Of a stretch of DNA of 64,000 bases, positions 1-64,000 are shown piece after piece. The position numbers were made by a program, and so were the translations under genes. The notes beneath the pieces are model-generated. The model worked only from the letters and a program-made list of their open reading frames with translations, was not told the origin of the DNA and searched no databases. Every line of letters starts with the position of its first letter. The first letter of the stretch is position 1. The DNA comes from an uncultured bacterium. GTDB taxonomy: Bacteria > Babelota > Babeliae > Babelales > RVW-14. The DNA lies in the NCBI GenBank assembly GCA_963759805.1, contig CAVXAT010000005.1, positions 1-64,000 of the forward strand, written 5' to 3'.

Positions 1-11
1 GTCTTTTAAAG

Positions 12-1190
12 CTATTTGGACGTAACAATATCTGCCGCATTTTGCCAGCTTACAACATTTCCAGAAGATCTTGATTGCTCCTGGGTTCCACCATAAACCA
101 CATATCCATTTTCTGGATTAATCTGCGCGATGTCACACCAATATCCAAGACCATCAAAAAAACGCTGATTAATTGTTCTTCCTGACTTAATTTCGATAGG
201 AATAAGTCTAGTTCCATAATCCAATAAACAGTCAACTTCCCTGCCATGACTATCGCGCCAAAAATAAATACTAGGCTCTTTGCCGTTATTATAAAATGCT
301 TTATAAAATTCTGAAATTATAAGTGATTCAAATAATCCTCCACGAAGGTAGTGTTCACTTAGCTGCTCAATCGATCCTATTTTTAACAACCAACATGCAA
401 GTCCAGTATCATAAAAATAAAGCTTGGGGGATTTAATCAAGCGCTTGTTGAAATTTTGGGAATGAGGTTGAATCAAATAGATAATATAGCTTGCCTCAAG
501 TATAGAAAGCCATGACTTAGCGGTTGACACGCTAATGCTGCAACTATCAGCCAATGAAGAAATATTCAAGATCTGACCGATTCTTCCTGCACACAGACCC
601 ATAAATTTTTGAAAATCACTCAAGTTGGAAACATTAGTCAATTGCCTAACATCACGTTCAACATAGGTTTTGGTATAATTTGGGTAAAATTCAGCAGGAA
701 GAATGTTTCTAGAAAAGATATCCGGATATCCCCCTTTAAATATTGATACATCAGAATCATCAGTAAGTAGCGTTGCATCTTTCAACTCTTTAATCGATAA
801 TGGTAACAACGTGAGAAGTGCAACTCGTCCGGCCAAAGACTGAGATATAGCTTGATTCATTAAAAAATTATGCGATCCGGTGATGATGAAATACCCTGGC
901 CTTCGATTACGATCAACAATCCCCTGAATGTAAGATAATATTTTAGGTTCATTTTGAAATTCATCCAAAATAATACCTGCAGTACCATAATCCTTTTCCA
1001 ATAATCCACGTGGATCATTTTTAACAAATTCCAATGTGTCGGGATCTTCAAAAGAAAAATATTTATGATTTGGGAATGTTTCTTGAGTTAAAGTCGTTTT
1101 TCCTGATTGTCGTGGGCCAATTACCGCGACAACCGGAAATTTGGAAGCGTAATTAATTAATGAAGCTTTCAGTGTTCTTTTAATAAACAT
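12..1190 (-). CDS. AAA+ ATPase, COG1373 / DUF4143 family
   Basis: Walker A GPRQSGKT, Walker B ILDEFQ, SLAGR, KSPKLYFYDTG, C-terminal EVD..PIEIKS; start taken at MFIKR (1190). Confidence 0.9.
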   Translation of the reverse strand: MFIKRTLKASLINYASKFPVVAVIGPRQSGKTTLTQETFPNHKYFSFEDPDTLEFVKNDPRGLLEKDYGTAGIILDEFQNEPKILSYIQGIVDRNRRPGYFIITGSHNFLMNQAISQSLAGRVALLTLLPLSIKELKDATLLTDDSDVSIFKGGYPDIFSRNILPAEFYPNYTKTYVERDVRQLTNVSNLSDFQKFMGLCAGRIGQILNISSLADSCSISVSTAKSWLSILEASYIIYLIQPHSQNFNKRLIKSPKLYFYDTGLACWLLKIGSIEQLSEHYLRGGLFESLIISEFYKAFYNNGKEPSIYFWRDSHGREVDCLLDYGTRLIPIEIKSGRTINQRFFDGLGYWCDIAQINPENGYVVYGGTQEQSRSSGNVVSWQNAADIVTSK

Positions 1191-1218
1191 AGCAATCCTT
1201 TCGAGATTAAATGACATA

Positions 1219-1258
1219 TTTGTGTAAAAGCGTAACTCGACTTTCATAATTACACAAA
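1219..1258. promoter_or_regulatory. Inverted repeat, candidate operator upstream of the ATPase gene
   Basis: TTTGTGTAA-N22-TTACACAAA, about 30 bp upstream of the start codon. Confidence 0.45.
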
Positions 1259-1342
1259 CCAATCATTAAACACGATCAATTCATGCGTTTAGAAGCGGAC
1301 AATTTCAAAAATCTTTGATAAAATACCCAAATTTTGGATTTT

Positions 1343-2549
1343 TTATCCTATCGAATATGCCAAATTAAATATTGGCAGGTAGATCATCCAGATTAAAATA
1401 CCAATTATTAAACCTACTGTTATTAGAAGAATGGGCTGGAAAAGTGAAGTTAAAATGAGTACAAAGCGCTTGAGTTCCTCCTGAAAAGATTCCGTCGCCT
1501 TACCCAAAACATCTGCTAATGCTCCCGTCTGCTCTCCTACCGTTATCAGCGCAACAAGAGTTGCCTGTCGATAAAAACTGGGCAGCAATCCGATAGAATC
1601 AGACAACGTTCGTCCGCGTGTTATATTATCAATTGCAGCGTTCACGCCGCTTCTTAAATATTCATTACTCATCGAATCTCGAGCACAAATAACAGCATCT
1701 TTTAACGGAATTCCTGATTTTAGCAGAACGGTTAACGCCTGCAGGAAATGTGTAAAATTTGAAAGCTCAACCAAATTTTTAACATACGGCAGTGAAATTA
1801 AAATTAAATCTTTGATGTGCCGCACACGTTTTTTGCCCAACAAAAACATAAGACCAAAAAAGCTCGTAACTGCTGTAATTAGCGCAATTCCCGCCCGCCA
1901 AGAACGCAAAAATTTACTAACCCCAATGATTCTTCTTGTCGAAGCTGGAATCTGCTTGCCAAGTGAAGAGAAAAACAGTTCGAACTGCGGCACAACAACT
2001 ATCAGAATCACTATAACAATCAATAAAGCAAAAAAAACAGTAACCATAGGCATAAGAGCGGCATTATACAGGTCCTTTTTCAACTGTTGATTTTTTTTAA
2101 GATGTAGCGAAATTTGTGCAAGAACAAATCCCAACTGTCCACTGCGCAGCCCAACTTCAACCATCTGATTTATAAAATCATTAAATATTTTATTATGCTT
2201 TGAAAGTGCAACCGATAAACTGTTCCCATTCTGCAAATCTATTCGAATACTCCCCAAAATATCTCGCAGCTTATTGTTCTGCTCCTGCTGTTCAATAGTT
2301 CTAATGGCACTTAATAAATCAACACCTCCATCAAGCAACATGGCCATCTGATCAAAAAAATTTATAAAATCATACTGAGATAATCGCCTGCTAATCTCCC
2401 ACCGTTTTTTATCCGCAATGCTACAATCTAGCAAGGCTACGCCATTATTCAAAAGTTGAGTTCTTAAGAGTTCTTGCGAATCTGAAAACAAATACCCCTT
2501 AACCTGATTTCCGGCTCGAATCTATTCCCTTCCATAAAAATTTTGGCAT
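1343..2549 (-). CDS. Type II secretion / type IV pilus platform protein (GspF/PilC family), one extra base near 2513-2518
   Basis: Two T2SSF-like halves (MVEVGLRSGQL, LITVGEQTGAL); N-terminus MPKFLWKGIDS starts at ATG 2549 and joins AGNQVKGYLFSD after a 1-nt shift. Confidence 0.85.
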
Positions 2550-2564
2550 AAAAAAAGCCTCTTT

Positions 2565-3031
2565 TTATTTAATTTTTTTCTGAATGGATCTCTTCTGAAA
2601 CTCGCATCCTTCGACAGGCTCCAGCCGTCGCTCTTGGGGAGCTATGGCCGGCACGGCAGGACGAGCGCCATCGAGAAGGCGCGCTCGTGGTGAGCTTGTC
2701 GAACCATCACCGATAGGTGGCGCGCCGGGTTTCAGAAGTGGCCTAACAACTTCTTGCATAACACCTAATCCAAGTCTTATCAATATGCCCTGTAGATCCA
2801 AATTTTGTGTATCAATTTTTATCATTTTATTTCTAGATGTCGCCCCACGCAGGATCTTAAAACAATCTGACGATATTCCAATAGTTTTACTCAGCAGCTT
2901 TATCAATTCCTCATTTGCCTTGCCACCTTCAGGCTTACTTCTCAAACGGCATTTGATAAGGCCGGACTTATCTTGCTCAAAGCCCTGCTGCTTGGATTTG
3001 GTATCACTTTTAACTCAATAACAACAGCCAT
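2565..3031 (-). CDS. DUF167 / YggU-family protein, one base missing near 2997, with repeat-encoded C-terminal extension
   Basis: MAVVIELKVIP (ATG 3031) then LRSKPEGGKANEELIKLLSK..GATSRNK after a 1-nt shift. Confidence 0.8.
2601..2705. repeat. Composite palindromic element: two inverted type-A units, the first interrupted by a 36-bp type-B unit (2621-2656)
   Basis: TCCTTCGACAGGCT[36 bp]CAGGACGAGCG closely matches the reverse complement of the intact copy at 3194-3220; second unit GCGCTCGTGGTGAGCTTGTCGAACC at 2681-2705. Confidence 0.8.
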
Positions 3032-3193
3032 TTATTCAGCCTTTCGAGCTAATTTTTTGTTGCTTTTTTGAAATTTCGATATAAAAACGAGACATTTTCG
3101 ATAGTATATCTTATAATATTTTAAAATTGAGCGAATCAAGTACTTTGAAATTTAATAGAATTTGCGCGAATAGCTCTTCCGTCTTAGTCAAGA

Positions 3194-3220
3194 CCCGCTC
3201 ATCCTGAGCTTGTCGAAGGA
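3194..3220. repeat. REP-like type-A palindrome, intact copy
   Basis: CCCGCTCATCCTGAGCTTGTCGAAGGA; GC-rich in an AT-rich background; related copies at 2607, 2681 and 55179. Confidence 0.75.
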
Positions 3221-3253
3221 CGACGAGATTGAGCAGGTGATGTTAAGAATTAG

Positions 3254-3327
3254 GCGCCCATAGCTCAATTGGATAGAGCGTCAGACTACGGATCTGAAGG
3301 TTAGAGGTTCGACTCCTCTTGGGCGCA
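3254..3327 (+). tRNA. tRNA-Arg(ACG)
   Basis: GCGCCCA/TGGGCGC acceptor stem, anticodon arm TCAGA-CTACGGA-TCTGA, GGTTCGACTCC; no encoded CCA. Confidence 0.97.
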
Positions 3328-3365
3328 CTTAATTTAAGTAACGCTTGAAATTATACATATTGCTT

Positions 3366-3457
3366 GGAGAGATGGCTGAGTGGCTGAAAGCACTTGCCTG
3401 CTAAGCAAGTATCTGGAGAAATCCGGGTCGAGGGTTCGAATCCCTCTCTCTCCACCA
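3366..3457 (+). tRNA. tRNA-Ser(GCT)
   Basis: Anticodon arm CTTGC-CTGCTAA-GCAAG, long variable arm, GGTTCGAATCC, ends TCTCC-A-CCA. Confidence 0.97.
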
Positions 3458-3553
3458 TACTACGCTTTCGCCCTTTGGGCTCCTAGCTACGTATGGCAGG
3501 CCATGCCGTCAGTCTTACGCTATGGCCGACGTAGCGTGAGACGGACTGGGGCC
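3455..3553 (+). repeat. Type-B palindrome starting in the tRNA CCA, followed by a second hairpin
   Basis: CCATAC-TAC-GCT..AGC-TAC-GTATGG-CAGGCCA; then GTCTTACGCTATG-GCCGA-CGTAGCGTGAGAC. Confidence 0.7.
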
Positions 3554-3608
3554 AGTTTTCTTAGTTCTTTAAAATTACTTCTTTAAAATTTTCTAACTCT
3601 GATTTTCT

Positions 3609-3700
3609 GGAGAGGTGGCAGAGTGGTTGAATGCGACGGTCTTGAAAACCGTTATTCCGGGAAACCGGAATCGTGGGTTCGAATCCCACCCTCTCCACCA
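3609..3700 (+). tRNA. tRNA-Ser(TGA)
   Basis: Anticodon arm ACGGT-CTTGAAA-ACCGT, long variable arm, ends TCTCC-A-CCA. Confidence 0.97.
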
Positions 3701-3743
3701 TCCGTCGCCCTCGCATTCGCTCGTGGCTATGGATGGCAGGCCA
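3698..3743 (+). repeat. Type-B palindrome starting in the tRNA CCA
   Basis: CCATCC-GTC-GCC..GGC-TAT-GGATGG-CAGGCCA. Confidence 0.7.
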
Positions 3744-3781
3744 GTTCTTTTAATATTTCAACCTATTAATCTTTAAAATAT

Positions 3782-4008
3782 ATGTTTTACGTTTACATTC
3801 TTAGATCAATCAATTTTCCTGAAAAAATATATGTTGGTTACACAATCGATATTAAAAATAGGATTGATGTGCATAATAATGGCGGATCTATCTACACAGC
3901 AAAATATAAACCGTGGACTCTGAGCGGATATGTTGCTTTTCTTGAAAAATCTAAAGCATTGCGTTCGAAAAATATTTAAAATCTGGTTTAGCTGGAAAAG
4001 CTTTATAA
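3782..4008 (+). pseudogene. Small GIY-YIG nuclease (UPF0213-like), frameshifted near 3960
   Basis: FYVYIL..IYVGYT..RIDVHNNG..TAKYKPW; the conserved AFEKYLKSG continues in another frame. Confidence 0.85.
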
Positions 4009-4054
4009 TTTTATCAATGATTTTTATAAACATTTCTACTCGAAGATACAACAA

Positions 4055-4503
4055 ATGACTTTGCTAAACACTGGTGAAATTTTACAAGCGCAAATCAATA
4101 AGCAGAATGATTTCTTGAACAGCAATAACATATTAGCTCATCTAGAAAACATAAGAAGATTCTACAACTCAAGTTCATGCGAAAGTGTTGCACTTGTAGT
4201 ATGGCGTCCATCAGGTGGTGGCTTCTGTGCTTCATGTTACCTGGCCAATACATTATAATACAACTATCCCCCAAAATTCTTCCAATGAGCCAGGACCTGT
4301 TCATGATATATATTGGCGTTGTAATGCACGAAGTAACACACGGATTTTCCAGTCGCATGCAACATGAACAGAAGCTCTGCCTAACAGAGACCTTTATAAA
4401 TTGCTGTAAAAAACTTATTAACCTCCCAACTGTTCCATCTTATGGTTCATTCACATTCATCGAAGAGCGAAGTTCGGATTATCGCAGGCCATTTTTTCAC
4501 TGA
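4055..4503 (+). pseudogene. Fragmented hypothetical protein with HExxH motif
   Basis: Two overlapping ORFs; the second contains VVMHEVTHG. Confidence 0.35.
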
Positions 4504-6537
4504 CTTGAAACAATAAATACTCTGCTTTCAAATTTATCAAAATCAATCTGACTTAAAAGTTTGTGAATACTAGAAAATGTTTGTGATTTTAGAAATATCT
4601 GCCTGATCTCAATATTCTGAATTTTAGAAATCACAGGTTGCGCAGGCCCAAGTATTTGAATTTTTAAATCTTGAGAGTCGTTAAGTTGATTTAAAATGTC
4701 TGCAATGGCTGAAGAATCGCGATCAAGTTGAATATCAGAACTATTTTTGATCTCTATCTGAACTAGTCTGCCAAACGGTGGATAACAAATTTCTTTACGT
4801 AAAACGGCTTCGTCAGCGCAAAATTTAAGATAATCAATTTCATTAAGATAATTAAAAATCTTATGATCTTTCATCATCTGTATGATTACAGTGCTTGAAA
4901 ATTGCCCGCGTCCTGCCCGACCCGCCACTTGAATGAGTTGCTGAATTGAAGTTTCAGCCGCGTTATATATTGGCATATGTAGGTTCAAATCTGCCCATAA
5001 CACCCCAACAATCGTAACACGTGGAAAGTGGTAGCCCTTGGTTATAGTTTGCGTACCAATGAGAATATCAATTTTCCCATGCTCAAAATTTTCTACAGTT
5101 TGATGCCAGGTTCTTTTTTTGCTTGTGGTATCAAGATCTGCACGTGCAATAGTTGCAGTAGGAAAAAGTTCTTCAAATATTTTAACTGCTTGCTGAGTCC
5201 CCACTCCCTTTTTCAGAAAATTCTTTTGGTCAGATTTACAGTCAGGGCATACTGCCGGCAATGGCTTTTGAAAATCGCAGTAGTGACAACGTAATGTCTC
5301 CTGACCATAATGCACATGCAGCGTTAAACTCACAGAGCAGTGTGGACACTGGAAAACAAGCCCACAGTCTTTGCACTGCACAAAAAAACTGTATCCACGC
5401 CTGTTCAGATAAATAATTGCCTGCTCTTTACGACTTAAACAGTCTTTGATCGCATCTTCAAGCTCACGAGACACCCAAAAGTTACGCCGCCGCTGGTCTT
5501 TTTGTGATTTCAAAATTACTTTTTTAATCTGAGGAAAACTGCCTGCAAATCTTTTTGTTATATTGAAAAGTTTCCAACCTTTAGTTTGCACATTGTGCAA
5601 AGAGCTAAGCGATGGAGTAGCAGAGCCAAGAAGAATTGGGATTTTGTAGACACTGGCACGCCAGATTGCAATCTCTTTGCTATTCAAGCGTGGGTGTTTT
5701 TTTTCTAAAAAGCCATGCTCATGTTCTTCGTCAATAATTATCAGGCCCAAATTATTTACCGGTAACATGATCGGCATATGAACACCAATAATTAATGCCG
5801 GCTCATTTTTTAGCAACCCATTCCACATACTACGACGGTCTGCCGGCTTGCTGGCGGAATGAAAGCCAACTACCGTCATACCGGGAAGCTTTTTTCTGAA
5901 AAATACGTTCAAACTGTAAGCTTAATGATACTTCGGGAAGTAGTAACAAAACGCTTTTGTTATTTCGCAAACACTCTTCAATCAGCTTGCTATAAACTTC
6001 AGTTTTACCCGACCCGGTAACGCCATGGATTAATGTTGGCTTATAATCAGGATTTGCGATAAATGGGGTTAAGTAATCGACAATTGGTTGTTGTTCGAAG
6101 GTTAAAGTAGTTACTTGATTAGATTTAGATGCTGGATCAAGTCCAGCATGACAAAAATCAGGTGACGCGCCAGGGTAAAGAGACACATCCTGCCTGTCCG
6201 CCATAGCCTTGGCGACGGCGGACGCCTTTTTATCCGCAAAAAAGCCCCTAATCCGTTGGTAAAAATGCAAACTGGGAACAAAATAAAATTTTGAGATCTT
6301 CTCAATAAATTCTGCATATTTAACATCGTCAGGAAATTGCTGCAGCCCTAAAATGTCTCTTATCTGAAAATCAGAGTAAAAATTTGAATCAATACGAACG
6401 ACATAAGCCAAATGCTGTGAAGTCTTGAGCGGTACTTTAATAAGCGACCCAATCGCAATTTTAGAATGAAGTTGCTCAGGAATTTTATATGTTAACGGGC
6501 GTTGGAATCCATTTAAGAGAAGAACTGTTGCATACAT
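4497..6537 (-). CDS. priA: Primosomal protein N' (PriA), split by one extra A in the run at 5890-5895
   Basis: HGVTGSGKTEVY, IIDEEH, GSATPS, LNRRG, four CxxC, QVAGRAGR; QKK joins LPGMTV after removing one base. Confidence 0.95.
6127..6152 (-). repeat. Type-C GTCAT-type palindrome inside priA
   Basis: GTCATGCTGGACTTGATCCAGCATCT, translated as CHAGLDPAS. Confidence 0.75.
6193..6222 (-). repeat. Type-B palindrome (30 bp) in frame inside priA
   Basis: TCCGCCGTCGCCAAGGCTATGGCGGACAGG, translated as SAVAKAMADR. Confidence 0.8.
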
Positions 6538-6552
6538 AGTTATAAAAATTCG

Positions 6553-7188
6553 TTATAAAAATTCCCCGGAGGAGTGCGAGAGCAATGCGTTAGCATCGCA
6601 CTTGCTCACATGAATATTAATTTTACTAAACGGTAACGGAATCTGAAATTTATCCCAACTTTTTTTCAAAGTGAGATGCCAAGAAGATGAACAGTCCACA
6701 AAAAACAACGGCTTATTTGCTTTGATAGCCAAAAATGGAACGCCCTTCTTAAGCTCAAATGCAGGACCTCTTGAACCGTCACCAACAATGCAAAATGACT
6801 GACTATCTTTTAAAATTTTCAGCGCCTGTCTGGTGACCTGAATTGTATTTTTAAAAGCAGACCCATAAATTACGTCAAACCCAAATAACTTTACAACGCT
6901 GCCTGCCAACTTGCCATCGTTACTGCTACTAACAATACAGTGCTGAGCGGCTTTTACCTTCATAAGAAAATATGATGCGGCAATTATCTGCTGATGCCAA
7001 AAATAAAACAAGCCAATGTTTTCACTAAAATTTTTATTTAAATCAGGATCAGATGTAAATTTTAAGCGATATGTGGCAAAAAGTGTACGCATAAAACCGT
7101 ATAATAAGTATTTTGTTATAAAAAATAGCACAGAACTGCGCTTTATACTTAAAAACAACGGTTTAAAAAATTTACGTAGGGGCATCAC
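6553..7188 (-). CDS. Lysophospholipid acyltransferase family protein (DUF374)
   Basis: FWHQ, SSSNDG, YGS, DGSRGP, SWDKFQIPLPFS. Confidence 0.88.
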   Translation of the reverse strand: MMPLRKFFKPLFLSIKRSSVLFFITKYLLYGFMRTLFATYRLKFTSDPDLNKNFSENIGLFYFWHQQIIAASYFLMKVKAAQHCIVSSSNDGKLAGSVVKLFGFDVIYGSAFKNTIQVTRQALKILKDSQSFCIVGDGSRGPAFELKKGVPFLAIKANKPLFFVDCSSSWHLTLKKSWDKFQIPLPFSKINIHVSKCDANALLSHSSGEFL

Positions 7189-7272
7189 AAATCCTCGTGT
7201 AAACTGTAGAAATAGGAAGTAGTATAAGGATATTAAACTTTTAAATAAAAATTAAGCTGAATAGGTTTTTCC

Positions 7273-9936
7273 ATGGCAAAACTTAACAATTTTGAAGTCT
7301 TAAAACATGTATTACCAAACGGGCTTACAATTTTAGTTAAGCCCAATCATACCATACCTAGAGTAGAAACACACCTTTGGTATAATGTCGGATCAAAAGA
7401 TGAAACGCAGGGAGAACAGGGAATAACACATCTAATTGAACATATGTTATTCAAGGGTACCAAAAATCTTTCTGAGTCAGATATAAATTTAATTACTCAT
7501 AAACTATCCGGTAATGCAAATGCTTTCACATCGCATGACGCAACATGCTACACATTTCGATTCCCTAGCAATGTGTGGCAAGAATCGTTAGCACTTTTTG
7601 CAGAATGCATGCAAAACGCTACATTTGAGCCACAAACACTCGCCTCCGAGCTGAAAGCCGTTATCGAAGAATTTAGATTGTATCAAGATGATTATCAGGG
7701 AATCGTTATCGAGAAAATGATCGAAGCACTGTGGCCGCAGCACCCATATCGAACACCGGTTCTTGGACTTAAGCAAGATGTATGCAACATGGATCAAACC
7801 AAACTGCTTGAGTATTACAAAAAACACTATCACCCAGCTAACGCAACTCTTGTTATAGTTGGCGACGTACAGCCCGAACAAGCTTTCAAATTGGCAGAAA
7901 AATATTTAGGGGGAATTAAACAGGTCAATAAATCAGAAAAGCAACTTTACAAAAAACAGAATTTTTTATTCGAGCCGGACATAGAACGAAAAACCGTTGA
8001 ACTTTTCCGGGACATCCAAGTTCCTTGGTGTTGCTACTTTTTTGAAATCCCAGGACTACGGGATGAGCAAAATCACATTTTTGATGCAGCATCACTTCTG
8101 CTTGGCGGCGGGAAAAGCTCCAGATTACACAAAAGTCTGGTTGAACAAATGGACCTGGCAGTCGAGGTTGCATGCTCAATTTATGAATTTTTTGATCGCG
8201 GGCTTTTCTCCATCACTGTTTATCCAAAAGACATGTCCGTTATAACAGAGATAGAACAGATCATAAATTCTGAAATTCTAGAGCTACAAAAAAAATTGAT
8301 TGCAGATTGGGAGATGGAATCGGTAAAAAAACGTGCGCAAGTTGATTTTACCACACTACTTGAGGACTCTGAAAAACAGGCAGCTATGATCGGCAACCTT
8401 TATCTTGCAACAAATGATGAATCTGCATTTGAAAAATATTTGGAAAATATCCAAAACCTAAATAAGAAACAGGTTCAAAATTTCTTCGTAAAATATTTTA
8501 GTCCCGCAACACTGCATGCTGGATATCTGTACCCAATCCTTGAATTAGATAAATCAAAATTAAATAAATTTAAAGCTGAGGCAGATGAACAAGAGGCAAA
8601 GCTTTTGCAAAAATTTGTTCGCACCACACAACTTGAGACAGGCAAATGGATCAATAAAATAAGTGAACCCAAGCAGCAAAAATTCGGATACCCAAAGCCA
8701 AAGAGTTTTACATTGGAGAACGGCTTGGTTGTCACTTTTGACAATAATCCGACAATTCCTAGCATTAGCGCAATCTTAAATTTCAAAGCCAACAATCTTT
8801 ATGATGATCCGGAAGTCGAGGGCTGCTTTGTTTTCTTGGTAAGATTATTACTTGAACGAACAAGAAAATACAATGCAAAAGAGTTTGCACAGCTGCTTGA
8901 AACAAACGGTATTTACATTGGAAATCTTAACGATGTAATTACATTCAAATGCTTGAATCAAAATTTTGAGCAGTCGCTTGATCTTCTGTATCAAATTTTA
9001 ACTCAACCATCATTTGATGATCAGACAATTTCAAAAATAAAGGCTCAAACGATCAGCGAATTAAAAGAGTTCTGGGATACGCCTCTTGAGTTCATTGAGC
9101 AGATAACTCGCGAACACATTTATCAAAATCATCCATACAGCAAAAATCCGGCCGGAAGTTTGCAAAGTATACAGGCCCTCACGGCTTCTGATCTTAAAAA
9201 ATGCTTCAAAAAATATATTTCACCCGTTAACACAAATCTTATAATCGTTGGAGATTTGAGCAACATTGATTTAGAAAAAATTGTAACAAAATATCTTGGC
9301 GGATGGAGCGGACCGCAAGTCATGGACTTAAAATTTCCCGCAATCATTTTGCCCACAACCACTGAAAAGCATATCCATTCAGACCGCGACCAGACGGTAA
9401 TTACAATCGCAGCACCATCTATTCCCAGAATTTCACCTGAGTACAACCATCTTGCAATTTTGGACGTAATTTTAACAGGAGGCCCCGGATTCTCCTCCAA
9501 TTCAAGATTATTTGATTTAAGAGAAAAATATGGACTATTTTATGCGATTGGTGGCTCTCTTGTGTATGGAGCAAGGGAAGAACCGGGTCTCATGCTTATA
9601 AAAACTTTGGTAAGTCATGACAAGGTAGACAAGGCAAAAAAATTAATACTTGCATCTATTAATGATTTAGGGCAAAATGGAATTATTCAAGATGAATTTG
9701 AAATGGCCAAAAACATGATTCTGTCGAGTTTGGTTGAAAATTTTGAGAGTAATATGCGAACTGCCAGCGCGTTCCTTTTTTTAAAAAAATTTAAATTAGA
9801 TATAAATTTATTTGACAAGATGGGGGATACTTTCTCTATAATAAAGATAGAGGACGTAAATAAAGTTGCAAAAAAGTTTTGTCGTAGTTGTTTGTTTTCT
9901 TTTATTACGGTTGGTAGGGCTAAACCGAATCGCTAG
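7273..9936 (+). CDS. M16 family zinc protease (insulinase/PqqL-like)
   Basis: YNVGSKDE, HLIEHMLFKG (HxxEH), NAFT, second inactive half with LREKYGLFY. Confidence 0.92.
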   Translation: MAKLNNFEVLKHVLPNGLTILVKPNHTIPRVETHLWYNVGSKDETQGEQGITHLIEHMLFKGTKNLSESDINLITHKLSGNANAFTSHDATCYTFRFPSNVWQESLALFAECMQNATFEPQTLASELKAVIEEFRLYQDDYQGIVIEKMIEALWPQHPYRTPVLGLKQDVCNMDQTKLLEYYKKHYHPANATLVIVGDVQPEQAFKLAEKYLGGIKQVNKSEKQLYKKQNFLFEPDIERKTVELFRDIQVPWCCYFFEIPGLRDEQNHIFDAASLLLGGGKSSRLHKSLVEQMDLAVEVACSIYEFFDRGLFSITVYPKDMSVITEIEQIINSEILELQKKLIADWEMESVKKRAQVDFTTLLEDSEKQAAMIGNLYLATNDESAFEKYLENIQNLNKKQVQNFFVKYFSPATLHAGYLYPILELDKSKLNKFKAEADEQEAKLLQKFVRTTQLETGKWINKISEPKQQKFGYPKPKSFTLENGLVVTFDNNPTIPSISAILNFKANNLYDDPEVEGCFVFLVRLLLERTRKYNAKEFAQLLETNGIYIGNLNDVITFKCLNQNFEQSLDLLYQILTQPSFDDQTISKIKAQTISELKEFWDTPLEFIEQITREHIYQNHPYSKNPAGSLQSIQALTASDLKKCFKKYISPVNTNLIIVGDLSNIDLEKIVTKYLGGWSGPQVMDLKFPAIILPTTTEKHIHSDRDQTVITIAAPSIPRISPEYNHLAILDVILTGGPGFSSNSRLFDLREKYGLFYAIGGSLVYGAREEPGLMLIKTLVSHDKVDKAKKLILASINDLGQNGIIQDEFEMAKNMILSSLVENFESNMRTASAFLFLKKFKLDINLFDKMGDTFSIIKIEDVNKVAKKFCRSCLFSFITVGRAKPNR

Positions 9937-9961
9937 CCCTAAAGGAAGTAAGGAGAATAGC

Positions 9962-10105
9962 ATGGCAGTCAAGAGAAAAGCAAAAAAGGTAGCTAAGAAG
10001 GCTAAGAAAGTTGCCAAGAAAAAGGTAGCTAAGAAAGCCAAGAAAGTTGCCAAGAAGGTTGCTAAAAAGGTAACCAAAAAAGTCGGCATGAAACTTGTCA
10101 AGTAA
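9962..10105 (+). CDS. 47-aa lysine-rich histone-H1-like protein
   Basis: AAGGAG RBS, KKVAKK repeats, terminator downstream. Confidence 0.8.
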   Translation: MAVKRKAKKVAKKAKKVAKKKVAKKAKKVAKKVAKKVTKKVGMKLVK

Positions 10106-10129
10106 TATACTTTGACAGTTGCAGATTTT

Positions 10130-10159
10130 AAAGCGATCCATAATCGGGTCGCTTTTTTT
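10130..10159 (+). terminator. Rho-independent terminator
   Basis: AAAGCGATCC-ATAATC-GGGTCGCTTT plus T run. Confidence 0.8.
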
Positions 10160-10167
10160 ATTTGTCT

Positions 10168-10196
10168 TTGACAAAACAGTCACTTGTATTTATTAT
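10168..10196 (+). promoter_or_regulatory. sigma70-type promoter for ndk
   Basis: TTGACA-N17-TATTAT. Confidence 0.6.
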
Positions 10197-10254
10197 AATT
10201 GCTCTTGCTGTAGGAGCATTTTGTATAACATATAAACTAGAAGGATTTTAAGAG

Positions 10255-10758
10255 ATGATTCGTGCAAATAACGTTTCTAAAACATTGATCATGGGCGGAG
10301 TATTTACAGTTATTGCGTTGATTGGAATTGCATTTTGGTACATCAAATTTGCAAGCAAGCCTGAAATTCAGCACACACTTGCAATCATAAAACCTGATGC
10401 GGTAGCAGCTGGAAACAGAGGGAAAATAATAGATAAAATTGAACAGAGCGGATTCAAAATTATCGCAATAAAACAAACCGAGTTAACTAAGGAAAAGGCT
10501 GAAGAATTCTATGCCATTCATAAAGGCAAGCCTTTCTTTGATGAAATTATCAGCTTTATGATCAGCGGCCCAATTGTGGTGCTTGTACTTGAAAAAGAGA
10601 ATGCCATTGAACAATGGCGCAAGCTCATGGGCAAGGCAGAGATTGAAGGAACATTGCGCAACCTTTTTGGAACAAGTGTTACCAAAAATGCAGTGCACGG
10701 TTCTGACTCTCCTGAAACAGCAAAAATTGAAATTAAGCTGTTCTTCCCAGAACTTTAA
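10255..10758 (+). CDS. ndk: Nucleoside diphosphate kinase with N-terminal hydrophobic anchor
   Basis: TLAIIKPDAV, HKGKPFF, SGP, GTLR, NAVHGSDS. Confidence 0.95.
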   Translation: MIRANNVSKTLIMGGVFTVIALIGIAFWYIKFASKPEIQHTLAIIKPDAVAAGNRGKIIDKIEQSGFKIIAIKQTELTKEKAEEFYAIHKGKPFFDEIISFMISGPIVVLVLEKENAIEQWRKLMGKAEIEGTLRNLFGTSVTKNAVHGSDSPETAKIEIKLFFPEL

Positions 10759-10781
10759 AATTTAAGTTTTTATATAATTTT

Positions 10782-10827
10782 AATAAGAGGACGCAAGTCG
10801 AAAGATTTGCGCCCTCTTATTTTTTTT
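10782..10827. terminator. Terminator hairpin between convergent ndk and clpB
   Basis: AATAAGAGGACGCAAGTC-GAAA-GATTTGCGCCCTCTTATT plus T run. Confidence 0.8.
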
Positions 10828-13384
10828 ATTCAATCACAATCTGATTCTTTTTGGCATCGATTGTAAAAAGTTTTTTATCGGGATTTTTAAGAATTTCTAC
10901 TGAAAGCGGACTAACTACGTAATGTTGTACCGCACGCTTTAACGGTCTGGCCCCAAACTCTTTTTGATATCCAAGTTCTGCCAAAGCTTCAATCGCTTTA
11001 CTTGTAATCTCAAGCTCAATATTTTTCTCTTTCAATCGATCGCTCAGATAATCAAGCTGAATACGTACAATCTGCTCAATATCTCTTTGGTTCAAAGATT
11101 TGAAGAATACAACCTCGTCAATTCTATTTAAAAGCTCAGGTCGAAAGAATTTGAAAAGCAATGCATCGATCTCTTTGCGAACTTTTTCTGTAATATCGCC
11201 GGCGGCTAAAATTAAGTCTGAACCTATGTTGGAAGTCATGATAATTATGCAATTTTTAAATGACACGGTACGACCTTGAGAATCTGTCAGATGGCCTTCA
11301 TCAAGTATCTGTAAAAAAATATTAAACACATCAGGATGCGCCTTTTCGATCTCATCAAAGAGTACTACGCTGTAAGGATTTTTACGCACGGCCTCGGTCA
11401 GCTGGCCACCCTCTTCGTAGCCAACATACCCCGGAGGAGCTCCAATCAGACGGGCCACCGCATGCTTTTCCATATATTCAGACATATCAATGCGAATCAT
11501 CTTGCGCTCATCATTGAAAAGATAATCAGCCAAAGTCTTGGCAACCTCGGTTTTTCCAACACCGGTTGGACCAAGAAATAGAAATGATCCGATTGGTTTG
11601 TTTGGATCACCAATTCCTGATCTATGAATTCGAATAGTATCAGAAATTTTGGTAATAGCCTCCTCCTGACCAATAACTCTTTTGTGCAATTCGCTTTCCA
11701 TATTGATCAACTTCTGGCTTTCGTCAGCCTTAAGTTTTTCAACCGGAATATGTAACCAACGGGAGAGCACAAGTTCAATATCATCTTCATCAACTTCTTC
11801 TTTGATTAGGTGAGTCTTGAGTTTTTTAAGCTTGTCCTGCTCCTGAGCTAACTTTTTCTCAAGCTCAACAATTTTGCCATATTTAATTTTGGAGGCTTTG
11901 GCAAAATCGCCTTCTCGTTCGGCTTGTGAAAATTCAACTTTTGCATTATCAATCTGCTCTTTTATTTTTTGCATAACCTCTAGCGGCTTACGCTCTGCTT
12001 GCCACTCTTCAGTTTTGATTCGATGTGATTCTTTGAGCTCGCAAAGCTCTTTTTCTAACTCTTTGAGCCTAACCTGCGAATTCTCATCTTTCTCTTTACT
12101 CAAAGCCACTTTTTCAATCTCAAGCTGCCTTATGCGGCGATCAAGCTGGTCAAGCTCTTCGGGTTTTGAATCAATGGCCATTTTAACCATTGATGCCGCT
12201 TCGTCGATTAAATCAATGGCCTTATCCGGTAAAAATCTATCAGGAATCATGCGCGACGAAAGAATTACAGCTTTGACTAGCGCTTGATCTTTAATTCTAA
12301 TTCCATGATGTAACTCGTATCGCTCTTTTAACCCACGCAAAATTGAGATTGCGTCTTGATCGTTAGGCTCTTCAATTAAAACTTTTTGGAATCTACGCTC
12401 AAGTGCCGCGTCTTTTTCTATATATTTTTTATATTCGACAATGGTGGTTGCGCCAATGCAATGCAACATCCCACGGGCAAGGGCCGGTTTTAATAAATTT
12501 GAAGCATCCATACCTCCATTTGTGGCGCCGGCACCAACAAGCATATGCAATTCATCGATAAAAAGAATTATCCCCTCCGGCTCTTTTTCAATCGCATGTA
12601 AAATCGACTTTAGACGCTCTTCAAATTCGCCGCGATATTTTGTTCCTGCTATCAATGACCCAAGATCAAGTGATAAAATTCTACGATTCTTAAGGCCCTC
12701 CGGAACATCATTATCGATTATACGCTGCGCTATACCTTCAACAATGGCAGTTTTCCCTACACCCGGATCACCGACAAGCACAGGATTGTTTTTGGTACGA
12801 CGTGACAAAATTTGAACGACTCGCCGAATTTCATCGTTACGGCCAATGACAGGATCCAGCTTGCCATCGCGAGCAAGCTTGGTTAAATCTTTACAATACT
12901 TTTCTAAAACCTGATAACCACTCTCCGCATTCTGATTTTTCACCGCTTCTCCTCCCCTCAAACTTTTAACCCATTCCAAAACCTTTTGCCCTGTAAAACC
13001 ATTTTGTTTGAAATACTGTTGGATTTGACTTGGCAGTGTTGATGTTTTTGCAAATGCCAAAATGCATACATCAAGGCTTATAAATTCGTCTCCAAGAACT
13101 TTTGCCTCCTTTTCGCATTCGTTCAAAAATTTCTGAAAAGAATGATCTACTGATATCTGCCCACCGGTAACTTTTGGTAATCGAGCAAGCTCTTGCTCAA
13201 CAATCACCCTCAATCCATCAATATCAAGTCCGCATGCACGAAAGCCTGATGCACAAAAATCGTTATTCAAAGCAGAGGACAAAAGTTGGATTGGCGAAAA
13301 TGTTGAATACTGCTCTTGAGTTGATAACGTATACGCTTCTTGAAGAAGCTCTGTGAAAGCATTTGTAAATTTTTCTGAATTCAT
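10826..13384 (-). CDS. clpB: ClpB chaperone
   Basis: Two AAA+ modules ([16 protein letters not shown]), coiled-coil middle domain, GARPLKR. Confidence 0.97.
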
Positions 13385-13411
13385 GCAAAAACTCCCCAAT
13401 TTTTCAAAAAT

Positions 13412-14542
13412 CTAAGCCAACTCTGCGAATTGCTCACGCGGGATTGGAACATAACTCAGATGCAAAGATCTTCCCCAAGCTCTTAAAAAACTGCGCAACC
13501 TATACGCCTTTGGTGTGTAAGAATTTCTAGGAAATGCCGGATCTATACACAACACGCACTGTTTTTCTTTATTCCATCCCACAACAACCATTAAATGACC
13601 ATTGCTGTAAGAGGTCGCGCCACCACGTAATTTGCGAACACTAACCGCCACTGGAATCTTTTTTGAAAGATATTTATATAGGTCACTGAAATAGTTCAAC
13701 CTCTCAACCCGGAAAAAAACATTTCCATAAGTTGCATCGTGAGCCGCAGCAACATTAAGCGGCCAGTTGCCGTAAATATTTAGATATCCATTGTCATAAA
13801 CTTTATCCGCAAAATCAACCATGTAACTGTTCAGATCATTCGAGCAGTAACCATAAAGTTTTTTGTTAAAGTAATTTACAATAATTCCTGTGGAAGTTGG
13901 CGAGCACAAGTCACGATAACGCGGATGATTTAAAACCATTTGAGACTGTCTTGGCACACCATTAACAATCACAGAGGGAAGATTTGAGGCATAAGAGCCA
14001 TCTCTGAATTTTTTAACATTTGATAAACAGGCAAACAGGGCTTTTAGATTCTTTGGATTGGCACCATTTTGAAACACAACCTTCACCTGAAATGCTCTGC
14101 CCAATTGACCTTTTTTTAATTCTACCTTGCTATGCGTTGTATGCACATAACGGTTGAGCTTGTTAACAAAAGTTCGCTGCGATGTTGCTCCCCACTCAGC
14201 CAAACGCTGCCATCCGGCCCATGAGTTGTGTTTTATATTGACCCAAAAAGTCAGTTTCCCACATTCGGGACGCATAGCATTCCATGATAAAATAAACTCG
14301 GTGAAAGGAAAATTCGGTTCACATTCCCAAATGAAAGACTTTTGCCCGGGATCGATTTCACCTTCAAAAATATATCTTGATACAGTTTTTGAAAATTTTT
14401 CATTACTAAAAGTTTGAGCTGAATCCGAATGTCTTCGCCCTCTTACTCTTTTTGTATTGGCATACGCAGCCAAAGAGTTAAACACGAGGCTCAGCATCAA
14501 AAGTAAAAAAATCCGTCTTTTAAATCCATTAAAAATCTTCAT
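13412..14542 (-). CDS. Exported C39-like cysteine peptidase
   Basis: Signal peptide; SQM..LCSPTS, YGNWP, GHLMVVVG, IDPA. Confidence 0.8.
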   Translation of the reverse strand: MKIFNGFKRRIFLLLMLSLVFNSLAAYANTKRVRGRRHSDSAQTFSNEKFSKTVSRYIFEGEIDPGQKSFIWECEPNFPFTEFILSWNAMRPECGKLTFWVNIKHNSWAGWQRLAEWGATSQRTFVNKLNRYVHTTHSKVELKKGQLGRAFQVKVVFQNGANPKNLKALFACLSNVKKFRDGSYASNLPSVIVNGVPRQSQMVLNHPRYRDLCSPTSTGIIVNYFNKKLYGYCSNDLNSYMVDFADKVYDNGYLNIYGNWPLNVAAAHDATYGNVFFRVERLNYFSDLYKYLSKKIPVAVSVRKLRGGATSYSNGHLMVVVGWNKEKQCVLCIDPAFPRNSYTPKAYRLRSFLRAWGRSLHLSYVPIPREQFAELA

Positions 14543-14600
14543 TAACCTTCCCCCCTGATATGAATTACCCGAAACCCTAAACAACTTTGAAGCTCGCCTA

Positions 14601-16070
14601 TTACTTTCCTACGCAAAATTCGTTAAAAACTGAGTCTAACACGCGCTCGTTAATATTTCGGCCTGTTAGCTCAGACATAAGCTCCAAAATTTCTTTAAGC
14701 CTGTAAGCTATTAATTCATATTCTAGGGAATTAAGCTGATTTTTTACAACAGAATCAAATTTTAGCTCAATTTCAGTAATTAACCTGGCCTGCCTTTGAT
14801 TTAATAAAAATGAAGACTGCTGCATTGAAAAAATGTCTTTTATCTTATTTTTTACAGCTTGCACCAATGCGGGCATTCCGCTCCTTTCCTTGCCTGAAAC
14901 TGAAATAATGTTAGTATAGTCTTTTAAAAAAACATTCAATTCGCTTGCCCAAGCACCTATTTTTGTATCTGTTTTTTCAAAATCTGACCGATCAATTTTA
15001 TTTACGACAAAGATAACTTTTTCTAAATATAAATCAATAATTTCTTTGTATCTAAACTTCTGCTCTGCACTCAAATTTTGTGTGGCGTCAAAAACGAGCA
15101 GTATCAGGTCAGCAGTTTGGGCCTGGGATAAAGATCTTTCCATGCCCTGAATTTCAATAACATCCCCCGACTGGCGCAATCCAGCCGTATCAATGAACGT
15201 TAAAAAAATCCCATTATCATAAATACTTGATTCAATCGTATCTCGTGTTGTTCCTTCTACCTGAGAAACTATGGCTCTTTCTTGATTTATAAGCGCATTA
15301 AATAGAGTAGATTTTCCAGTATTAACAAGACCAAGCAGCGCAATTTTTACGCCTTCACGAATCTGCTTTTGTTGGTTGAAATTAACTTTAACATCATTTA
15401 ATTTTTTCAAAATTTGGCTGCTGTGTGTTTTTATTGACTGATTTAAATCAATGTCCCTCTGCTCTTCTTCAATAAACTCAAAACAGGCCTCAACAAGCCC
15501 AAGTAGTTTAACAAAATCAGCCTGCAGTCCGAAAAGAAAATTGGATAAAGTTCCGTGTAACTGCTCCAGTGATCTTTTCAGAGCAAGTTCGTTTTGTGCA
15601 TTAATAAGATCATTAATTGCTTCGGCTTGAACCAGATTTATTTTATCGTTTAGAACGGCACGTCTTGAAAACTCACCCGGTCGAGCCATTCTGGCGCCAT
15701 GCAGGCAAGAAAGTTGAATGATTTTTTCTATAATAAACGGATTATTGTGACAACTAATCTCAATTGTGTCCTGACCGGTAAATGTTCTTGGCCCACGCAT
15801 CAGGAAAAACAGGACGTCGTCGATTTTTGAGTTACTATTTTCCGGATCAAATATAAAACCAAACTTGATAGTATGGGATTCAACTTGCGATACACTTTTT
15901 CCACAAGCAAGCTTAGACATAAGCTGAATAACATCAAAAACATCCTGGCCGGAAAGACGAACCAACGCCAGTGCGCCACTTCCCTGAGGCGTGCACAAGG
16001 CTACAATCGTCTGCTGATCATCAGCTAGACAAGTTTCATTAGTTGAACTTATCTCATTTCGACGAGTCAT
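14601..16070 (-). CDS. mnmE: tRNA modification GTPase MnmE
   Basis: TIVALCTP, PRTFTGQD, GKST, GTTRD, DTAG, NKID, FCVGK. Confidence 0.97.
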   Translation of the reverse strand: MTRRNEISSTNETCLADDQQTIVALCTPQGSGALALVRLSGQDVFDVIQLMSKLACGKSVSQVESHTIKFGFIFDPENSNSKIDDVLFFLMRGPRTFTGQDTIEISCHNNPFIIEKIIQLSCLHGARMARPGEFSRRAVLNDKINLVQAEAINDLINAQNELALKRSLEQLHGTLSNFLFGLQADFVKLLGLVEACFEFIEEEQRDIDLNQSIKTHSSQILKKLNDVKVNFNQQKQIREGVKIALLGLVNTGKSTLFNALINQERAIVSQVEGTTRDTIESSIYDNGIFLTFIDTAGLRQSGDVIEIQGMERSLSQAQTADLILLVFDATQNLSAEQKFRYKEIIDLYLEKVIFVVNKIDRSDFEKTDTKIGAWASELNVFLKDYTNIISVSGKERSGMPALVQAVKNKIKDIFSMQQSSFLLNQRQARLITEIELKFDSVVKNQLNSLEYELIAYRLKEILELMSELTGRNINERVLDSVFNEFCVGK

Positions 16071-16782
16071 TGGAGGCAGAAATAGTTATAAGAATTTGAT
16101 AACCGCGAAATTTCTTTTTATATTTTCGCTTCAGATACTGCATTAAAATGTACGAAATGCTGGCAGCGACAGCCCTATTCTCATCTTCATTTTCCATTAA
16201 CTGCTTATCGAAAATTACCGTAAGGGTCTTTTTATCGATTTTGGTAGTAAACTTGGCGTTGAACGGCAAAACTTTTAATAAATCACTTAGCCCATCAGAA
16301 ACAAAATTTACCCAATCGATAATCCAAATTTGTGATTCTTCAGGAGATAAAGACCCCTGACCCTGAATTCCCTTTGCTCCGCTTTTCAACTGTTCAGCTT
16401 TTACATTGGCAACTTTTGAAGCTGCGGCTTGTTGCTGACGTCTGATAAATTCCTGAGAATCAGCGCTTTGCATTCTGCCACGATCGGGCTGCTGCTGATT
16501 TCTGTCAGGTCTATCCATTTGACGGGGAGCGTAATCCGGCTTTGGTCTTCTTTGTTGGGTTTCTCTTTGCAGAGTCTCTCGCTCTTTAAATCTACTTTTT
16601 TCAGGAGCCCTAACTGCATTGAAGGTGATTGAGACTATTGCAGGTCGCTTAGCAAAGCCAAGAAAGCCCTTTTCGCCCTCTTCAAGAATTTTAATCGTAA
16701 ATTCGGATGGCTTGCCAGATTCAGTCCAGGCCTTTTCGATTGCATCTATGACAGAAGAAGCTTCGTGAAGCATTGATTTCAT
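16054..16782 (-). CDS. Jag/EloR N-terminal-domain protein
   Basis: EEGEKGFLGFAKRPAIV Jag_N motif; directly upstream of mnmE; no recognisable R3H domain. Confidence 0.75.
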   Translation of the reverse strand: MKSMLHEASSVIDAIEKAWTESGKPSEFTIKILEEGEKGFLGFAKRPAIVSITFNAVRAPEKSRFKERETLQRETQQRRPKPDYAPRQMDRPDRNQQQPDRGRMQSADSQEFIRRQQQAAASKVANVKAEQLKSGAKGIQGQGSLSPEESQIWIIDWVNFVSDGLSDLLKVLPFNAKFTTKIDKKTLTVIFDKQLMENEDENRAVAASISYILMQYLKRKYKKKFRGYQILITISASNDSSK

Positions 16783-16970
16783 TGTTACAAAATCCTTTTT
16801 CGTAAAAACCTTTGATTTGCCTTCAAATTTTTGCAGTAATTAGCAATTAACAATTTCACAGTACAAGATCCTAAAAAAACCTTTTTTCATCCATTTTCTA
16901 ACCAATTCTACACTAAAAAATCTATCAGAATTTTATATCCAGTGCAAACAGAACATTTTTTTGAGGTTTT

Positions 16971-17045
16971 TGGAGCGGGAAACGGGATTCGAACCCGCGA
17001 CCCTTGCCTTGGCAAGGCAATGCTCTACCACTGAGCTATTCCCGC
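16971..17045 (-). tRNA. tRNA-Gly(GCC)
   Basis: GCGGGAA acceptor, TTGCC-TTGCCAA-GGCAA anticodon arm, TCCA end. Confidence 0.97.
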
Positions 17046-17156
17046 AAGAGGTCAAAAAGTTAAAAAGGATTCAAATTATCTGCTTAAACTTTATATACAA
17101 AAAACCTGCTTGTCAAATAAATTTTTTCAAGAATTATGCCCCAATTTATACGTGAA

Positions 17157-19001
17157 TTACACGTGTACTACGGTCACAACCCCATGTAGCTTATTTCGTG
17201 GCAATTCATGGAATTGCACAAAGGATGGAGATAGGCGTTTAATAATCGAAAAGATGCGCAAAAAAATGTTTTTTGTAACAATCTCATCAAGTCCGTAAAA
17301 TATCACTTTGGCGTTAATCCCCGCGTTTTTTAGCACACTTTCAACGTTGAGCACCTCCATGTACCCGCAATGAATTTCAAATATGCGCAACCCGGCCGAT
17401 ATCTCTCCCTTAAAAAATCCAATAATACCGTACGGATCCTCTCTCTGAATAACTGAGACAAGAATATTATCTTCATAAATTATCCCGTTCTCAAACATTG
17501 CCTGAGAGACATATGTCGAAATCGCCTGTGTATCTCGAACAAAAAACAACGCCGTTCCACTAAGTTTTCCGGCAGAAGAGTAAGCCTGAGCAAATGTGCT
17601 AATAAAATTTTCCAAAGGCACAGGCTGCAATGCGCTACGTGCTTTTGCCTGTCCTAAAACATAAATAAGAATTATTGAGAGTGGAACCATTGCTATTAAA
17701 ATGGACCAGTACCCACCCTGTGGAATTTTGAACATCGTTGATGCAAAGAAAATAAGGTTGATTAAAGCAAGAAAACCGGCCAAAAATCGCTTAATTTTAT
17801 TTTTACGCAACCAGAAGATAGCCGTCATCATAATTCCGGTTATCACCATTGTTCCGCTTACCGCGAATCCATATGCTTCTGCCAAATTCAAAGACTTCTT
17901 AAAATTAATAATCATAAACAGTACGGCCCCAAGTAACGTCCAATTTACAAAACCAATGTAAACCTGTGAATGCATCCTGCTTGACGTATACTCTATCTTA
18001 AACATTGGCATAATCTGAGTTGTAATTCCCTGATAAACAACGGCAAAAATTCCGCTAATCATGGCCTGAGAAGCAATTACTGTAGCCATCAAACTTAAAA
18101 TTAAAAACGGCACATAAAGCCAACTTACCTGCCCAAGAAACATTTCATAGATTATTATTTTTGAATTTGGATTTTGAATTAAGTAGGCTCCCTGCCCCAG
18201 ATAAGTGGAAATTAGCGCAACAAAAACAAAGCCCCAAGCGTGCTGTACAGGCTTCCGGCCTAAATGCCCCATATCTGCATACAAAGCTTCAGCTCCGGTC
18301 GCGCAAAGCATGACACCTGATAAAATAAAAAAGCCCCACCATCCTGAAGTCAAAACAAATTTAATTCCATAGTATGGGCTTAGGGCCTTTAAAATAAATG
18401 GGTTCTGAGCGATTACGAAAAAACCGGATGCAAAAATTGCTAAAAACCAGAGGACCATAACTGGGCCAAAAGCGCTGGAAACAGTTTCTACGCCTTTACG
18501 CTGAACCCAAAACAAGCCAAATGTTATAAGGCACGCAGTCATAACAAGCGTCGCAGTCTTTAAATGCTCAAATCCGGGAATGTAAAGAAGTCCTTCAACG
18601 GCACTCAAAATACTTATCGCCGGAGTTATTACACCATCCCCAATGAATAATGCTATACCTACAAATGAGAGAATTGTAATAAATGTAATTTGGAATTTTG
18701 ATTTTAAGAGAGATTTTAGTATCTCACGCAGAACTATCGTGCCTCCTTCACCCTTTTTACTTAAACTCATTGCAAGCCATGAGTATTCAACGCAAACAAG
18801 CATAAAAAGAGTCCATATAATCAAAGACACAACCCCAATTACATTTTCCGCAGAAGGACGAATTAAAGAAAAAATTACAGGCAAAGTATAAATTGGACTT
18901 GTTCCGATGTCTCCAAAAACTATCCCCAAAGCCTTGATGATATCTTTGATCTGTTTGGGCGCAATATTTGGCCTTGGAATAAGCAAACGAGAATCCGTCA
19001 T
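17157..19001 (-). CDS. kup: KUP/HAK/KT potassium transporter
   Basis: GIVFGDIGTSPIY, GEGG, GDGVITPAISILSAVEG, GAEALYADMGH. Confidence 0.96.
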   Translation of the reverse strand: MTDSRLLIPRPNIAPKQIKDIIKALGIVFGDIGTSPIYTLPVIFSLIRPSAENVIGVVSLIIWTLFMLVCVEYSWLAMSLSKKGEGGTIVLREILKSLLKSKFQITFITILSFVGIALFIGDGVITPAISILSAVEGLLYIPGFEHLKTATLVMTACLITFGLFWVQRKGVETVSSAFGPVMVLWFLAIFASGFFVIAQNPFILKALSPYYGIKFVLTSGWWGFFILSGVMLCATGAEALYADMGHLGRKPVQHAWGFVFVALISTYLGQGAYLIQNPNSKIIIYEMFLGQVSWLYVPFLILSLMATVIASQAMISGIFAVVYQGITTQIMPMFKIEYTSSRMHSQVYIGFVNWTLLGAVLFMIINFKKSLNLAEAYGFAVSGTMVITGIMMTAIFWLRKNKIKRFLAGFLALINLIFFASTMFKIPQGGYWSILIAMVPLSIILIYVLGQAKARSALQPVPLENFISTFAQAYSSAGKLSGTALFFVRDTQAISTYVSQAMFENGIIYEDNILVSVIQREDPYGIIGFFKGEISAGLRIFEIHCGYMEVLNVESVLKNAGINAKVIFYGLDEIVTKNIFLRIFSIIKRLSPSFVQFHELPRNKLHGVVTVVHV

Positions 19002-19130
19002 AAAACCCTCTCTATTTTTTTATTTTTTGTTACACTAATTTTTTGGTTACCTATGAGTCTTACTAAAAAGTACATAAAAAACAAGAATAATCAAAAAAAT
19101 AAACGTACTAAAATATCGAAAGGCAACATT

Positions 19131-19610
19131 ATGAAAAAATCATTAAAAATTGCATTTTTTGCCGCAATATTGGCAACTGCACAGTCATCCAAGGGTGCAA
19201 CCGTAATTATCAATAATACTGCGCCACTTAAAATTGAAATTAGTTTTGACTTAATGGCTTACCCTGATAACAAAAAGACGATCAGCGAAAACTCAACCCT
19301 AAAAGAAGATATTGGCAAAGTGTTCTTACGAGGCGTATCTGTTGGAGTTCACATTGGGAATAATTTCATAGAAAATGTTTTAAGTGAAAATTTATCACAA
19401 ACACTTGGATTAGGGGATATTGAGTACTACGTGTTCAGTGAACTAAAAAACGACGGCAGAAAAAATAGCGCCGGCGAATTTGTTGTTGAATTCAAACTTT
19501 ACCTGATCAGACTACCAAGATTCATCTATTCAGGTGGATGCGTAGCAACAAGTAAGACCTTCAAAGTTGTCACAAAAGACTTTGAAACATTTAGATTAAT
19601 TAAAGAATAG
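19131..19610 (+). CDS. Hypothetical exported protein
   Basis: MKKSLKIAFFAAILATA signal peptide; 159-aa ORF. Confidence 0.6.
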   Translation: MKKSLKIAFFAAILATAQSSKGATVIINNTAPLKIEISFDLMAYPDNKKTISENSTLKEDIGKVFLRGVSVGVHIGNNFIENVLSENLSQTLGLGDIEYYVFSELKNDGRKNSAGEFVVEFKLYLIRLPRFIYSGGCVATSKTFKVVTKDFETFRLIKE

Positions 19611-19731
19611 ACAGAACAAAGCTGTAACAACTCTGAATCCAGCAACTCAGAGGGAATTTCTATAGATTATGCAACAACTAATAACAGGTAAAAAAACAGG
19701 CGGAAAACTTTACAAACACCCGTATTTTCGG

Positions 19732-19760
19732 TTGACAACAAGCAACATCCCAGGTAGGCT
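19732..19760 (+). promoter_or_regulatory. sigma70-type promoter for tRNA-Phe/ffh
   Basis: TTGACA-N17-TAGGCT. Confidence 0.6.
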
Positions 19761-19797
19761 ACAGCTTGTGATATTTATTAAAAATTAGGTATTGAGT

Positions 19798-19873
19798 GCC
19801 AGGGTAGCTCAGGTGGTAGAGCAGAAGACTGAAAATCTTTGTGTCAGCGGTTCAACTCCGCTCCTTGGCACCA
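19798..19873 (+). tRNA. tRNA-Phe(GAA)
   Basis: GCCAGGG/CCTTGGC acceptor, GAAGA-CTGAAAA-TCTTT, ACCA end. Confidence 0.96.
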
Positions 19874-19913
19874 TTTTTTTGTCTATATTTTAGTCATCTA
19901 TTGTGGAAATAAA

Positions 19914-21245
19914 ATGTTTAACTTTCTCTCAGAAAAATTCGCAGGCGTTTTAGGTTGGCTAAAAAACAAGGGACGGCTAACCGAAGAGAACATCCAAGAA
20001 GCCCTCGATCAGGTTCGTAATGCTTTACTTGATGCAGACGTCCCCCATGACATTATCGATGCATTTTTAAGCCAGATAAAAGATGGAATTATTGGACAAA
20101 AGCTTCAAGCAAGCTTAAATCCGGGCCAAATGCTTATAAAAATTGTCCATGAAAAGCTACTCAATTTTTTAGGGGGCACTGGCTCAACAGGCCAGGTTAC
20201 TTTTCAAATCCCTTCCATAATCCTTGTTATGGGGTTACAGGGCTCCGGTAAAACAACAACAATTGCAAAGGTTGCAAATTGGATAAACAAAGAGGCTGCC
20301 AAACGTGGGAAAAAACGCAGAATTTTGCTTGCATCAGTTGACTTTTATCGTCCCGCAGCCATTGAGCAGCTCAAAATTCTTGCCGCTCAAGTGGGAGTAG
20401 ATTTTTACGCCGCATCAAGCCCCAAGTCAGTCAGCGCTGCCAAAGAAATTCAGGATTATTTCAAAAAAAATCATTATGAATTACTGTTTTTGGACACGGC
20501 AGGTCGATTTCACATAGACGACGAGATGATGCATGAACTGGTTGAAATCAATAAAACAGTAACCCCTAAATATAAATTTCTGGTTTTGGACGCTATGACA
20601 GGACAAGAGTCACTAAAAGTGGCTCAATCTTTTAACAACGCCGTAAACTTTGATTTTTCCATTTTAAGCAAAATGGATAGCGATGCACGCGGTGGAGCCG
20701 CTTTTGCCTTTCGCTATGCTCTTAAAAAACCGATTGCTTTTGTTGGATCCGGCGAAAAAATAGATGATCTGGAGGCTTTCATCCCTGAACGTATGGCCAC
20801 AAGAATTCTTGGAATGGGTGATATATTGACCCTGATTGAAAAGGCCAGCGAAAATATCGAAATAGACAGCCAAGAGACGATGGTTAAGCGCTTTTCTGAG
20901 GGAACGTTCTCTTTAAAAGATTTTGCCGAACAGCTTGATATGATTGACAAAATGGGCTCTTTGAATAAAATTACAAGATACCTTCCAGGCATGAACAGCA
21001 TCTCTGCTCAGGACATGGAGCGGGGACAGTCAGAAATGAAGCGCTTTAAGGCAATAATATCTTCAATGACAGAGAAAGAGCGAATTATGCCAAACATACT
21101 GGATGGGTCAAGAAAGCAAAGGATTTCAAAAGGCGCAGGCGTAAATGTGCAAGATATCAATCAATTGCTACAAAGATTTGAACAAAGTAAACAATTTGTT
21201 AAAATGTTTAAAAAGATGGGTAAGTTCAGAAAGTTTTTTAATTAA
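19914..21245 (+). CDS. ffh: Signal recognition particle protein
   Basis: GLQGSGKTT, DTAGR, DAMTGQ, GGAA, RILGMGD, M domain. Confidence 0.97.
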   Translation: MFNFLSEKFAGVLGWLKNKGRLTEENIQEALDQVRNALLDADVPHDIIDAFLSQIKDGIIGQKLQASLNPGQMLIKIVHEKLLNFLGGTGSTGQVTFQIPSIILVMGLQGSGKTTTIAKVANWINKEAAKRGKKRRILLASVDFYRPAAIEQLKILAAQVGVDFYAASSPKSVSAAKEIQDYFKKNHYELLFLDTAGRFHIDDEMMHELVEINKTVTPKYKFLVLDAMTGQESLKVAQSFNNAVNFDFSILSKMDSDARGGAAFAFRYALKKPIAFVGSGEKIDDLEAFIPERMATRILGMGDILTLIEKASENIEIDSQETMVKRFSEGTFSLKDFAEQLDMIDKMGSLNKITRYLPGMNSISAQDMERGQSEMKRFKAIISSMTEKERIMPNILDGSRKQRISKGAGVNVQDINQLLQRFEQSKQFVKMFKKMGKFRKFFN

Positions 21246-21287
21246 ATATCGATAGTTGTTAGTTGTTGTTAGAAAGGACATTGATAA

Positions 21288-21548
21288 ATGGCAGTCAAAA
21301 TTCGTCTAAGCAGAATAGGCAAGAAAAACAGACCTTACTGTCGTATTGTTGCGGTAGACTCTCAGAAAAAAAGAGATGGCGCATCCCTTGAAAATCTAGG
21401 ATCTTACGATCCTGTTACACATGAAGTTTTTCAAATTCATATGGATAAAATAGAAAAATGGATTTCAAAAGGTGCTAAGTGCAGCCCCGCAGTCGAAAAG
21501 CTTATTAAAAGCAGGAAAGTCAGCCCAACTAAAGCCAAAGCCGCCTAA
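21288..21548 (+). CDS. rpsP: 30S ribosomal protein S16
   Basis: MAVKIRLSRIGKKNRP..RDG..LGSYDP. Confidence 0.97.
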   Translation: MAVKIRLSRIGKKNRPYCRIVAVDSQKKRDGASLENLGSYDPVTHEVFQIHMDKIEKWISKGAKCSPAVEKLIKSRKVSPTKAKAA

Positions 21549-21565
21549 CATTGGAGCAGTAAATC

Positions 21566-21805
21566 ATGAGTATTCTTAAAGAATTGGTTGAACAAATCGT
21601 AAAAAAATTGGTTGATAAACCGGAAAGTGTCAATGTAACTGAAGTCAGCGGCGAACAGTCTACAATTATTGAACTTCGCGTAGCGCCTGAAGATTTAGGT
21701 AAAGTTATCGGAAAAGAGGGCAGAACAGCAAGGTCTATTCGTACACTTGTTCAGGCCGCAGCATCCAAAGAACATAAACGCGCTGTTCTTGAGATTTTGG
21801 AATAA
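21566..21805 (+). CDS. khpA: KH-domain RNA-binding protein
   Basis: [24 protein letters not shown]; follows rpsP. Confidence 0.93.
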
Positions 21806-21836
21806 GAAGCCACGTGATGCTAACATAGAATTCTAC

Positions 21837-21870
21837 GGCTGGCGAACTTAACGCCAGCCATTTTTCTTTT
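21837..21870 (+). terminator. Rho-independent terminator
   Basis: GGCTGGCG-N7-CGCCAGCC plus T-rich tail. Confidence 0.75.
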
Positions 21871-21911
21871 GCAAGCCATATTTGTAAATTTAGAAGCTAT
21901 ATTTGGAAAAC

Positions 21912-23315
21912 ATGTTTAAAATATCGATTATTACAGTCTTTCCTGAATTATATGAAAATTTTATCAGTACAAGCCTAATTCAACGAGCCGTTGAGCAAGG
22001 CATTGTACAATTCAATCTTGTGCGTTTTTCAGACATGTGTCAGCCAAAAGAACGCATCGACGAGCCAACCGTAGGCCATGGCGCCGGAATGATAATTAAG
22101 CCAGAAGTTGTTCAAAAGGCAATTGATCTGTGCCAAACCAAGTGGGGTACGGGGTTTAAAATATTCTTTTCCCCTCAGGGAGAACGGCTTGATCAACGTA
22201 AATTAAGTAAGATTTATAAAAATTTGATTTCTCAGACACAAGATCAGACTGACACTGCTCACCAGAACCAGACCGGCGAATCTCAACCCGACAATTCCAT
22301 TGCTTCAGCAAAATCCCACCTTCACGTAATACTTATCTGTTCTCGTTACGAGGGCATTGATGAACGTGTTCAAAGTTTCTATGCAGACATGGTATTGTCA
22401 ATCGGCGATTATGTGTTAATGGGCGGAGACCTCCCTGCACAGGTCTTTTTAGAGGGACTTTTGCGGCTGATTCCAAATGTAGTTGGTAAAACAGCTTCCG
22501 TAGAAAATGAATCATTCCAGGGCGCGTTTTTTGATCATCCTGAGTATGGGTTGCCTGTCGAATGGAATCAGATGAAAATTCCGGACGTATTACGCTCAGG
22601 TAACCACAAGCAAATAGATATATGGCGCAAAGAACAAGCTGTTCAGAAGACAATTTTAAATAGATTTGATTGGATCCGTGAAAACCAACCGGATGAGCAA
22701 GATATTGAGCTTTGCAAAAAATTCATTCCAACCCATTACGTTGCAATAATGCACTCACAAGTAATAGTTGGCGATGGACAAAAAGACGGGCATAAAGTTG
22801 GCGATACCTCTGTGACATCAATTGACATCCACGACATTGCACGCAGTTGTAAAACTTACGGAGTTGAAAATTTTTTTATTGTCACAGAACTTGAAGATCA
22901 GTTCAAAATAGTAAACACATTTTTTGATTTTTGGCATTCAAAAAAGGGCAAAGAGTACAACTTGAGCCGCTTCAACGCGATTGAATCTGTAATTTTAACA
23001 AAAACATTCGAATCAGTAATCGAACAAATTAAAGAAAAAGAGAACATAGCACCAATTATAATCACAACATCTGCAAAATCGCATGGCAATGGCTTAAAAA
23101 TCGATTTTTTTAGCCAGGGACTAGTCTGGAAGCAAAATAGACCTGTGCTTATTGTTTTCGGCACCGGCCAGGGATTAAGCAAGCAAATCATGGACCAAAG
23201 TGACTTCATCCTAACCCCGATACGGGGGCTTACTAGCTATAACCACCTTTCCGTGAGATCCGCCGCCGCAATCATTCTTGACAGGTGGTTGGGACTGAAC
23301 TCAAAGCTTGAATAA
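21912..23315 (+). CDS. trmD: tRNA m1G37 methyltransferase TrmD fused to a second SPOUT methyltransferase domain
   Basis: CSRYEGIDER, SIGDYVLMGGD, SGNH; C-terminal DIHDIARSCKTY, FGTGQGL, YNHLSVRSAAAIILDR. Confidence 0.93.
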   Translation: MFKISIITVFPELYENFISTSLIQRAVEQGIVQFNLVRFSDMCQPKERIDEPTVGHGAGMIIKPEVVQKAIDLCQTKWGTGFKIFFSPQGERLDQRKLSKIYKNLISQTQDQTDTAHQNQTGESQPDNSIASAKSHLHVILICSRYEGIDERVQSFYADMVLSIGDYVLMGGDLPAQVFLEGLLRLIPNVVGKTASVENESFQGAFFDHPEYGLPVEWNQMKIPDVLRSGNHKQIDIWRKEQAVQKTILNRFDWIRENQPDEQDIELCKKFIPTHYVAIMHSQVIVGDGQKDGHKVGDTSVTSIDIHDIARSCKTYGVENFFIVTELEDQFKIVNTFFDFWHSKKGKEYNLSRFNAIESVILTKTFESVIEQIKEKENIAPIIITTSAKSHGNGLKIDFFSQGLVWKQNRPVLIVFGTGQGLSKQIMDQSDFILTPIRGLTSYNHLSVRSAAAIILDRWLGLNSKLE

Positions 23316-23452
23316 AAAGCTTGGATAATTTGCTATTTTTTGGCTTGATATGTGTCAATTTTGCATGTATAATACAGGTTAAGTCTTTAGATTTTCCTAC
23401 ATTTATACTTTATATTTGATATAATTTTTTAAGTTTTGGTTCAAGGAATACG

Positions 23453-23869
23453 ATGAAAACGACTCGTTTAAGCAAAGAGACAATTTTGGATTTAACAACA
23501 GCTGATCGCAATTTTCCCGACTTTAGAGTTGGAGACACAATCAATGTTGCTTCAAAGGTAAAAGAAGGCGCTAAAGAAAGACTACAGAGTTTTGAAGGCG
23601 AAGTTATTGACATTCACAACAATGGCATAGCATCAACATTTACCGTACGCAGAATCGGAGCAAACGGGATCGGTGTTGAAAGAATTTATCCATATTACTC
23701 TCCAAACGTATCTGAGGTCACATTTGTAAAACGTGGTCGTGTACGCCGAGCAAACTTGGGATACCTACGTAATCGTGTTGGCCGTGCCGGCAGAGTTCAA
23801 GAGATGGTTATATCAAAAGAGGAAACTGCCAAAATCAGAGGGACAGGAATTACTAAAACAGATGAATAA
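23453..23869 (+). CDS. rplS: 50S ribosomal protein L19
   Basis: FRVGDTI, KERLQSFEG, GVERIYP, GRVRRA. Confidence 0.97.
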   Translation: MKTTRLSKETILDLTTADRNFPDFRVGDTINVASKVKEGAKERLQSFEGEVIDIHNNGIASTFTVRRIGANGIGVERIYPYYSPNVSEVTFVKRGRVRRANLGYLRNRVGRAGRVQEMVISKEETAKIRGTGITKTDE

Positions 23870-24320
23870 GACCAACGAAAATTTAATATTCAAAGGGCAG
23901 CCAAACGGCTGTCCTTTGTTATTTAATGCTATTTTTACAATCGCTCTTATCTGCCTGCTTCCTGCATGCTCGGAAAAACACAATCAATTTCAAATCAAAA
24001 AACCTCACTATAAAACTTTTGTTAATCAGGCTAAAAGTATTGATATATCAACACCTGTTGGATTTAATCTTGTGAAAAGCGATAGAAAAGGTGATACTAC
24101 TTTTTTTGAATATCATGGCAATCAAAACATAGAAAAAGTAGTCTCATTTTACAATCGTGAATTAGAAGTTTTGGGATGGGAATTCAAAAATCTATCGACA
24201 GAACAAGAGGGGCTTTTTGTCTGCAACAAAAGCTCAAAAACATGTGTCGTATCTATCAGGCAAAATAAGAGTGGCTCAATAATTTGCATTACATTGGCAT
24301 GCAAACATGAGCCAAATTAA
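23862..24320 (+). CDS. Hypothetical lipoprotein (start uncertain)
   Basis: Hydrophobic stretch ending in LPAC lipobox. Confidence 0.55.
   Translation: MNKTNENLIFKGQPNGCPLLFNAIFTIALICLLPACSEKHNQFQIKKPHYKTFVNQAKSIDISTPVGFNLVKSDRKGDTTFFEYHGNQNIEKVVSFYNRELEVLGWEFKNLSTEQEGLFVCNKSSKTCVVSIRQNKSGSIICITLACKHEPN
23891..23922 (+). terminator. Terminator after rplS
   Basis: CAAAGGGCAGCC-AAAC-GGCTGTCCTTTG. Confidence 0.65.
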
Positions 24321-24495
24321 AAACCGAGCTAGTAAATCTAGGTGATTTTAAAAAAACGGTGATTTAATGATTATAATTTTTAAAGCAATCTTATTTTTTG
24401 GACTAATTTTCTTGATATCATTCTTGGTTTTCACAGCATTGGTGAAAACTGTAGGCCGATTTTTTGGGATTAAAAATTAATACAATGGAAGTATG

Positions 24496-24765
24496 TCAAG
24501 AAAACTTCAGAGGGTAAGCCTCCGGATTTTTGAGAGAATTTACATCAAGATCAACATCCAACGTTGGCCAATAAAGGTGCCTCTCATGAAGCAGTTGTAA
24601 ATCGTAAATCTGCTCAAGTGTTGCTTTGAAAAACCAGGGGTACTCGGAAAATGGAAGAAAAAACTCCTGTTTATGAACAGAAATCCAAAATCCCTCTTTA
24701 GAAATAATGTTTATCTCAACGGGTGCGACTGTGCTTTTCCCACGCTTCTGTAATTTCTTTGACAT
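24496..24765 (-). CDS. DUF2442 protein (antitoxin-like)
   Basis: FLPFSEYPWF, LYWPTLDVDL, PEAYPL. Confidence 0.85.
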   Translation of the reverse strand: MSKKLQKRGKSTVAPVEINIISKEGFWISVHKQEFFLPFSEYPWFFKATLEQIYDLQLLHERHLYWPTLDVDLDVNSLKNPEAYPLKFS

Positions 24766-24958
24766 GATCTTTTACCACCTTTTCAAGCTCTCTTAATTGA
24801 CGCTCAGACAATCCTTTATAGTCAGCAAGTGCCACAAGGGGCTCAATCCAAAATTTTGCTTCTCCATCAGGTGATGCGACATGGACATGCATCCTGTCCT
24901 CTTCACAAGAAAAAAAGTAAAATCGATATTTTTTATATCTAAAAACGGTTGGACTCAT
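24716..24958 (-). CDS. DUF4160 protein (toxin-like partner)
   Basis: MSPTVFR..FYFFS.EE.RMHVHV..GEAKFWIEP..AWEKH. Confidence 0.88.
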   Translation of the reverse strand: MSPTVFRYKKYRFYFFSCEEDRMHVHVASPDGEAKFWIEPLVALADYKGLSERQLRELEKVVKDHVKEITEAWEKHSRTR

Positions 24959-25144
24959 AGCTTGGTATCCCGATTTCAAATAGACTGACGCACCTAGAGT
25001 AGCATATAAAAAAATAAAATGATCCTCTTTGAAAAGATATCAGACATGTAAGAAATTACAAGGCTATTTAATTTAACCTTGATTCATTTAGCTTGTCAAA
25101 TCTCTGTTTTTTTGTTAAAAATCTAATATAATTCTTTATTTTGT

Positions 25145-25215
25145 TGGGAAGTCGTCTAATGGCAGGACCCTGGACTCTGACTCCAGTTATATAGGTTCGA
25201 ATCCTATCTTCCCAG
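25145..25215 (+). tRNA. tRNA-Gln(CTG)
   Basis: TGGGAAG/CTTCCCA acceptor, CTGGA-CTCTGAC-TCCAG, GGTTCGAATCC; no encoded CCA. Confidence 0.96.
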
Positions 25216-25368
25216 TTTTCGCCATTTAATGGCTTTATCTGAGCACATTATTCATACAATAATTCATTAGATAAATTCAAGTTCAAGGAAAATAATCTGT
25301 AACAAGCCCCAATAATTACATCCTCAAAAGTTTGATTTTATCAAAACACTGTACAGTGAAGCTCATTA

Positions 25369-25397
25369 TTGACATATCATACCGATAAAAATATGCT
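25369..25397 (+). promoter_or_regulatory. sigma70-type promoter
   Basis: TTGACA-N17-TATGCT upstream of the ankyrin gene. Confidence 0.55.
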
Positions 25398-25447
25398 TCT
25401 ATTTTCGAATGATTGTATATGTTTGCAAAATATTGGGACATAATTTT

Positions 25448-27442
25448 ATGAATCCAAAACTAAAATTTAATATATTTTTATATGGGTTAACTCTTTGTGT
25501 TACCTTGTGTGGATGCGAAAAAAAACAAGATACTGCAAGGGCAGGCATTCAACCTAGTGATTCAGCTACAACCGTCAGGAATAAATCTCTTGAAAAACAG
25601 CTTTTTGAGGCAATAGAAAACTATGATGATGCTAAAGTCAAAAAGCTAATTGAATTAGGTGTTAATGTTGATGCAGAGTCAGATGAAGGGATAATGATGG
25701 GTGATGGGCATTATCCAAAAAGCGCAGTTGATTTTGTCGGATGGAAAGTTTTTGAGGGGATGCTCGGTTCGTGTACGCTTTCTGCTACCGAGTGTATGAA
25801 TAGCTGCGATGAGTACGACAAAAAATACAAAAATATCTTATGGATGTTAATAGATGCTGGAGCTTCGCTTGACGGGGAAGAAAATCCAGTCAGAAACATA
25901 GTTAAATCTGGCAATTTACCATTTGTGCAACTGCTATTAAAAAAAGGGGTTGATTTAAAGAAGCATGATAAAATTTTACACAGCGCTGCGATTGGGGGAA
26001 ATACAGATGTTTTCAAAATTGTGCTTAAATTTGACAATGATGCATATTCTCATTCTGGGTGGGATAATCGTACAGTCCTTATGAATGCTGTGAGCAATGA
26101 AGAAATTGTAAAAATAGTTTTAGATATGGGGGTTGATATTAATGGAAAAGATGCAAATGGAAGAACAGCCTTCACATACGCAGTAAGAGAAGGAAATGAA
26201 GCTGTTGTAAAATTACTTATCAACAGAGGGGCAGACATTCATACCAAGGGTTCAAAAAATTTGGGTGAATTTGCAGGAGAAAATGCATTAATGCAAGCTG
26301 TTCTTGGCGGGCATAAAAATATAGTAAAGTTACTACTCGATCTGGGTTTTGACATAAATGAAAAAGATGCAAATGGAAGAACAGCTTTGGATTGGGCCGC
26401 AGGTGGAGTTGGTCGTGGGTGGAGAAATGTGGCCAATCCTGATATGGTAAGATTTTTATTGAAAAATGGAGCTGGGGGAGATTCAATGAATAAGGGGCTT
26501 ATGATAATTTCGCACATTTCTTATGGATGTACCTATTTTTCAGTAGACACAGTTCGGGCCCTTGTGCAGTTTGGCGCAGATGTTTCAGTAAAAGATAATT
26601 TTAAAGGAATGACAGCTAAAGATTGCCTAGAAAAGATGCTTGAATGTGATAGTGGGCTACTTGGACATGGAAATCTGAGAGCTAGGGAGGCTCTGAATTA
26701 TCCAAACAAGGTTGTCCACCTCGAGTATGCTCCACGGTTCAAAAAATTAACTAAGCCCATTCAATATAACTGCAGATGTTGCCATTACATGGACAAAAAT
26801 GATGCAACCGATAGTCATCATCCAATAGAAACCACGAGAAAAATATTCAGAATTGATGATAATGTATCTATTTACTATCCCCAATTTTTTGGATTTCAAA
26901 ACAAGATGGCACAGGACAGAATTAATGAAAAATTAAAAACATCATTTACAAAAACATGGCAAGTTCGGCAAAGTGTTTGTGCAGGTAAAAACACCAAACA
27001 ATACTACAGCTGCGATTTTGATGCTTGGCGAGTATGTGATCGGATAATAATAATCATGAAAAAAGAATTTACAATTGTTGATGGGGAAAAAGTCGGAGAA
27101 GATAAACAAAAAAGCTACTTTATTGATATGAGATCAGGCAAATTTTACAAACCAAAAGATCTGTTCAAAAAAGGCTTTGTTAACACAATTGCACGACTGG
27201 TTTGCAATATTAATGAGAGCAGCAAAGAATGTATGCATGACAATTTTTTTGATTATGAAAACTTTCCATTCAAAAACAACTTTATTCTTACTCACGAGGG
27301 TCTTGAGATTTACCTCGATCGGAAAAGCGCAGCACGCTATGGCAAGCGTGTTTTTAAAATAAAGTATACGGATCTTGATGGTATGTTAGATAAAGATAGC
27401 GAGTTTTATAAAGCCTTTGCGGGTACTGTTGCGAAGGTATAA
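25448..27442 (+). CDS. Ankyrin-repeat lipoprotein with additional C-terminal domain
   Basis: LCGC lipobox; several ankyrin repeats (GRTAFTYAVREGNEAVVKLLINRGAD). Confidence 0.85.
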   Translation: MNPKLKFNIFLYGLTLCVTLCGCEKKQDTARAGIQPSDSATTVRNKSLEKQLFEAIENYDDAKVKKLIELGVNVDAESDEGIMMGDGHYPKSAVDFVGWKVFEGMLGSCTLSATECMNSCDEYDKKYKNILWMLIDAGASLDGEENPVRNIVKSGNLPFVQLLLKKGVDLKKHDKILHSAAIGGNTDVFKIVLKFDNDAYSHSGWDNRTVLMNAVSNEEIVKIVLDMGVDINGKDANGRTAFTYAVREGNEAVVKLLINRGADIHTKGSKNLGEFAGENALMQAVLGGHKNIVKLLLDLGFDINEKDANGRTALDWAAGGVGRGWRNVANPDMVRFLLKNGAGGDSMNKGLMIISHISYGCTYFSVDTVRALVQFGADVSVKDNFKGMTAKDCLEKMLECDSGLLGHGNLRAREALNYPNKVVHLEYAPRFKKLTKPIQYNCRCCHYMDKNDATDSHHPIETTRKIFRIDDNVSIYYPQFFGFQNKMAQDRINEKLKTSFTKTWQVRQSVCAGKNTKQYYSCDFDAWRVCDRIIIIMKKEFTIVDGEKVGEDKQKSYFIDMRSGKFYKPKDLFKKGFVNTIARLVCNINESSKECMHDNFFDYENFPFKNNFILTHEGLEIYLDRKSAARYGKRVFKIKYTDLDGMLDKDSEFYKAFAGTVAKV

Positions 27443-27500
27443 CTAACCCACAGGGCTTTCCTGCGAGCTGAAGGTTGCCCCAAATTTTACAGACAGAACA

Positions 27501-27563
27501 GATAATTCCATTTTTAAACTTTTCCAATTGAAAATTCGAAGGGCCTCCACTGTTGGCAGTTTT
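27501..27563. repeat. Intergenic repeat copy 1
   Basis: AAACTTTTCCAATTGAAAATTCGAAGGGCCTCCACTGTTGGCAGTTTT; 43/48 identical to copy 2. Confidence 0.9.
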
Positions 27564-27740
27564 TGTAAGGTTTGGTAAGAATTGAATTTACACGGCTCTT
27601 TTCTCTCCCATTCCTGAATCCCCACCCAATTTTACCCAAAAATTAACAATTTTCCCATGATATGGCATATTACAATTTGTAGGATTTATCAATGTTTTGG
27701 TCTGTATTGGCTAATAAAAAGAGTGAAGAAAAAGCGCACC

Positions 27741-28595
27741 ATGAAAAAATATAGTCTACTTTTAATGTTATTAATCCTCAGTTCTTACGGAACACAAAGT
27801 ACAAAGGGACATGCTATGAATCGAAATAAAAAGGAAAAACCTATGGGAAAAACAATGCAAGAAAATTCGTTTAAGATTTTGTACTTGCCCATTGCCAGCC
27901 CGGAGATAAAAAATATACCCATCGATGAATGCGGTGAAGAGCTTATTGATTTAAAAGAAGTAAAACATGAACGCATTCTTCCACTTATAACTTTTGGCAA
28001 TGCCTATAACCCTGGATATCAAGAGAATGGAAAAGTACGCATTGGATTGTATAAAAGATTGTTATTGTTACTTGAGTATCTTCCTAAAAATTTTGGCATA
28101 GCTTTTTTGGAGGGATATCGTCCTTTGGGGAAGCAAAAAGAATATTTTGATAAAATATTTAGGGAGGTTGCAGGACAATGTAAAGGTGATCTTGAAAAAG
28201 CTTATGCTCAGACCAGTATATTTGTATCGCCTTACATTGACAACGTCCCAGTGCATTGCACGGGCGCCGCAATTGATTTTACGCTCTTTACCTTTAATGA
28301 TGCTGGAATAAAAAGTTTATTGAATTTAGGAACGCTTGATGCCGTTGATCAAGCGCCAACGCTAACAGATACTATTACTGAGGAGCAACGCAACAATAGA
28401 ATGCTGCTTTTGAATGCTACCTGTAAGGCAGGCCTGGTAAATTATGGTTATGAGTGGTGGCATTATAGTTATGGCGATCGCGCGTGGGCATATGTTGAAA
28501 AAAAAGAAAAAGCAATCTATGGCTTGGTCACTGAAGACAACAAAATATATATACCTACAAGCAAAGAAGAGTATTTCAAAAAATTTAAATGCTAA
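27741..28595 (+). CDS. D-Ala-D-Ala dipeptidase (M15D, VanX/DdpX-like)
   Basis: EGYRP, HCTGAAIDFTL, YEWWHYSYGD. Confidence 0.88.
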   Translation: MKKYSLLLMLLILSSYGTQSTKGHAMNRNKKEKPMGKTMQENSFKILYLPIASPEIKNIPIDECGEELIDLKEVKHERILPLITFGNAYNPGYQENGKVRIGLYKRLLLLLEYLPKNFGIAFLEGYRPLGKQKEYFDKIFREVAGQCKGDLEKAYAQTSIFVSPYIDNVPVHCTGAAIDFTLFTFNDAGIKSLLNLGTLDAVDQAPTLTDTITEEQRNNRMLLLNATCKAGLVNYGYEWWHYSYGDRAWAYVEKKEKAIYGLVTEDNKIYIPTSKEEYFKKFKC

Positions 28596-28715
28596 CAACA
28601 CTCAAATGGGACACCCACCCATAATCTAGTCGTAATCAATTACAATGTAACATTGCAAAAAGAAAGAGTATTAGCGTTCGCAGTAAAGTGCACAACCATA
28701 GCCACATCCTGCTGC

Positions 28716-28763
28716 AAACTTTTCCAGTCAAAAGTTCGAAGTGCCTCCACTGTTGGCAGTTTT
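28716..28763. repeat. Intergenic repeat copy 2
   Basis: 36 bp (28724-28759) identical to copy 3. Confidence 0.9.
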
Positions 28764-28890
28764 CGCTCAAAACCTTGACCAGAAAATCATTCGCACACAA
28801 CACAAACGACAAAAGGCTTTTTCTTGGCTTTTGTTGTTTTAAGTTTTTCTGCTAGGTTAGTACTTATACCTTATAAAGAAAGGTCGATCA

Positions 28891-30309
28891 ATGCCAGAAT
28901 TTATTTTTCCGCAACCAACGGGCCAATATGCTGTTGGTACTAAGCTTTTTGAGCTAACTGATACAACGCATAATGATCCTGAAACAAGCAAGCCTCGAGA
29001 GCTTGTGGTGCAAGTATGGTATCCTGCTGAGGGCAAGCTTGGGATGGCTAAGGCTCCTTACGCCTACGAAGCACGTGAATGGTATAAAAAAGCATTTGCT
29101 CAGCTGGGGGTAGGGGCTGAAAAATTGCGATTACTTGATGGAATTAGTACGCATGCAATTCCTGATGCACCTGCTTGCAACCAAAATGCACCCTATCCAC
29201 TAGTGATTTTTGGTCACGGCTACGGTGCTCCACGTGGCGCCTATTCATTTTTCTGTGAGGAAATAGCAAGCCATGGGTATGTTGTTACGATGGTCATGCA
29301 CACGTATATAACATTTATGACACGATTTGCCGATGGACGCAGGGTTACGTCAATACGAAGCACCAGAGATAGATCCGTGTTCGAGGAATGTTTTGCTGAC
29401 ATTGAATATATGCTCAATCAAGCAATCTCTGGAGCTTTCGGCCCTCTCACAACTCTTTGTAATTTTAATACTATCGGCATGGTTGGACATTCACTTGGTG
29501 GCAGCATGACAGCCCAAACATGCAGACGCGATAAACGTGTTAAAGCGGGTATAACGCTCGATGGAGCATTGTGGGGCATCAACGCCACAAAACCATTTCA
29601 CAAACCATTTATGTTTATGTTAACACCAAATTTTTATGAAGACATGGGTAGCTTTCTTGAAAATATAAAAGATTTATTACAAGCGGTAGGCATAACTAAA
29701 GACAATTTTATTGGATCAAATGAACGGTTTTGTCGGGAGAATGGTAAAGAAACCATACAGATTGTGGTTGAGGGCGCTAACCATAAGACCTTTCTTGATG
29801 AATCGATATTACAGGATTTATTTGCTAAAATTTTTGCGCCATCGAGCGATATGAGTAAACTTGAAGCCACCTACAACTTGCCATTACCACCAATGATCGA
29901 TGCAATCAGGGGATGTATTCTTACCTTTTTAAATCGCCATTTGAAGGGGCAGACGACAGCATATCCTTCATCGGTGCAGCATGATGCCACTCAAGAAGAT
30001 TTTGTTTTTTACATTCCTGACAAGCACCCTCAACATACCAAAATAGAAATTGATCCAACACTTTTAAATGCGTATGCCGGTAAGTATAAACTTGGCAACG
30101 TTATTATTACGATAACCAAAGGTGATAACAAGCTTTGGCTTCAAATAGCTGGTCAACCCAAGTACGCAATTTATCCAGAATCTGAGACAACCTTTTTTTA
30201 TACGGTTGCTGATAGACAAATATCTTTTGTCAAAGACGAAAAAGATAAAGTTACAAAATTAATTTTACATCAAGGCGGAGTGAATCAGGACGCTGAAAAA
30301 ATTGAGTAA
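28891..30309 (+). CDS. Alpha/beta hydrolase (PAF-acetylhydrolase-like) with DUF3471-like C-terminal domain
   Basis: PTGQYAVG, VQVWYP, GHSLGG, LDG, GANH; C-terminal LNAYAGKY..IYPESETTFF. Confidence 0.85.
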   Translation: MPEFIFPQPTGQYAVGTKLFELTDTTHNDPETSKPRELVVQVWYPAEGKLGMAKAPYAYEAREWYKKAFAQLGVGAEKLRLLDGISTHAIPDAPACNQNAPYPLVIFGHGYGAPRGAYSFFCEEIASHGYVVTMVMHTYITFMTRFADGRRVTSIRSTRDRSVFEECFADIEYMLNQAISGAFGPLTTLCNFNTIGMVGHSLGGSMTAQTCRRDKRVKAGITLDGALWGINATKPFHKPFMFMLTPNFYEDMGSFLENIKDLLQAVGITKDNFIGSNERFCRENGKETIQIVVEGANHKTFLDESILQDLFAKIFAPSSDMSKLEATYNLPLPPMIDAIRGCILTFLNRHLKGQTTAYPSSVQHDATQEDFVFYIPDKHPQHTKIEIDPTLLNAYAGKYKLGNVIITITKGDNKLWLQIAGQPKYAIYPESETTFFYTVADRQISFVKDEKDKVTKLILHQGGVNQDAEKIE

Positions 30310-30382
30310 AATAGTATCATAGACACTTGATGGAATAATGTAGTTGGTTTGTAAGAATTGCTAAACTTTGTTGCACGCCCAC

Positions 30383-30418
30383 CCAGTCAAAAGTTCGAAG
30401 TGCCTCCACTGTTGGCAG
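30383..30418. repeat. Intergenic repeat copy 3
   Basis: CCAGTCAAAAGTTCGAAGTGCCTCCACTGTTGGCAG. Confidence 0.9.
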
Positions 30419-30482
30419 CCAGATTTCGCTCTTGCTTGTCCGTCGTAACCTTGGTGAAGACGGGAAGAGCTATGTATGGCAG
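30418..30482. repeat. Degenerate nested type-B palindromes
   Basis: Outer TTCGCTCTT..AAGAGCTATGTATGGCAG enclosing inverted CTTGTCCGTCGTAACCTTGGTGAAGACGG. Confidence 0.6.
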
Positions 30483-30573
30483 AACACTTTCTTTAAATGA
30501 ATTAAACGTGAGCAAAAGCTGGCACATCAAGACTCACACATACGATCGAACATAGTTCAGATCACTAAATTTT

Positions 30574-31125
30574 TTAATATTTTATACAACTGAATTCCTT
30601 AAGCGTTTCGGTATTGATAAAGTGGAGGTTTTCTGGAATCAACAGTGTTTGTGCAAGCTCTATTGTTTCTTCATGTGTATCGTTAATATGAATTGGATAA
30701 TCGCCTATATTGAATAATTCCCGGATCATCCTTTTGCATATTACTACCTTTTTTAGAGACTTTGCTTTAAATACGACGACTTTTAATTGATAAGAGCCGC
30801 CTATTTGTTGGATGGTAAACCTCTTTTTTAGGTTGTAATGTGTCGTAAAGTTTTTGTAGGCTATTTTGAGTAAATTGAGTGGACCATTTCCCTTTAGATT
30901 AACTGTTGTTTTATACACGATTTTTCCATAATGTTGAAACAGCTGCTTAATTTTCTTATCATGTCCACGGACACATGGAAATAAAAGTGCTATATAAGTG
31001 TGTTTGCTCGAGATACAGGATTGAAAGGCTATGGCATCAAGTTTGCTTGCCTTATCAACCTCTTTGGCATGCAGGTGCATACAACACAAAAAAACAATCC
31101 CAACCAATTTGTTCTTTTCAAACAT
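30574..31125 (-). CDS. Hypothetical exported protein
   Basis: Signal peptide ending LHA; 183-aa ORF; IHINDTHEE motif. Confidence 0.6.
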   Translation of the reverse strand: MFEKNKLVGIVFLCCMHLHAKEVDKASKLDAIAFQSCISSKHTYIALLFPCVRGHDKKIKQLFQHYGKIVYKTTVNLKGNGPLNLLKIAYKNFTTHYNLKKRFTIQQIGGSYQLKVVVFKAKSLKKVVICKRMIRELFNIGDYPIHINDTHEETIELAQTLLIPENLHFINTETLKEFSCIKY

Positions 31126-31270
31126 TTTATTACTTCGTTCTTTTTATAAATACCCTTCCTGCTTCCTTGATAACAGTCTTAATGGATTGATTTATAAAAG
31201 TCAAACATTTGCATAACCATATAACTTTGCATTATAGCCTCTGATTTACATTAAATTTTTCAGATATCAT

Positions 31271-31373
31271 CGACAACTCCATTTTCATACTTTTCCAACC
31301 TGTCCGCCGAAGTTTCCTCCTATGCCCAGGTGGCTTCGGAGGATAAATTAACGAAGGCCGGATTGAAAGTTCG
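31271..31373. repeat. Intergenic repeat copy 4 (partial), interrupted by a 64-bp nested type-B insertion at 31299-31362
   Basis: ACTTTTCCAA[64 bp]TTGAAAGTTCG restores the copy-1 sequence; flank CTCCATTTTCATAC resembles TTCCATTTTTAAAC. Confidence 0.8.
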
Positions 31374-31510
31374 TAATTTATTTTTTACGCCCTTAAAGCA
31401 TGTTTTTAGATTTTATTACATAAATTCTTGATTTAATCTGCCAAGTTGTCGCATAAATGCATCATGTAATAATAAATTTAACTGTTTATCTCTATTAAAG
31501 GGTTGTAAAA

Positions 31511-34138
31511 ATGATAAAAAAATTTTTGATTGGCTTGTTGATATTCAATTTTATTTTGGCAAGCGGCAACGCGATGAATCCAGTCCTAACGCCAGAACAA
31601 ACAAGAATAAGATCATTTAAAATAGGTGGCGAAACAGTTTATCAAATCATTGCTCCAAATGAGAGCTTAATAAAGCTGCAAGGATATGAGCTGGGATTAA
31701 TGCAACAGCTGGCTTGGGTAATGATCCCGCAGATGCATCAAGCATTGCAATGGATTCAACATCCATATGGAGCCATTGAAAACCAAGATTTAATTGATTA
31801 TTTTAGGCATAATGCAGAAGAAGAAAGCTATATCTCGGCTACATGTGGTTTTGGAGCCGCATTTATAGCATACACTTTAACTAATTTATTGAATGGAAAT
31901 CCCAAAATATCTAGGGATGAGATATACAGAGCGTTTTATCCTGAAGTAGATGATCCATTTAATTGGGGGCGGTGGCCTTTTCCTGAGTTAGACCAAGAAA
32001 ATAATGTGTACAAATTTAACTCAGATAAATTTAAAGAATTTTTTAAAAATGCAATTCCAGTTGTTGTAGGATACCGAAGAGATAAGAATCAAGTAAATGT
32101 ATATGAAAAGAATTTATCTTCAGATGAAATAAGTCATATAGTTTCAACTTATCAACCAGCAATATCCGACGTAAAAGATAAAATAGTACTCATAGAAACC
32201 GATTATGATCCGAACATCGAATCCAAAAAGGACACTCTACAAAAAAAAATCAATGCTGTTATAAAGGATTCCTCTGGAAGTAAATTTGTCATTTTTATTT
32301 GTGGTAACAATTTCCAAACAGGTGCACATTGGGTAGCAATTATCATTCGAAAAAATAGTAACAATAATGTAGAAATCTTATATTCTGATACAGCAAATTG
32401 GAAGGTTGACCAGCTTAAGGAGCCTATTTTCCATGTTATTAGTTTAATAAAAAAATTACAAGGTAGCGAAACTTTTGAAGCTTGGATGGAAAAATTAAAG
32501 CGTAATATTGATGCATACATATTTAATGAAGACAGTATGAAAGGCATAGATAAAATAAACAAACTTTATGAAGACTATAAACAAGGTAATGCTGCTGCTA
32601 AAAGTTTAGAAGATTGGTTTAAAGAAAATCTTGAAAACTTAATATCAAACAACCAGCCTAGTAAAGATTTTAGAAACGCTTTGTATGAACATTTTTTAAA
32701 ACCACGGTGCAAAAACTGTGGTAATGTAACTGCTAAACCTATTCCACTCCCTTGTGGAATGGTATTTGGTGAAGATCAAAGACTCACACGAAAAAAGAAT
32801 TTCGATCATTACCTTGTTTGCCAAGATTGTCTAAATAATAAGTTGTTTGACGATAAGGGAAAGAGTGAAAGTACTATTTATTCATGGAAATGTCCTGAGT
32901 GTGGCGGATACGTTACACATAAATTTAAAAGGCTAATTGAATCCGAGGGGTACAGTGGTAACGTAATATTAGCATGCGCAATGTATTATGGACAAGATGA
33001 TAAGGAACAATCACAATTTTCAGATACTTTTTTAGAAAAATTTATATCATCCGATGCCAGGAGTGGTATATCTGTTTATAGAGCCAAAACATATCTAGAA
33101 AGAATTAAACAGGCACAAAAGGATATCAGGCCTAAATTAGCACTCTGTAATTTGGAAGAGGTTCTAAAAAAGCCACTTCTTGGCCAACGGTTAGAAGAGC
33201 TACGAGGCTTGCTAGATTTGCCTGACCTGGGGGACAAGTGGTTTGCTCAACAATTATCAGATCTACTTTTGCAAGAAGAACCAAGCCAACTTGGAGGTAA
33301 AAATGCAGAAACATTAACTCTTAGGCTTCTAGAGCTAAACGCTGATCCAAACAAGATAATTGATAGATTATGTGATTTATCTGATAAAATTGCAAAATTT
33401 GAACTTTACGAATTCATTAAAAATAATCAAGCCAAACTCTTAAAAAATCGAACTTCAAAATTAGTAGAGGTTTTAGATGGGGAAAAAATTGAAACTCTTG
33501 CTAAAGTATCTGCATCCAATAAAAAAGAAAAAATCAGAGAACTAAACGAGCAAAAACAGTCATGGCTAAACGAATTAGCCAAGAATGATTCTGCTATTCA
33601 ATCAATCTTGGGACAGATACACAACAACCATAAATTAAGAGGCAAAGTAGAAGAGTTGGGAAAAATTCCAGCAGGACTGGATGAAGATGGGAAATACACA
33701 GAAAGTCAAATTACAGAAATTATAAAATGGTCAAACCAAAGATGGGAAAATGCAACTAAAGAGCAGCTTCGTAAAATATTGGTGGACGCAATTGAATTGT
33801 TCAGATTATCAAATAATGAGAATATACAAATAAGAAATTCATTAGATATATTAATAAAAAAATTTTGTGAGCATGATAAATCTAAAGAATATTCAGATGA
33901 AGATCTTGCAACCTTAAAAGACCTAAGCATAACTGGCGAGGATTTTGAGAGAAGTCTACCAATTGACATTCCTAGGGAGCGCCAAGAATTACTTAAAACA
34001 AAATTCGAAAACGCGCAACATGCGTCTCCACTTAAAAAAAATCTTCAATTATTAGCAACTCAATTGGAAACTTTAAAGGAAAAGCTTAAAAAATTACAAG
34101 CCAAGTTAGTTTTGTTAAATAACAAGTTACACCAATAG
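31511..34138 (+). CDS. Exported protein: putative cysteine-protease domain, RING-like zinc finger, C-terminal leucine-heptad tag
   Basis: Signal peptide; TCG, HWVAII, YSDT; CKNC..LPCG..HYLVCQDC..CPEC. Confidence 0.7.
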   Translation: MIKKFLIGLLIFNFILASGNAMNPVLTPEQTRIRSFKIGGETVYQIIAPNESLIKLQGYELGLMQQLAWVMIPQMHQALQWIQHPYGAIENQDLIDYFRHNAEEESYISATCGFGAAFIAYTLTNLLNGNPKISRDEIYRAFYPEVDDPFNWGRWPFPELDQENNVYKFNSDKFKEFFKNAIPVVVGYRRDKNQVNVYEKNLSSDEISHIVSTYQPAISDVKDKIVLIETDYDPNIESKKDTLQKKINAVIKDSSGSKFVIFICGNNFQTGAHWVAIIIRKNSNNNVEILYSDTANWKVDQLKEPIFHVISLIKKLQGSETFEAWMEKLKRNIDAYIFNEDSMKGIDKINKLYEDYKQGNAAAKSLEDWFKENLENLISNNQPSKDFRNALYEHFLKPRCKNCGNVTAKPIPLPCGMVFGEDQRLTRKKNFDHYLVCQDCLNNKLFDDKGKSESTIYSWKCPECGGYVTHKFKRLIESEGYSGNVILACAMYYGQDDKEQSQFSDTFLEKFISSDARSGISVYRAKTYLERIKQAQKDIRPKLALCNLEEVLKKPLLGQRLEELRGLLDLPDLGDKWFAQQLSDLLLQEEPSQLGGKNAETLTLRLLELNADPNKIIDRLCDLSDKIAKFELYEFIKNNQAKLLKNRTSKLVEVLDGEKIETLAKVSASNKKEKIRELNEQKQSWLNELAKNDSAIQSILGQIHNNHKLRGKVEELGKIPAGLDEDGKYTESQITEIIKWSNQRWENATKEQLRKILVDAIELFRLSNNENIQIRNSLDILIKKFCEHDKSKEYSDEDLATLKDLSITGEDFERSLPIDIPRERQELLKTKFENAQHASPLKKNLQLLATQLETLKEKLKKLQAKLVLLNNKLHQ

Positions 34139-34163
34139 ATCAAAAAGTAAAAACACAAGCAAT

Positions 34164-35385
34164 CTATATCCCCGGATCATTTGGTTGCAATGAATCCGTT
34201 AAATAATGGATGAATTCAGGTGGAAGATTTTTGCGAAGTTGTTCATCTGATACTTGAGAGGTAAACTCCTCAAATAATCCATAACTGTAGGTATTCCAAA
34301 AAAGAACCGTTTTATCCTTAAGTATGCCTTTATTTGCGTCATCAATTAATGCTGACAATGTTTTTCCAGTATAAGTTGACTCAAGTTTTTTGCCGGTTGC
34401 GCAATACAGTAATGAAATAGCATCAGCTGCCTTTGGCGTAACAGCCGCATACCCATCCCCAACGCAATCATGATTTATCTCTATATCAAGCCCGGGAATT
34501 GCTACCTGAGTTCCATTATTAAAAAGTTGCGCTGTTTCAAAATAAAAAGAGTCATCTACTTCTTTTAAATATTTACCGGTTTTATTCACAAGATCACAAA
34601 GAAACTTTGCTTTGTACTCTGGAGTAAAACTGATGCGAACCGGAATTATTTTACTTTTCAAACCCGCAGCATTTGCCCCGGCCAAAACTCCCGCAGCTGT
34701 TCCACAACTTCCAAGCGTTATATAAATAACATCAGGCTCTTTGATTCCCATCTCTTCTATTTGTTTTTTCAATTCAAAAACTGCATTAACATATCCAATT
34801 GACCCAAGTTCATTAGACCCTCCCATAGGAATAAAATAGTAACCATTTTTATCACAAATCTCCTGTGCATGTTGCTTCCATTTTTTCATTAGTATCAAAA
34901 CATGGGGGTGCATAAATAATTGCTGCACCAAAATATACCATAAGTTTAAGATTACGGATCACAACGCTTGTCTGACGTTGATCATCCAACACAAGAACGG
35001 CCTTCAAACCAACAGCTTTTGCACAAATTGCCGTTTCAAGGGCATGGTTTGATCCTGCACTACCAACAGTACACACTGTTTTATAGCCTTTTTTCAACGC
35101 ATCTGCTAAAAGAAATTCCAATTTTCTCATTTTGTTGCCGGTCAGAATTTTTGCATCACTGCTATATCCATCGTCCTTTATGTATAAGTCTTTTATTCCC
35201 AATTTTTTACTAAGCTCTTCTACCTTAACCAATGGGCTTGGATAGTTACCAAATTTAATATGAGGAATGCTTTTTGCCATTTTGGGATATTTATCAAAAA
35301 GGGGAACATTGGCATGTAGAATTGCATATGGAAACACAAAATTTGCAACAATTATAAAAGAAAAAAATCTTTTGGAAAAATTCAT
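34164..35385 (-). CDS. D-cysteine desulfhydrase / ACC deaminase family PLP enzyme, 1-nt frameshift near 34870-34910
   Basis: LYIKDD, GNKMRKLEFLL, SNHA; then IPMGGSN, GSCGT, LESTYTGK, LFWNT. Confidence 0.85.
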
Positions 35386-35513
35386 CGAACTTCCTTTCAA
35401 AAATACAAAACTAATGTCTGCGCCAGCAACATTTTGACTATAAATAATTTTTTATATATTATCTATCATCAGTTTAAACTGTTCGATAAGAAGCAATCAT
35501 CAAGGATACTTTT

Positions 35514-36413
35514 ATGGTTTCTGTTCTCAATATCAAAGAAAATGGAATTGTTGGTAAACTTTTTCTTCCAGATACATCTGAGCCCAGGCCCGCAATTATA
35601 GTATTAAGCGGATCATATGGGGGTTGCTACGAATATGCAGCAAGAGCATTTGCACTAGAGGGGTATGTTGCATTTGCCCTAGCATACTTTAATGCTGATG
35701 GGGTCCCCAAAAATCTAGAAAATATACCTCTAGAATATTTTTTAAATGGCATTACATGGCTTAAATTTCAGCCCCAGGTGAAATCAGGAGAAATACACCT
35801 GTATGGCGTATCAAGAGGCGGCGAGTTAGCCCTGCTTTTAGCAAGCACATTTCCAAATGAAATTTCTTCGGTCGTGGCAGCGGTTCCCAGTTGCGTAACA
35901 TATGGAGGAATTCCTAATGAGAAAAAGCCTTCTTGGACTTTGGGTGGAAAAGCACTTCCTATTGCACCTTCCCCAAATAAAGAGGATGAGTACAAGCAAT
36001 TAGAAACACAAAAGGCTGTTAATTTAACCAAGCTGTTTTTAGAGAAAATGCGTAACAACAAAGAAGCCTTCGACAAAGCTATGATAAAGGTAGAAAACAT
36101 TCGATGTCCCATCCTTATAATTTCCGGCAAGGATGACAAAATGTGGCCTTCATCTATTTATGGGGATTTGGTTATGCAGCGCTTAGATAAGTTTAAATCC
36201 CCAATTTTCAGAGAACACCTGTGTTATGATATGGCTGGGCACATGGTCCTGCATTCACTTGCACCCATTATGACAGAAGCCCAAAAGCATCCTGTTACAG
36301 GTTTATTTTATGAGGTTGGAGGAGATCCAGAGGCACAAGTTATAGCAAATAAAGACTCCTGGCATAAGATGCTGGATTTTCTTAAAAACCACCATCGTAA
36401 GGGAAACGCATAA
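35514..36413 (+). CDS. Acyl-CoA thioester hydrolase / BAAT C-terminal family
   Basis: LSGSYGG, LAYF, IPLEYF, GVSRGGE, GKDDKMWPS, AGH. Confidence 0.88.
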   Translation: MVSVLNIKENGIVGKLFLPDTSEPRPAIIVLSGSYGGCYEYAARAFALEGYVAFALAYFNADGVPKNLENIPLEYFLNGITWLKFQPQVKSGEIHLYGVSRGGELALLLASTFPNEISSVVAAVPSCVTYGGIPNEKKPSWTLGGKALPIAPSPNKEDEYKQLETQKAVNLTKLFLEKMRNNKEAFDKAMIKVENIRCPILIISGKDDKMWPSSIYGDLVMQRLDKFKSPIFREHLCYDMAGHMVLHSLAPIMTEAQKHPVTGLFYEVGGDPEAQVIANKDSWHKMLDFLKNHHRKGNA

Positions 36414-36582
36414 ATATCTCGAAAGAAGTGCCTACCGCCGACACACAAAGCTATTAATGTAAAAATCAGAGCAAATCCCATCTTAATATATTTACATATT
36501 TATATATTTGAATACAAATATATTTTCTGGTATAGTTAAACCCATTTGAATTGAGAAAAAACCCTATAAAAAGGAGCTCTTT

Positions 36583-36822
36583 ATGAAAGAAAGTAAAGTT
36601 AGATTGAGCTTTGATATTCCAGCTGAAGAACATATTGTATTAAAAAGCGAATGCGCACAATCAAGAATCGCTATGAAAGATTTTTTGCACGATTTAGTGT
36701 TAAAAGGAATACAGGAGTTAAGGGAAAAGCAACTACGGAAAAGACTAAAAAAGTCGATACAACAATCAAAAGAAGGCAAGGTTAAAAGCAGAGGTTCTTT
36801 TTCAAAGTACGTGGGACAATGA
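36583..36822 (+). CDS. Putative antitoxin (RHH-like)
   Basis: VRLSFDIP N-terminus; 4-nt overlap with the toxin gene. Confidence 0.65.
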   Translation: MKESKVRLSFDIPAEEHIVLKSECAQSRIAMKDFLHDLVLKGIQELREKQLRKRLKKSIQQSKEGKVKSRGSFSKYVGQ

Positions 36823-37115
36823 AATTTGAATTAGTTTTTACCGACCATGCTGATCAACAAATGGATGACATTGAAAAGAATAATAACAAAAGAGCAGCAT
36901 TAAAAGCTGTGCGTAAAATTTTGGGGTTTATGGAAAAAAACTTGCGGCATCCTTCATTGAATACTCACAAATATGATGTCTTAAATGGCCCAAATGATGA
37001 AGATGTTTTCGAATCCTATGCCCAGAATAAGACACCAGGAGCTTATCGCGTATTTTGGCATTATGGTCCGGGAAAAGGCAAGATCACCATTCTTGAAATT
37101 TGCCCCCATCCGTAA
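36819..37115 (+). CDS. RelE-superfamily toxin-like protein
   Basis: RHPSLNTH, FESYAQNKTPGAYRVFWHYGP, PHP. Confidence 0.75.
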   Translation: MKFELVFTDHADQQMDDIEKNNNKRAALKAVRKILGFMEKNLRHPSLNTHKYDVLNGPNDEDVFESYAQNKTPGAYRVFWHYGPGKGKITILEICPHP

Positions 37116-37177
37116 CGTATCAGGAAATACAATGAGGCAAAATAGTTAATATGGAAAAACATTAAGAGGATTTTTAA

Positions 37178-37567
37178 ATGGCTATTAAACGAATTGGCTT
37201 GTCATGGATCGGAACAACTGACATAAAGAAATCCAAGAACTTTTTCACTAACATCTTGGGTTTAAATGTTTTTGAAGAGCAACCAGAATATGGTTGGCTT
37301 GAGGTACAGGGTTTACAGAAGGGACAAACTCTTGGAATTGGGCTTGCAAGTCCCGAAAGCGGAATGCCTGCCGGAGTTAATGCTGTTGTTACGTTCGTTG
37401 TTGATAATTACGACAATATGAAGCAAGATCTTATGGAAAAGGGCGTAACGTTTTTTGGTGAACTCGCCGGCATCCCAGCTGTTCCACGTATGATTTGTTT
37501 TAAAGATCCTGATGGAAATACATTTCAAATAGTTGAAGAAACCGTTGGGCATACGGATAAAATCTAA
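37178..37567 (+). CDS. VOC / glyoxalase family protein
   Basis: FFTNILGL, FKDPDGNTFQIVE. Confidence 0.88.
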   Translation: MAIKRIGLSWIGTTDIKKSKNFFTNILGLNVFEEQPEYGWLEVQGLQKGQTLGIGLASPESGMPAGVNAVVTFVVDNYDNMKQDLMEKGVTFFGELAGIPAVPRMICFKDPDGNTFQIVEETVGHTDKI

Positions 37568-37574
37568 CAATACC

Positions 37575-38237
37575 TTAATGTTTCTTCTCCGGATTCCATT
37601 TACTTTTTGTTCCACATTTTGGACAAGTAACTTTATTGCAGCCTCCATCTTTAAATAAAGGTCTTTTACATTTTGGGCATGGTCTTGAATTTTCATCAAT
37701 CCAAGCTTTACTTAATTTTGAGGCTTCTTCGGATTTTTTTTCTTCCTCCATTTCTGCGCGTCTTTCTGCCTTTTTACAACTAATTTTAGGATCATGCAAT
37801 CTTAAACATTGGCAGCAATAAGTCTGATGACATTCTGGACATTCTATAATCCTAACTTCCACATCTTCATTTATGAATGCATACAGACAGTTATGGGTTG
37901 GGCAAAGTTTTGAGGCAGAATGCTTTACAAGTTCTAGATATTGAAGTTTTTTCATTATGCTACTATCACTGACTAGACGACCAAGCTCTTCTTGATTTAG
38001 ATATCGAGCACATTCGGGAAGTGGACATTTTGGACTTACACGATTTTCAATGCCAGCCGTAATTATTCCAGAAATGCATTCCAGGCAACATTCATGGCCG
38101 CAGGAGAGTTTGAAAAATGGAGAAGCCCCTTCTTCCTGATAACAAACCGGACACGTAGGACGCACAGCCATAGATGCTATGGATGGTGAACCGAGTGTCA
38201 AAAATATAAAGAACAACGTTTTGGCAAACTTGAACAT
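37575..38237 (-). CDS. Exported RING-IBR-RING (RBR, Ariadne-like) E3 ubiquitin ligase candidate
   Basis: GGAGG RBS, signal peptide, RING1 CPVC..CGH..CLEC..CP..EC, IBR CP..NC..CPEC..CCQC..H..C, Rcat CPKC..KDGGCNKVTC. Confidence 0.88.
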   Translation of the reverse strand: MFKFAKTLFFIFLTLGSPSIASMAVRPTCPVCYQEEGASPFFKLSCGHECCLECISGIITAGIENRVSPKCPLPECARYLNQEELGRLVSDSSIMKKLQYLELVKHSASKLCPTHNCLYAFINEDVEVRIIECPECHQTYCCQCLRLHDPKISCKKAERRAEMEEEKKSEEASKLSKAWIDENSRPCPKCKRPLFKDGGCNKVTCPKCGTKSKWNPEKKH

Positions 38238-38360
38238 TATAACCTCCAGATATATTTATTTTACTATATTTTATACACGAAATGATGGATATAGCATGCC
38301 CGAAAGGATAAAAATTTGCAAAAAGCATTCAAAATCCAATGAATTTGCCACAAATTAACT

Positions 38361-38567
38361 CTATTTATCGCTAAATTCTAACAAATCCCCTGGCTGGCAA
38401 TCAAGAACTTTACACAACGCCTCGAGCGTGGAGAATCTTATGGCTTTTGCTTTTCCGTTTTTTAGAATAGAAAGATTGGCTTCGGTGATTCCAACCTTTT
38501 CCGCAAGTTCATTGAGGCGCATCTTACGACGCGCCATCATTTCATCGAGTTTAACAATTATTTTCAT
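38361..38567 (-). CDS. Cro/C1-type HTH regulator (YozG-like)
   Basis: GITEANLSILKNGKAKAIRFSTLEALC..CQPGDLL. Confidence 0.92.
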   Translation of the reverse strand: MKIIVKLDEMMARRKMRLNELAEKVGITEANLSILKNGKAKAIRFSTLEALCKVLDCQPGDLLEFSDK

Positions 38568-38575
38568 GTTACCGC

Positions 38576-39124
38576 CTAAACAGTTAAATCTGATTCATTT
38601 TTTAAAGCATAAGCTTCTTGCATTAGCGAAGTAATTACAAGAAAAAATCCTACTACAAAAATATTTATGATATCATGCGAGGTAATCGAAACTTCAATTA
38701 CACGCTGTCCCACCGGATTAAAAAATGTGGTCACCAAGCTTAAAAGTGTGTGTTTAAGTGGAGCATACAAAGCCCATACCAAAGCTATGCGACTAACCTT
38801 TTGAAACAGTTGCAATAGATGAGACGAAAAGATTTCTCCTCTCTGATACAGCTTAAGAATTTTTATAAAATAAAAACATCCAACAAGAATCAACACACAA
38901 GAAATTCCATCAATCAGCAAATATAATATTTTTGATAATATTGGAAGATTCGCCAAGCTGGTAATGGCATCTGATGAATAATTAAACCCTACCCAAAATT
39001 CGTCGAGAGATTCACAATGTCCATTAATAAACCATCTATAAACAAATATGAAAATTATCAATGGCAAAATAATAAATTTAACAAAAAATTCCAGAAATTT
39101 TGCCCGACTTTTTAAATTTTTCAT
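38576..39124 (-). CDS. DUF2975 membrane protein
   Basis: Four hydrophobic segments, GEIFS, C-terminal LKNESDLTV, typical pairing with the HTH gene. Confidence 0.85.
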   Translation of the reverse strand: MKNLKSRAKFLEFFVKFIILPLIIFIFVYRWFINGHCESLDEFWVGFNYSSDAITSLANLPILSKILYLLIDGISCVLILVGCFYFIKILKLYQRGEIFSSHLLQLFQKVSRIALVWALYAPLKHTLLSLVTTFFNPVGQRVIEVSITSHDIINIFVVGFFLVITSLMQEAYALKNESDLTV

Positions 39125-39173
39125 AAACAAACTCCTAGCTAAAGAACTTTATTTTACTCACAAACTTAACTAC

Positions 39174-39230
39174 ATTTTAAATATATATTATCGAATGTCA
39201 ATATAATTTTATCGATTATCGATAAAATTA
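39174..39230 (-). promoter_or_regulatory. Promoter and palindromic operator of the DUF2975-HTH operon
   Basis: Minus-strand TTGACA (39196-39201) and TAAAAT (39174-39179); perfect 13-bp IR TAATTTTATCGAT-T-ATCGATAAAATTA. Confidence 0.65.
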
Positions 39231-39980
39231 ATTTATCTAATATTATTTACAAACACACCCAAAATAATTTACGATTTTTCAGTTACCAATAAATCAAATT
39301 TTTTATAAAAGGAGAAATGTTATGCGTATAACACCCAGAAAAATTCTATTTATATTCGCCATCTTCGTATGTACTCAATTATGTTTGCAGACCCCAATTT
39401 CTGCAGCAACATTTACCGTGACAAAAACATCTGATACATATCCCATAGGACAGACAGGACAGTTACGCTGGGCAATTCAACGGGCTAATCAGACCGCCGG
39501 AACAAATCAAATTAATTTTAATATCCCAGGAACTGGCCCTTTTGTTATTCAGCCGGTCCATGATCTTGATGCTATCACTAATCCTGTAATCATTAATGGC
39601 TACAGTCAACCGGGCGCAACGGAAAATACGCTTGCCACCGGCAACAATGCACATTTACTCATTGCCATGTATGGAGCAAACTATGCCACAGGCAATGCAT
39701 ATCAAGGCTCAGGCAACGGCCTATTTTTTTATCAAGGGTCTGATGGTTCTGTTGTAAAGGGTTTAGTTATTAGTGCATGGATCAATAACGGCATTGTTGT
39801 ATACAATGCAAACAATATCAATATAGTTGGAAATTTTATTGGCACAAAGGCAACGGGAACTGCTCAATTAGCAAATCAAACAGGAATATTTATCGAGTCC
39901 GGAAATAATACAACCATTGGATCCTCTATAGTGACCCCCATTGTCAAGACAAATTTTTAACTTATATTTCAGAATTTTTA

Positions 39981-40901
39981 TCAGGCCATTTGTATCCCCA
40001 TTGATTTATTTTGTTGAACGATGATTTTGCTATTACATACAAAAGCCAATGATTCGAAAGTAAAATCAGATTGGTCTACTGCAATGATAGCTCCATAGTA
40101 AACTTCATCTGGTTTTTTATATTCGAGTGATTGGTGAAAGCGTTCTCTATTATAAAAGTTGATATAGTTTTTTATAATTAATCGCGTCTCAGCAATGTTT
40201 TCAAGAACATAAAAACACAGTGCTTCATATTTAATAGTTCGCCAGAATCGTTCAATAATGATGTTGTCTGCCCATCGACCTATTCCATCCATACTAATTT
40301 TGATACCTTCTTTTTCTAAACGAGCAACCCATCTTTCACTTGTAAACTGGCACCCTTGATCACTATTTAAAATCTCAGGCTTACCGAGTACGAGAGCCAT
40401 TTCCAATGCTTCAAGACAAACGTCTGTATCGAGATATGGTGACAATGCCCATCCCATAATCTTGCGACTAAAAACATCGATAAGACAAACCAAATAAACA
40501 AACCCACCTCTTATTTTTACGTATGTGATATCTGTTTTCCAGACTTGGTTTGGGCGGCAAACTCGTAATCCTCTTAAAAGATATTTGTACACCTTGTGTT
40601 CCTTGTTTGGAATGCTAGTTTTTTTATAAGGGGCAACTGCACAAAGACCTGTCAACGTCATTAGCCGCTGTGTTCTTTTAATGTTGTGGTTAAAGCTTTT
40701 TTCGATAAGAACTTCGTGTATTTTTCGATATCCATAAAATGGATGTCTCTCATATTCGTTGCGTATCTCATCCATAATCACCTCGTCTTGGTTGTTGGCC
40801 TTCTTTGGCTTGTAATAAAGGCTACTTCGATTTATACCGAGCAGATCGCATTTTCTGGACAAGTTCAATTTGTTGTTGTGCTCAATCCATTGCTTGCGCA
40901 C
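39981..40901 (-). CDS. IS3 transposase OrfB (DDE)
   Basis: YGYRKI, WKTDITY, NSDQGCQF, DNIIIERFWRTIKYE; -1 frame relative to orfA with a TTTTTTA slippery site near 40931-40937. Confidence 0.95.
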   Translation of the reverse strand: MRKQWIEHNNKLNLSRKCDLLGINRSSLYYKPKKANNQDEVIMDEIRNEYERHPFYGYRKIHEVLIEKSFNHNIKRTQRLMTLTGLCAVAPYKKTSIPNKEHKVYKYLLRGLRVCRPNQVWKTDITYVKIRGGFVYLVCLIDVFSRKIMGWALSPYLDTDVCLEALEMALVLGKPEILNSDQGCQFTSERWVARLEKEGIKISMDGIGRWADNIIIERFWRTIKYEALCFYVLENIAETRLIIKNYINFYNRERFHQSLEYKKPDEVYYGAIIAVDQSDFTFESLAFVCNSKIIVQQNKSMGIQMA

Positions 40902-40909
40902 TTGGATAT

Positions 40910-41188
40910 CTAGCGACTGAGCACTTGTACTAAAAAATTGCGCTCTTCCTTTACTTGTTCAAGGTCTGCCAAAATCTTGTCATATGTTTCTTCTTTTTTA
41001 ACTTTTCTTTTGTCTGCAAAAAGTTCGTTGCCATGCTCTTCTAGGTGTTGCTTCCATGCATATGCTTGGCATGTTGAAATATTAAATTCTCTACAGATGG
41101 TATCAACTGATTTGTCGGCCTTTATCATAGCTAAAGCCACCTTAAGTTTAAGCTTGTCATCATGACTTTTTTTCGTGTCATCACTCAT
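40910..41188 (-). CDS. IS3 OrfA (proximal)
   Basis: KLKVALAMIK..ICREF..YAWK..ERNFL. Confidence 0.88.
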   Translation of the reverse strand: MSDDTKKSHDDKLKLKVALAMIKADKSVDTICREFNISTCQAYAWKQHLEEHGNELFADKRKVKKEETYDKILADLEQVKEERNFLVQVLSR

Positions 41189-41289
41189 GAGAATGCCTTT
41201 CTTGTAAAGCAAATTTTTAGATTTAACATTCTCATGCTAATTCATTATTATTGTCGTTGTACACAGTTTATCCATTTGCGTTTATTGCA

Positions 41290-41565
41290 TTAAAGCGCCC
41301 GCAATAATGACTCACGTTCTACAATAAGCTTGCCTATAATCACATGAAACTTTTCAACATCTAAACTTTTTTTTGCAGCCATTTTTTCACTCGAAAAAAC
41401 TTCAATGCCTCGATCTTCAAGCCGTTTTTTCCATGCATAAATTTGACTTGTCGCTAATGCAAATTCTTGGCATAATTCAGCTATTGGCCTATCAGCCTTT
41501 ATAGCTGCCAATGCAACTTTTAGTTTAAATTTGTTGCTGTGGGTTCTGCTTACTTTGTTACTCAT
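41290..41565 (-). CDS. IS3 OrfA-like paralog (distal)
   Basis: FKLKVALAAIK..LCQEF..IYAWKK..IGKLIVERE. Confidence 0.85.
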   Translation of the reverse strand: MSNKVSRTHSNKFKLKVALAAIKADRPIAELCQEFALATSQIYAWKKRLEDRGIEVFSSEKMAAKKSLDVEKFHVIIGKLIVERESLLRAL

Positions 41566-42501
41566 TTAATGCCCCCCGGGCTCATTGTTATAACTAATAT
41601 TTTTAAAGTACTTATTTTCTCAAGTTGCACTGTCTAGTTTTATGGGGTCAGTATACTCAAGACCCGCAGATCGCAATATTATTGCAGGAAGTTTTTTCTT
41701 TTTTAATGAATCATCATGCATCGTCGCCGATAATTCTCAAGGAACTGTAATCAAAGGAAACTATATCGGAACAAACGCCTCCGGCACTGCCGCGCTTGGC
41801 AACTCTCTTTCCGGAATAACATGCGCTGCATCAAATAATAGTGTTATTGGAGGATCAACACCGGCTGAAAGAAATATTATATCAGGACATGTCATCGTTG
41901 GCATATCTATTGAGAGTTCCTCAAACACACAAATTACGGGAAATTATATCGGAACAGATGCAAGTGGATCTTTGGCATTAGGTAATGCAAATGAAGGAAT
42001 TGGCATAATTGGCAGCGGTCTGGCAAACAGCGCTACCAACAACAGCATCACCGGCAATGTTATCTCAGGAAATTACATCGGCATAACGCTTGGATCAATT
42101 TCATCTCTTGGAGCAAATCAAAATACTATTCAAAACAATTACATAGGAACCGATCACACAGGAAATCTTGCACTTCCAAATAAGTATGGAATTGTCATCA
42201 ATGATAATGGCAATACGATAGGCGGAAACGCTTCTTCAAATCGCAATATTATTGCAGCAAACAGTGTTGGCGGAATTTTAATCTATGGCGGCGCGCAAAA
42301 TAATGTCATCCAGTATAATTACATTGGTCTTAATGCCTCATCTGCCCCTCTGCCAAACGGATATGGAATTCAATTGGGACTTCCCGGCGGAAAGGGTGCT
42401 GCTTCCACAAACTCCATTGCCAATAATTCATTTGGCGGCGGAAATAAGATAATAAATATATATTCATAATCACACTTTTTTATAAAAAGAAAGAAAAAAA
42501 C

Positions 42502-44265
42502 ATGAGACTAAATTTATTTTTTTGTGTCGCTTGTACATTGTTGATCGACACAATATATGCCAATGACTTTCAAGAACAGCCTGTGTTGGGTAATTCTATA
42601 GACAGCCAGTGGATTGTTGTACCAAGAGAGACCAGAATAATTGGGGAATATTCTACGCAAGTAGCTAGTAAAAACTCGCCAGAAGAACTTTGTGAAACCA
42701 CACACAAAAAAACATTTGTACAAAAACCTAATAGACGCAGAGACATCAATCGATTTGGAGAAAAACATCCACTCCCATCTCCTGTCACTGAAGAAAAACT
42801 AGTTTATGAACCCATACCAGAAGATGCAGCCATAAAAATATTACGGTCCACTTCTGCGCAAACAATTGCTTTAAATTTCACTGCTGAAACGGTAGCCAAT
42901 GCTCAAGACCCTTACATTATCCCACCAAATCTTAACGGATGGGTTGGAGCTACGCAGTATGTGCTCATGACCTACAACGTAATACGCAGTTTTAACAAAA
43001 CGACTGGCGCCCCTGATGGAGTTTTGAACATAGATGCTGCCAATTTTTTTGGAGTCTCTGCAAATGACGTTCGTATAGATTATGATAGATTTTCTCAACG
43101 TTGGTTTATGTCATGTGAAGGCATTAATGAAAGCACAGGACAAGTGGGAACGCTTGTGCTTGCAGTAAGCAACGGCAGTACTATTACCAACTCCACCTCC
43201 TGGAGTTTTTACACATTCACCAACTCGCAAGTAATGCCTCAAATTAGACCGCTGGGCAGCGGAGACCTTGATTATCAGCAACTGGCAATAGATCAAAATG
43301 CAGTCTATCTTTCAGTAGATACGTTTGACAAAAACGGTAATTTTAACGGATCCTCGGTTATAGTAATTCAAAAAAGTTCGATTGGGACAAACAATCTGGT
43401 TGCAAAAGTTTTTCACGGCATACTGACATCATCAGAATTTATTTCACCTGCTGACAATTTTGACAGCAATCCTACCTTTGGATATCTTGTTAATTCTTCG
43501 GGAAATCAGTACCCTTCTTCAAATACTTACAACAAGCTCTCTTTCTATCGAATAATTAATCCTGCAAGCACCAACCCATCATTGAGTACTTTAATCTCCA
43601 TAACAGTCCCCAAATATACCGATCCGGCAAACGCCCCATACAAGGGCAATCTTTTTTCATCTGCAACCTTTTTGCAAACGAGCGGCAGCATGATGAGCGC
43701 TTGCCACGTGCGCAAACATCAATTATACGTATGTCATAATATACAAGTTAATCGATCAGGTAATGCAAGCACTTCCGGCGATCGCGTGGGAGTTCGCTGG
43801 TATCAATTTGATTTGACGGGTGATGCGACCGGAAATGGTAGGGGTTCAGAAAAAAGTACAACCGTACCTGCACTTGTTCAATCAGGAACTCTTTTTGACA
43901 GCACCTCGATAAGCTCGCCACTCTTTTACTTTATTCCGGCAATTATGACAAACAAAAACAGGGATCTTGTAATAGCATGCTCTTGCTCCGGAGCTAACAA
44001 CTATCCTAATGTTGTTTATGCAGGAAGAAAGGCTACCGATCCTAAAGGCATTTTGCGCACGCCTGTAATGATAACAAATAGTTCGTACCCATACAATTTT
44101 GGACCATTTATGGATCCTTCAAATGGCAATATTGGACAACGCTGGGGAGATTTGTCCTCGCTGTGTCCAGACCCAATTAATGATCTTGATATTTGGGCAA
44201 CGCAAGAATTTGCGGCGGTACAAAATGGATGGGGAGTTCAGGTAACAAAATTAACGCCTGCATAA
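42502..44265 (+). CDS. Exported protein, probable beta-propeller
   Basis: Signal peptide; YDRFSQRWF, DYQQLAID, RWGDLSSL.PDP. Confidence 0.65.
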   Translation: MRLNLFFCVACTLLIDTIYANDFQEQPVLGNSIDSQWIVVPRETRIIGEYSTQVASKNSPEELCETTHKKTFVQKPNRRRDINRFGEKHPLPSPVTEEKLVYEPIPEDAAIKILRSTSAQTIALNFTAETVANAQDPYIIPPNLNGWVGATQYVLMTYNVIRSFNKTTGAPDGVLNIDAANFFGVSANDVRIDYDRFSQRWFMSCEGINESTGQVGTLVLAVSNGSTITNSTSWSFYTFTNSQVMPQIRPLGSGDLDYQQLAIDQNAVYLSVDTFDKNGNFNGSSVIVIQKSSIGTNNLVAKVFHGILTSSEFISPADNFDSNPTFGYLVNSSGNQYPSSNTYNKLSFYRIINPASTNPSLSTLISITVPKYTDPANAPYKGNLFSSATFLQTSGSMMSACHVRKHQLYVCHNIQVNRSGNASTSGDRVGVRWYQFDLTGDATGNGRGSEKSTTVPALVQSGTLFDSTSISSPLFYFIPAIMTNKNRDLVIACSCSGANNYPNVVYAGRKATDPKGILRTPVMITNSSYPYNFGPFMDPSNGNIGQRWGDLSSLCPDPINDLDIWATQEFAAVQNGWGVQVTKLTPA

Positions 44266-44267
44266 AC

Positions 44268-45329
44268 CTACAACACGCTCTTCGCCAATTTTATAAGCTC
44301 AGAGCATAAGTTACTAAGGTCTTTAGGGGAAACAAAAAGATTGAATTTTATACCATGAAGAAAACGCAGCTCCAATTTATTTAGCTCCTCTATACTAACT
44401 TTACCAACTTCGGCATAAACTTTGTTCCAGAAAGGTCGGTCAATGCACCATTTAGCAGCCAAAACCATTATTGCCAAAAATGTTTTGAAATCCATCGAGA
44501 TGTTATCAGTAAAAATATTTTTACCATTCAGTTCACTCAACCTTTGAATGTATATAAGAGCTACCAAGTAACAAACAGGAGGACATTTAAAGTGTTGTTT
44601 TATATGTTGTAAATATTGAATTGTTGGGATAATATAGCCAGCACTACTTTTAATTTTTACTCCGCCCTTTTCAATCATTTCCCTAATTTTTTCAAAAGCA
44701 AAAAGATGAATGCTGCTGAATTCATTATAAATACATGCCGGATTATTAATTGCAAAATGGAGATCCGCACCATGATCCAAAAGAACTTTTACAATTCCAT
44801 ACTTTCCATTCTTTGCAGCCAAAAGTAGAGGTGTTAATCCATGCAAATTGTGTATTGGAAATTCTATTACAGCATCAACATTTGCACCTGCGTCCAAGAG
44901 AATTTGCACAACATTTTCATTACCTGAAATTACAGCATAATGAAGAGCTGTAAATCCGTAAAATAAATGAAATCGTGTTGTAATTCTTAAATTGATATTT
45001 CCGCCTGACTTTAAAAATCTAGAGATAAGATCTATTCTGTTATCTTTTATAGCTAAAAAAAGCTCATCAAGACTTAGTTGATCCGGACTTACTTGAAGAC
45101 TATCAGGACTTATTTGAAGGCTATCAGGACTTATTTGAAGACTATCGGGACTCATTTGCAAGACTGATTTAATTTTCTGTCTTTCTGGTTTAACGTTAAT
45201 TAGCGCCTCTTGCGGATCATTTTCCAACAACACCTCGCTAGATTCCAATTGTCTTTTCATTGAAAAAACAGGAAGCACACCAACAGTTGAAAGTAGTAAA
45301 AAAATAGAAATAAATTTGTTAAATTTCAC
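44268..45329 (-). CDS. Exported ankyrin-repeat protein with PHO80/PREG-type cyclin domain
   Basis: GGAGG RBS plus GTG, signal peptide, ankyrin repeats, then YLQHI..LVALIYIQRL..LAAKW..D..NKVYAEVG..ELNKLELRFL..FNLFV. Confidence 0.85.
   Translation of the reverse strand: MKFNKFISIFLLLSTVGVLPVFSMKRQLESSEVLLENDPQEALINVKPERQKIKSVLQMSPDSLQISPDSLQISPDSLQVSPDQLSLDELFLAIKDNRIDLISRFLKSGGNINLRITTRFHLFYGFTALHYAVISGNENVVQILLDAGANVDAVIEFPIHNLHGLTPLLLAAKNGKYGIVKVLLDHGADLHFAINNPACIYNEFSSIHLFAFEKIREMIEKGGVKIKSSAGYIIPTIQYLQHIKQHFKCPPVCYLVALIYIQRLSELNGKNIFTDNISMDFKTFLAIMVLAAKWCIDRPFWNKVYAEVGKVSIEELNKLELRFLHGIKFNLFVSPKDLSNLCSELIKLAKSVL
45075..45161 (-). repeat. 21-bp tandem repeat, four copies
   Basis: Encodes QMSPDSL-QISPDSL-QISPDSL-QVSPDQL. 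Confidence 0.9.
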
Positions 45330-45582
45330 AAAAATAACCTCCCAATTCAATTTTAAGTTAAAAAAAGCAGAAACAAATAGCTAATTTTTCTTAGCTAGAT
45401 TAAGATTAACACATTCAGCAACAATTACAAGTAGAATTTACTTTTTACGCTTTTTATTAAATTACACGTTTTTTTCGACATAATTCTTGATAAAAACCAA
45501 TGTTTCAATAATATAAAGCGTACTGTGTAAAAACATATAAGGTAAAAACATATAAGTAAGATATCCTCAGCATCCAGGCAAC

Positions 45583-46833
45583 ATGAAAGAGCCACACATG
45601 AGAAAGCTTTTCTTAACAACACTTTGCATATCCAGCTTGTTTTATTATTCCAACAGTCAGGCAAAATCCACACAAACAAAGTCCATACAAGCAAAACCCA
45701 CGCAAGTCAAACCCAAAAAAATTGTTGTGCTGACAAGCAAAGGCGGCAATGGACACATGGCCGCTTGCAGCGTTTTAAAAGATGCCCTGCCTGACTGTGA
45801 AATCAAATTGGCGGATCCAATTAATGATACATTTAGCAGTATACTGGATTATGCAAAATGGTATGGAAAATTTTTACAAAACAATTGGATTAGGACCTCA
45901 AATTTTATTGCCAGATATCCTGGCGAGATGATTATGAGATTTAAATCCAGCGGTATTAAAAGGCAAATTACAAAGATCCTTGAGCAAGAAAAGCCCGACT
46001 TATTGATTTCTGTAATCCCATTGATCAATTACCCGGCTGCCTGTGCCGCGGAGCGTTATGGAATCCCATTTATGCTCATCACACTTGATGCCGATCTTGA
46101 ACTATGGCTTTCAAATATGAAGAAGTGCCGCAAACACGGTTTTCTTAAAAATAATAATTTTGTCATAACTGTTCAGAAAAAAACTCCCCACATTGTGCAT
46201 CAGCTAAATCGCAAATGCATTCCAATGCCATGCATTCATGAAGTTGGAGCTCCTTTGCGTAAAGACTTTTATACCCCAAAAGACACAAAAACAATTCGTA
46301 AGGAATGGAACATCCCCGCAAACAAAAAAGTTGTTATGCTCATGCGCGGTAGCACCGGCTCAGACAAGATGATTGAGTACGTAAAAACACTTGTGCAAAA
46401 TGATAATCAGATTCATCTTTTAGTCTGCGTAGGAAGAAACACAAAAATTATACCAAAACTTAATCACATAAAAACCAACGATCGTGTTACATTTTCTATC
46501 ATTCCATTCACCCCCAAAATACCGGATTTGATGGCCATTTCTGATCTATTGATTACACAGCCAACTCCAAATGTTTGCAACGAAGCACTGCACATGAAAT
46601 TACCTATTCTCATTGATCTGACCTCGACATGCCTTTTTTGGGAAACGCCAACAATTGATTGGATCAAACTTCGTGGCTGCGGCAAGGAATTTAAAAGAAT
46701 GAGCCAACTTAATAACCTGGTTGGTGAATATATCAATAAAAAGAAAACTTGCCTTACAGAAACAGGGACCTCCATTCCTGACTTTAATACTGAAATACAC
46801 AAGCTTGTTATGGGATTGATAAAAAAGGCATAA
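45583..46833 (+). CDS. MGDG-synthase / UgtP-like GT28 glycosyltransferase with signal peptide
   Basis: GGNGHMAA, KPDLLISVIP, GAPLRKDF, VCVGRN, LMAISDLLIT. Confidence 0.82.
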   Translation: MKEPHMRKLFLTTLCISSLFYYSNSQAKSTQTKSIQAKPTQVKPKKIVVLTSKGGNGHMAACSVLKDALPDCEIKLADPINDTFSSILDYAKWYGKFLQNNWIRTSNFIARYPGEMIMRFKSSGIKRQITKILEQEKPDLLISVIPLINYPAACAAERYGIPFMLITLDADLELWLSNMKKCRKHGFLKNNNFVITVQKKTPHIVHQLNRKCIPMPCIHEVGAPLRKDFYTPKDTKTIRKEWNIPANKKVVMLMRGSTGSDKMIEYVKTLVQNDNQIHLLVCVGRNTKIIPKLNHIKTNDRVTFSIIPFTPKIPDLMAISDLLITQPTPNVCNEALHMKLPILIDLTSTCLFWETPTIDWIKLRGCGKEFKRMSQLNNLVGEYINKKKTCLTETGTSIPDFNTEIHKLVMGLIKKA

Positions 46834-46846
46834 ATTTTTAAATATT

Positions 46847-49800
46847 TCATTTAAATTCTCGAATGCGTTTATTCGGATGTAACCGGTATGGAGTTAATGC
46901 TTGTTTAATTTTTGCAGCAATGGCGGCTAGAGCAATGTGAACGGGATCTGCGTCATTTGGATTTCCAACCAATCCCTTGTATACAATAGAAAGCAAAACC
47001 GCATATCTTATCGCGTCAGCATGATTTGTAATGGGTGTGGATATCCCATTAAGTACGACATCAAACTCCTCATCACTGTAAAAAAATTTCAGTGTCTTTT
47101 CTCTCGTCTGACTAAAAACGTAGACAACAACAGGACACTTCGGATCATCATTAAACATTATAATCGGCTTTTCCTTTGTCAAAATACCTATTGACTCTTT
47201 ACGAATATTTTCTGTTTTCAATGGAAATGGATAATCGTGTAATTCAGCATACCGTATCACACCGGGTAAATCACTTTTATCCTTTGTACCATATCCGGAT
47301 GCATCACAGATCAAATGAAGATTTACCCTGCGCCGCAGCAGAGGCGGAACCGGTAAGTTAAATTTATGACCGGCATCGGTCAGTTGCAAGAAAGGTTGCT
47401 CTCTTAATGGGGGTATAATTCCTGATACATGATACAAAGGATTACCAAAATACCCAGGCTGTAAAGGTATTTTATCCTTATCCTGTAATCCAGTATCCTT
47501 ACCAACCTGTGCACCACCAAAAAATAATTGTCCCAGGACCCCTGCTTGCGGATCCAATAAATTATCGATTGTAGGTTTATAATAAGAATAAATCATACGA
47601 ACAACAGTTCCAGCAACGCCTTGAATGGCATTTGTCTTTTTATTCAGCTCCAGAAATAGGCGTTCTTTATCGATAGCAAATGCAGACCCCCATGTTCCCA
47701 TCAGGTACCAAAGTGGCGGCTCGGGATGTAACGTTGCAATAGCGCCATTATCAAAATTAGCCCATGCATATTCCGGCTTGGTCCACACCCCTAACTGTTC
47801 ACTCCCAACTTCATAAGGAGAAAATTCATGCCACCAAAATTTATCTTCTGCTTCCTCATCTACTGTTTTTGCCTGCTTTCTTTCCTCCTCCGAACATACA
47901 CGCCCAACAGCAGTGGCTATAGGAAACGGATATTTAAGTGATTGCAGCTGGTTGTCACGAATACTCGATAGCTTTAAAACATTGAAAGGCAATTCAGCTA
48001 AAAAACCTCGGTACAGCAAAAATCCATAAAAATCAACAAGCGACAGAGAAGCTCCCGTATCGCTGTGAAATTTAACAACGCCCGCAAGATTACTCAAATC
48101 CTCCTGACTCAACGGACGTGAAAAATCTTTTAATTGCTGTTTTATTTTATTAACAAAATCATCATAAGGAGCTTTTTCAGCATCATATGCAAGGTAAGGG
48201 AACAGCATCCATGTTGAACCGGAAAGAGTTGTCATATAGGCTACAGCATCAAATAACCCCATTTTTTTTAATTCTCCAACAAAACCTAATGTCGCAATCT
48301 GGGCACGGCATCCACCACCGCTACATGCAACCCCTATTTTGGGGGAAGAAGATTCGAGAACTTTATGTAATAGCGCAATTTCCCCTGGCGTAAGCATATT
48401 GCTGCTCTTGTCAACAAAGTTATGCAAACAAGGCACTACCTTTTGAGCTTGGCGCTTATCTATAAATTGATTTTCTTCAACACAGATATCGCCTACGTTT
48501 CTAATAGGGTCTTTAATCGTTTCTGGCAAGAATACGTTATTAAGTTCTTGCTCAACCTTATCCCATCCAGGACAAACATCGTTACGTAAATCTTCCGGCT
48601 TTAGCTTTGCAGCCAAATAGGTTAAAATAAATATCGGCAGCACCTCATCCGGCGCCCAATCCAACGCATTAATAATGAAATTGTATGCATTTGGAGAGCC
48701 TTGAAACACGGAACCTGGGGTGTCCAGTCTGGCAGCAACTCTTTCTCCAAAAACGATATCGGATAACTGGCGCTTCAAAGTTGTATCGCTTTTCAAAATT
48801 TCACTAATTTGTTCCTTTTGTAGCAGCTTTTTTTCCGGAATCCGATCAATAATATCGGCAAGCAAATTTCTATCAAAAAATACCGGCGCACCCATATTTT
48901 TGATTGATTCTTTTAAAAGCTCTATCTGTTGCATAAGAAATGATTTTTCTAAATATCCCCCATAATAGGCAGCAAGCACTGCTACAGACTGAACCATCCA
49001 TTCGGTCATAGCTCCAACTAATGGAATCATTCCTCTTGTTTGCTCAACAGCCTGACCAACATGCTGCTGGGCCACCCCAATGCCTTTGATCATCTCATTT
49101 ACAATATCAAATAAAGCAGAGCTTTTATATTGATTTACATGGTCCCTATTTAACTTGATGTATTTAACAATCTTATCGAATTCAGCCTCAGGGTAAGATC
49201 TAAATATACCGGGATCTGCATATCCTAACTGTTCAGAACAAAAATCTAATTCACGGGCCAATTGTTCATCTATGTTGTATGAAATCCTATCGGGAATTGA
49301 ATAATACCACATGGTTCCATCACACCATTCGTGAACAATATTACCACCCTCATGTTCAACAGCTCTGTTTAAAAAAACCGGTGGAACAGAGGGCTTGACA
49401 GGCTCCTCTGGCGATCCAGTTGGCTTGGCAGCCGGTGCAACAGATGGTTTGCCAGGTTTTGTAAAAACACAAGCCAGGTCAATATTCAAATAATAGTGCT
49501 GATCAATACAGGCAATGGTTTTCGGTAATGAACCCAAAACACACAGAAGATCTCCACCGATACTAAAGCTTGTCGCTGGACAACTGCTTCCATCATATGT
49601 AAAACATTCAATATTTACAATTTTCAACCAATTTCGATTTTCATCAAAACAAGACGCTATTTTGCGCAGCGTCTGGAGGTGAACTTCTTTGGAATAAAAG
49701 TTATAAATTCTATGAGAAACACAAGGCATTAGACCTCTTTTTTTCTCAGGTGTATCTCTAAGCGCAGGAGGCGTTGCCGGATTAAGCAGTATAATTGAAT

Positions 49801-50461
49801 GCACAGTGATTTTAGCTTCATTTAATTTCGCCATAAGCTGCTCAGTTGCTGTCTTATTGGAACTAATGACTATCGACCGGACAACGTCTTGGTGTTTCAA
49901 TGATCTAATAACATCAACGGCATTAGTTTTGCAATCAAAGCGAACCTCAAACGGAGCCCGACCCGGCTGGGGACCTTCATTGATTTGTTGTCGCAAAGAA
50001 GTACAAAAAGGATTCTGTCCTTGGGCATAGGGAGGAAGATCGACATTTAAAAATATAACATGAATAGAGCTCCCTTCTTGCAAACCCTCGACAAGGGTGC
50101 GAGCAAAAGACCCGTTTACAGCCTCTTCAGCCCTCCTTGGAGCCAGCATCATTTCCTCATATTTCATTGGATTATAACTATCAATCATTAAACCATGCAG
50201 GATCGAGGTGGCCATATAGGTTTGTTCTTCAGGAGGCGGGGTTGGTACGGGATGTAGCACCGGTACCGCTACCGTTCCCAATTTTCCTTGTAATTCACCA
50301 AGCTTGCCTTGTAATCCATTCAATTTATTTTTGAGCTCTTGCAGAGACGTTTTCAGAGTCCCCAACTTTTCTTTGAGCGGATCCACCCCCATTCCCACTG
50401 CAAAATTGCTTGAAAGTGCAATTAAAATAAAAAGTCTCATCATCAAAAATTTACACTTCAT
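46847..50461 (-). CDS. Exported protein with cPLA2 / lysophospholipase catalytic domain and N-terminal leucine-heptad tag
   Basis: SGGGCRA, TLSGSTW, PFPIATA, EFSPYEVG, GTWGSAFA, LTDAG..NLPVPPLL. Confidence 0.88.
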   Translation of the reverse strand: MKCKFLMMRLFILIALSSNFAVGMGVDPLKEKLGTLKTSLQELKNKLNGLQGKLGELQGKLGTVAVPVLHPVPTPPPEEQTYMATSILHGLMIDSYNPMKYEEMMLAPRRAEEAVNGSFARTLVEGLQEGSSIHVIFLNVDLPPYAQGQNPFCTSLRQQINEGPQPGRAPFEVRFDCKTNAVDVIRSLKHQDVVRSIVISSNKTATEQLMAKLNEAKITVHSIILLNPATPPALRDTPEKKRGLMPCVSHRIYNFYSKEVHLQTLRKIASCFDENRNWLKIVNIECFTYDGSSCPATSFSIGGDLLCVLGSLPKTIACIDQHYYLNIDLACVFTKPGKPSVAPAAKPTGSPEEPVKPSVPPVFLNRAVEHEGGNIVHEWCDGTMWYYSIPDRISYNIDEQLARELDFCSEQLGYADPGIFRSYPEAEFDKIVKYIKLNRDHVNQYKSSALFDIVNEMIKGIGVAQQHVGQAVEQTRGMIPLVGAMTEWMVQSVAVLAAYYGGYLEKSFLMQQIELLKESIKNMGAPVFFDRNLLADIIDRIPEKKLLQKEQISEILKSDTTLKRQLSDIVFGERVAARLDTPGSVFQGSPNAYNFIINALDWAPDEVLPIFILTYLAAKLKPEDLRNDVCPGWDKVEQELNNVFLPETIKDPIRNVGDICVEENQFIDKRQAQKVVPCLHNFVDKSSNMLTPGEIALLHKVLESSSPKIGVACSGGGCRAQIATLGFVGELKKMGLFDAVAYMTTLSGSTWMLFPYLAYDAEKAPYDDFVNKIKQQLKDFSRPLSQEDLSNLAGVVKFHSDTGASLSLVDFYGFLLYRGFLAELPFNVLKLSSIRDNQLQSLKYPFPIATAVGRVCSEEERKQAKTVDEEAEDKFWWHEFSPYEVGSEQLGVWTKPEYAWANFDNGAIATLHPEPPLWYLMGTWGSAFAIDKERLFLELNKKTNAIQGVAGTVVRMIYSYYKPTIDNLLDPQAGVLGQLFFGGAQVGKDTGLQDKDKIPLQPGYFGNPLYHVSGIIPPLREQPFLQLTDAGHKFNLPVPPLLRRRVNLHLICDASGYGTKDKSDLPGVIRYAELHDYPFPLKTENIRKESIGILTKEKPIIMFNDDPKCPVVVYVFSQTREKTLKFFYSDEEFDVVLNGISTPITNHADAIRYAVLLSIVYKGLVGNPNDADPVHIALAAIAAKIKQALTPYRLHPNKRIREFK

Positions 50462-50677
50462 TAAGAATCACCCTTCTATTTTTTACAAAAACACTTAATC
50501 ACATAACCATGTAAAACATCCCATAACACAGTTAAACAAAAAAAATCAAGTGTTGAATTTAGAAATGCATTGAATTCGGTTTTTTTACACAATTCTTGAT
50601 TAAAACCAAGGTTTCAATAGTATAAAGCATACAATGTAATAAACTTTGTACTTACTGAAAGTGTAAAAGGCCATCCT

Positions 50678-51379
50678 GTGACCACTGGTAAAAGATACCC
50701 CAAAAATTATTTCGAGAAAACCGCCTGGCAAGACAAATTTTATGTCTGTGGGATTGATGAAGTGGGCAGAGGATGCCTGGCCGGGCCATTGGTAGTTGCT
50801 GCATGCATTTTGCCTCAAAACACAAAATATGTTCTGAAAGATTCAAAAATTTTAACAGAACAGGAAAGAGAAAAGGCCTACAAATGGCTTATTAAAAATT
50901 GCTGGCACTCAGTTTCAATTATTAATCCGGCAATGATAGATAAAATCAATATTTACAATGCAACGTTGCTGGCCATGAAACGTGCATTTGTTCAACTCGT
51001 TGAAGTTATACCGTTTGAATATGAACTTTTAAAATTTTTGGTCATCGATGCAATGCCCGTAATCCTCGATCAATCTCATAAAAATAATCATCTGGAAGTT
51101 CATCATTTTCCACATGGAGAATCAGTATCTAGCTCAATTGCAGCAGCATCAATTATCGCCAAAGTTACGCGAGATAGGCTAATGGAAACAATAGATCCAA
51201 TATTTCCGGGCTTTGGCTTTGGACATCACAAAGGGTATGGAACCAAGGAACACACAGAAAGCATGAAGATAAAAGGGGCTTGCATCATTCACCGCAGAAC
51301 TTTTATAAATAAAATAGAAACTCCGGAAGATATATCAAAAAATGGAAACGACGCAAAATCACAACAGTCTATTTTCTAA
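50678..51379 (+). CDS. rnhB: Ribonuclease HII
   Basis: GIDEVGRGCLAGP, DSK, SIAAASIIAKVTRD, HKGYGT. Confidence 0.96.
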   Translation: MTTGKRYPKNYFEKTAWQDKFYVCGIDEVGRGCLAGPLVVAACILPQNTKYVLKDSKILTEQEREKAYKWLIKNCWHSVSIINPAMIDKINIYNATLLAMKRAFVQLVEVIPFEYELLKFLVIDAMPVILDQSHKNNHLEVHHFPHGESVSSSIAAASIIAKVTRDRLMETIDPIFPGFGFGHHKGYGTKEHTESMKIKGACIIHRRTFINKIETPEDISKNGNDAKSQQSIF

Positions 51380-52031
51380 AAAAGTGGAAGCTCATGTGGA
51401 GCTTCAAGAAAAAGCTCTTAGGACAAACGCTCAGGAGAAGCCTTTTTTTGCCGAAGTTATAGAAAGCAACCTACAAGGCTTCACAGCCCAATGTTGGAAG
51501 TGGGATAATTTTGCTGAGTTTGGATCGTTAATTCAAGTTGATTCGGGAAAAAATACGGTTCTTGGATGCGTTACCCAAGTTCAAACCGGATCACTTGACC
51601 CAATGCGCTCCCCTTTCCCATACCAAAAGACCGAAGCTGAGTTGTTGGCAGAGCAACCGCAAATTTTTGAGTTTTTAAAAACAATTTTTACCGTACAAAT
51701 TCTTGGATATATCGATAAAAATCAGAATAAAATATTTTATCTTCTGCCACCAATACCATGTAAAATTCACTCATTTGCCAAAGAGTGTTCAAACGATATT
51801 GTAGAAGCTTTCTTCAAAGAACAGTTCTATCTGCATATATTATTTAAATTTTTAAATCAAAATCCAAATTTTGATGAGCTTTTATTAGCTATTTTAAACA
51901 GGCTCTCTTCACAAAAAATTCTAACTCAAACTATGCTTGAGGATTTCTATCAGACGCTTTCCCTTCTCACTGGCAACGACTACCGAAGACTAAAACTGTT
52001 CTTAACACGAGTTGAAAAAATCGCGAAATGA
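51342..52031 (+). CDS. HAS-barrel-like hypothetical protein
   Basis: AEVIES..FTAQC..FGSLI..EQPQIFEFL..DYRRLKLFL. Confidence 0.6.
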   Translation: METTQNHNSLFSKKVEAHVELQEKALRTNAQEKPFFAEVIESNLQGFTAQCWKWDNFAEFGSLIQVDSGKNTVLGCVTQVQTGSLDPMRSPFPYQKTEAELLAEQPQIFEFLKTIFTVQILGYIDKNQNKIFYLLPPIPCKIHSFAKECSNDIVEAFFKEQFYLHILFKFLNQNPNFDELLLAILNRLSSQKILTQTMLEDFYQTLSLLTGNDYRRLKLFLTRVEKIAK

Positions 52032-52125
52032 GTTTAAAAAATGTTGTTTTGGGCAAGCTGTTGCAAATTTGTTACAATTTTGTATACTCGATTTGTAATA
52101 CTTAAAACCAGAACGAAGGAATTTT

Positions 52126-52371
52126 ATGTCAAAATTAATGAGAATTAGCGATTTATCTGCAACCAATCTCGAATCATTAAGCAAGCTCACCGGCCAATCC
52201 AAGCAAAGGATTTTAGATAAAGCAATCACGCTTTACACTTACGAACAAAAATTAAAAAAAGCAAATGAACAATATGCTACTTTAAAAAAGGATTCCCGAG
52301 CTTGGAAGAAAATGCAAGACGAACATAAGGATTGGGATGCCACACTTGCCGACGGGCTTAAGGATGATTAA
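52126..52371 (+). CDS. Antitoxin (RHH-like)
   Basis: C-terminal WDATLADGL; overlaps the mazF-like gene. Confidence 0.8.
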   Translation: MSKLMRISDLSATNLESLSKLTGQSKQRILDKAITLYTYEQKLKKANEQYATLKKDSRAWKKMQDEHKDWDATLADGLKDD

Positions 52372-52729
52372 TCCTAAAAATCTTATTCGTGGGTCAGTTT
52401 GGCTTGTTGATTTAGATCCAACAGTAGGGCATGAACAAGCCAAGATGCGACCATGCCTTGTTATTAGCGCCAATACATACAATCATGGATGTGCTGGGCT
52501 TGCTGTTATTATGCCAATAACCTCTTGTTACCGTGAGCTCTATTGGAACGTCTCCATAAATCCCCCCGAAGGCGGCCTTAATAAAAAATCATATGTAATC
52601 TGTGATCAGGTCCGCAGTCTCTCGCTGATGCGCTTTTCAACAAAATGGCTTGGGTTTGTAAATGACTATACCATGGAGCAAATTGAAGAACGATTAAAAG
52701 TACTATTTTATCTTGTACCCAAAGAGTAA
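52364..52729 (+). CDS. PemK/MazF family toxin
   Basis: RGSVWLVDLDPTVGHEQAKMRPCLVIS, PITS, CDQVRS. Confidence 0.93.
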   Translation: MINPKNLIRGSVWLVDLDPTVGHEQAKMRPCLVISANTYNHGCAGLAVIMPITSCYRELYWNVSINPPEGGLNKKSYVICDQVRSLSLMRFSTKWLGFVNDYTMEQIEERLKVLFYLVPKE

Positions 52730-52819
52730 GTTTTTTCGAATTCGCACAAAACAGTAATTTAATAGTTAAGGTACAATAATTATTATAATTTTTAAAAATT
52801 GCCCATAAAGGAGTTTGCC

Positions 52820-54547
52820 ATGCCAAAACTATTGCCAATCGGCATTGATGATTTTAAAGACTTAAGAACAGGCGGCTATCACTATGTTGATAAAAGCCTT
52901 TTCATCAAAGAATTAATTGGTGCTGGACCAAGCAAGGTCACTCTCATCCCACGCCCACGCAGATTTGGCAAAACCCTTAACATGACCATGCTTAAATACT
53001 TTTTCGAGAAACCTAAAAAAAACCACTCCCATCCGCAGCTTTTTGACAATCTTGAGATCAGTAAGCATCCCGAATGCATGAAACATCAGGGGCAGTATCC
53101 GGTAATCTATCTGACATTTAAAGACATTAAGAGTGACACATGGGAAACCTGTTATGATAAACTAAAAAAATGTATCGAGGCGGAATTTGAACGTCACAGT
53201 TACCTTCTACAAGAGAATGTGCTTACAAAACAACAACGAGAAGATTTTAACCAGATTGTAAATCAAACAGCTTCGCAAGCGGCTTTTGAAAATTCATTAG
53301 AAAATTTATCATTTTATCTACAAAAACATCACAACTCAAAGGCCATCATTCTTCTTGATGAATACGATTCACCAATTCACGCAGGCTTCGTACACGGGTA
53401 CTATGAAAAGGTTATCTCTTTTATGCGCGGGTTTATGTGCGCAGGACTCAAGGGAAATGTAAATCTTGCCTATGGCGTAGTCACGGGCATCCTGCGTGTA
53501 GCAAAAGAGAGCATTTTTTCGGGCATGAATAATCTCAATGTTCACACGCTATTGAGTGACCACTATGCCGATAAGTTCGGCTTTACAGAGCAAGAGGTAA
53601 AAAACCTTCTCGCAGTATATCAGCTATCATCAAAACTTGATGCCGTGCGTACGTGGTATAATGGCTATCGCCTTGGACAACCAACCCATTCGACCTCGCC
53701 CCAAGTGGACGATCACTATTCTTTTACCATGATCTATAATCCATGGTCTTTACTTAACTTTGTACAAAATCATGGCACATTTGGAGCCTACTGGGTCAAC
53801 ACAAGCGACAATAAAATTATCCAGGACCTGATTCGAAAAGCCTCAGAAGATGTCAAAAAAGATTTTGAGCTTATTTTTGCCGAAAAATCCATCACTAAAA
53901 TAATAGCCGAAGACATCTCTTTCCCGTCAGTTTACACAGATTCGGATGCCCTTTGGTCATTTTTGGTATTTAGTGGATACCTAACCTGGAAATCCCGTGA
54001 ACTAATGCAAGTTAGGTGCCATGCTGATCTTATTGCGCCTAATTTTGAGGTACTTGATTGTCTTAAAAGACTTGTTAGCCAATGGTTTACAGAATCAATT
54101 GGAGGCGGTGCTTACAAAAACATGCTTAGCGCATTAAATCAAGGAGATGTCCCATCATTTAAACGTTTTTTTAAGCAAAGCGTCATTGATCATTTGAGTT
54201 ATTTTGACATTACAGGACACACGCCGGAGCGTATTTATCACGCATATGTTTTGGGCATGCTAGTTGGTTTGAGCGCTACCCATGAAGTCAAATCCAATCG
54301 TGAAAGTGGCCTTGGCCGCTATGATGTCTGCATTATTCCTAAAGATCAATCCAAACCGGGTACCATCATCGAATTTAAAGCATTTAATCCAGAAGAAGAT
54401 AGGGATCTAGACGCCGCGGCACAAGGCGCACTTGCTCAGATTGAAGAAAAACTTTATGAATCAGAACTGCGTTCGCGTGGAATACAAAAAATCATTAAGA
54501 TCGCAATTGTTTTTGAGGGCAAAAAAGTTCTTATTGTTTCAAAATGA
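52820..54547 (+). CDS. AAA-ATPase-like protein with PD-(D/E)XK nuclease domain
   Basis: LPIGIDDF, YVDKS, RPRRFGKT, LLDEYD, YNPWS, SNRESGLGRYD..IIEFK. Confidence 0.92.
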   Translation: MPKLLPIGIDDFKDLRTGGYHYVDKSLFIKELIGAGPSKVTLIPRPRRFGKTLNMTMLKYFFEKPKKNHSHPQLFDNLEISKHPECMKHQGQYPVIYLTFKDIKSDTWETCYDKLKKCIEAEFERHSYLLQENVLTKQQREDFNQIVNQTASQAAFENSLENLSFYLQKHHNSKAIILLDEYDSPIHAGFVHGYYEKVISFMRGFMCAGLKGNVNLAYGVVTGILRVAKESIFSGMNNLNVHTLLSDHYADKFGFTEQEVKNLLAVYQLSSKLDAVRTWYNGYRLGQPTHSTSPQVDDHYSFTMIYNPWSLLNFVQNHGTFGAYWVNTSDNKIIQDLIRKASEDVKKDFELIFAEKSITKIIAEDISFPSVYTDSDALWSFLVFSGYLTWKSRELMQVRCHADLIAPNFEVLDCLKRLVSQWFTESIGGGAYKNMLSALNQGDVPSFKRFFKQSVIDHLSYFDITGHTPERIYHAYVLGMLVGLSATHEVKSNRESGLGRYDVCIIPKDQSKPGTIIEFKAFNPEEDRDLDAAAQGALAQIEEKLYESELRSRGIQKIIKIAIVFEGKKVLIVSK

Positions 54548-54566
54548 GGCGAAGCCTCACAAAACT

Positions 54567-55832
54567 TTAATTCAATAATTGATAAATAGATTCAATAATT
54601 TTTATCTGATTCTGAATAGTAAAATGTTGGACACAAAAATTGTATCCAGCTTCACCCATTTTTATGTTTAAATCTTTATCCGTAAGCAGCAAAAACAACT
54701 TATCAGCCCATGCATCGATGTCTTGCGGATCGATCAGATATCCTGTTTGATTGTTGATAACAAGTTCATCCAGCGGTGCAAGATCTGAAGCAATGACCGG
54801 TTTTTTCATAAAACCGGCTTCAATAATTGGCCGGGCAAAATGGCCAACTGTGGCCGGAAAAACAATCACATCACTTGCGGCCATTGCTTGCGGAATGTTT
54901 TGTATCGGGCCTAGTAAAACAACAGAATCTTTTATTTTTTCCAAAATATCGGAAACTTCTAATTTAAATTTATAAGCAGGAAAAAATTTCTTACAAAAAG
55001 ATACGCTATTTAAATCTAAATCAAAATATCCAGCCACAAGCAATTTTACTTCTGTCAGATTAGTTTTTGGCAACTGCTTCAAAACTTTTTCAAATGCTTT
55101 GAATATTACAAGTGTGCCTTTTTCTTGGGAAAGCCCGCCCAGAAATAAAATTTGGGGGGATAAAGGAACCCGCTCGCATCCTTCGAGCCGCCTTCGCCCA
55201 GGTGGCTCCGGCGCCCAGGCAAGCTGGCTGCTCATCAGATTAAAATCAAATTTTCTTGGATCTACGGCGTTGTAAACGACATGCATCTTGGGGTTGTTTT
55301 TCCAGGGCAAAGCATCATGCTTACAAATTGGCAAAATCTTACTTGAATATTTAGCCACATATTTTTGGATAATCCACTTTCTAAATCCAAAATATCCATC
55401 TGCAAGTGGCTCGCGCACATGCCATATCACCGGAATGCCTTTTTTATAAGCAACTTTTCCCCAGGCGATTAACGAACTGGTATTCAGATGAATAATATCC
55501 GGCTTTATCTTATCAAACCAGTAACTCGCTATAGAATGCTCTGTTCTAAGTGTATCCCATACTGACCGTAAAAAATACGGGAAGTGATACCAAGTAAACC
55601 ACCAAATCTTTGTGTGCGAAAAATCGTAGCGATCAACAATGCCCGCCACTTCAATACCGTTCTGCTTATAAAGCTCTACAATTTGTGAATTATGCAAAAA
55701 TAAAACCACAGGATGATACTTATCTTTATCCAGTGCGTTAATTAAAAGCAAAAGGCTGAGAGGCGCGCCTCCCAGGCCTTTGCCGTGATGAATGTATAAA
55801 ATCTTTTTTTTGTTCACAAAGTCTTTGCTCAC
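54567..55832 (-). CDS. GT4 glycosyltransferase with in-frame palindromic insertion
   Basis: GGAPLSL, WHVRE, KG, PIIEAG..KPVIAS. Confidence 0.9.
   Translation of the reverse strand: MSKDFVNKKKILYIHHGKGLGGAPLSLLLLINALDKDKYHPVVLFLHNSQIVELYKQNGIEVAGIVDRYDFSHTKIWWFTWYHFPYFLRSVWDTLRTEHSIASYWFDKIKPDIIHLNTSSLIAWGKVAYKKGIPVIWHVREPLADGYFGFRKWIIQKYVAKYSSKILPICKHDALPWKNNPKMHVVYNAVDPRKFDFNLMSSQLAWAPEPPGRRRLEGCERVPLSPQILFLGGLSQEKGTLVIFKAFEKVLKQLPKTNLTEVKLLVAGYFDLDLNSVSFCKKFFPAYKFKLEVSDILEKIKDSVVLLGPIQNIPQAMAASDVIVFPATVGHFARPIIEAGFMKKPVIASDLAPLDELVINNQTGYLIDPQDIDAWADKLFLLLTDKDLNIKMGEAGYNFCVQHFTIQNQIKIIESIYQLLN
55169..55225. repeat. Type-A remnant interrupted by a 33-bp type-B unit (55187-55219)
   Basis: CTCGCATCCTTCGA (identical to 2601-2614) [GCCGCCTTCGCCCAGGTGGCTCCGGCGCCCAGG] CAAGCT. 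Confidence 0.8.
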
Positions 55833-55843
55833 GAATTCTTTGC

Positions 55844-57238
55844 TTACAGAATTTCTTCTTTCTGTGCCAATTCTTTTTGTGCCACTAACTCTTTTTCTAT
55901 ATTTTGTGTAAGAGAATTACGTCCAATACAAAAATACTTAATTCCCGAATACGACATATCAATAGGATCAAAGCAGTTGCGTCCATCAAAAACCACTTTT
56001 TCTTTCAAAACATTAAAGTCTGCAGGTTTGTATTTGAAAAACTCTTTCCATTCAGTAAGAATAATTAAACTGTCACACTGTTCAAGAACCTCTTTTGACA
56101 TTTTTGCATAACTTACTTGATGGCCAAATAACTCTCTAAAATTTTCCATTGCAACCGGATCATATACCGTAATTTTAGCCCCATTTTTGAGCAGTATTTT
56201 CACAATATCAATCGACGGAGCACAACGTAAATCATCTGTTTCAGGCTTGAAGGCAAGTCCCCATATTCCAAGATGTTTTTTTGAAATTGTGTCCCCAAAA
56301 TATTTTAATATCTGTTGAGCAAACGCAAACCTTTGATTATCGTTTACATCTTCTACAGCTTGAATTATAGACATTGGACAATCATACTCCAAGCCCGTTG
56401 CAGCCAAAGCCTTAACATCTTTGGGAAAGCAACTTCCACCATATCCTATTCCGGCATTTAGGAAGAATGGGCCGATTCGCCTATCTTTTGCCATTCCGTT
56501 TTTTATCTGATTAATATCAGCCCCAACTTTTTTAGCAAGATTTGCAAGCTCGTTCATGAAGCTAATTCGCGTTGCCAGCATGGCATTAGAGGCATATTTG
56601 GTCAGTTCAGATGATTGAACATCCATAACTAACAACTGATCTTGATTTTTTATAAATGGTGAATAGATACGGGTTAAAAGATCTTGTGCTCGCATGCTTT
56701 GCACGCCAATTACAATTCTATCGGGGTGCAGGAAATCATTGACTGCATCCCCCTCCTTTAAAAACTCTGGATTTGATGCAACGTCAAACTCAACGGATAC
56801 TCCACGATCTGCAAGCTGTGTATCAATTACCCGCTTAACTTTTTGCGCAGCACCAACCGGAACGGTTGATTTGTTCACAATAAGGCAGTATTGCGTAATA
56901 TTTTTACCAACCTCCAAGGCAACCTGTAAGACATAAGAAAGATCGGCTGACCCATCCTCGTGGGGAGGAGTCCCAACACATGAAAAAATAACTTCCGGTC
57001 TTTGCGCAAGAGCCTCTTTTATGGTGCTAACAAATAAAATTTTTTTATTATTAATATTCTCTTTAACAAGTTCATCCAAGCCGGGTTCATAGAATGGAAC
57101 TTGTCCATTTAGCAAAGCATTGATCTTGCTTTGGTTATTTTCGACAATTGTCACAAAATAACCCTTTTGAGCAAGGCATGTACCCGTTACCAATCCCACA
57201 TACCCAGCTCCAACAACCGCAATTTTAACCACTTTCAT
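55844..57238 (-). CDS. ugd: UDP-glucose 6-dehydrogenase
   Basis: GAGYVG, KSTVP, SNPEFLKEG, GYGGSCFPKD, DGRN. Confidence 0.95.
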   Translation of the reverse strand: MKVVKIAVVGAGYVGLVTGTCLAQKGYFVTIVENNQSKINALLNGQVPFYEPGLDELVKENINNKKILFVSTIKEALAQRPEVIFSCVGTPPHEDGSADLSYVLQVALEVGKNITQYCLIVNKSTVPVGAAQKVKRVIDTQLADRGVSVEFDVASNPEFLKEGDAVNDFLHPDRIVIGVQSMRAQDLLTRIYSPFIKNQDQLLVMDVQSSELTKYASNAMLATRISFMNELANLAKKVGADINQIKNGMAKDRRIGPFFLNAGIGYGGSCFPKDVKALAATGLEYDCPMSIIQAVEDVNDNQRFAFAQQILKYFGDTISKKHLGIWGLAFKPETDDLRCAPSIDIVKILLKNGAKITVYDPVAMENFRELFGHQVSYAKMSKEVLEQCDSLIILTEWKEFFKYKPADFNVLKEKVVFDGRNCFDPIDMSYSGIKYFCIGRNSLTQNIEKELVAQKELAQKEEIL

Positions 57239-58385
57239 CTCCCTTCATTATGTCAATCCAAAATCTATAAGTTTTATCAGCTATCGCTTGGTGAGAATAC
57301 CGCTCAAGCGCTCTGAGATACCCTTTATTACCTAACGCTACTCTTAAAGATTCATCTAACATTAACCGATTTAAAGCCTGCTGCAAAGATTCTACATTTT
57401 TCTGTTCAAATATTAAACCAACACCTGAAATAACGTTTGGAATTTCACCGGCATCACTACCTATAATAGGAATCTTACACGCCATCGCCTCAATCAAAAC
57501 ATGACCAAACTGTTCGCGCCATCCATCAAGATCAAAAGACGGCAAAACCAAAATATCTAAATCTTGCACAAAAGTTGCAACTTGATCATGGGGAACGGTT
57601 TCTTGAATACAAACTTGAGCTTGAAGATTTTTTGCACAAATTTGTTCATGCAATTTATCACAACACGGACCACGACCAAGATAAATTAGACGCCAATTAG
57701 CATGCTTTGCACTTACATTTGCAAATGCATCAAGCAGTGTAAATATCCCCTTTTCTTCAACAAGTCGCCCAATAAAGCCAACTGTTTTAATTTTTTTATT
57801 CTGCTTTTGTGCCGGTTTAAAAACGGTTGTATCTACGCCAAGCTGCGGCAAAATGCAAATTTTACGACCAAACCCCTTATCTCTTAGAATCTTTGCGGCA
57901 TCAACATTTCCAACAAGCGCACCCTGCGAGCTTTTTAAATTAAATTTTTCAACCCAAGACCAGAATAATTTATACTTTAATGAAAATTTTTGTCGCCAGT
58001 TTATCCAGGTAAAAAAAACATTTTTTGTTTTTAGTCCCAATAATTTTGAAAAAAGTAGGCACTGCAGATAACTAAAAGCGTTATCACCCTGCTCCACGTG
58101 AATTAAATCTGGCCTGAATGTTTTTATGAGCTTAAATAGTTTTTTAAAAGCATACCCATACAACACCTCATTGCCAGATTTAAATGTACACATTGATATA
58201 AATTTGCAATTTGGTAAATCAAAAATACTAAGATCAGGCTCGACTTTGTGATTAAAAAGAGTTGCCCGCCACTGCTTTGGAAACAAAACATTTATCTGAA
58301 TATTAGGATATAGCGATGCAAAAACTTGCCACTTTTTTCTATTTATTGGGGTTATATAAGTATGACTAACAACCAGAACTCTCAT
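57225..58385 (-). CDS. GT4 glycosyltransferase
   Basis: GFIGRLVEEKG, WREQFGHVLIEAMAC. Confidence 0.92.
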   Translation of the reverse strand: MRVLVVSHTYITPINRKKWQVFASLYPNIQINVLFPKQWRATLFNHKVEPDLSIFDLPNCKFISMCTFKSGNEVLYGYAFKKLFKLIKTFRPDLIHVEQGDNAFSYLQCLLFSKLLGLKTKNVFFTWINWRQKFSLKYKLFWSWVEKFNLKSSQGALVGNVDAAKILRDKGFGRKICILPQLGVDTTVFKPAQKQNKKIKTVGFIGRLVEEKGIFTLLDAFANVSAKHANWRLIYLGRGPCCDKLHEQICAKNLQAQVCIQETVPHDQVATFVQDLDILVLPSFDLDGWREQFGHVLIEAMACKIPIIGSDAGEIPNVISGVGLIFEQKNVESLQQALNRLMLDESLRVALGNKGYLRALERYSHQAIADKTYRFWIDIMKGDESG

Positions 58386-58568
58386 AATACAAATACCTTT
58401 TTATGAAAAAATTATAGCAATAAACAGAATTAATGCTAACTTTATTAGCGAAAAAAGCCATTTGCATAATATCCTTGAAAAATTCATTTTGTATGATAGG
58501 ATTTTACTTCGTAGTTGTTTGGTTAAGATTTTTGGGACGTTTATTTTTTATTCGAGGAGTGAATTTTT

Positions 58569-59609
58569 ATGAAGAGTAACAGATTGTCTTTGCTTATTAA
58601 GGGATCTGCTCTGATTCTAACGGTTAGTTTACTTCCAGGTTGCAAATATTTGGATTTCTTTAAAAAGAAAGAGGCTGAAAAAACCGAAACGGCTGAGGCA
58701 AAAGCAGCTGATGAGGGATTGGTACTTTGTTCTATCAATGGAAAAGCTGTAATCAAGAAAAGTGATTTCGATAAACGTGTAACACAGATGCTTCAAGCCA
58801 ACCCATACTTCAGGGGTGCCGGCGCAGATATGCTTCCATTAAATGTAAAACGTAAATTCCTAGATAGACTGGTTGAAGAAGAGCTCTTTGTACTTGATGC
58901 AGACAAACAGAATATTGAAAGAGAAGCCGAATTTCAAAAGAACCTCAAGGAGATGGTTGACCTTGTAACCCGTTCTCTTAAGATCCAGTTCAGAGAAAAG
59001 AAAATTTACGATGAAACAAAAGTGGCAGAAGACCAAGCCAAAAAATACTTTGAAGAACATAAATCCCAGTACGTAAAAGTAGCAGGCGGAACACTCACAA
59101 GTGGTATCAAATTTGATACAGACACCGCTGCAAACACTTTCTTGGCAAAGGCAAAAGCAAGCGTAAATGACTTTGAGAAGCTTGCAAAACAGACAAAATC
59201 CGGCAAATTCAGAGAATTTGGCAGAGTAGGACAAGAAGCAACCAATAATCAGAATATGGGAATGGAAGCAGTTCCAGCTCCTATTAAAGAAGCGGTACTT
59301 GCACTGCATAATTTACCAGCAATAGAAAAAGTAAAAGTTGGTAAAGAGATCTGGGTTGTTAAGGCATCTGATAAAAAAGATTCAGTCTTCTTTGATTTTG
59401 AAGAGGTAAAACCACAAGTAGAAGCAATGATCAAGAACAACGAATTCAGAAGCAAGCTCACATCAGAAATTGAAAAATTGAAAGCTGAATACAAAATAAC
59501 AGTCAACGAAGATTTCTTTAAAGATGTCAAACAGGCAGCAGAACAAGCAGCCGCAGGAGCAGAACAGAAACCTGAAGAAGCTCCAGCAGAAACTGCACAG
59601 GCTGCATAA
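58569..59609 (+). CDS. PrsA/SurA-like foldase lipoprotein
   Basis: LPGC lipobox, INGKAVI, FEKLAK, FEEVKPQV; degenerate parvulin. Confidence 0.75.
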   Translation: MKSNRLSLLIKGSALILTVSLLPGCKYLDFFKKKEAEKTETAEAKAADEGLVLCSINGKAVIKKSDFDKRVTQMLQANPYFRGAGADMLPLNVKRKFLDRLVEEELFVLDADKQNIEREAEFQKNLKEMVDLVTRSLKIQFREKKIYDETKVAEDQAKKYFEEHKSQYVKVAGGTLTSGIKFDTDTAANTFLAKAKASVNDFEKLAKQTKSGKFREFGRVGQEATNNQNMGMEAVPAPIKEAVLALHNLPAIEKVKVGKEIWVVKASDKKDSVFFDFEEVKPQVEAMIKNNEFRSKLTSEIEKLKAEYKITVNEDFFKDVKQAAEQAAAGAEQKPEEAPAETAQAA

Positions 59610-59624
59610 AATATGATAATCCAT

Positions 59625-59686
59625 GGATCCTGAAACCCGCCTACGCCCTGTCGTGGCTACGGCGAGGCAGGCAAGTTCAGGATGAC
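59625..59686. repeat. Type-C palindrome interrupted by a 36-bp type-B unit (59636-59671)
   Basis: GGATCCTGAAA[CCCGCCTACGCCCTGTCGTGGCTACGGCGAGGCAGG]CAAGTTCAGGATGAC. Confidence 0.8.
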
Positions 59687-59701
59687 AGGGTTCGAAAATA
59701 T

Positions 59702-59732
59702 AAAAAGGGAGTTGGTTACAACTCCCTTTTTT
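59702..59732 (+). terminator. Rho-independent terminator
   Basis: AAAAAGGGAGTTG-GTTA-CAACTCCCTTTTTT. Confidence 0.8.
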
Positions 59733-59800
59733 GTTATACTCAATTCTAGAAATTTTCGTTATTGATAGTCAAACTCAATGGAACTGCGACAGGAGAAGAG

Positions 59801-60754
59801 ATGTCTAGTTTAAGAAAAAAAAGTTTTAAAAAAGGTTATCTGTTTTGTATATTAAGTTTAATTGTTACTTTTAATAGTTTTGCAATTGAATCGACAGAAT
59901 CGACAGAATCGAAAAAACCTGCTATAGAAGCACCTGCTACAGAATTCCCCAAAAATTGGGTAATCGATAAAATAATTGTCTTGGTAAATGGAACAAAAAT
60001 TCTAAAATCAGACCTGGATAAGCCCAGAATTTCTAAAGATGGCAAAACATATAATTTAGATGAGTTAATTCAAGAAGAGCTACTTGTACAACGCTGTATA
60101 GATCGCCATATGTTACCAACTGAAACCGATGTCGACCGTCAAGTAGTAGCATTCAAGCTTCAAAATGGGTTAGGAGATCTGTCTACGGCTGACTTTGAAG
60201 AGGAACTAAAAAAATTCGGGTTCACACTAAAAGAGTATAAACTCCAAATCGGCAAATTGATTGCCTGTGAAAACATCAAGCGCATGGAGGTTACCGATAA
60301 GATTGTTGTAACATCGCAGGAAGTTGAAAATTACTATAATAACAACCCGGAAATAACACCTGAAGAGTATTATTTAAAGATGATTCCAGTAAAACAAGAA
60401 ACTCAGTCCAATCAAAACGCCAATCAAGACGAGACCAACAAAACAATTAACCCGGAGAAAAAAATCAACTTAAATCGAGCTGACACGGTTGATTTAAACT
60501 GGATCAAAAAAGAAGATCTGGACCCACGATTTGAATTTGTATTAACAATGAAAAAAGGTCAAATTTCTCAAGTCGTCAATGTTAACGATAAAGATTATGT
60601 TATCGAAGTCACCGATAAAAAAGAGAGCCGTAAAAAAATGCTAGATGAGCGGTACAGTGAGATAGAAAAACTGTTAATCAAAAAGAGACAGGAAAAACTT
60701 ATTAAGAATTTCGAAATCGATTTAAAGAAAAATTCAACAATAATTTATCTGTAA
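59801..60754 (+). CDS. SurA-like chaperone
   Basis: Signal peptide, VIDKIIVLVNG..ILKSD, DLNWI, KKGQIS. Confidence 0.75.
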   Translation: MSSLRKKSFKKGYLFCILSLIVTFNSFAIESTESTESKKPAIEAPATEFPKNWVIDKIIVLVNGTKILKSDLDKPRISKDGKTYNLDELIQEELLVQRCIDRHMLPTETDVDRQVVAFKLQNGLGDLSTADFEEELKKFGFTLKEYKLQIGKLIACENIKRMEVTDKIVVTSQEVENYYNNNPEITPEEYYLKMIPVKQETQSNQNANQDETNKTINPEKKINLNRADTVDLNWIKKEDLDPRFEFVLTMKKGQISQVVNVNDKDYVIEVTDKKESRKKMLDERYSEIEKLLIKKRQEKLIKNFEIDLKKNSTIIYL

Positions 60755-61248
60755 GAATCTACTTGAAAAATTTATATTTAGGCTAAAAAATCATTTTATC
60801 TAAAAAAATTTAATCTTGATCCTTATTTTTTTAATCGATACACCGAAACAATCAGCATATCCGACAATATTACAGTTATTTTTTTAAAAAAAGTAGAGCA
60901 TTTATCTTGAAAAATAAATTTGCATGAGCCTGCAAGCTTCCCCAAAAACAGACCCACCGCAACGCCGTCCCAATCGTACATTTAACACTGCCGCATACAA
61001 GTTACCAACAAAATTGTTGGTAACTTCATTTTCATGATGACAAATGAGCCTATTCAAAATCATTACTTTAAAATGTATCGAAACGATACATTTTAAAGAC
61101 AGCGCATCAGGTAACATTTTTGACCCGTTTTACATAATAATTACAAAAACGACACCTATTTTCATAAAATGTTGTTAGTCAAAAATGCTTAAATTTTGAA
61201 ATATAAAAATAATTTGGTAAGCTATAAAAGCTTAACTAGAGGGTTTTT

Positions 61249-62688
61249 ATGTTATTCGATAAAATATATCCGGTTACATGTCACACGGACCATGTCGGCC
61301 CTGGCTCAACCTTTGTTGCAATCAAGGGATTTAAAGACGATGGTCTAAAGTACATTCAGACTGCCATTGAAAAAGGTGCTACCAAAATTGTCCTGGATGA
61401 GTCATCACAAGTAACACACAAACAAACTGGAATCGAGTATCTCTTTGTAAAAGACACAAGAATTGCTCTGGCTGAACTTTGTGCACAGGCACTTGGAAAT
61501 CCAACAGAAAAATTAAAATTTATTGGTATTACCGGAACATCGGGCAAAACTACAACAACTTATCTTATTGATTATATTTTACGTGAAGCCGGATATAAAA
61601 CTGCGCTACTTGGATCGGTCAAAAACAGAATTTTAGACCAAGAAGAGGAAATTACTCTGACGACACAAAATAGTGACTATATCCAGATGTTTTGTGCTCA
61701 GTGTGTTAAAAAAGGTGTGCCTGTTGTCGTCATGGAAGTATCATCGCATGGGCTTGCCCTAAATCGGATTCACGGAATCAAATTTGACGTTGCGGGATTT
61801 ACAAATCTTAGCCCAGAGCATATGGATTTTCATCCCACAATGGAGCACTATCTTCAGACCAAATTGCAACTGTTTAAATATTTAAAAGATGATGGAATAG
61901 CCGTAATTAACACAGATAATCCATGGGGACTTACGGCTGCAACTGTTTTACATGACAATAATAACATAAGTAAAACCCCAAATTTTAAGATTATAACTTT
62001 TGGCCAAGCAGTACTTAACTCAAACCCAAATAACAAATTTTTTGAATTTCTGAAAAACAGCCTGCATGGCTTGAAAATCAAATTTACAAAACAGAATCAA
62101 ATAATTGAAACCAAAAAACTTCTTGGCGAATTCAATGGATACAACATTGCAATGGCGTCTCTTGCATGCAAATATTTCAATATCGCACCAGATAAAATAG
62201 CTCAAGCAATACAAAAATTTGCAGGCGTTCCGGGCAGAATGCAGTGCCATACATTGAAGAATGGCGCTCAAGCATTTGTTGATTACGCACACAAGCCCGA
62301 TGCATTTGAGAAAGTTTTAAAAAATCTTCGGCCACATACTCAAAATTTGATTGTTGTTTTTGGATGCGGTGGAAATCGTGACAAAACAAAGCGCCCTGTA
62401 ATGGGAAGCTCTGCGGCCAAATACGCTGATCTGATAATAGTCACAGACGACAATCCTCGTGATGAAGATCGTCAAACAATAGCCAATGAGATCCTGGCAG
62501 GGATATCTAAGGAAAAAATGGCTAACACTTTGTGCATTCTTGACCGCAAAGACGCCATCGAAAAGGCAGTAACTTTCGCCAAGTCCAACTCAATCATAGC
62601 AATCCTTGGCAAGGGACATGAAAATTATTACCTAATTCATGACCACAAGTATCATTTTGATGATTTTGAAGAGATAAGCAAATTTTAA
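61249..62688 (+). CDS. murE: UDP-MurNAc-tripeptide synthetase MurE
   Basis: GITGTSGKTT, MEVSSH, HMDFH, DYAH, FGCGGNRD, DNPR, GKGHE. Confidence 0.95.
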   Translation: MLFDKIYPVTCHTDHVGPGSTFVAIKGFKDDGLKYIQTAIEKGATKIVLDESSQVTHKQTGIEYLFVKDTRIALAELCAQALGNPTEKLKFIGITGTSGKTTTTYLIDYILREAGYKTALLGSVKNRILDQEEEITLTTQNSDYIQMFCAQCVKKGVPVVVMEVSSHGLALNRIHGIKFDVAGFTNLSPEHMDFHPTMEHYLQTKLQLFKYLKDDGIAVINTDNPWGLTAATVLHDNNNISKTPNFKIITFGQAVLNSNPNNKFFEFLKNSLHGLKIKFTKQNQIIETKKLLGEFNGYNIAMASLACKYFNIAPDKIAQAIQKFAGVPGRMQCHTLKNGAQAFVDYAHKPDAFEKVLKNLRPHTQNLIVVFGCGGNRDKTKRPVMGSSAAKYADLIIVTDDNPRDEDRQTIANEILAGISKEKMANTLCILDRKDAIEKAVTFAKSNSIIAILGKGHENYYLIHDHKYHFDDFEEISKF

Positions 62689-62723
62689 CTAAAACATCTT
62701 TATACTTCTTGGGGGTTGCTGTT

Positions 62724-64000
62724 ATGAAATTTAAATTAAATTTGATTTTTATCGCTATTTTCGCGCTAGCCCACTTTCTGCCCATAAGCAAACAATTATT
62801 TTCAATGGATTTAAGGTATTTTGGCGAATTACATATTCCAGGACCAAGAGAATACTACTCTGACCTTGATCTACTCAATGACAAGTTGTTGCAATCAATG
62901 ACAATTTACGGCTGTGTATCTCGCCATATGCACAGTCAAGATTTTTTTTACCTCACAAATAAATTCATACAAAATACATCCAGCCTGTATAGTAATTCAC
63001 CTTGGCTTTACAATACAAATATTAACGATCAATTAAGCAATATTTGGAAACAGAATTTCAATGGAGAAGAGGAATTAGCAATATCAACATTCCCATGTAT
63101 CGCAAAATTAATTGTGCCACAAAATACGCGTGTGGCAATTATTGGAGACATTCATGCAGAGATGAGTACAGTAAAGGCACTTTTTTACTCCCTGAAAAAT
63201 AAATATTTTCTTAATGAATTTATGCAGATGCCTGATAACTGTCGAATCATTTTTCTGGGAGATTACACGGACAGAGGTGACTACAATTTACAAGTTTTAT
63301 GTTCAATTCTAATTTTATCGGCTAAGAACCCCGACAAAGTTTTTCTACTGAAGGGAAATCATGAATCCCTCATCTCCCAAGAAAAGAGTAAAATAATAAG
63401 TGAAATTAAAGAAATCGAACGAAATGAAACGGTTGTGAATATACTGATAAGCAATATCATCAGCGTCTACGAACTAATGCCCACAGCAATGTTTCTTGGA
63501 TTTCAAGGGCAAAGACAAACACGGTTCTATCTCCTTGCACATGGTGGCCCGGACATCAGATATGATTATACTGATTTCTTAAATCTACACGAAAATCCCT
63601 GTTTCTGGATGTTAACAGCTGACGATTCTTTAAAAACGCTTCAATCACGAAAATGGTTAGAATGTATCTATAAATGCACTAGAGAATACAAAGATATTAG
63701 CAAAGAATATGAAGATGTCAGCAAAAAATGTGAAGATATCCGAAATTCATTAACATTACATATAAATGAAAGATTAGATCAAGGATTTTTATGGAATGAT
63801 ATTATAACTTATCCTTGCTCCCTTCCAGTCTTAAATAGTATACTTAGAGGAGAAACATGTATCGAATTAAATCCTAAATTTGTTCGCAATTTTTTGGAAT
63901 CTTTTGCAACTGAGAATTCAGAGATTGTCGGAGTAATTCGTGCACATCAACATTTTATGGGTAAAATCATGGCTAAAAAAGCTGGTTTAAATTTAGGGGA
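62724..64000 (+). CDS. Exported PPP-family Ser/Thr phosphatase-like metallophosphoesterase (runs off the window; absent from the ORF track)
   Basis: Manual translation from ATG 62724: signal peptide, GDIHA (63144), GDYTDRG, GNHE, HGG, LWND, IRAHQ in one frame. Confidence 0.85.
   Translation, partial: MKFKLNLIFIAIFALAHFLPISKQLFSMDLRYFGELHIPGPREYYSDLDLLNDKLLQSMTIYGCVSRHMHSQDFFYLTNKFIQNTSSLYSNSPWLYNTNINDQLSNIWKQNFNGEEELAISTFPCIAKLIVPQNTRVAIIGDIHAEMSTVKALFYSLKNKYFLNEFMQMPDNCRIIFLGDYTDRGDYNLQVLCSILILSAKNPDKVFLLKGNHESLISQEKSKIISEIKEIERNETVVNILISNIISVYELMPTAMFLGFQGQRQTRFYLLAHGGPDIRYDYTDFLNLHENPCFWMLTADDSLKTLQSRKWLECIYKCTREYKDISKEYEDVSKKCEDIRNSLTLHINERLDQGFLWNDIITYPCSLPVLNSILRGETCIELNPKFVRNFLESFATENSEIVGVIRAHQHFMGKIMAKKAGLNLG

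Follow-up and report, generated by a model that had tools for sequence, protein, structure and literature searches.

Orphan recombinase tails beside a tRNA-Gln gene suggest an array of recombinase-less cassettes in a Babeliales-like bacterium

Introduction

Tandem accretion of mobile DNA at one site is known from the SCCmec/Ccr arrays at rlmH and from the streptococcal CIMEs, where att-bounded units that carry no recombinase may move in trans. Integrons stack one-gene cassettes, each with a recombination site following it, at one place. Among phages, Streptomyces phage R4 has an attP that overlaps its integrase gene. In text searches of the literature, we came across no account of a serine integrase whose site lies inside its own gene, and no paper linking Dependentiae with serine recombinases.

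The large serine integrases of phages (Listeria A118/LI, phiC31, Bxb1) combine Resolvase, Recombinase and zinc-ribbon domains and use short sites, in which the zinc-ribbon-domain (ZD) motif is shifted 5 bp outward in attP relative to attB (PMC3783163). Archaeal 'suicidal' tyrosine integrases (SSV1, pTN3, pT26-2) have the att site within the integrase gene, and integration alters that gene by splitting it into N and C halves that are inactive; the review describing them calls them exclusive to archaea (PMC8371274). Tycheposons of Prochlorococcus integrate at tRNA genes, where later arrivals push earlier ones outward among fragmented integrases and repeated site copies, and 27 of 937 elements carry a large serine recombinase (LSR) (10.1101/2020.12.28.424599).

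We analysed a 64,000-nucleotide stretch of DNA (hereafter the window) in which a tRNA-Gln gene is followed by three genes, each trailed by a repeat that encodes an orphan LSR tail. The site resembles those of the phage enzymes in its associated domains, its shortness and its 5-bp motif shift. Unlike them, the half-site here appears to be the last ~30 recombinase codons, the targets appear to be tRNA 3' ends, and arrays of recombinase-less cassettes carry the site. An att site in a recombinase gene resembles the arrangement in the suicidal integrases, but the enzyme is a bacterial serine recombinase rather than a tyrosine recombinase (PF16795), its gene is not split in two, and only the extreme tail after a conserved Trp is exchanged. 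Integration at tRNA genes, outward displacement, fragmented integrases and repeated sites are shared with tycheposons and other tRNA-targeting islands; tycheposon repeats, however, are partial tRNAs, whereas here a +5-nt tRNA look-alike also codes for the recombinase tail. The stacking of one-gene cassettes with following sites is integron-like, but we found no IntI tyrosine recombinase, no attI and no attC-like fold (site fold z-scores are near 0), and the anchor is a tRNA gene. SCCmec elements and CIMEs differ in that they target the 3' end of a protein gene, use other recombinases and have repeats that are not recombinase tails.

Results and Discussion

Repeat copies in the window. A sequence-only reading had described four minus-strand repeat copies as orphan, interchangeable protein C-termini, and every detail of this observation that we checked was confirmed. 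The copies lie at 27443..27568 (R1), 28640..28768 (R2), 30317..30427 (R3) and 31232..31376 (R4). A 25-mer of the repeat (≤3 mismatches) matches 27535-27559, 28735-28759 and 30394-30418, with 0.00 matches expected from shuffles, and the pattern is beyond chance. R1-R3 are full members of a 48-nt family (27516-27563, 28716-28763 and 30375-30422). R4 (E 0.0029) is split into CTTTTCCAA and TTGAAAGTTCG by a 64-nt GC-rich insert (31299-31362), a second copy of which was not found in the genome at E≤1e-3. It retains the core up to GTTCG, has no arm and lacks the right-hand part (GTGCCTCC...GGCAG) that is present in R1-R3, and it is a broken, probably older copy; its tail is ~65% identical in protein to that of R1. 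Contig C1 of the same genome carries two further full copies and one half copy.

The minus-strand peptides are as originally quoted: KLPTVEALRIFNWKSLKMELSVLSVKFG for R1, RKLPTVEALRTFDWKSLQQDVAMVV for R2, SEIWLPTVEALRTFDWVGVQQSLAIL for R3 and WKSMKMELSMISEKFN for R4. Beyond the Trp, these frames remain open for 26, 27, 21 and 20 codons to stops at 27443-27445, 28640-28642, 30317-30319 and 31232-31234, respectively. The five differences between R1 and R2 fall at codon positions 3, 2, 3, 1 and 3, in agreement with the earlier count of three third-position changes. Each copy also lies within 1-45 nt downstream of a plus-strand ORF, contains a T-loop-like GTTCGAA and often has CCA at its end.

The repeats match C-termini of large serine recombinases. 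The sequence-only reading had suggested a likeness between WLPxVxxLRT and the extreme C-terminus of LSRs, and had proposed a search for full-length resolvase-recombinase-zinc-ribbon proteins that end in the motif with variable tails. Three such proteins exist, in genomes G014 and G008 and at locus L078, and they end in WLPxxxxLRTFNWK plus a variable tail. The G014 (L022:7798-9342) and G008 (L023:6711-8255) recombinases, both of 514 aa with PF00239, PF07508 and PF13408 domains, terminate in DWLPTIAPLRTFNWKNVLRMATFFNDRAVLFDL and KKWLHGLSTLRRLNWKSIQQNMVLLMRPATPCTS, respectively. The L078 recombinase, 59% identical to that of G014 over 498 residues, terminates in WRHTRDALRTFNWKKLTNILKIILI. Thus, the site lies within or adjoins an LSR gene in relatives, and not in the window. 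LRTFNW tails occur on two LSR clades that are only ~35% identical to each other.

Most other occurrences are short. Outside the window genome, 13 of 15 peptide-profile matches (E≤1e-3) lie in frames of 23-84 aa and two in frames of 517 and 528 aa. A profile search of a library of 1.84 billion representatives gave 13 matches at E≤1e-3, comprising 12 proteins of 34-142 aa, one weak match in a 1307-aa protein and no full-length LSR representative. A word-based protein search using the C-terminal 55 residues of the G014 recombinase returned two candidates, none of which scored.

The orphan tails keep a coding-type conservation pattern. We searched 35 family genomes for the 18-nt core DNA, which gave 17 matches in nine genomes versus one for a reversed control. 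In this set of matches, picked by core alone and regardless of tail, tail codons +1 to +11 carry 0.35, 0.84 and 0.44 bits at codon positions 1, 2 and 3, whereas the eight codons upstream of the core are without such bias (0.58, 0.54 and 0.63 bits). Excess at the second codon position is typical of conserved hydrophobic residues.

Tails part from bodies at a Trp codon. The same reading had placed the att site inside the recombinase gene, so that each integration would swap the tail. The swap itself can be seen directly: a metagenomic fragment (P0002) and a recombinase of the window genome (C1:63212-64678) match as far as SDQPEWLH, beyond which their sequences are unrelated, and the P0002 tail resembles an orphan (C1a) located 12 kb from that recombinase. 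The position of the break needs correction, as it falls at the upstream Trp (WLP...) and not at the Trp of LRTFNW. Close LSR relatives diverge exactly after WLH, and in all family members the body gives way to the tail at the Trp. We also considered whether the C1:63212 recombinase ends in a decayed LRTFNW tail and rejected this, since only 12-14 nt are in common.

Sites are linked to tRNA genes with a constant spacing. We examined 19 LSR loci of the family, and in 14 of them a convergent tRNA gene (Asn, Arg, Glu, Asp, Gln or Ala) overlaps the 3' end of the recombinase gene. The conserved body ends at the Trp codon, which is the complement of the tRNA CCA end, and the remaining frame is antisense tRNA, giving tails such as WLPEQDSNLRPND or WCA from the conserved Trp to the stop. 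An LSR of Parachlamydiales has the same arrangement on tRNA-Leu; ARAGORN called no tRNA under the G008 tail. Duplication of flanks is likewise evident in Babeliales-like and environmental Chlamydiae genomes, where the sequence after an orphan site is the downstream flank of the tRNA itself, either within one locus (L140, L121, L115) or across genomes (L139/L145, L091/L075). On contig C12 of G014, the last 20-30 nt of tRNA-Asn (≤3 mismatches) do not recur elsewhere to mark the element ends.

In the site, 19 or 22 nt separate TTCGAA from the junction, versus 14 or 17 nt for the T-loop of the cognate tRNA, a difference of +5 nt in all nine comparisons. As sequence geometry, this constant spacing matches the published arrangement of serine integrase sites, in which the attP motif lies 5 bp farther out from the crossover than its attB counterpart (PMC3783163).

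Each site ends in 5-9 nt that look like the neighbouring tRNA's 3' end, and together with GTTCGAA these are all that the repeats have in common with the 3' part of their target. Local alignment of R1-R3 to all 42 tRNAs was not significant (scores of 21-22 versus a shuffle 95% level of 22-24), and conservation past the junction in the window copies extends for ~9 nt only. We also asked whether the site derives from part of tRNA-Gln, tRNA-Glu or tmRNA and found nothing significant; tmRNA shares an 8-mer only.

A predicted cassette array at tRNA-Gln. The proposed anchor, or attB-type half, of the array is a plus-strand tRNA-Gln(CTG) gene at 25144..25216 (Rfam tRNA, 62.3 bits). The first cassette gene (25409..27442, plus strand) codes for a 677-aa ankyrin-repeat protein and is followed by R1, which comprises the orphan tail, a TTCGAA core and a 19-nt arm ending GGCAG/TTTTTG. 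The order of tRNA-Gln, ankyrin gene and site recurs on contig C14 of G014. The second gene (27657..28595, plus strand) codes for an M15 D-Ala-D-Ala dipeptidase-like (VanX-like) protein and precedes R2, whose arm ends GGCAG/TTTTCGCTC. The third (28891..30309, plus strand) codes for a PAF-acetylhydrolase-like alpha/beta hydrolase with DUF3471 and precedes R3, whose arm ends GGCAG/CCA and is followed by a GC-rich hairpin. A minus-strand ORF of 183 aa without a Pfam family (30574..31125) lies between R3 and R4.

The window tRNA-Gln ends CCCAG/TTTTCGCC and lacks an encoded CCA, whereas its orthologues in G002, G003 and G014 end CCCAGCCA and have one. R3 has CAG/CCA, and we propose that the array ends here on the right and that this is the displaced CCA; beyond this CCA its right flank shows no likeness to the tRNA-Gln flanks of relatives. 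The region abutting the tRNA gene varies between close relatives, in that G002 and G003 have 3.2 kb of other genes in place of an island of 12.3 kb (25.28-37.58 kb). Because the window flank at 25236-25282 is still homologous to that of G002, the evidence for a left junction at the tRNA consists of ~10 shared nt (CAGTTTTCGC) plus the missing CCA.

We consider it likely that R1-R3 are element-side (attP-type) half-sites with the crossover region of tRNA-3'-end-integrating LSRs of Babeliales-like bacteria and environmental Chlamydiae, and that the window holds tRNA-Gln plus three recombinase-less cassettes. In such a system, the LSR gene body would end at the Trp codon, with TGG as the complement of the tRNA CCA/acceptor end, and the last ~30 codons (LPxxxxLRTFNWK plus variable tail) would be read from the element's own half-site. 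Integration would fuse the body to the tRNA gene, and the recombinase gene would therefore come to end in antisense-tRNA codons. The native tail would stay at the far end of the element, fused to the old tRNA flank. Since half of the attachment site would lie inside these last codons, each insertion beside the tRNA gene would leave an orphan tail between inserted genes, and tandem arrivals would pass tails from element to element. The window would then read as tRNA-Gln(CTG) followed by ankyrin, VanX-like and PAF-AH-like single-gene cassettes, each closed by a half-site, with the displaced CCA carried by R3. This amends the sequence-only reading in two respects: the system is tied to tRNA genes, and the window copies are junctions of cassettes that lack a recombinase.

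The cassettes might move in trans. The genome of the window (88.7% complete) has no LSR with an LRTFNW tail among its 12 LSR-like pieces, which are truncated or carry other tails, so the cognate recombinase was not found in the same genome. Pfam matches between 17 and 41 kb include no integrase apart from an IS3 transposase. In Chlamydiae, no LSR was found within 6 kb of the sites, and no PF07508 domain was found in two of the genomes that have them (G062 and G063). Arrays there are built of recurring one-gene units of 1.2-2.3 kb, as in L145 with three sites ~2 kb apart, and include toxin-antitoxin cassettes. The scan for related loci used a DNA pattern whose 122+ hits are mostly chance (~280 expected by our own, uncontrolled estimate), and we confined ourselves to the coherent subsets from Chlamydiae and Babeliales-like genomes.

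A bolder proposal, which we advance tentatively and do not favor, is an integron-like serine-recombinase system common to Dependentiae and Chlamydiae, two unrelated amoeba-associated phyla. Each recombinase-less one-gene cassette would bring a copy of the tRNA's downstream flank together with an attP-type half-site, itself a +5-nt tRNA look-alike and spare recombinase tail, such that insertion would rebuild a usable target at the tRNA and stacking would be unlimited.

The strongest competitor to the cassette array, though itself rather unlikely, is that three complete LSR elements integrated successively and later lost their recombinase genes by deletion, leaving R1-R3 as scars, so that cassettes were never mobile as such. 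Decayed LSR genes are indeed common in the window genome, one orphan (G004, L008; P0003) retains 59 LSR codons upstream of the core, and tycheposons have been described as integrating in tandem and then decaying (10.1101/2020.12.28.424599). Against this, in all of R1-R3 the LSR similarity ends at the Trp position, and three independent deletions ending at one nucleotide are improbable. The R2 and R3 arms are moreover identical over 36 nt with unrelated DNA beyond, and the one-gene units of the Chlamydiae arrays recur.

If the cassette array is correct, it offers a sequence-level account of how variable islands adjoining tRNA genes arise in Dependentiae and environmental Chlamydiae. It also provides natural attP/attB pairs with a tRNA as the direct reference for the 5-bp shift rule of serine integrases, making the recognition model testable on new enzymes. 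Serine integrases that target tRNA genes could in addition serve as tools.

Position of the crossover. The crossover probably lies at the Trp/CCA position, with TTCGAA as the probable ZD motif. Exchange inside the TTCGAA core (within LRTF), as implied by the sequence-only reading, is a less attractive and on balance unlikely option, even though several observations would fit it. TTCGAA forms the middle of the conserved 48-nt block, similarity is lost within a few nt of it in three half copies (R4, C1b and G003:C33), and the breaks of R4 and C1b right after TTCGAA point to a breakpoint other than the one we prefer. In addition, a 151-nt metagenome contig (depth 2, one run) links R2 (28731-28769) and the tRNA-Gln flank (25245-25275) across 61 letters, and its R2 match begins at GTTCGAA after unlike letters.

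However, LSR bodies and tails separate at the Trp throughout the family, and duplications of site plus flank start at the tRNA 3' end. A replacement arm exchanged at the T-loop would be 5 nt too long to yield a tRNA. For serine recombinases, a palindromic central dinucleotide such as the CG of TTCGAA gives no polarity, a general argument against a crossover there. The joint in the 151-nt contig weakly supports the array; the two public read runs hold 0.05-0.07 of the words.

Other readings of the repeats. A structured RNA, a functional pseudo-tRNA or a set of terminators for the upstream plus-strand genes is very improbable. The proximity of the copies to plus-strand ORFs, the T-loop-like motif and the frequent CCA would suit such a role, but no Rfam family matches at E≤1 except the true tRNA, ARAGORN calls no tRNA at the repeats, folding z-scores range from -0.95 to +0.89 on the two strands, and tail conservation follows codon position.

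Least probable of all is that the short frames are small-protein genes in their own right. In favour of this, R1 lies within a listed 60-aa GTG ORF, and gene callers predict 34-142-aa proteins at such sites in public data. Against it, the upstream parts lack mutual similarity and a conserved start, R2 and R3 are absent from the list of start-codon ORFs (≥40 aa), and the same peptide ends 514-aa recombinases. The cassette array would instead explain these predictions as a class of spurious small 'genes' in public gene calls.

The repeat copies and their orphan tails

The 48-nt repeat occurs in the window as three full copies (R1, 27516-27563; R2, 28716-28763; R3, 30375-30422), each with a tail that reads on the minus strand. 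A fourth copy, R4 (about 31262-31376), also reads on the minus strand; a 64-nt GC-rich insert interrupts it, and it is without the right-hand arm. The sequence-only reading took these frames for orphan C-termini, tentatively those of large serine recombinases (LSRs) whose attachment site lies inside their own gene. The four minus-strand peptides it quoted, with stops at 27443, 28640, 30317 and 31232, were recovered, as were the third codon positions of three of the five R1/R2 differences. The same genome (1.5 Mb, 37% GC, 21 contigs, with the window on contig C5) carries two further full copies and one half copy on contig C1, all in short frames.

A profile built from five such peptides and run over 61 related genomes matches 28 of them at E<=1. 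At E<=1e-3 it gives 15 hits outside the own genome, 13 in frames of 23-84 aa and two at the extreme ends of open frames of 517 and 528 aa. Both long frames encode proteins of 514 aa that carry the Resolvase, Recombinase and recombinase zinc-ribbon domains. A third full-length LSR with the motif (L078, 59% identical) was found by scanning the genome collection, so that the full-length proteins ending in this motif that the earlier proposal called for exist in three examples.

The proposal also implied that further copies would show a codon-position bias. Sites picked by an 18-nt core alone among 35 family genomes number 17, in nine genomes, against one hit for the reversed core used as a control. 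LR..W is read in 15 of the 17, and the tails stay open for 13-27 codons. Conservation in these tails is concentrated at second codon positions (0.84 bits versus 0.35 and 0.44), and such second-position conservation is absent from the upstream arm of the same sites. The tails have thus been selected as protein.

Recombinases and tRNA genes

The own genome has at least 12 LSR-like pieces, and close LSR homologues are present in nine of the 35 family genomes. Seven or more LSR genes, whole or fragmentary, lie at C1:52700-64700, C3:19000-21300, C10:49800-50750 and C9:11100-12650; truncation, interruption or internal deletion affects several of them, and two overlap tRNA-Asn and tRNA-Arg(CCT). No recombinase matching the LRTFNW-type sites was found in this genome.

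At 14 of 19 LSR loci examined, a tRNA gene is convergent with the recombinase gene and the 3' ends overlap. The conserved recombinase body at these loci ends in Trp, whose TGG is the complement of the tRNA-encoded CCA, and the frame then continues through the antisense tRNA (for tRNA-Asn, WLPEQDSNLRPND*). At the remaining five, the tails are of the LRTFNW type or of other kinds. The same 3' overlap recurs in a Parachlamydiales LSR on tRNA-Leu. LRTFNW tails are borne by two LSR clades with a mutual identity of only about 35%.

A metagenomic recombinase fragment, P0002, agrees with the own-genome recombinase at C1:63212-64678 through ..SDQPEWLH and is unrelated thereafter, its tail resembling the orphan at repeat site C1a, 12 kb away in the own genome. 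This is a tail swap between close relatives. The swapping foreseen from the sequence is thus seen, but the break is at the upstream Trp.

The array beside tRNA-Gln

The gene for tRNA-Gln(CTG) (25144-25216) stands immediately left of the array. A plus-strand ORF precedes each full repeat copy, coding for an ankyrin protein (25409-27442), a VanX-like M15 peptidase (27657-28595) and a PAF-AH-like hydrolase (28891-30309). The tRNA 3' end reads CCCAG|TTTTCGCC, whereas its orthologues in three related genomes (G002, G003 and G014) end CCCAGCCA. R1 and R2 terminate GGCAG|TTTT.., and R3 terminates GGCAG|CCA, with a GC-rich hairpin after it. These ends fit an order of tRNA, ankyrin gene, R1, VanX-like gene, R2, hydrolase gene and R3 with the displaced CCA.

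Two same-genus genomes, G002 and G003, have 3.2 kb of other genes in place of 25.28-37.58 kb, and the order tRNA-Gln, ankyrin gene, site is conserved in G014. Few bases support the left junction of the array, since homology to G002 persists through the flank at 25236-25282. In one 151-nt peat metagenome contig (depth 2), 28731-28769 and the tRNA-Gln flank 25245-25275 stand 61 letters apart, which would be compatible with a circle or with the joining of site and flank; this is a single weak observation.

The cassettes might be mobile as such or might be scars of larger elements. That they were built as units is favored by the recombinase similarity of R1-R3, which ends at one common nucleotide, and by the R2 and R3 arms, which are identical amid unrelated DNA.

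Several other genes lie in or near the island. A DUF4160/DUF2442 gene pair (24496-24958, minus strand), likely a toxin-antitoxin-like module, sits between rplS and tRNA-Gln. A PALP (PLP-dependent enzyme) gene within the island is broken into overlapping ORFs, one of 249 aa and one of 177 aa (34164-35385, minus strand), and is probably a frameshifted pseudogene. An 875-aa ORF (31511-34138, plus strand) with faint matches only (RickCE-like catalytic domain, E 0.005) and a 220-aa protein with IBR (RING-between-RING type) domains (37575-38237, minus strand) look like eukaryote-like effector candidates. An IS3 transposase ORF is at 39981-40775.

Related sites in Chlamydiae and Babeliales-like genomes

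A wider scan of the 18-nt core against one genome per species gave mostly chance hits. It also recovered 18 loci, together holding 21 sites, in which ..LQLLGTLRTFDWLSLSQEFSTLSKLIA* is nearly invariant. Among their records, eleven are labelled as Chlamydiae lineages; several Babeliales-like loci turned up as well. In seven of the 18, tRNA-Asn lies 1-5 kb from the site, in an arrangement matching that of the window's tRNA-Gln; at two Babeliales-like loci the equivalent position is taken by tRNA-Gln(TTG). Directly past the site comes the flank that belongs downstream of the tRNA. At L140, L121 and L115 this flank (45-70 nt) occurs twice, once behind the tRNA and once behind the site, and the site flanks of L139 and L091 equal the tRNA flanks of L145 and L075, respectively. 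The site closes with 5-9 nt similar to the neighboring tRNA's 3' end.

In the Chlamydiae arrays, what stands between tRNA-Asn and the site is often a toxin-antitoxin pair oriented as the orphan tail; its members are a Gp49/HigB-like protein and an antidote of the HI1420 type (PF21716, E 1e-14 to 1e-17). Such units are at L140 5274-5576, L109 5275-5577, L145 1374-1902, L121 4145-4775 and L137 1604-1906.

Tandem accretion is clear in the larger islands. One in G014 (contig C12) runs from tRNA-Asn through a first LSR, about 10 kb, an LRTFNW tail closing a second LSR and about 19 kb to two orphans. Another, in G008 (contig C7), has three consecutive LSRs and terminates at tRNA-Asn, and contig C1 of the own genome combines tRNA-Asn with three sites and several pieces of LSR. 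The element that bears an LRTFNW-type serine recombinase in G014 also encodes a tyrosine recombinase (Phage_integrase, E 9e-17; L055 14742-15695, G014:C12:34742-35695).

Site geometry

TTCGAA, which forms the T-loop of the tRNA, stands 5 nt farther from the junction in the site than it does in the tRNA; this holds for nine of nine comparisons, the window included. Rutherford et al. (PMC3783163) place the zinc-ribbon-domain motif of serine integrases 5 bp nearer the center in attB than in attP. Given this matching shift, the tRNA 3' end would be an attB-type half, the repeat an attP-type half, and the repeat joined to old flank an attR. Crossover would take place near the CCA/Trp position. R4 and the half copy on C1 (C1b) break at TTCGAA and not at Trp, which counts against the Trp reading. 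R1-R3 have no significant similarity to any tRNA.

Comparison with known systems

SCCmec and CIMEs are among the close known kinds. Phage serine integrases are alike in enzyme and site geometry, and integrons in the look of the cassettes. Tycheposons and other tRNA islands are alike in tandem accretion and site repeats, and archaeal suicidal tyrosine integrases in having the att site inside the gene. One review (PMC8371274) gives suicidal tyrosine integrases as exclusive to archaea. The present system differs in that a serine recombinase has the putative site within its own 3' end; our literature searches brought up no paper on such an integrase, and none on serine recombinases in Dependentiae.

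Inserts at the sites

GC-rich hairpin-type inserts lie inside att-type sites in R4 (31299-31362) and at two G014 sites (L033, contig C14, about 5850-5925 and 1980-2040), in the same position after AAAGTTC. The R4 insert is matched over 30 nt, at 93%, by two further G014 contigs, and the own genome has no second copy at E<=1e-3. An IS3-family element stands between C1a and C1b (L001 8683-9914, own contig C1:76682-77913). It is a recent insertion, because the corresponding G003 contig joins both flanks without it.

Follow-up and report, generated by a model that had tools for sequence, protein, structure and literature searches.

Leader-bearing eukaryote-type enzymes as candidate exported effectors of a Babeliales bacterium

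A bacterium of the order Babeliales probably exports eukaryotic-type enzymes that bear Sec leaders, first through Sec and then through a T2SS-like machine or vesicles, and these enzymes would act in the host. The window (the whole stretch of 64,000 nucleotides that was analysed) belongs to a Babeliales bacterium (Dependentiae/TM6, lately 'Babelota') with a genome of 1.5 Mb. From the eukaryote-type domains of four of five genes, the conserved leaders and the secretion inventory, we infer the export steps and the action in the host. Dependentiae are common parasites of protists with an obligate intracellular life; cultures are scarce and genetics is absent. The window supplies concrete, testable enzymes for host control by Dependentiae without injection machines. 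Since the genome is only 88.7% complete, absence from it alone is weak evidence.

Table 1. Features of the window and their positions
Feature	Coordinates	Strand	Remarks
GspF/PilC-type platform protein	1343..2491	-	T2SSF E 6.5e-50; one of two genome paralogues
677-aa ankyrin-repeat protein with hydrophobic leader	25409..27442	+	just upstream of the five-gene region
PAF-acetylhydrolase-type lipase	28702..30309	+	ORF now begins at the junction Met
875-aa orphan protein	31511..34138	+	leader, Cys/His/Asp domain, 8-ligand Cys/His region, long helical part, C-terminal coiled-coil module
Coiled-coil module, C-terminus of the 875-aa protein	34016..34135	+	Leu/Lys heptads, 36-40 aa
220-aa minimal Ariadne-type RBR ubiquitin ligase	37575..38237	-	leader; Pfam IBR E 1.8e-8, two stretches
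Exported beta-helix (NosD-like) protein gene	39322..42469		interrupted by an insertion sequence
Transposase ORFs of the insertion sequence	39981-41212	-	inside the NosD-like gene
587-aa leader-bearing protein	42502..44265	+	no Pfam family
360-aa ankyrin-cyclin	44268..45350	-	leader, short Ser/Pro repeats, ankyrin repeats, PHO80/U/P-type cyclin box (Pfam)
1204-aa cPLA2-type protein	46847..50461	-	leader, coiled-coil module, ~600 aa without Pfam family, cPLA2-type (PF01735) lipase domain
Coiled-coil module of the cPLA2 protein	50270..50383	-	directly after the leader
PP1-like PPP phosphatase, 507 aa	62709..64000 (gene ends at 64232 of the contig)	+	leader; Metallophos E 4e-12

Eukaryote-type enzymes and their genomic setting

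The first-pass annotation had assigned eukaryote-type domains to five genes. Four of the five assignments held (RBR ligase, ankyrin-cyclin, cPLA2 and PPP phosphatase), and that of a protease-RING did not. The eukaryotic prototypes of the four (ARIH1, PHO80/Pcl/cyclin-Y, cPLA2-alpha and PP1/BSU1) are homologues at E 1e-10 to 1e-18, and catalytic motifs are retained.

For the RBR ligase, the Pfam match (Table 1) was accompanied by an alignment of residues 24-212 with residues 181-369 of human ARIH1 (RING1-IBR-Rcat; E 2.4e-15). A RING1 of the C3HC4 type is followed by the IBR, and the Cys of the 'GGC' motif, its position counted in the alignment, sits on ARIH1 Cys357, which we take to be the active-site Cys. 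The Rcat lacks the second of its two zinc sites, as the protein stops 13 residues past the fourth Cys of the first site. Given that the same short C-terminal end was found in two species of the genus (G190 and G168), it represents a conserved variant rather than a broken gene; without the second site, ligase activity is not assured. Compared with eukaryotic ARIH1, the bacterial RBR is thus devoid of both the Ariadne domain and the second Rcat zinc site, and it bears a bacterial leader. The G190 orthologue has a leader as well, and the G168 contig stops before the N-terminus of that gene. Leaders were present on 5/5 RBR ORFs from other Babeliales genomes, and leader-bearing RBR ligases were found in 34 of the 201 sampled genomes; a second RBR in the own genome (C1:355138-356085) has no leader. 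With a predicted mature length of 197 residues and no auto-inhibitory parts, the protein is a handy minimal model of the RBR mechanism.

The ankyrin-cyclin was recognised by Pfam in both parts (Ank, E 2e-18; Cyclin PF08613, E 3e-15, or 4.5e-16 for the domain alone). The family profile matched PHO80 (4e-17), Pcl10 (1.5e-15) and cyclin-Y (2e-12). These cyclins are almost restricted to this genus, four of five cyclin ORFs of relatives carry a leader, and the nearest named relatives outside the clade belong to oomycetes, plants and a ciliate. Unlike PHO80/Pcl/cyclin-Y and the U/P-type cyclins of plants and protists, the bacterial cyclin is fused to ankyrin repeats and has a bacterial leader. To our knowledge, no bacterial counterpart of the PHO80/U/P-type cyclins has been described.

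The cPLA2 assignment was confirmed by PLA2_B (Pfam, E 5.7e-22) and by human cPLA2 (1cjy, E 3.8e-18). The GGGxR oxyanion/Arg motif and the two motifs of the Ser/Asp dyad, with the nucleophile in GxSGS and the aspartate in DxG, align with those of 1cjy and are invariant in seven Babeliales sequences. PLA2_B was the sole Pfam match in both the 1204-aa protein and its 629-aa paralogue, neither of which gave a C2 domain by Pfam; the bacterial protein therefore differs from cPLA2-alpha in having no N-terminal C2 detectable by Pfam and in having a bacterial leader. All five cPLA2 ORFs examined from other Babeliales genomes carry leaders. For the second cPLA2 gene, the closest relatives are 76-78% identical; they, like most of the 75 loci returned, are assigned to Candidatus Babeliales, Dependentiae or TM6.

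The phosphatase, which matched Metallophos (Table 1), has eukaryotic proteins as its best solved relatives (BSU1, PP1, PP5 and calcineurin; E 3e-10 to 1e-6). Within the catalytic domain, the match falls chiefly in the N-terminal half, and the metal-binding motifs GDxHG, GDxVDRG and GNHE read as GDIHA, GDYTDRG and GNHES. Contig C8 carries a tandem pair of paralogues, both with leaders.

The proposed protease-RING could not be confirmed because the 875-aa protein belongs to an orphan family, with two homologues in 5.8 billion proteins and one representative in 1.84 billion. Its match to RickCE_cat was below threshold (E 0.004-0.005; 17.6 bits against a Pfam cut-off of 27), and no RING model of Pfam matched (best zf-C3HC4_3, E 0.28). 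A RING finger was also rejected on spacing: the third Cys-to-His distance is 17 residues, compared with 1-3 (ligands 3-4) in C3HC4/C3H2C3. The protein contains Cys112, His273 and Asp293, a triad invariant in three sequences, together with the 8-ligand Cys/His pattern. Judged from residue patterns, the Cys/His/Asp domain is a possible papain-like or permuted CE-type peptidase, its Cys-His-Asp order being different from that of CE, and the Cys/His region is suggestive of a putative zinc region. AlphaFold gave two models of poor quality (pLDDT 49.0 and 48.5), and a Foldseek search with them returned nothing at E <= 0.001; SseL, at E 0.033, is a hint at most.

The idea that the genes constitute a coherent toolkit was not borne out. 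They are located on both strands, interspersed with housekeeping genes, insertion sequences and toxin-antitoxin pairs. The eukaryote-type set varies among species of the genus, and the syntenic slot of a congener lacks both the 1204-aa cPLA2 and the cyclin half. Five effector genes were observed within 32.5 kb, where 0.65 were expected (Poisson p 6e-4, for a set chosen post hoc). The five genes belong to an effector repertoire that extends across the genome, evolves fast and is concentrated on the contig, and they form no operon or island.

Export machinery and host lipids

The inventory of secretion systems agreed with the earlier claim that delivery is not by T3SS or T4SS. SctV (FHIPEP) was above the cut-off in 1 of the 201 sampled genomes and VirB4 in none of the 201. 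Within the four genomes of the genus, contractile sheath, TssC (VipB) and TatC were each found in 0/4, and SecY and prepilin peptidase were each found in 4/4; signal peptidase I is present in the own genome. The own genome also encodes two GspE/PilB, two GspF/PilC and three secretins; it has two T2SS/T4P-like sets, and a gspF-G-H-(I/J)-K-like operon lies on the window's contig (C5:118-123 kb). Among T2SS components, there are candidates for D, E, F, G and H, for two more pseudopilins, for a K-like and a PilM/GspL-like protein and for prepilin peptidase; all score under the NCBIfam equivalog cut-offs, and there is overlap between them and the models of type IV pili. The GspF/PilC gene noticed earlier in the window is real, but it is 29 kb from the first effector gene and has no positional link to the five.

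We propose that the effectors would cross the inner membrane unfolded via Sec and be cut by signal peptidase I. They would then traverse a periplasm without a recognisable disulfide-forming system, which could leave zinc fingers and catalytic cysteines in the reduced state. DsbA, DsbB, VKOR and Thioredoxin_4 gave no match in the own genome, and DSBA was above the cut-off in 1 of the 201 sampled genomes, which amounts to almost no DsbA in the phylum. Exit would be by the T2SS-like secretin machine or by outer-membrane vesicles. Once in the host, the proteins would act with host E1/E2, CDKs, phosphoproteins and membrane lipids, and the near-universal cPLA2 genes may mainly harvest host lipids. 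The machinery fits the Sec plus T2SS-like model of the first-pass annotation, whose last step would be arrival in the host cytosol; the model itself had already been published for the phylum.

It is conceivable, if rather doubtful, that the proteins leave Sec for vesicles, a TolC-type channel or another route, and that the T2SS-like machine may build only type IV pili. The components are equally near to PilB/PilC/PilQ/PilA and Gsp models, the genome has three TolC-like genes, and we know of no T2SS substrate signal. On the other side, one gene set has T2SS order and the best matches (GspF, 354 bits; GspG, GspH and GspK-like genes; GspD-like secretin, 257 bits versus 126 for PilQ), and T1SS substrates normally have no Sec leaders. 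Vesicles have some backing from Chromulinavorax, for which putative vesicles budding early in infection are described in the available part of the report (Deeg 2019, PMC6561590).

We consider it unlikely that the exported proteins stay periplasmic, on the surface or in vesicles and digest host lipids and phosphorylated compounds for uptake, with no host reprogramming. The cPLA2-type genes are near-core, occurring in 157 of the 201 sampled genomes of the order with 1-7 matches each, which resembles a core nutritional function more than signalling. The PAF-acetylhydrolase-type lipases represent a second exported family, and Chromulinavorax is described as having no lipid biosynthesis and using host lipids (Deeg 2019, PMC6561590, as far as the available text goes). 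A family found in about four fifths of the sampled genomes may explain lipid acquisition by bacteria that reportedly make no lipids. However, RBR requires ubiquitin, E1, E2 and ATP, the cyclin a CDK, and the USP deubiquitinase ubiquitin conjugates, all absent from the periplasm, and yet RBR, cyclins and USP bear the same leaders.

Relation to known systems

Sec-exported eukaryote-like effectors combined with a T2SS have already been proposed for the phylum, according to the accessible parts of two reports (Pagnier 2015, PMC4378268; Deeg 2019, PMC6561590). In the same phylum, eukaryote-like proteins of Babela massiliensis likewise carry Sec signal peptides, and T2SS is the sole secretion system detected; the portion available also lists one protein each with a RING and an F-box, together with three secreted ubiquitin hydrolases of the C19 type and a Ulp1-like peptidase in circularly permuted form, with signal peptides (PMC4378268). 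Neither 'cyclin' nor 'phospholipase' appears anywhere in the main text of that paper, and the portion available names no RBR/IBR ligase, PPP phosphatase, coiled-coil module or Met junction. For Chromulinavorax destructans, a member of another family, the sections available report a signal peptide on 44% of CDS and 78% of 98 ankyrin proteins, propose Sec export and vesicles, and describe no ubiquitin-ligase, cyclin or cPLA2 content (Deeg 2019, PMC6561590); by our crude count, the corresponding numbers are 540/1334 ORFs (40%) and 16/19 ankyrin ORFs. What is apparently new for the phylum is the leader-bearing RBR ligases, the spread of cPLA2 and the genus-limited cyclins, and apparently also a genus-specific 36-residue coiled-coil tag on 14 proteins, the leader-junction Met and the near-absence of DsbA. 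Counting against our explanation, few extracellular proteins were predicted in activated-sludge MAGs (mean 15/MAG, with Dependentiae, Patescibacteria and Elusimicrobiota pooled, in the part available of PMC11495043).

Legionella and other amoeba-associated bacteria have host-acquired ankyrin, U-box/F-box, lipase and phosphatase effectors directed against ubiquitin and lipid signalling. The Legionella effectors leave via the Dot/Icm T4SS with C-terminal signals, in contrast to the N-terminal Sec leaders seen here, where VirB4 was found in none of the 201 sampled genomes. Chlamydial CPAF and cHtrA reach the host by a two-step route. Chlamydiae also possess a T3SS that carries most of their effectors, whereas none was found here, and CPAF and cHtrA are bacterial-type proteases and not eukaryote-derived signalling enzymes. 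The likeness is that Sec-dependent proteins of an intracellular bacterium end up in the host, where CPAF and cHtrA were found in the cytosol (PMC3107777, text available in part) and where we infer arrival for the present proteins.

Leaders, junction methionine and coiled-coil module

Leaders were called with a crude in-house n-h-c heuristic that has known errors (the Rossmann fold of Ugd and a mis-started Ffh). By this heuristic, each of the five window effectors bears an N-terminal Sec-type leader, and 3 of the 20 housekeeping ORFs in the window were flagged. A genome-wide census, which had been named beforehand as a check, flagged 26 of 30 eukaryote-type ORFs (ankyrin, cyclin, RBR, cPLA2, PPP, USP and the 875-aa orphan) versus 514 of 1304 others (odds ratio 10, p 3e-7). 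The leaders are conserved as protein between homologues just 50-62% identical, and that of the 875-aa protein is retained in homologues at ~50% identity. Of 70 genes, 46 have an SD-like motif ahead of the leader start, but only 4 have one ahead of the junction Met. The export signals claimed earlier thus look real on the strength of conservation, start sites and enrichment, and with SecY and SPase I present, they have the features of translated Sec/SPase I signal peptides.

It is improbable that the hydrophobic N-termini are uncleaved inner-membrane anchors or act as eukaryotic ER signals after delivery. The heuristic cannot tell an anchor from a cleaved peptide, and some cores are long (~20 residues in PAF-acetylhydrolase paralogues, for example), but in most of the five effectors the core is short (9-15 residues) and a small-x-small site comes after it, and an RBR or cyclin anchored facing the periplasm would be without partners. 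AT-rich DNA tends to encode Phe, Ile, Leu and Lys and a Met stands directly behind many leaders, but leaders mis-called from 5' extensions of such DNA, or a contig chimeric with eukaryotic DNA as the first-pass annotation had considered, are hardly credible in view of the conservation and SD-like motifs above, the intron-free effector genes, the even GC of the window (0.32-0.41), paralogues in 4/4 genus genomes, and the sister species G190, in which one contig carries the RBR orthologue with orthologues of the window's housekeeping genes.

The PAF-acetylhydrolase-type lipase of the window has two in-frame stops in its former leader, which is retained in three paralogues.

A coiled-coil module is shared by 14 proteins that are not otherwise related, among them the cPLA2 protein, the 875-aa orphan and the USP deubiquitinase. 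On the mature protein it is terminal, lying either at the very C-terminus or immediately behind the leader. There are 13-18 copies per genome in 4/4 genus genomes, and none of 179 genomes from outside the family gave a match. As a tag, the module could direct docking or sorting through one shared partner, which might be a secretion pilot, a factor that loads vesicles or a host target, and the earlier claim that the system has its own targeting signals may be rooted in this module and the Met junction.

We tentatively suggest, with less confidence than we attach to export itself, an effector 'address code' that is peculiar to the genus and supplements the Sec leader, made up of the coiled-coil tag, the Met junction and a loss of DsbA that permits export. 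In such a code, the retained junction Met would mark a 5' grafting that converted once-cytosolic, host-derived genes to exported ones, and the phylum-wide loss of DsbA-type oxidation would let eukaryotic-type zinc-finger and cysteine enzymes leave via Sec. Selection may also have favoured the junction Met because, after cleavage, the N-degron machinery of the host would meet an effector that starts with Met, a stabilising residue. With the coiled-coil tag, the junction Met and the missing DsbA, effector exit and survival in the host become assayable in E. coli and in vitro.

Domain assignments of the five proteins

Five signal-peptide proteins of the window had been assigned eukaryote-type domains in the first-pass annotation. 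Four assignments were borne out, namely the RBR ligase, the ankyrin-cyclin, the cPLA2 and the PPP phosphatase. The fifth, a 'protease-RING' for an 875-aa protein, was not, as the Pfam matches of this protein were all sub-threshold and no Pfam RING model matched it.

The 220-aa protein matched Pfam IBR (E 1.8e-8). Its residues 24-212 aligned with the RING1-IBR-Rcat of human ARIH1 (E 2.4e-15), and its 'GGC' cysteine aligned at ARIH1 position 357. IBR domains were found in 34 of 201 sampled phylum genomes, with up to 13 matches per genome; this sample includes the window's own genome, and the genomes listed in its table are all of the 'same order' or closer. Elsewhere in the own genome, a protein with a leader, a RING-H2 and ankyrin repeats adjoins a complete 315-aa leaderless RBR ligase. 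The RBR proteins at two loci of other Babeliales (L016 and L018) carry short acidic/Ala/Ser stretches right behind their leaders, which by eye are like ubiquitin-interacting motifs.

The 360-aa protein combines ankyrin repeats with a PF08613 cyclin box (E 3e-15). A profile built from eight members of this bacterial cyclin family matched PHO80 (4e-17), Pcl10 (1.5e-15) and cyclin-Y (2e-12). PF08613 cyclins occurred in 7/201 sampled genomes, and strong matches were confined to this genus, with 1-5 in each of its four genomes, and to a single further genus of the same family. The nearest named relatives outside the clade, 35-45% identical over the box, were from oomycetes, the plant U/P-type cyclins, the ciliate Ichthyophthirius and protist transcriptomes; a single-cyclin query against genome contigs found no relative. 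In a quick tree the bacterial branches were very long and six of the eight bacterial rows grouped weakly, which fits one origin or several and settles neither.

The 1204-aa protein matched PLA2_B (E 5.7e-22) and human cPLA2 (3.8e-18). The cPLA2 motifs GGGxR, GxSGS and DxG are retained and are invariant across seven Babeliales sequences, and PLA2_B was detected in 157/201 sampled phylum genomes. When one genome of each prokaryote species was searched with a profile of this genome's cPLA2-type genes, 75 loci came out, with identities of 76-78% for the nearest. Most were titled Candidatus Babeliales, Candidatus Dependentiae or candidate division TM6; the remainder included some MAGs auto-labelled 'uncultured Pseudomonadota' and one 1.6-kb contig in a Methylococcaceae bin. 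A chlamydial origin of the genome was considered at first and dropped on these Babeliales relatives and on the lack of an SctV match. Cyclin genes adjoin cPLA2 genes twice in this genome and once in the sister species G190. The phosphatase (507 aa on the contig) matched Metallophos (E 4e-12), and its closest solved relatives were the eukaryotic BSU1, PP1, PP5 and calcineurin.

For the 875-aa protein, a search of 5.8 billion proteins gave two homologues, and one of 1.84 billion gave a single representative. An ESM Atlas query with residues 23-500 gave no usable match, and a PDB sequence search gave nothing below E 0.4. AlphaFold reached a pLDDT of 49.0 for the full length (3-row alignment) and 48.5 for the N-terminal domain alone; the models are too poor for use, and Foldseek with the N-terminal-domain model found no PDB match at E <= 0.001. 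The protein shows an invariant Cys112 where a predicted helix begins, His273 and Asp293 on adjacent predicted strands, and a conserved eight-ligand Cys/His pattern. The Cys-before-His order, together with weak RickCE/SseL hints, may recall the permuted Ulp1-like peptidases of Babela and is taken as a lead.

Coordinates of the features. Plain positions are those of the window; C numbers are contigs of the window's own genome (G000) unless another genome is named.
Feature	Position	Strand	Remark
875-aa orphan protein	31511-34138	+	
RBR protein, 220 aa	37575-38237	-	
Ankyrin-cyclin, 360 aa	44268-45350	-	
cPLA2, 1204 aa	46847-50461	-	
PPP phosphatase	from 62709		
Coiled-coil module	34016-34135	+	
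Coiled-coil module	50270-50383	-	
Coiled-coil module	C5:74364-74471, C5:76677-76793, C5:84838-84957, C5:125443-125562, C5:129040-129153		
Coiled-coil module	C21:12537-12656, C1:322691-322795, C2:93033-93149		also on C15, C9 and C3
USP/UCH (C19) deubiquitinase	C5:72816-74474		L034:817-2475
Adjoining cyclin and cPLA2 genes	44268-50461; C10:3293-6368; sister species G190 C13:1082-8561		
RING-H2/ankyrin protein and 315-aa RBR ligase	C1:353852-356085		L013
PAF-acetylhydrolase-type lipase gene	28702-30309	+	start at 28891
PAF-acetylhydrolase paralogues	C9:6338, C15:3861, C1:138226		
Operon headed by gspF	C5:118-123 kb		
FHIPEP match	G052 C11:179248-181099		one internal TGA
PLP-enzyme-like gene	34164-35400	-	ORFs 34852-35400 and 34164-34931
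Beta-helix (NosD-like) leader protein gene	39322-42469		broken by IS
Transposase ORFs of that IS	39981-41212		
Additional orfA-like fragment	41290-41565		
PriA	4497-6537	-	N-terminal part 5830-6537, C-terminal part 4497-5912
Nucleoside diphosphate kinase	10255-10758	+	

Leaders and the proposed export route

Leaders were called with a crude self-written n-h-c heuristic over 1334 greedy ORFs; its known errors include a Rossmann fold and an Ffh with a wrong start. It flagged 540 ORFs (40%), 372 of them without further membrane segments, and a stricter form flagged 204; all five proteins passed the strict form. The genome-wide census showed leaders to be enriched on eukaryote-type proteins: 26 of 30 eukaryote-type ORFs carried one compared with 514 of 1304 others (odds ratio 10, p 3e-7). 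The 30 comprised 19 ankyrin, 3 cyclin, 2 RBR, 2 cPLA2, 3 PPP and 1 USP ORFs and the orphan, with the ankyrin-cyclin fusion counted once; the four leaderless ones were three ankyrin fragments or mis-starts and the second RBR. Among housekeeping ORFs in the window, 3/20 were flagged.

The leader of the orphan protein is kept in homologues at 48-50% identity, and that of the RBR protein in the orthologue of the sister species G190; the contig of a third genome of the genus (G168) stops short of the N-terminus of the gene. In other Babeliales genomes, a leader stood at the start of 5/5 cPLA2 ORFs (5 of 6 loci parsed) and 5/5 RBR ORFs, and 4/5 cyclin ORFs of relatives began with one. Motifs like the SD sequence preceded 46 of 70 leader starts versus 222 of 501 leaderless ORF starts. 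Several results back the reality of the leaders despite the crude heuristic. Two other readings, that the contig is chimeric and that the leaders are mis-called, were dropped on the even GC along the window (0.32-0.41) for the former and on leader conservation and SD-like motifs for the latter.

A 'small-x-small-Met' junction, in which a Met directly follows the leader end, was present in 70 of 339 leader ORFs; equal-length control windows further in gave 16, 6 and 10 of 339. It occurs in all five proteins (leader ends of 31511, 37575, 44268, 46847 and 62709) and in 14/26 eukaryote-type leader proteins versus 0/9 housekeeping envelope proteins. That the junction Met serves as a second translation start was considered and dropped, because SD-like motifs precede only 4 of the 70. 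The PAF-acetylhydrolase-type lipase gene starts exactly at the junction Met, and upstream lies an in-frame decayed leader with two stop codons; three paralogues, 66-69% identical, retain the leader.

SecY and prepilin peptidase were found in 4/4 genus genomes. The own genome has signal peptidase I, three secretins, two GspE/PilB ATPases, three TolC-like genes and two genes of the GspF/PilC type. Of these last two, one belongs to the window and the other heads an operon of gspF-G-H, two pseudopilins and a gspK-like gene. A PilM/GspL-like gene adjoins a GspD-like secretin, and a PilA-like pilin is also present; all these components score under the NCBIfam equivalog cut-offs. SctV was not found in the own genome and was above cut-off in 1/201 sampled phylum genomes; the sole strong FHIPEP (SctV/FlhA) match (E 5e-129), in the sampled genome G052, is either contamination or a real exception. 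VirB4 was found in 0/201 sampled phylum genomes, and the phage-type sheath, TssC and TatC in 0/4 genus genomes. The inventory accords with the suggested Sec plus T2SS-like route, with Sec and T2SS-like genes present and the SctV and VirB4 markers not found in the own genome, and it agrees with the published picture for the phylum. Searches of the own genome for DsbA, DsbB, VKOR and Thioredoxin_4 gave none, and DSBA was above cut-off in 1/201 sampled phylum genomes. The periplasm may be without disulfide oxidation, so that zinc fingers and active-site cysteines would possibly cross it reduced.

The strategy described in the first-pass annotation is real but was published earlier. Pagnier et al. 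2015 (PMC4378268) ascribe signal peptides to most ankyrin proteins of Babela, which they regard as probably secreted to the cytoplasm of the amoeba, and predict export via T2SS. Their list for Babela further contains a RING and an F-box protein, three C19 ubiquitin hydrolases that are secreted, and peptidases of the permuted Ulp1-like type that carry signal peptides. Deeg et al. 2019 (PMC6561590) put the share with a signal peptide at 44% for CDS and at 78% for ankyrin proteins, and suggest Sec plus vesicles. Given this earlier work, the earlier Sec plus T2SS inference is a rediscovery. The available text of Pagnier and of Yeoh does not contain 'phospholipase', nor that of Pagnier 'cyclin' (main text; the supplements may hold domain tables), nor that of Yeoh 'ubiquitin' or 'signal peptide'. 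As far as the passages retrieved go, literature on Dependentiae and phospholipase held nothing on exported cPLA2-type enzymes, that on Dependentiae and ubiquitin ligase no RBR report, and that on RBRs and bacterial effectors no bacterial RBR; the passages of one review define the RBR class only. The minimal leader-bearing RBR, the PHO80-type cyclins, the near-core cPLA2 family and the PP1-like phosphatases would be new members of the published strategy, and some lineage-specific features are apparently undescribed so far. Host delivery and all enzymatic activities are predictions. The name Babelota for the phylum appears in a recent paper (PMC12644861).

A shared coiled-coil module

A coiled-coil module of 36-40 residues, with Leu/Lys heptads and invariant leucines in 3-4 spacing, was detected in 14 of 1334 ORFs, otherwise unrelated, at E <= 2.4e-8, and there were no others up to E 1. 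It lies at the extreme C-terminus of eight proteins (the orphan, a USP/UCH deubiquitinase and six others). Four more carry it directly behind the leader, namely the cPLA2, a PPDK_N protein of 1544 aa and two ORFans, and a further one has it at an internal site; these positions cover 13 of the 14, the 14th being a second ORF on C1. The module-ended deubiquitinase (PF00443, E 4e-29) has a leader and is encoded just past the window. Each of the four genus genomes had 13-18 matches, two other genera of the family had 9 and 2, and the 179 genomes from other families had none. Pfam returned only generic coiled-coil rows for the module, all under cut-offs, and complex prediction with three module copies gave a median of 0.37 versus a mark of 0.42, a value that speaks neither for nor against such a complex.

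Gene neighbourhood

The window makes up the first 64 kb of its contig, which is 131.6 kb long, in a genome of 1.497 Mb, 21 contigs and 88.7% completeness. The 'coherent toolkit' does not hold as one unit, as its five genes are spread over the two strands and have others between them: RNase HII, MurE, UDP-glucose dehydrogenase, glycosyltransferases, SurA-like chaperones, two toxin-antitoxin pairs, an IS within a beta-helix gene and a leader-bearing PLP-enzyme-like gene split into two overlapping ORFs. When this region was compared with contig C2 of the sister species G190 (eight query ORFs matched), housekeeping genes were 74-87% identical, the RBR 62% and the ankyrin counterpart 37%; the cyclin half had no match there, and the 1204-aa cPLA2 was absent from the C2 slot between the glycosyltransferase and rnhB.

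Effector-type genes are clustered at a coarser scale, though not as one unit. With sets defined post hoc, the contig of the window makes up 8.8% of the genome but carries 14 of 40 candidate effector ORFs, against an expectation of 3.5 (binomial p 4e-6); for sets likewise defined after the fact, nine further candidates lie in C1:288-357 kb (1.8 expected), and the interval of the five genes holds 5 versus 0.65 expected. PriA reads as two overlapping ORFs, perhaps owing to a frameshift or to faulty assembly. The nucleoside diphosphate kinase begins with a hydrophobic stretch of ~20 residues, its NDK domain starting at residue 39, and may be exported or membrane-anchored.

Follow-up and report, generated by a model that had tools for sequence, protein, structure and literature searches.

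We identified a gene for a small RBR-type protein in the genome of an uncultured bacterium of the Babeliales (Dependentiae). It lies in a window of 64,000 bases, the whole stretch of DNA analysed, taken from contig C5 of a 1.50-Mb assembly that comprises 21 contigs and is 88.7% complete; among relatives within the Babeliales, genome size ranges over 0.8-1.8 Mb. The gene (37575..38237, reverse strand) begins with ATG and encodes 220 amino acids followed by a stop codon (37575-37577), with no internal stops. A Shine-Dalgarno-like GGAGG, read from the sequence, is found 5 nt upstream of the start codon (38243..38247, reverse strand), and the open reading frame (ORF) is uninterrupted by introns, in keeping with the bacterial ribosome-binding site and intronless structure that a first-pass annotation of this DNA had described. 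The GC content of the gene is 0.38, against 0.35-0.40 across the contigs of the assembly. A scan of 37300-38700 for promoters and terminators returned three promoter-like sites, with 4.4 expected, and no terminators. A search of public sequencing runs returned one DNA run, with a 0.10 share of the query words, and no RNA run; two 151-base contigs from the DNA run place at 36800-36920 and 37055-37219, outside the gene. An operon with an upstream pair of same-strand genes (HTH_26/DUF2975) was considered and rejected, as the pair has no counterpart beside the orthologue at a syntenic locus (L009).

The gene is located in a variable stretch of about 20 kb, which begins at a tRNA-Gln gene (25144-25216) and runs to about 45500. 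Among its contents are genes for an ankyrin protein and a PAF-acetylhydrolase-like lipase, an IS3-type transposase apparently inside a beta-helix gene, and a gene combining ankyrin repeats with a cyclin domain. An M15 peptidase, an 875-aa ORF without a family, a truncated PALP enzyme, and a BAAT-type hydrolase are also encoded there, and much of this effector-rich DNA is missing from two syntenic loci, L009 and L010. On either side, the flanking DNA is collinear with that of L009 and L010, where an orthologue lies between the flanks with less surrounding DNA, giving three genomes of the genus, the source genome included, with the gene between conserved flanks. This arrangement favors vertical descent within the genus and disfavors a chimeric assembly. 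Of the three further genomes available for the genus, two carry a full-length orthologue, which in one case is divided between the ends of two contigs; the third genome (91% complete) and the other families searched yielded none.

Since large-cluster databases place the family overwhelmingly among eukaryotes, eukaryotic contamination or chimeric assembly might be suspected. We consider this barely credible given the lack of introns, the GGAGG site, the genome-like GC content, the tight bacterial neighbors on both sides, the identically flanked orthologue in two congeneric genomes, and the length of the contig carrying the gene (131,584 bases). The gene is genuine and bacterial, and it belongs to the Babeliales (Dependentiae).

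Homology to eukaryotic RBR ligases

The Pfam IBR model (PF01485; cut-off 24.3 bits) matches the protein at 34.7 bits, with an E-value of 1.8e-8. Two models of the Rcat type, IBR_1 at 25.4 bits and IBR_2 at 22.7 bits, stay just short of their cut-off of 27, the Pfam RING models are weak and also under cut-off (E 0.013-0.014), and an NCBIfam scan of the protein gave chance-level matches only. A phmmer search of PDB sequences placed human ARIH1 first (E 2.4e-15), followed by ARIH2, HOIP/RNF31, Parkin, and HOIL-1. Residues 24-212 align with ARIH1 181-369 (of 557) in one stretch, so RING1, IBR, and Rcat are collinear in the two proteins. The first-pass annotation had read RING1, IBR, and Rcat in 220 residues and had pointed to an Ariadne-like motif. 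The Pfam IBR match over cut-off, the collinear ARIH1 alignment, and the fold matches described below bear out the former, and the motif appears in the printed ARIH1 alignment from phmmer, where WIDENSRPCPKC..KDGGCNKVTC stands against WIAANTKECPKC..KDGGCNHMVC.

An AlphaFold run on an alignment of eight orthologues reached a pLDDT of 65.7, with the IBR under 50, and was replaced by a run on 61 sequences. With these 61 relatives the pLDDT is 92.2 and the pTM 0.70, and the Rcat blocks score 88-96. Foldseek returned 50 PDB matches at E <= 0.001, which are RBR ligases throughout among the matches listed and include ARIH2 (2e-9), ARIH1, HOIL-1, RNF216, HOIP, and Parkin; the TM-scores, at 0.21-0.46, are low, as expected for three small domains that differ in their arrangement. 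VIA-align superposed 177 residues of the model (24-216) on ARIH1 181-375 from its UbcH7~Ub complex, with a Z-score of 8.2 and an rmsd of 9.6. The RING1 fold compares with RBR RING1 domains at Z-scores of 8.0-8.6, and its match to the RING finger of human UbcM4-interacting protein 4 (1wim) has a Z-score of 8.6 and an rmsd of 3.0 over 89 residues. The protein is homologous in both sequence and fold to eukaryotic RBR ligases and consists of a signal-peptide-like leader and a bare RING1-IBR-Rcat core.

Domain architecture and a half-length Rcat

The N-terminus (residues 1-21; 38175..38237, reverse strand) resembles a signal peptide, as had been claimed from the first reading, with K3 and K6, a hydrophobic run at 7-16 (TLFFIFLTLG), and S-I-A at 19-21. 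These features were judged by eye and hydropathy, and they are kept in all eight orthologues; residues 5-15 are helical in the AlphaFold model. RING1 follows at residues 29-76 (38010..38153, reverse strand) as a C3HC4 domain with ligands C29, C32, C46, H48, C51, C54, C71, and C76, seven of which are invariant among 61 sequences, with H48 kept in at least 90%. The IBR is of the C6HC type (residues 112-154; 37776..37904, reverse strand), with ligands C112, C117, C133, C136, C141, C144, H148, and C154. Its ligand columns are invariant in the 61-sequence alignment, and the profile match in the genome spans 37776-37934. RING1 and IBR together retain the complete set of 16 zinc ligands; among orthologues, one carries Tyr at H48 and another Trp at C136. 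A 30-residue helix (residues 154-183; 37689..37778, reverse strand), modeled with a pLDDT of 96-98, links the IBR to the Rcat.

Only half of an Rcat is encoded (residues 187-208; 37614..37679, reverse strand). It comprises the first zinc site, C187, C190, C205, and C208, arranged around Cys200, and its pattern, C187-x2-C190-x9-C200-x4-C205-x2-C208, aligns with CPKC...GGCNHMVC of ARIH1. The ligands of this site and G199 are invariant among the 61 sequences. The Cys200 codon (37638..37640, reverse strand) occupies the catalytic-Cys position of RBR ligases and aligns with the Cys of the ARIH1 motif 'GGCNH', the catalytic Cys357. Lys202 aligns with the His of the same motif, and the orthologues carry K, A, or R there. 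The canonical F-C-W-x-C ... H ... C continuation is replaced by K-W-N-P-E-K-K-H and a stop, within a C-terminal tail (residues 209-220, GTKSKWNPEKKH; 37578..37613, reverse strand) that stands where the second zinc site would be. Only 12 residues follow Cys208, and the second site (C-x2-C ... H/C ... C) is therefore missing; no Cys follows C208 in any of the eight orthologues. No further domain, including the Ariadne autoinhibitory domain, follows the Rcat, as judged from Pfam and from the end of the ORF at residue 220. The retained catalytic Cys with Lys in place of the next His, the loss of the last zinc ligands, and the lack of an autoinhibitory domain had all been noted in the first-pass annotation, and each withstood this closer comparison.

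Of the features expected of an RBR protein, RING1, IBR, and an Rcat with a Cys at the catalytic position are present, in collinear order and with a helical IBR-Rcat linker. The missing second zinc site and the His-to-Lys change could each weaken or abolish catalysis.

Conservation of the short Rcat

The gene product and seven further proteins form a family of 220-226 aa with 46-65% identity and the same end point. Their alignment has 60 invariant columns, among them Cys200, G199, and N215, E217, and K218 of the tail. A profile built from the eight matched 8573 proteins at E <= 0.001 among 1.84 billion representatives, the family's own representative scoring 4e-109 and the next best match 8e-44. 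A regular expression applied to the best 150 of the 8573 detected a short Rcat with an F-x-W-N/D-type ending in further proteins (P0012, P0016, P0027, P0032, P0047, P0053, P0062, P0066, P0082, P0111, and others); the flagged sequences P0102, P0142, P0152, and L004 count as partial variants, not as genuine short forms. A homologue search for longer relatives gave 388 candidates, none of them at E <= 1e-5.

We placed the short forms in a FastTree phylogeny (LG+gamma) of 195 RBR cores and 192 columns, the cores being those left from 225 matches after removal of incomplete cores and identical duplicates. The 220-aa family forms a clade of 12 tips (support 0.97) nested in a clade of 17 tips (0.94), every one of which has a short Rcat, although the aligned columns included the tail, which may contribute to the cohesion of the larger clade. 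This clade includes a 220-aa ORF from another Dependentiae family (L046, genome G043). Short forms also occur elsewhere in the tree, so the second half of the Rcat may have been lost more than once.

An Rcat shorter than that of canonical RBRs could point to a decaying remnant, that is, a recently truncated and non-functional gene. We find this highly improbable, as all eight orthologues share the end point and a conserved tail despite their divergence, the 17-tip clade reaches another family of the phylum, the reading frame is intact, and the downstream DNA does not contain the missing half. A convergent glyoxalase-family gene, whose stop lies 7 nt from that of the RBR gene, leaves no room for it. 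Judged from these comparisons, the short, predicted one-zinc Rcat is a conserved, clade-level state and not damage. The solution structure of ARIH1 RING2 (1wd2), one of the phmmer matches, is reported to have bound only one zinc, which would fit a one-zinc Rcat as a stable fold.

In the wider family, 194 of the 195 cores have Cys at the position of Cys200, although this residue does not serve as a zinc ligand. The His position is far more variable (H in 114, K in 19, Y in 17), even among members with a full Rcat. The first two RING1 cysteines enclose a hydrophobic residue that contacts the E2, and 182 of the 195 cores have I, V, or L there.

RBR genes across the Dependentiae

The gene is not a lone oddity but one of many in the phylum. 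PF01485 was detected in 46 of 261 Dependentiae genomes, in 45 of them over cut-off; the matches cover 32 of the 189 high-quality genomes and 31 of 145 genera, and the model was over cut-off in none of 14 control genomes. A search with the short-form alignment matched 44 of the 261 genomes at E <= 1e-10, with up to eight matches per genome. Two Candidatus Babeliales orthologues bear the NCBI label 'IBR domain-containing protein'. A strongly hydrophobic N-terminal window is present in 40 of 45 distinct RBR ORFs from Dependentiae loci and in 119 of the 149 profile hits P0010-P0158. The same measure is positive for 435 of 914 ORFs of at least 200 aa in the source genome (48%), so it is enriched in RBR ORFs yet not specific to them.

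The source genome encodes a second RBR protein, P0038 (315 aa; genome G000, contig C1:355138-356085, forward strand; L011 1219-2166). P0038 has a complete two-zinc Rcat and no hydrophobic leader, and it is 35% identical to the 220-aa protein over residues 25-211. Directly upstream (L011 77-1024, forward strand) is another 315-aa ORF, in which an N-terminal RING-like motif and ankyrin repeats can be made out by eye. A block of about 1 kb around this RING-ankyrin ORF has a GC content of 0.45, compared with about 0.37 for the genome, and may be a more recent transfer. Tandem RBR genes were observed in two other genomes, with five in G242 (contig C1:585000-600200) and three in G194 (contig C2:76000-83000). 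Such clustering within 7-15 kb suggests local expansion of the gene family.

The first-pass annotation had described RBR ligases as in essence a eukaryotic family, and the large ESM-Atlas clusters nearest to the protein agree, being 100% Eukaryota apart from one Nucleocytoviricota (giant-virus) cluster. Only four named eukaryotic sequences are in the tree, three of which group together (support 0.87). A Tetrahymena RBR domain (P0099) pairs with a Dependentiae RBR ORF (L024, G053:C1), with support of 0.98. On the tree topology, this could be a trace of transfer between a ciliate and a bacterium, or else a long-branch effect.

Export and a possible role in the host

Cultured members of the Dependentiae are described as obligate intracellular parasites of protists (PMC6561590). 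The source genome encodes signal peptidase I, three secretins, and two T2SSE ATPases, one ATPase being beside a secretin. A VirB4-family type IV secretion ATPase was not found in the 88.7%-complete assembly, nor were DsbA and DsbB. Searches of the same assembly for E2 (UQ_con), ubiquitin, and U-box genes, run without a positive control, found none, and one F-box-like gene is present. With neither E2 nor ubiquitin found in the genome, the protein would need a host. In one cultured representative of the Dependentiae, 44% of the coding sequences are reported to carry signal peptides, with ankyrin-repeat proteins the most prominent over-represented group among these, and vesicles are proposed for this relative (PMC6561590). 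Genes neighboring ours are themselves eukaryote-like, encoding ankyrin, cyclin-domain, and cPLA2-like proteins. The presence of signal peptidase I, secretins, and T2SSE ATPases, with no VirB4 found, makes Sec export followed by secretin or vesicle release the likeliest route.

On balance we lean, at slightly better than even chances, towards the protein being a minimal, Sec-exported RBR effector whose Cys200 accepts ubiquitin from an E2 of the host. It would be cleaved near residue 21 during Sec export and would leave the bacterium through a secretin-type system or vesicles to reach the host cytosol. There, RING1 would bind host E2~ubiquitin, and ubiquitin would pass to Cys200 as a thioester and then to a target. 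The one-zinc Rcat would be the working form of the whole clade. Having no autoinhibitory or substrate-binding domain, such a ligase would be constitutively active, and its specificity may be low or its aim provided by the conserved basic tail. The first-pass annotation had offered two readings, a constitutively active minimal ligase or an E2 decoy, and as a pair these are plausible on the architecture seen here.

The second of them may be framed as an E2~ubiquitin trap: a secreted protein whose RING1 binds host E2~Ub, with ubiquitin not passed on or the thioester stalled. It would titrate UbcH7-type E2s or block host RBR/cullin pathways. The missing second zinc site, the change of His to Lys, Ala, or Arg in all eight orthologues, the lack of a substrate-binding domain, and the full conservation of RING1 are what such a trap might look like. 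However, a pure E2 binder needs neither Cys200 nor G199 nor the first Rcat zinc site, all of which are invariant. The His position varies in full-Rcat bacterial RBRs as well, so a missing His does not set the short form apart, and the genome also retains a full-Rcat RBR. The near-universal retention of a non-ligand Cys200, together with the invariant G199 and the variability of the His position among full-Rcat members, speaks more for a functioning thioester ligase than for a protein that only binds E2, and we regard the trap as unlikely, though it is the main rival.

Alternatively, the RBR gene may have given rise to a Cys-rich protein of the envelope or periplasm, with a metal-binding or structural role unrelated to ubiquitin. 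A Sec-type leader alone reaches only the periplasm, and the VirB4 search was negative. We think this quite improbable. The conserved positions are exactly those that a functioning RBR would keep, namely the zinc ligands, the catalytic Cys, and the hydrophobic residue of RING1, and the adjoining genes for ankyrin, cyclin-domain, and cPLA2-like proteins have a eukaryotic character. In addition, leaders are reported on ankyrin and other host-directed proteins in the phylum (PMC6561590).

Comparison with known ligases

Ariadne-type ligases (ARIH1/HHARI and ARIH2) provide the best sequence match, 189 residues against 189, and the best fold matches, and they share the W-x3-N-x3-CPKC...GGC motif around the catalytic Cys. 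In contrast to them, the bacterial protein has no Ariadne domain and no N-terminal acidic or UBA-like region, retains only the first Rcat zinc site, has Lys for His, carries a signal-peptide-like leader, and is encoded in a bacterial genome. With no Ariadne domain and an Rcat that is short of one defining feature, it is best described as an RBR variant nearest to Ariadne rather than as a member of that group. HOIL-1, RNF216, HOIP, and Parkin, with Foldseek E-values of 1e-8 to 1e-4, share RING1, IBR, and a Cys-bearing Rcat hairpin but have a second Rcat zinc site and accessory domains, neither of which occurs in the bacterial protein. In HOIL-1 and RNF216 the second Rcat zinc site is described as an unusual cluster (PMC9834252). 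Closer to home, full-Rcat RBRs of the Dependentiae (including P0038) have the same three-domain core, and most have hydrophobic N-termini. Unlike the short form, they retain the second zinc site (F-C-[WYL]-x-C...), and long extensions at the C-terminus are usual among them.

Known bacterial E3 effectors include RING/U-box mimics, the HECT-like SopA and NleL, the NEL enzyme IpaH, SidC, and SidE. The likeness to these lies in the proposed role, that of a secreted protein redirecting host ubiquitin. They are RING/U-box adaptors or have folds unrelated to eukaryotic thioester ligases, whereas the bacterial mini RBR is a true RBR homologue. In a full-text collection that covers few subscription journals, we found no report of a bacterial RBR ligase; the words IBR and RBR are absent from the main text of a study on ubiquitin-related expansions in Chlamydiae.

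We tentatively propose, with rather less than even confidence, that the Dependentiae have a phylum-wide, Sec-exported set of eukaryote-derived RBR ubiquitin ligases and are the first bacteria known to employ this class of thioester-forming E3, and that the monophyletic mini-RBRs of about 200 residues work with a one-zinc Rcat. If they do, RBR catalysis would require neither a second zinc finger in the Rcat nor the catalytic His nor any autoinhibitory module. An active protein would also add a third eukaryotic E3 class to the bacterial repertoire and would imply heavy reliance on host ubiquitin in a phylum of protist parasites that has received little study. The half-Rcat protein would be the smallest RBR yet, with about 195 mature residues, five predicted zinc sites, and no autoinhibition, and could be used for studying the passage of ubiquitin from E2 to the ligase cysteine. 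If it is inactive, it may be a natural E2~Ub trap, which would also be useful.

Other genes in the window

Several further genes of the window are of interest in their own right. Two short ORFs of 79 and 98 aa (36583-36822 and 36819-37115, forward strand) overlap by 4 nt in a toxin-antitoxin-like layout, and neither has a Pfam family at E <= 0.001. An opposite-strand IS3-type transposase (rve, HTH_21) apparently interrupts a NosD/Beta_helix gene (39322-39960, 39981-40901, 41642-42469). The ankyrin-cyclin gene (44268-45350, reverse strand) encodes a 360-aa protein with ankyrin repeats and a cyclin domain (Pfam Cyclin, E 3e-15) of eukaryote-like fold; the syntenic gene at L009 (3275-4453) has ankyrin repeats and a C-terminal RING-like motif instead. 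Beyond the variable stretch, 46847-50461 (reverse strand) encodes a 1204-aa protein with a eukaryote-type cytosolic phospholipase A2/lysophospholipase domain (PLA2_B, E 6e-22).
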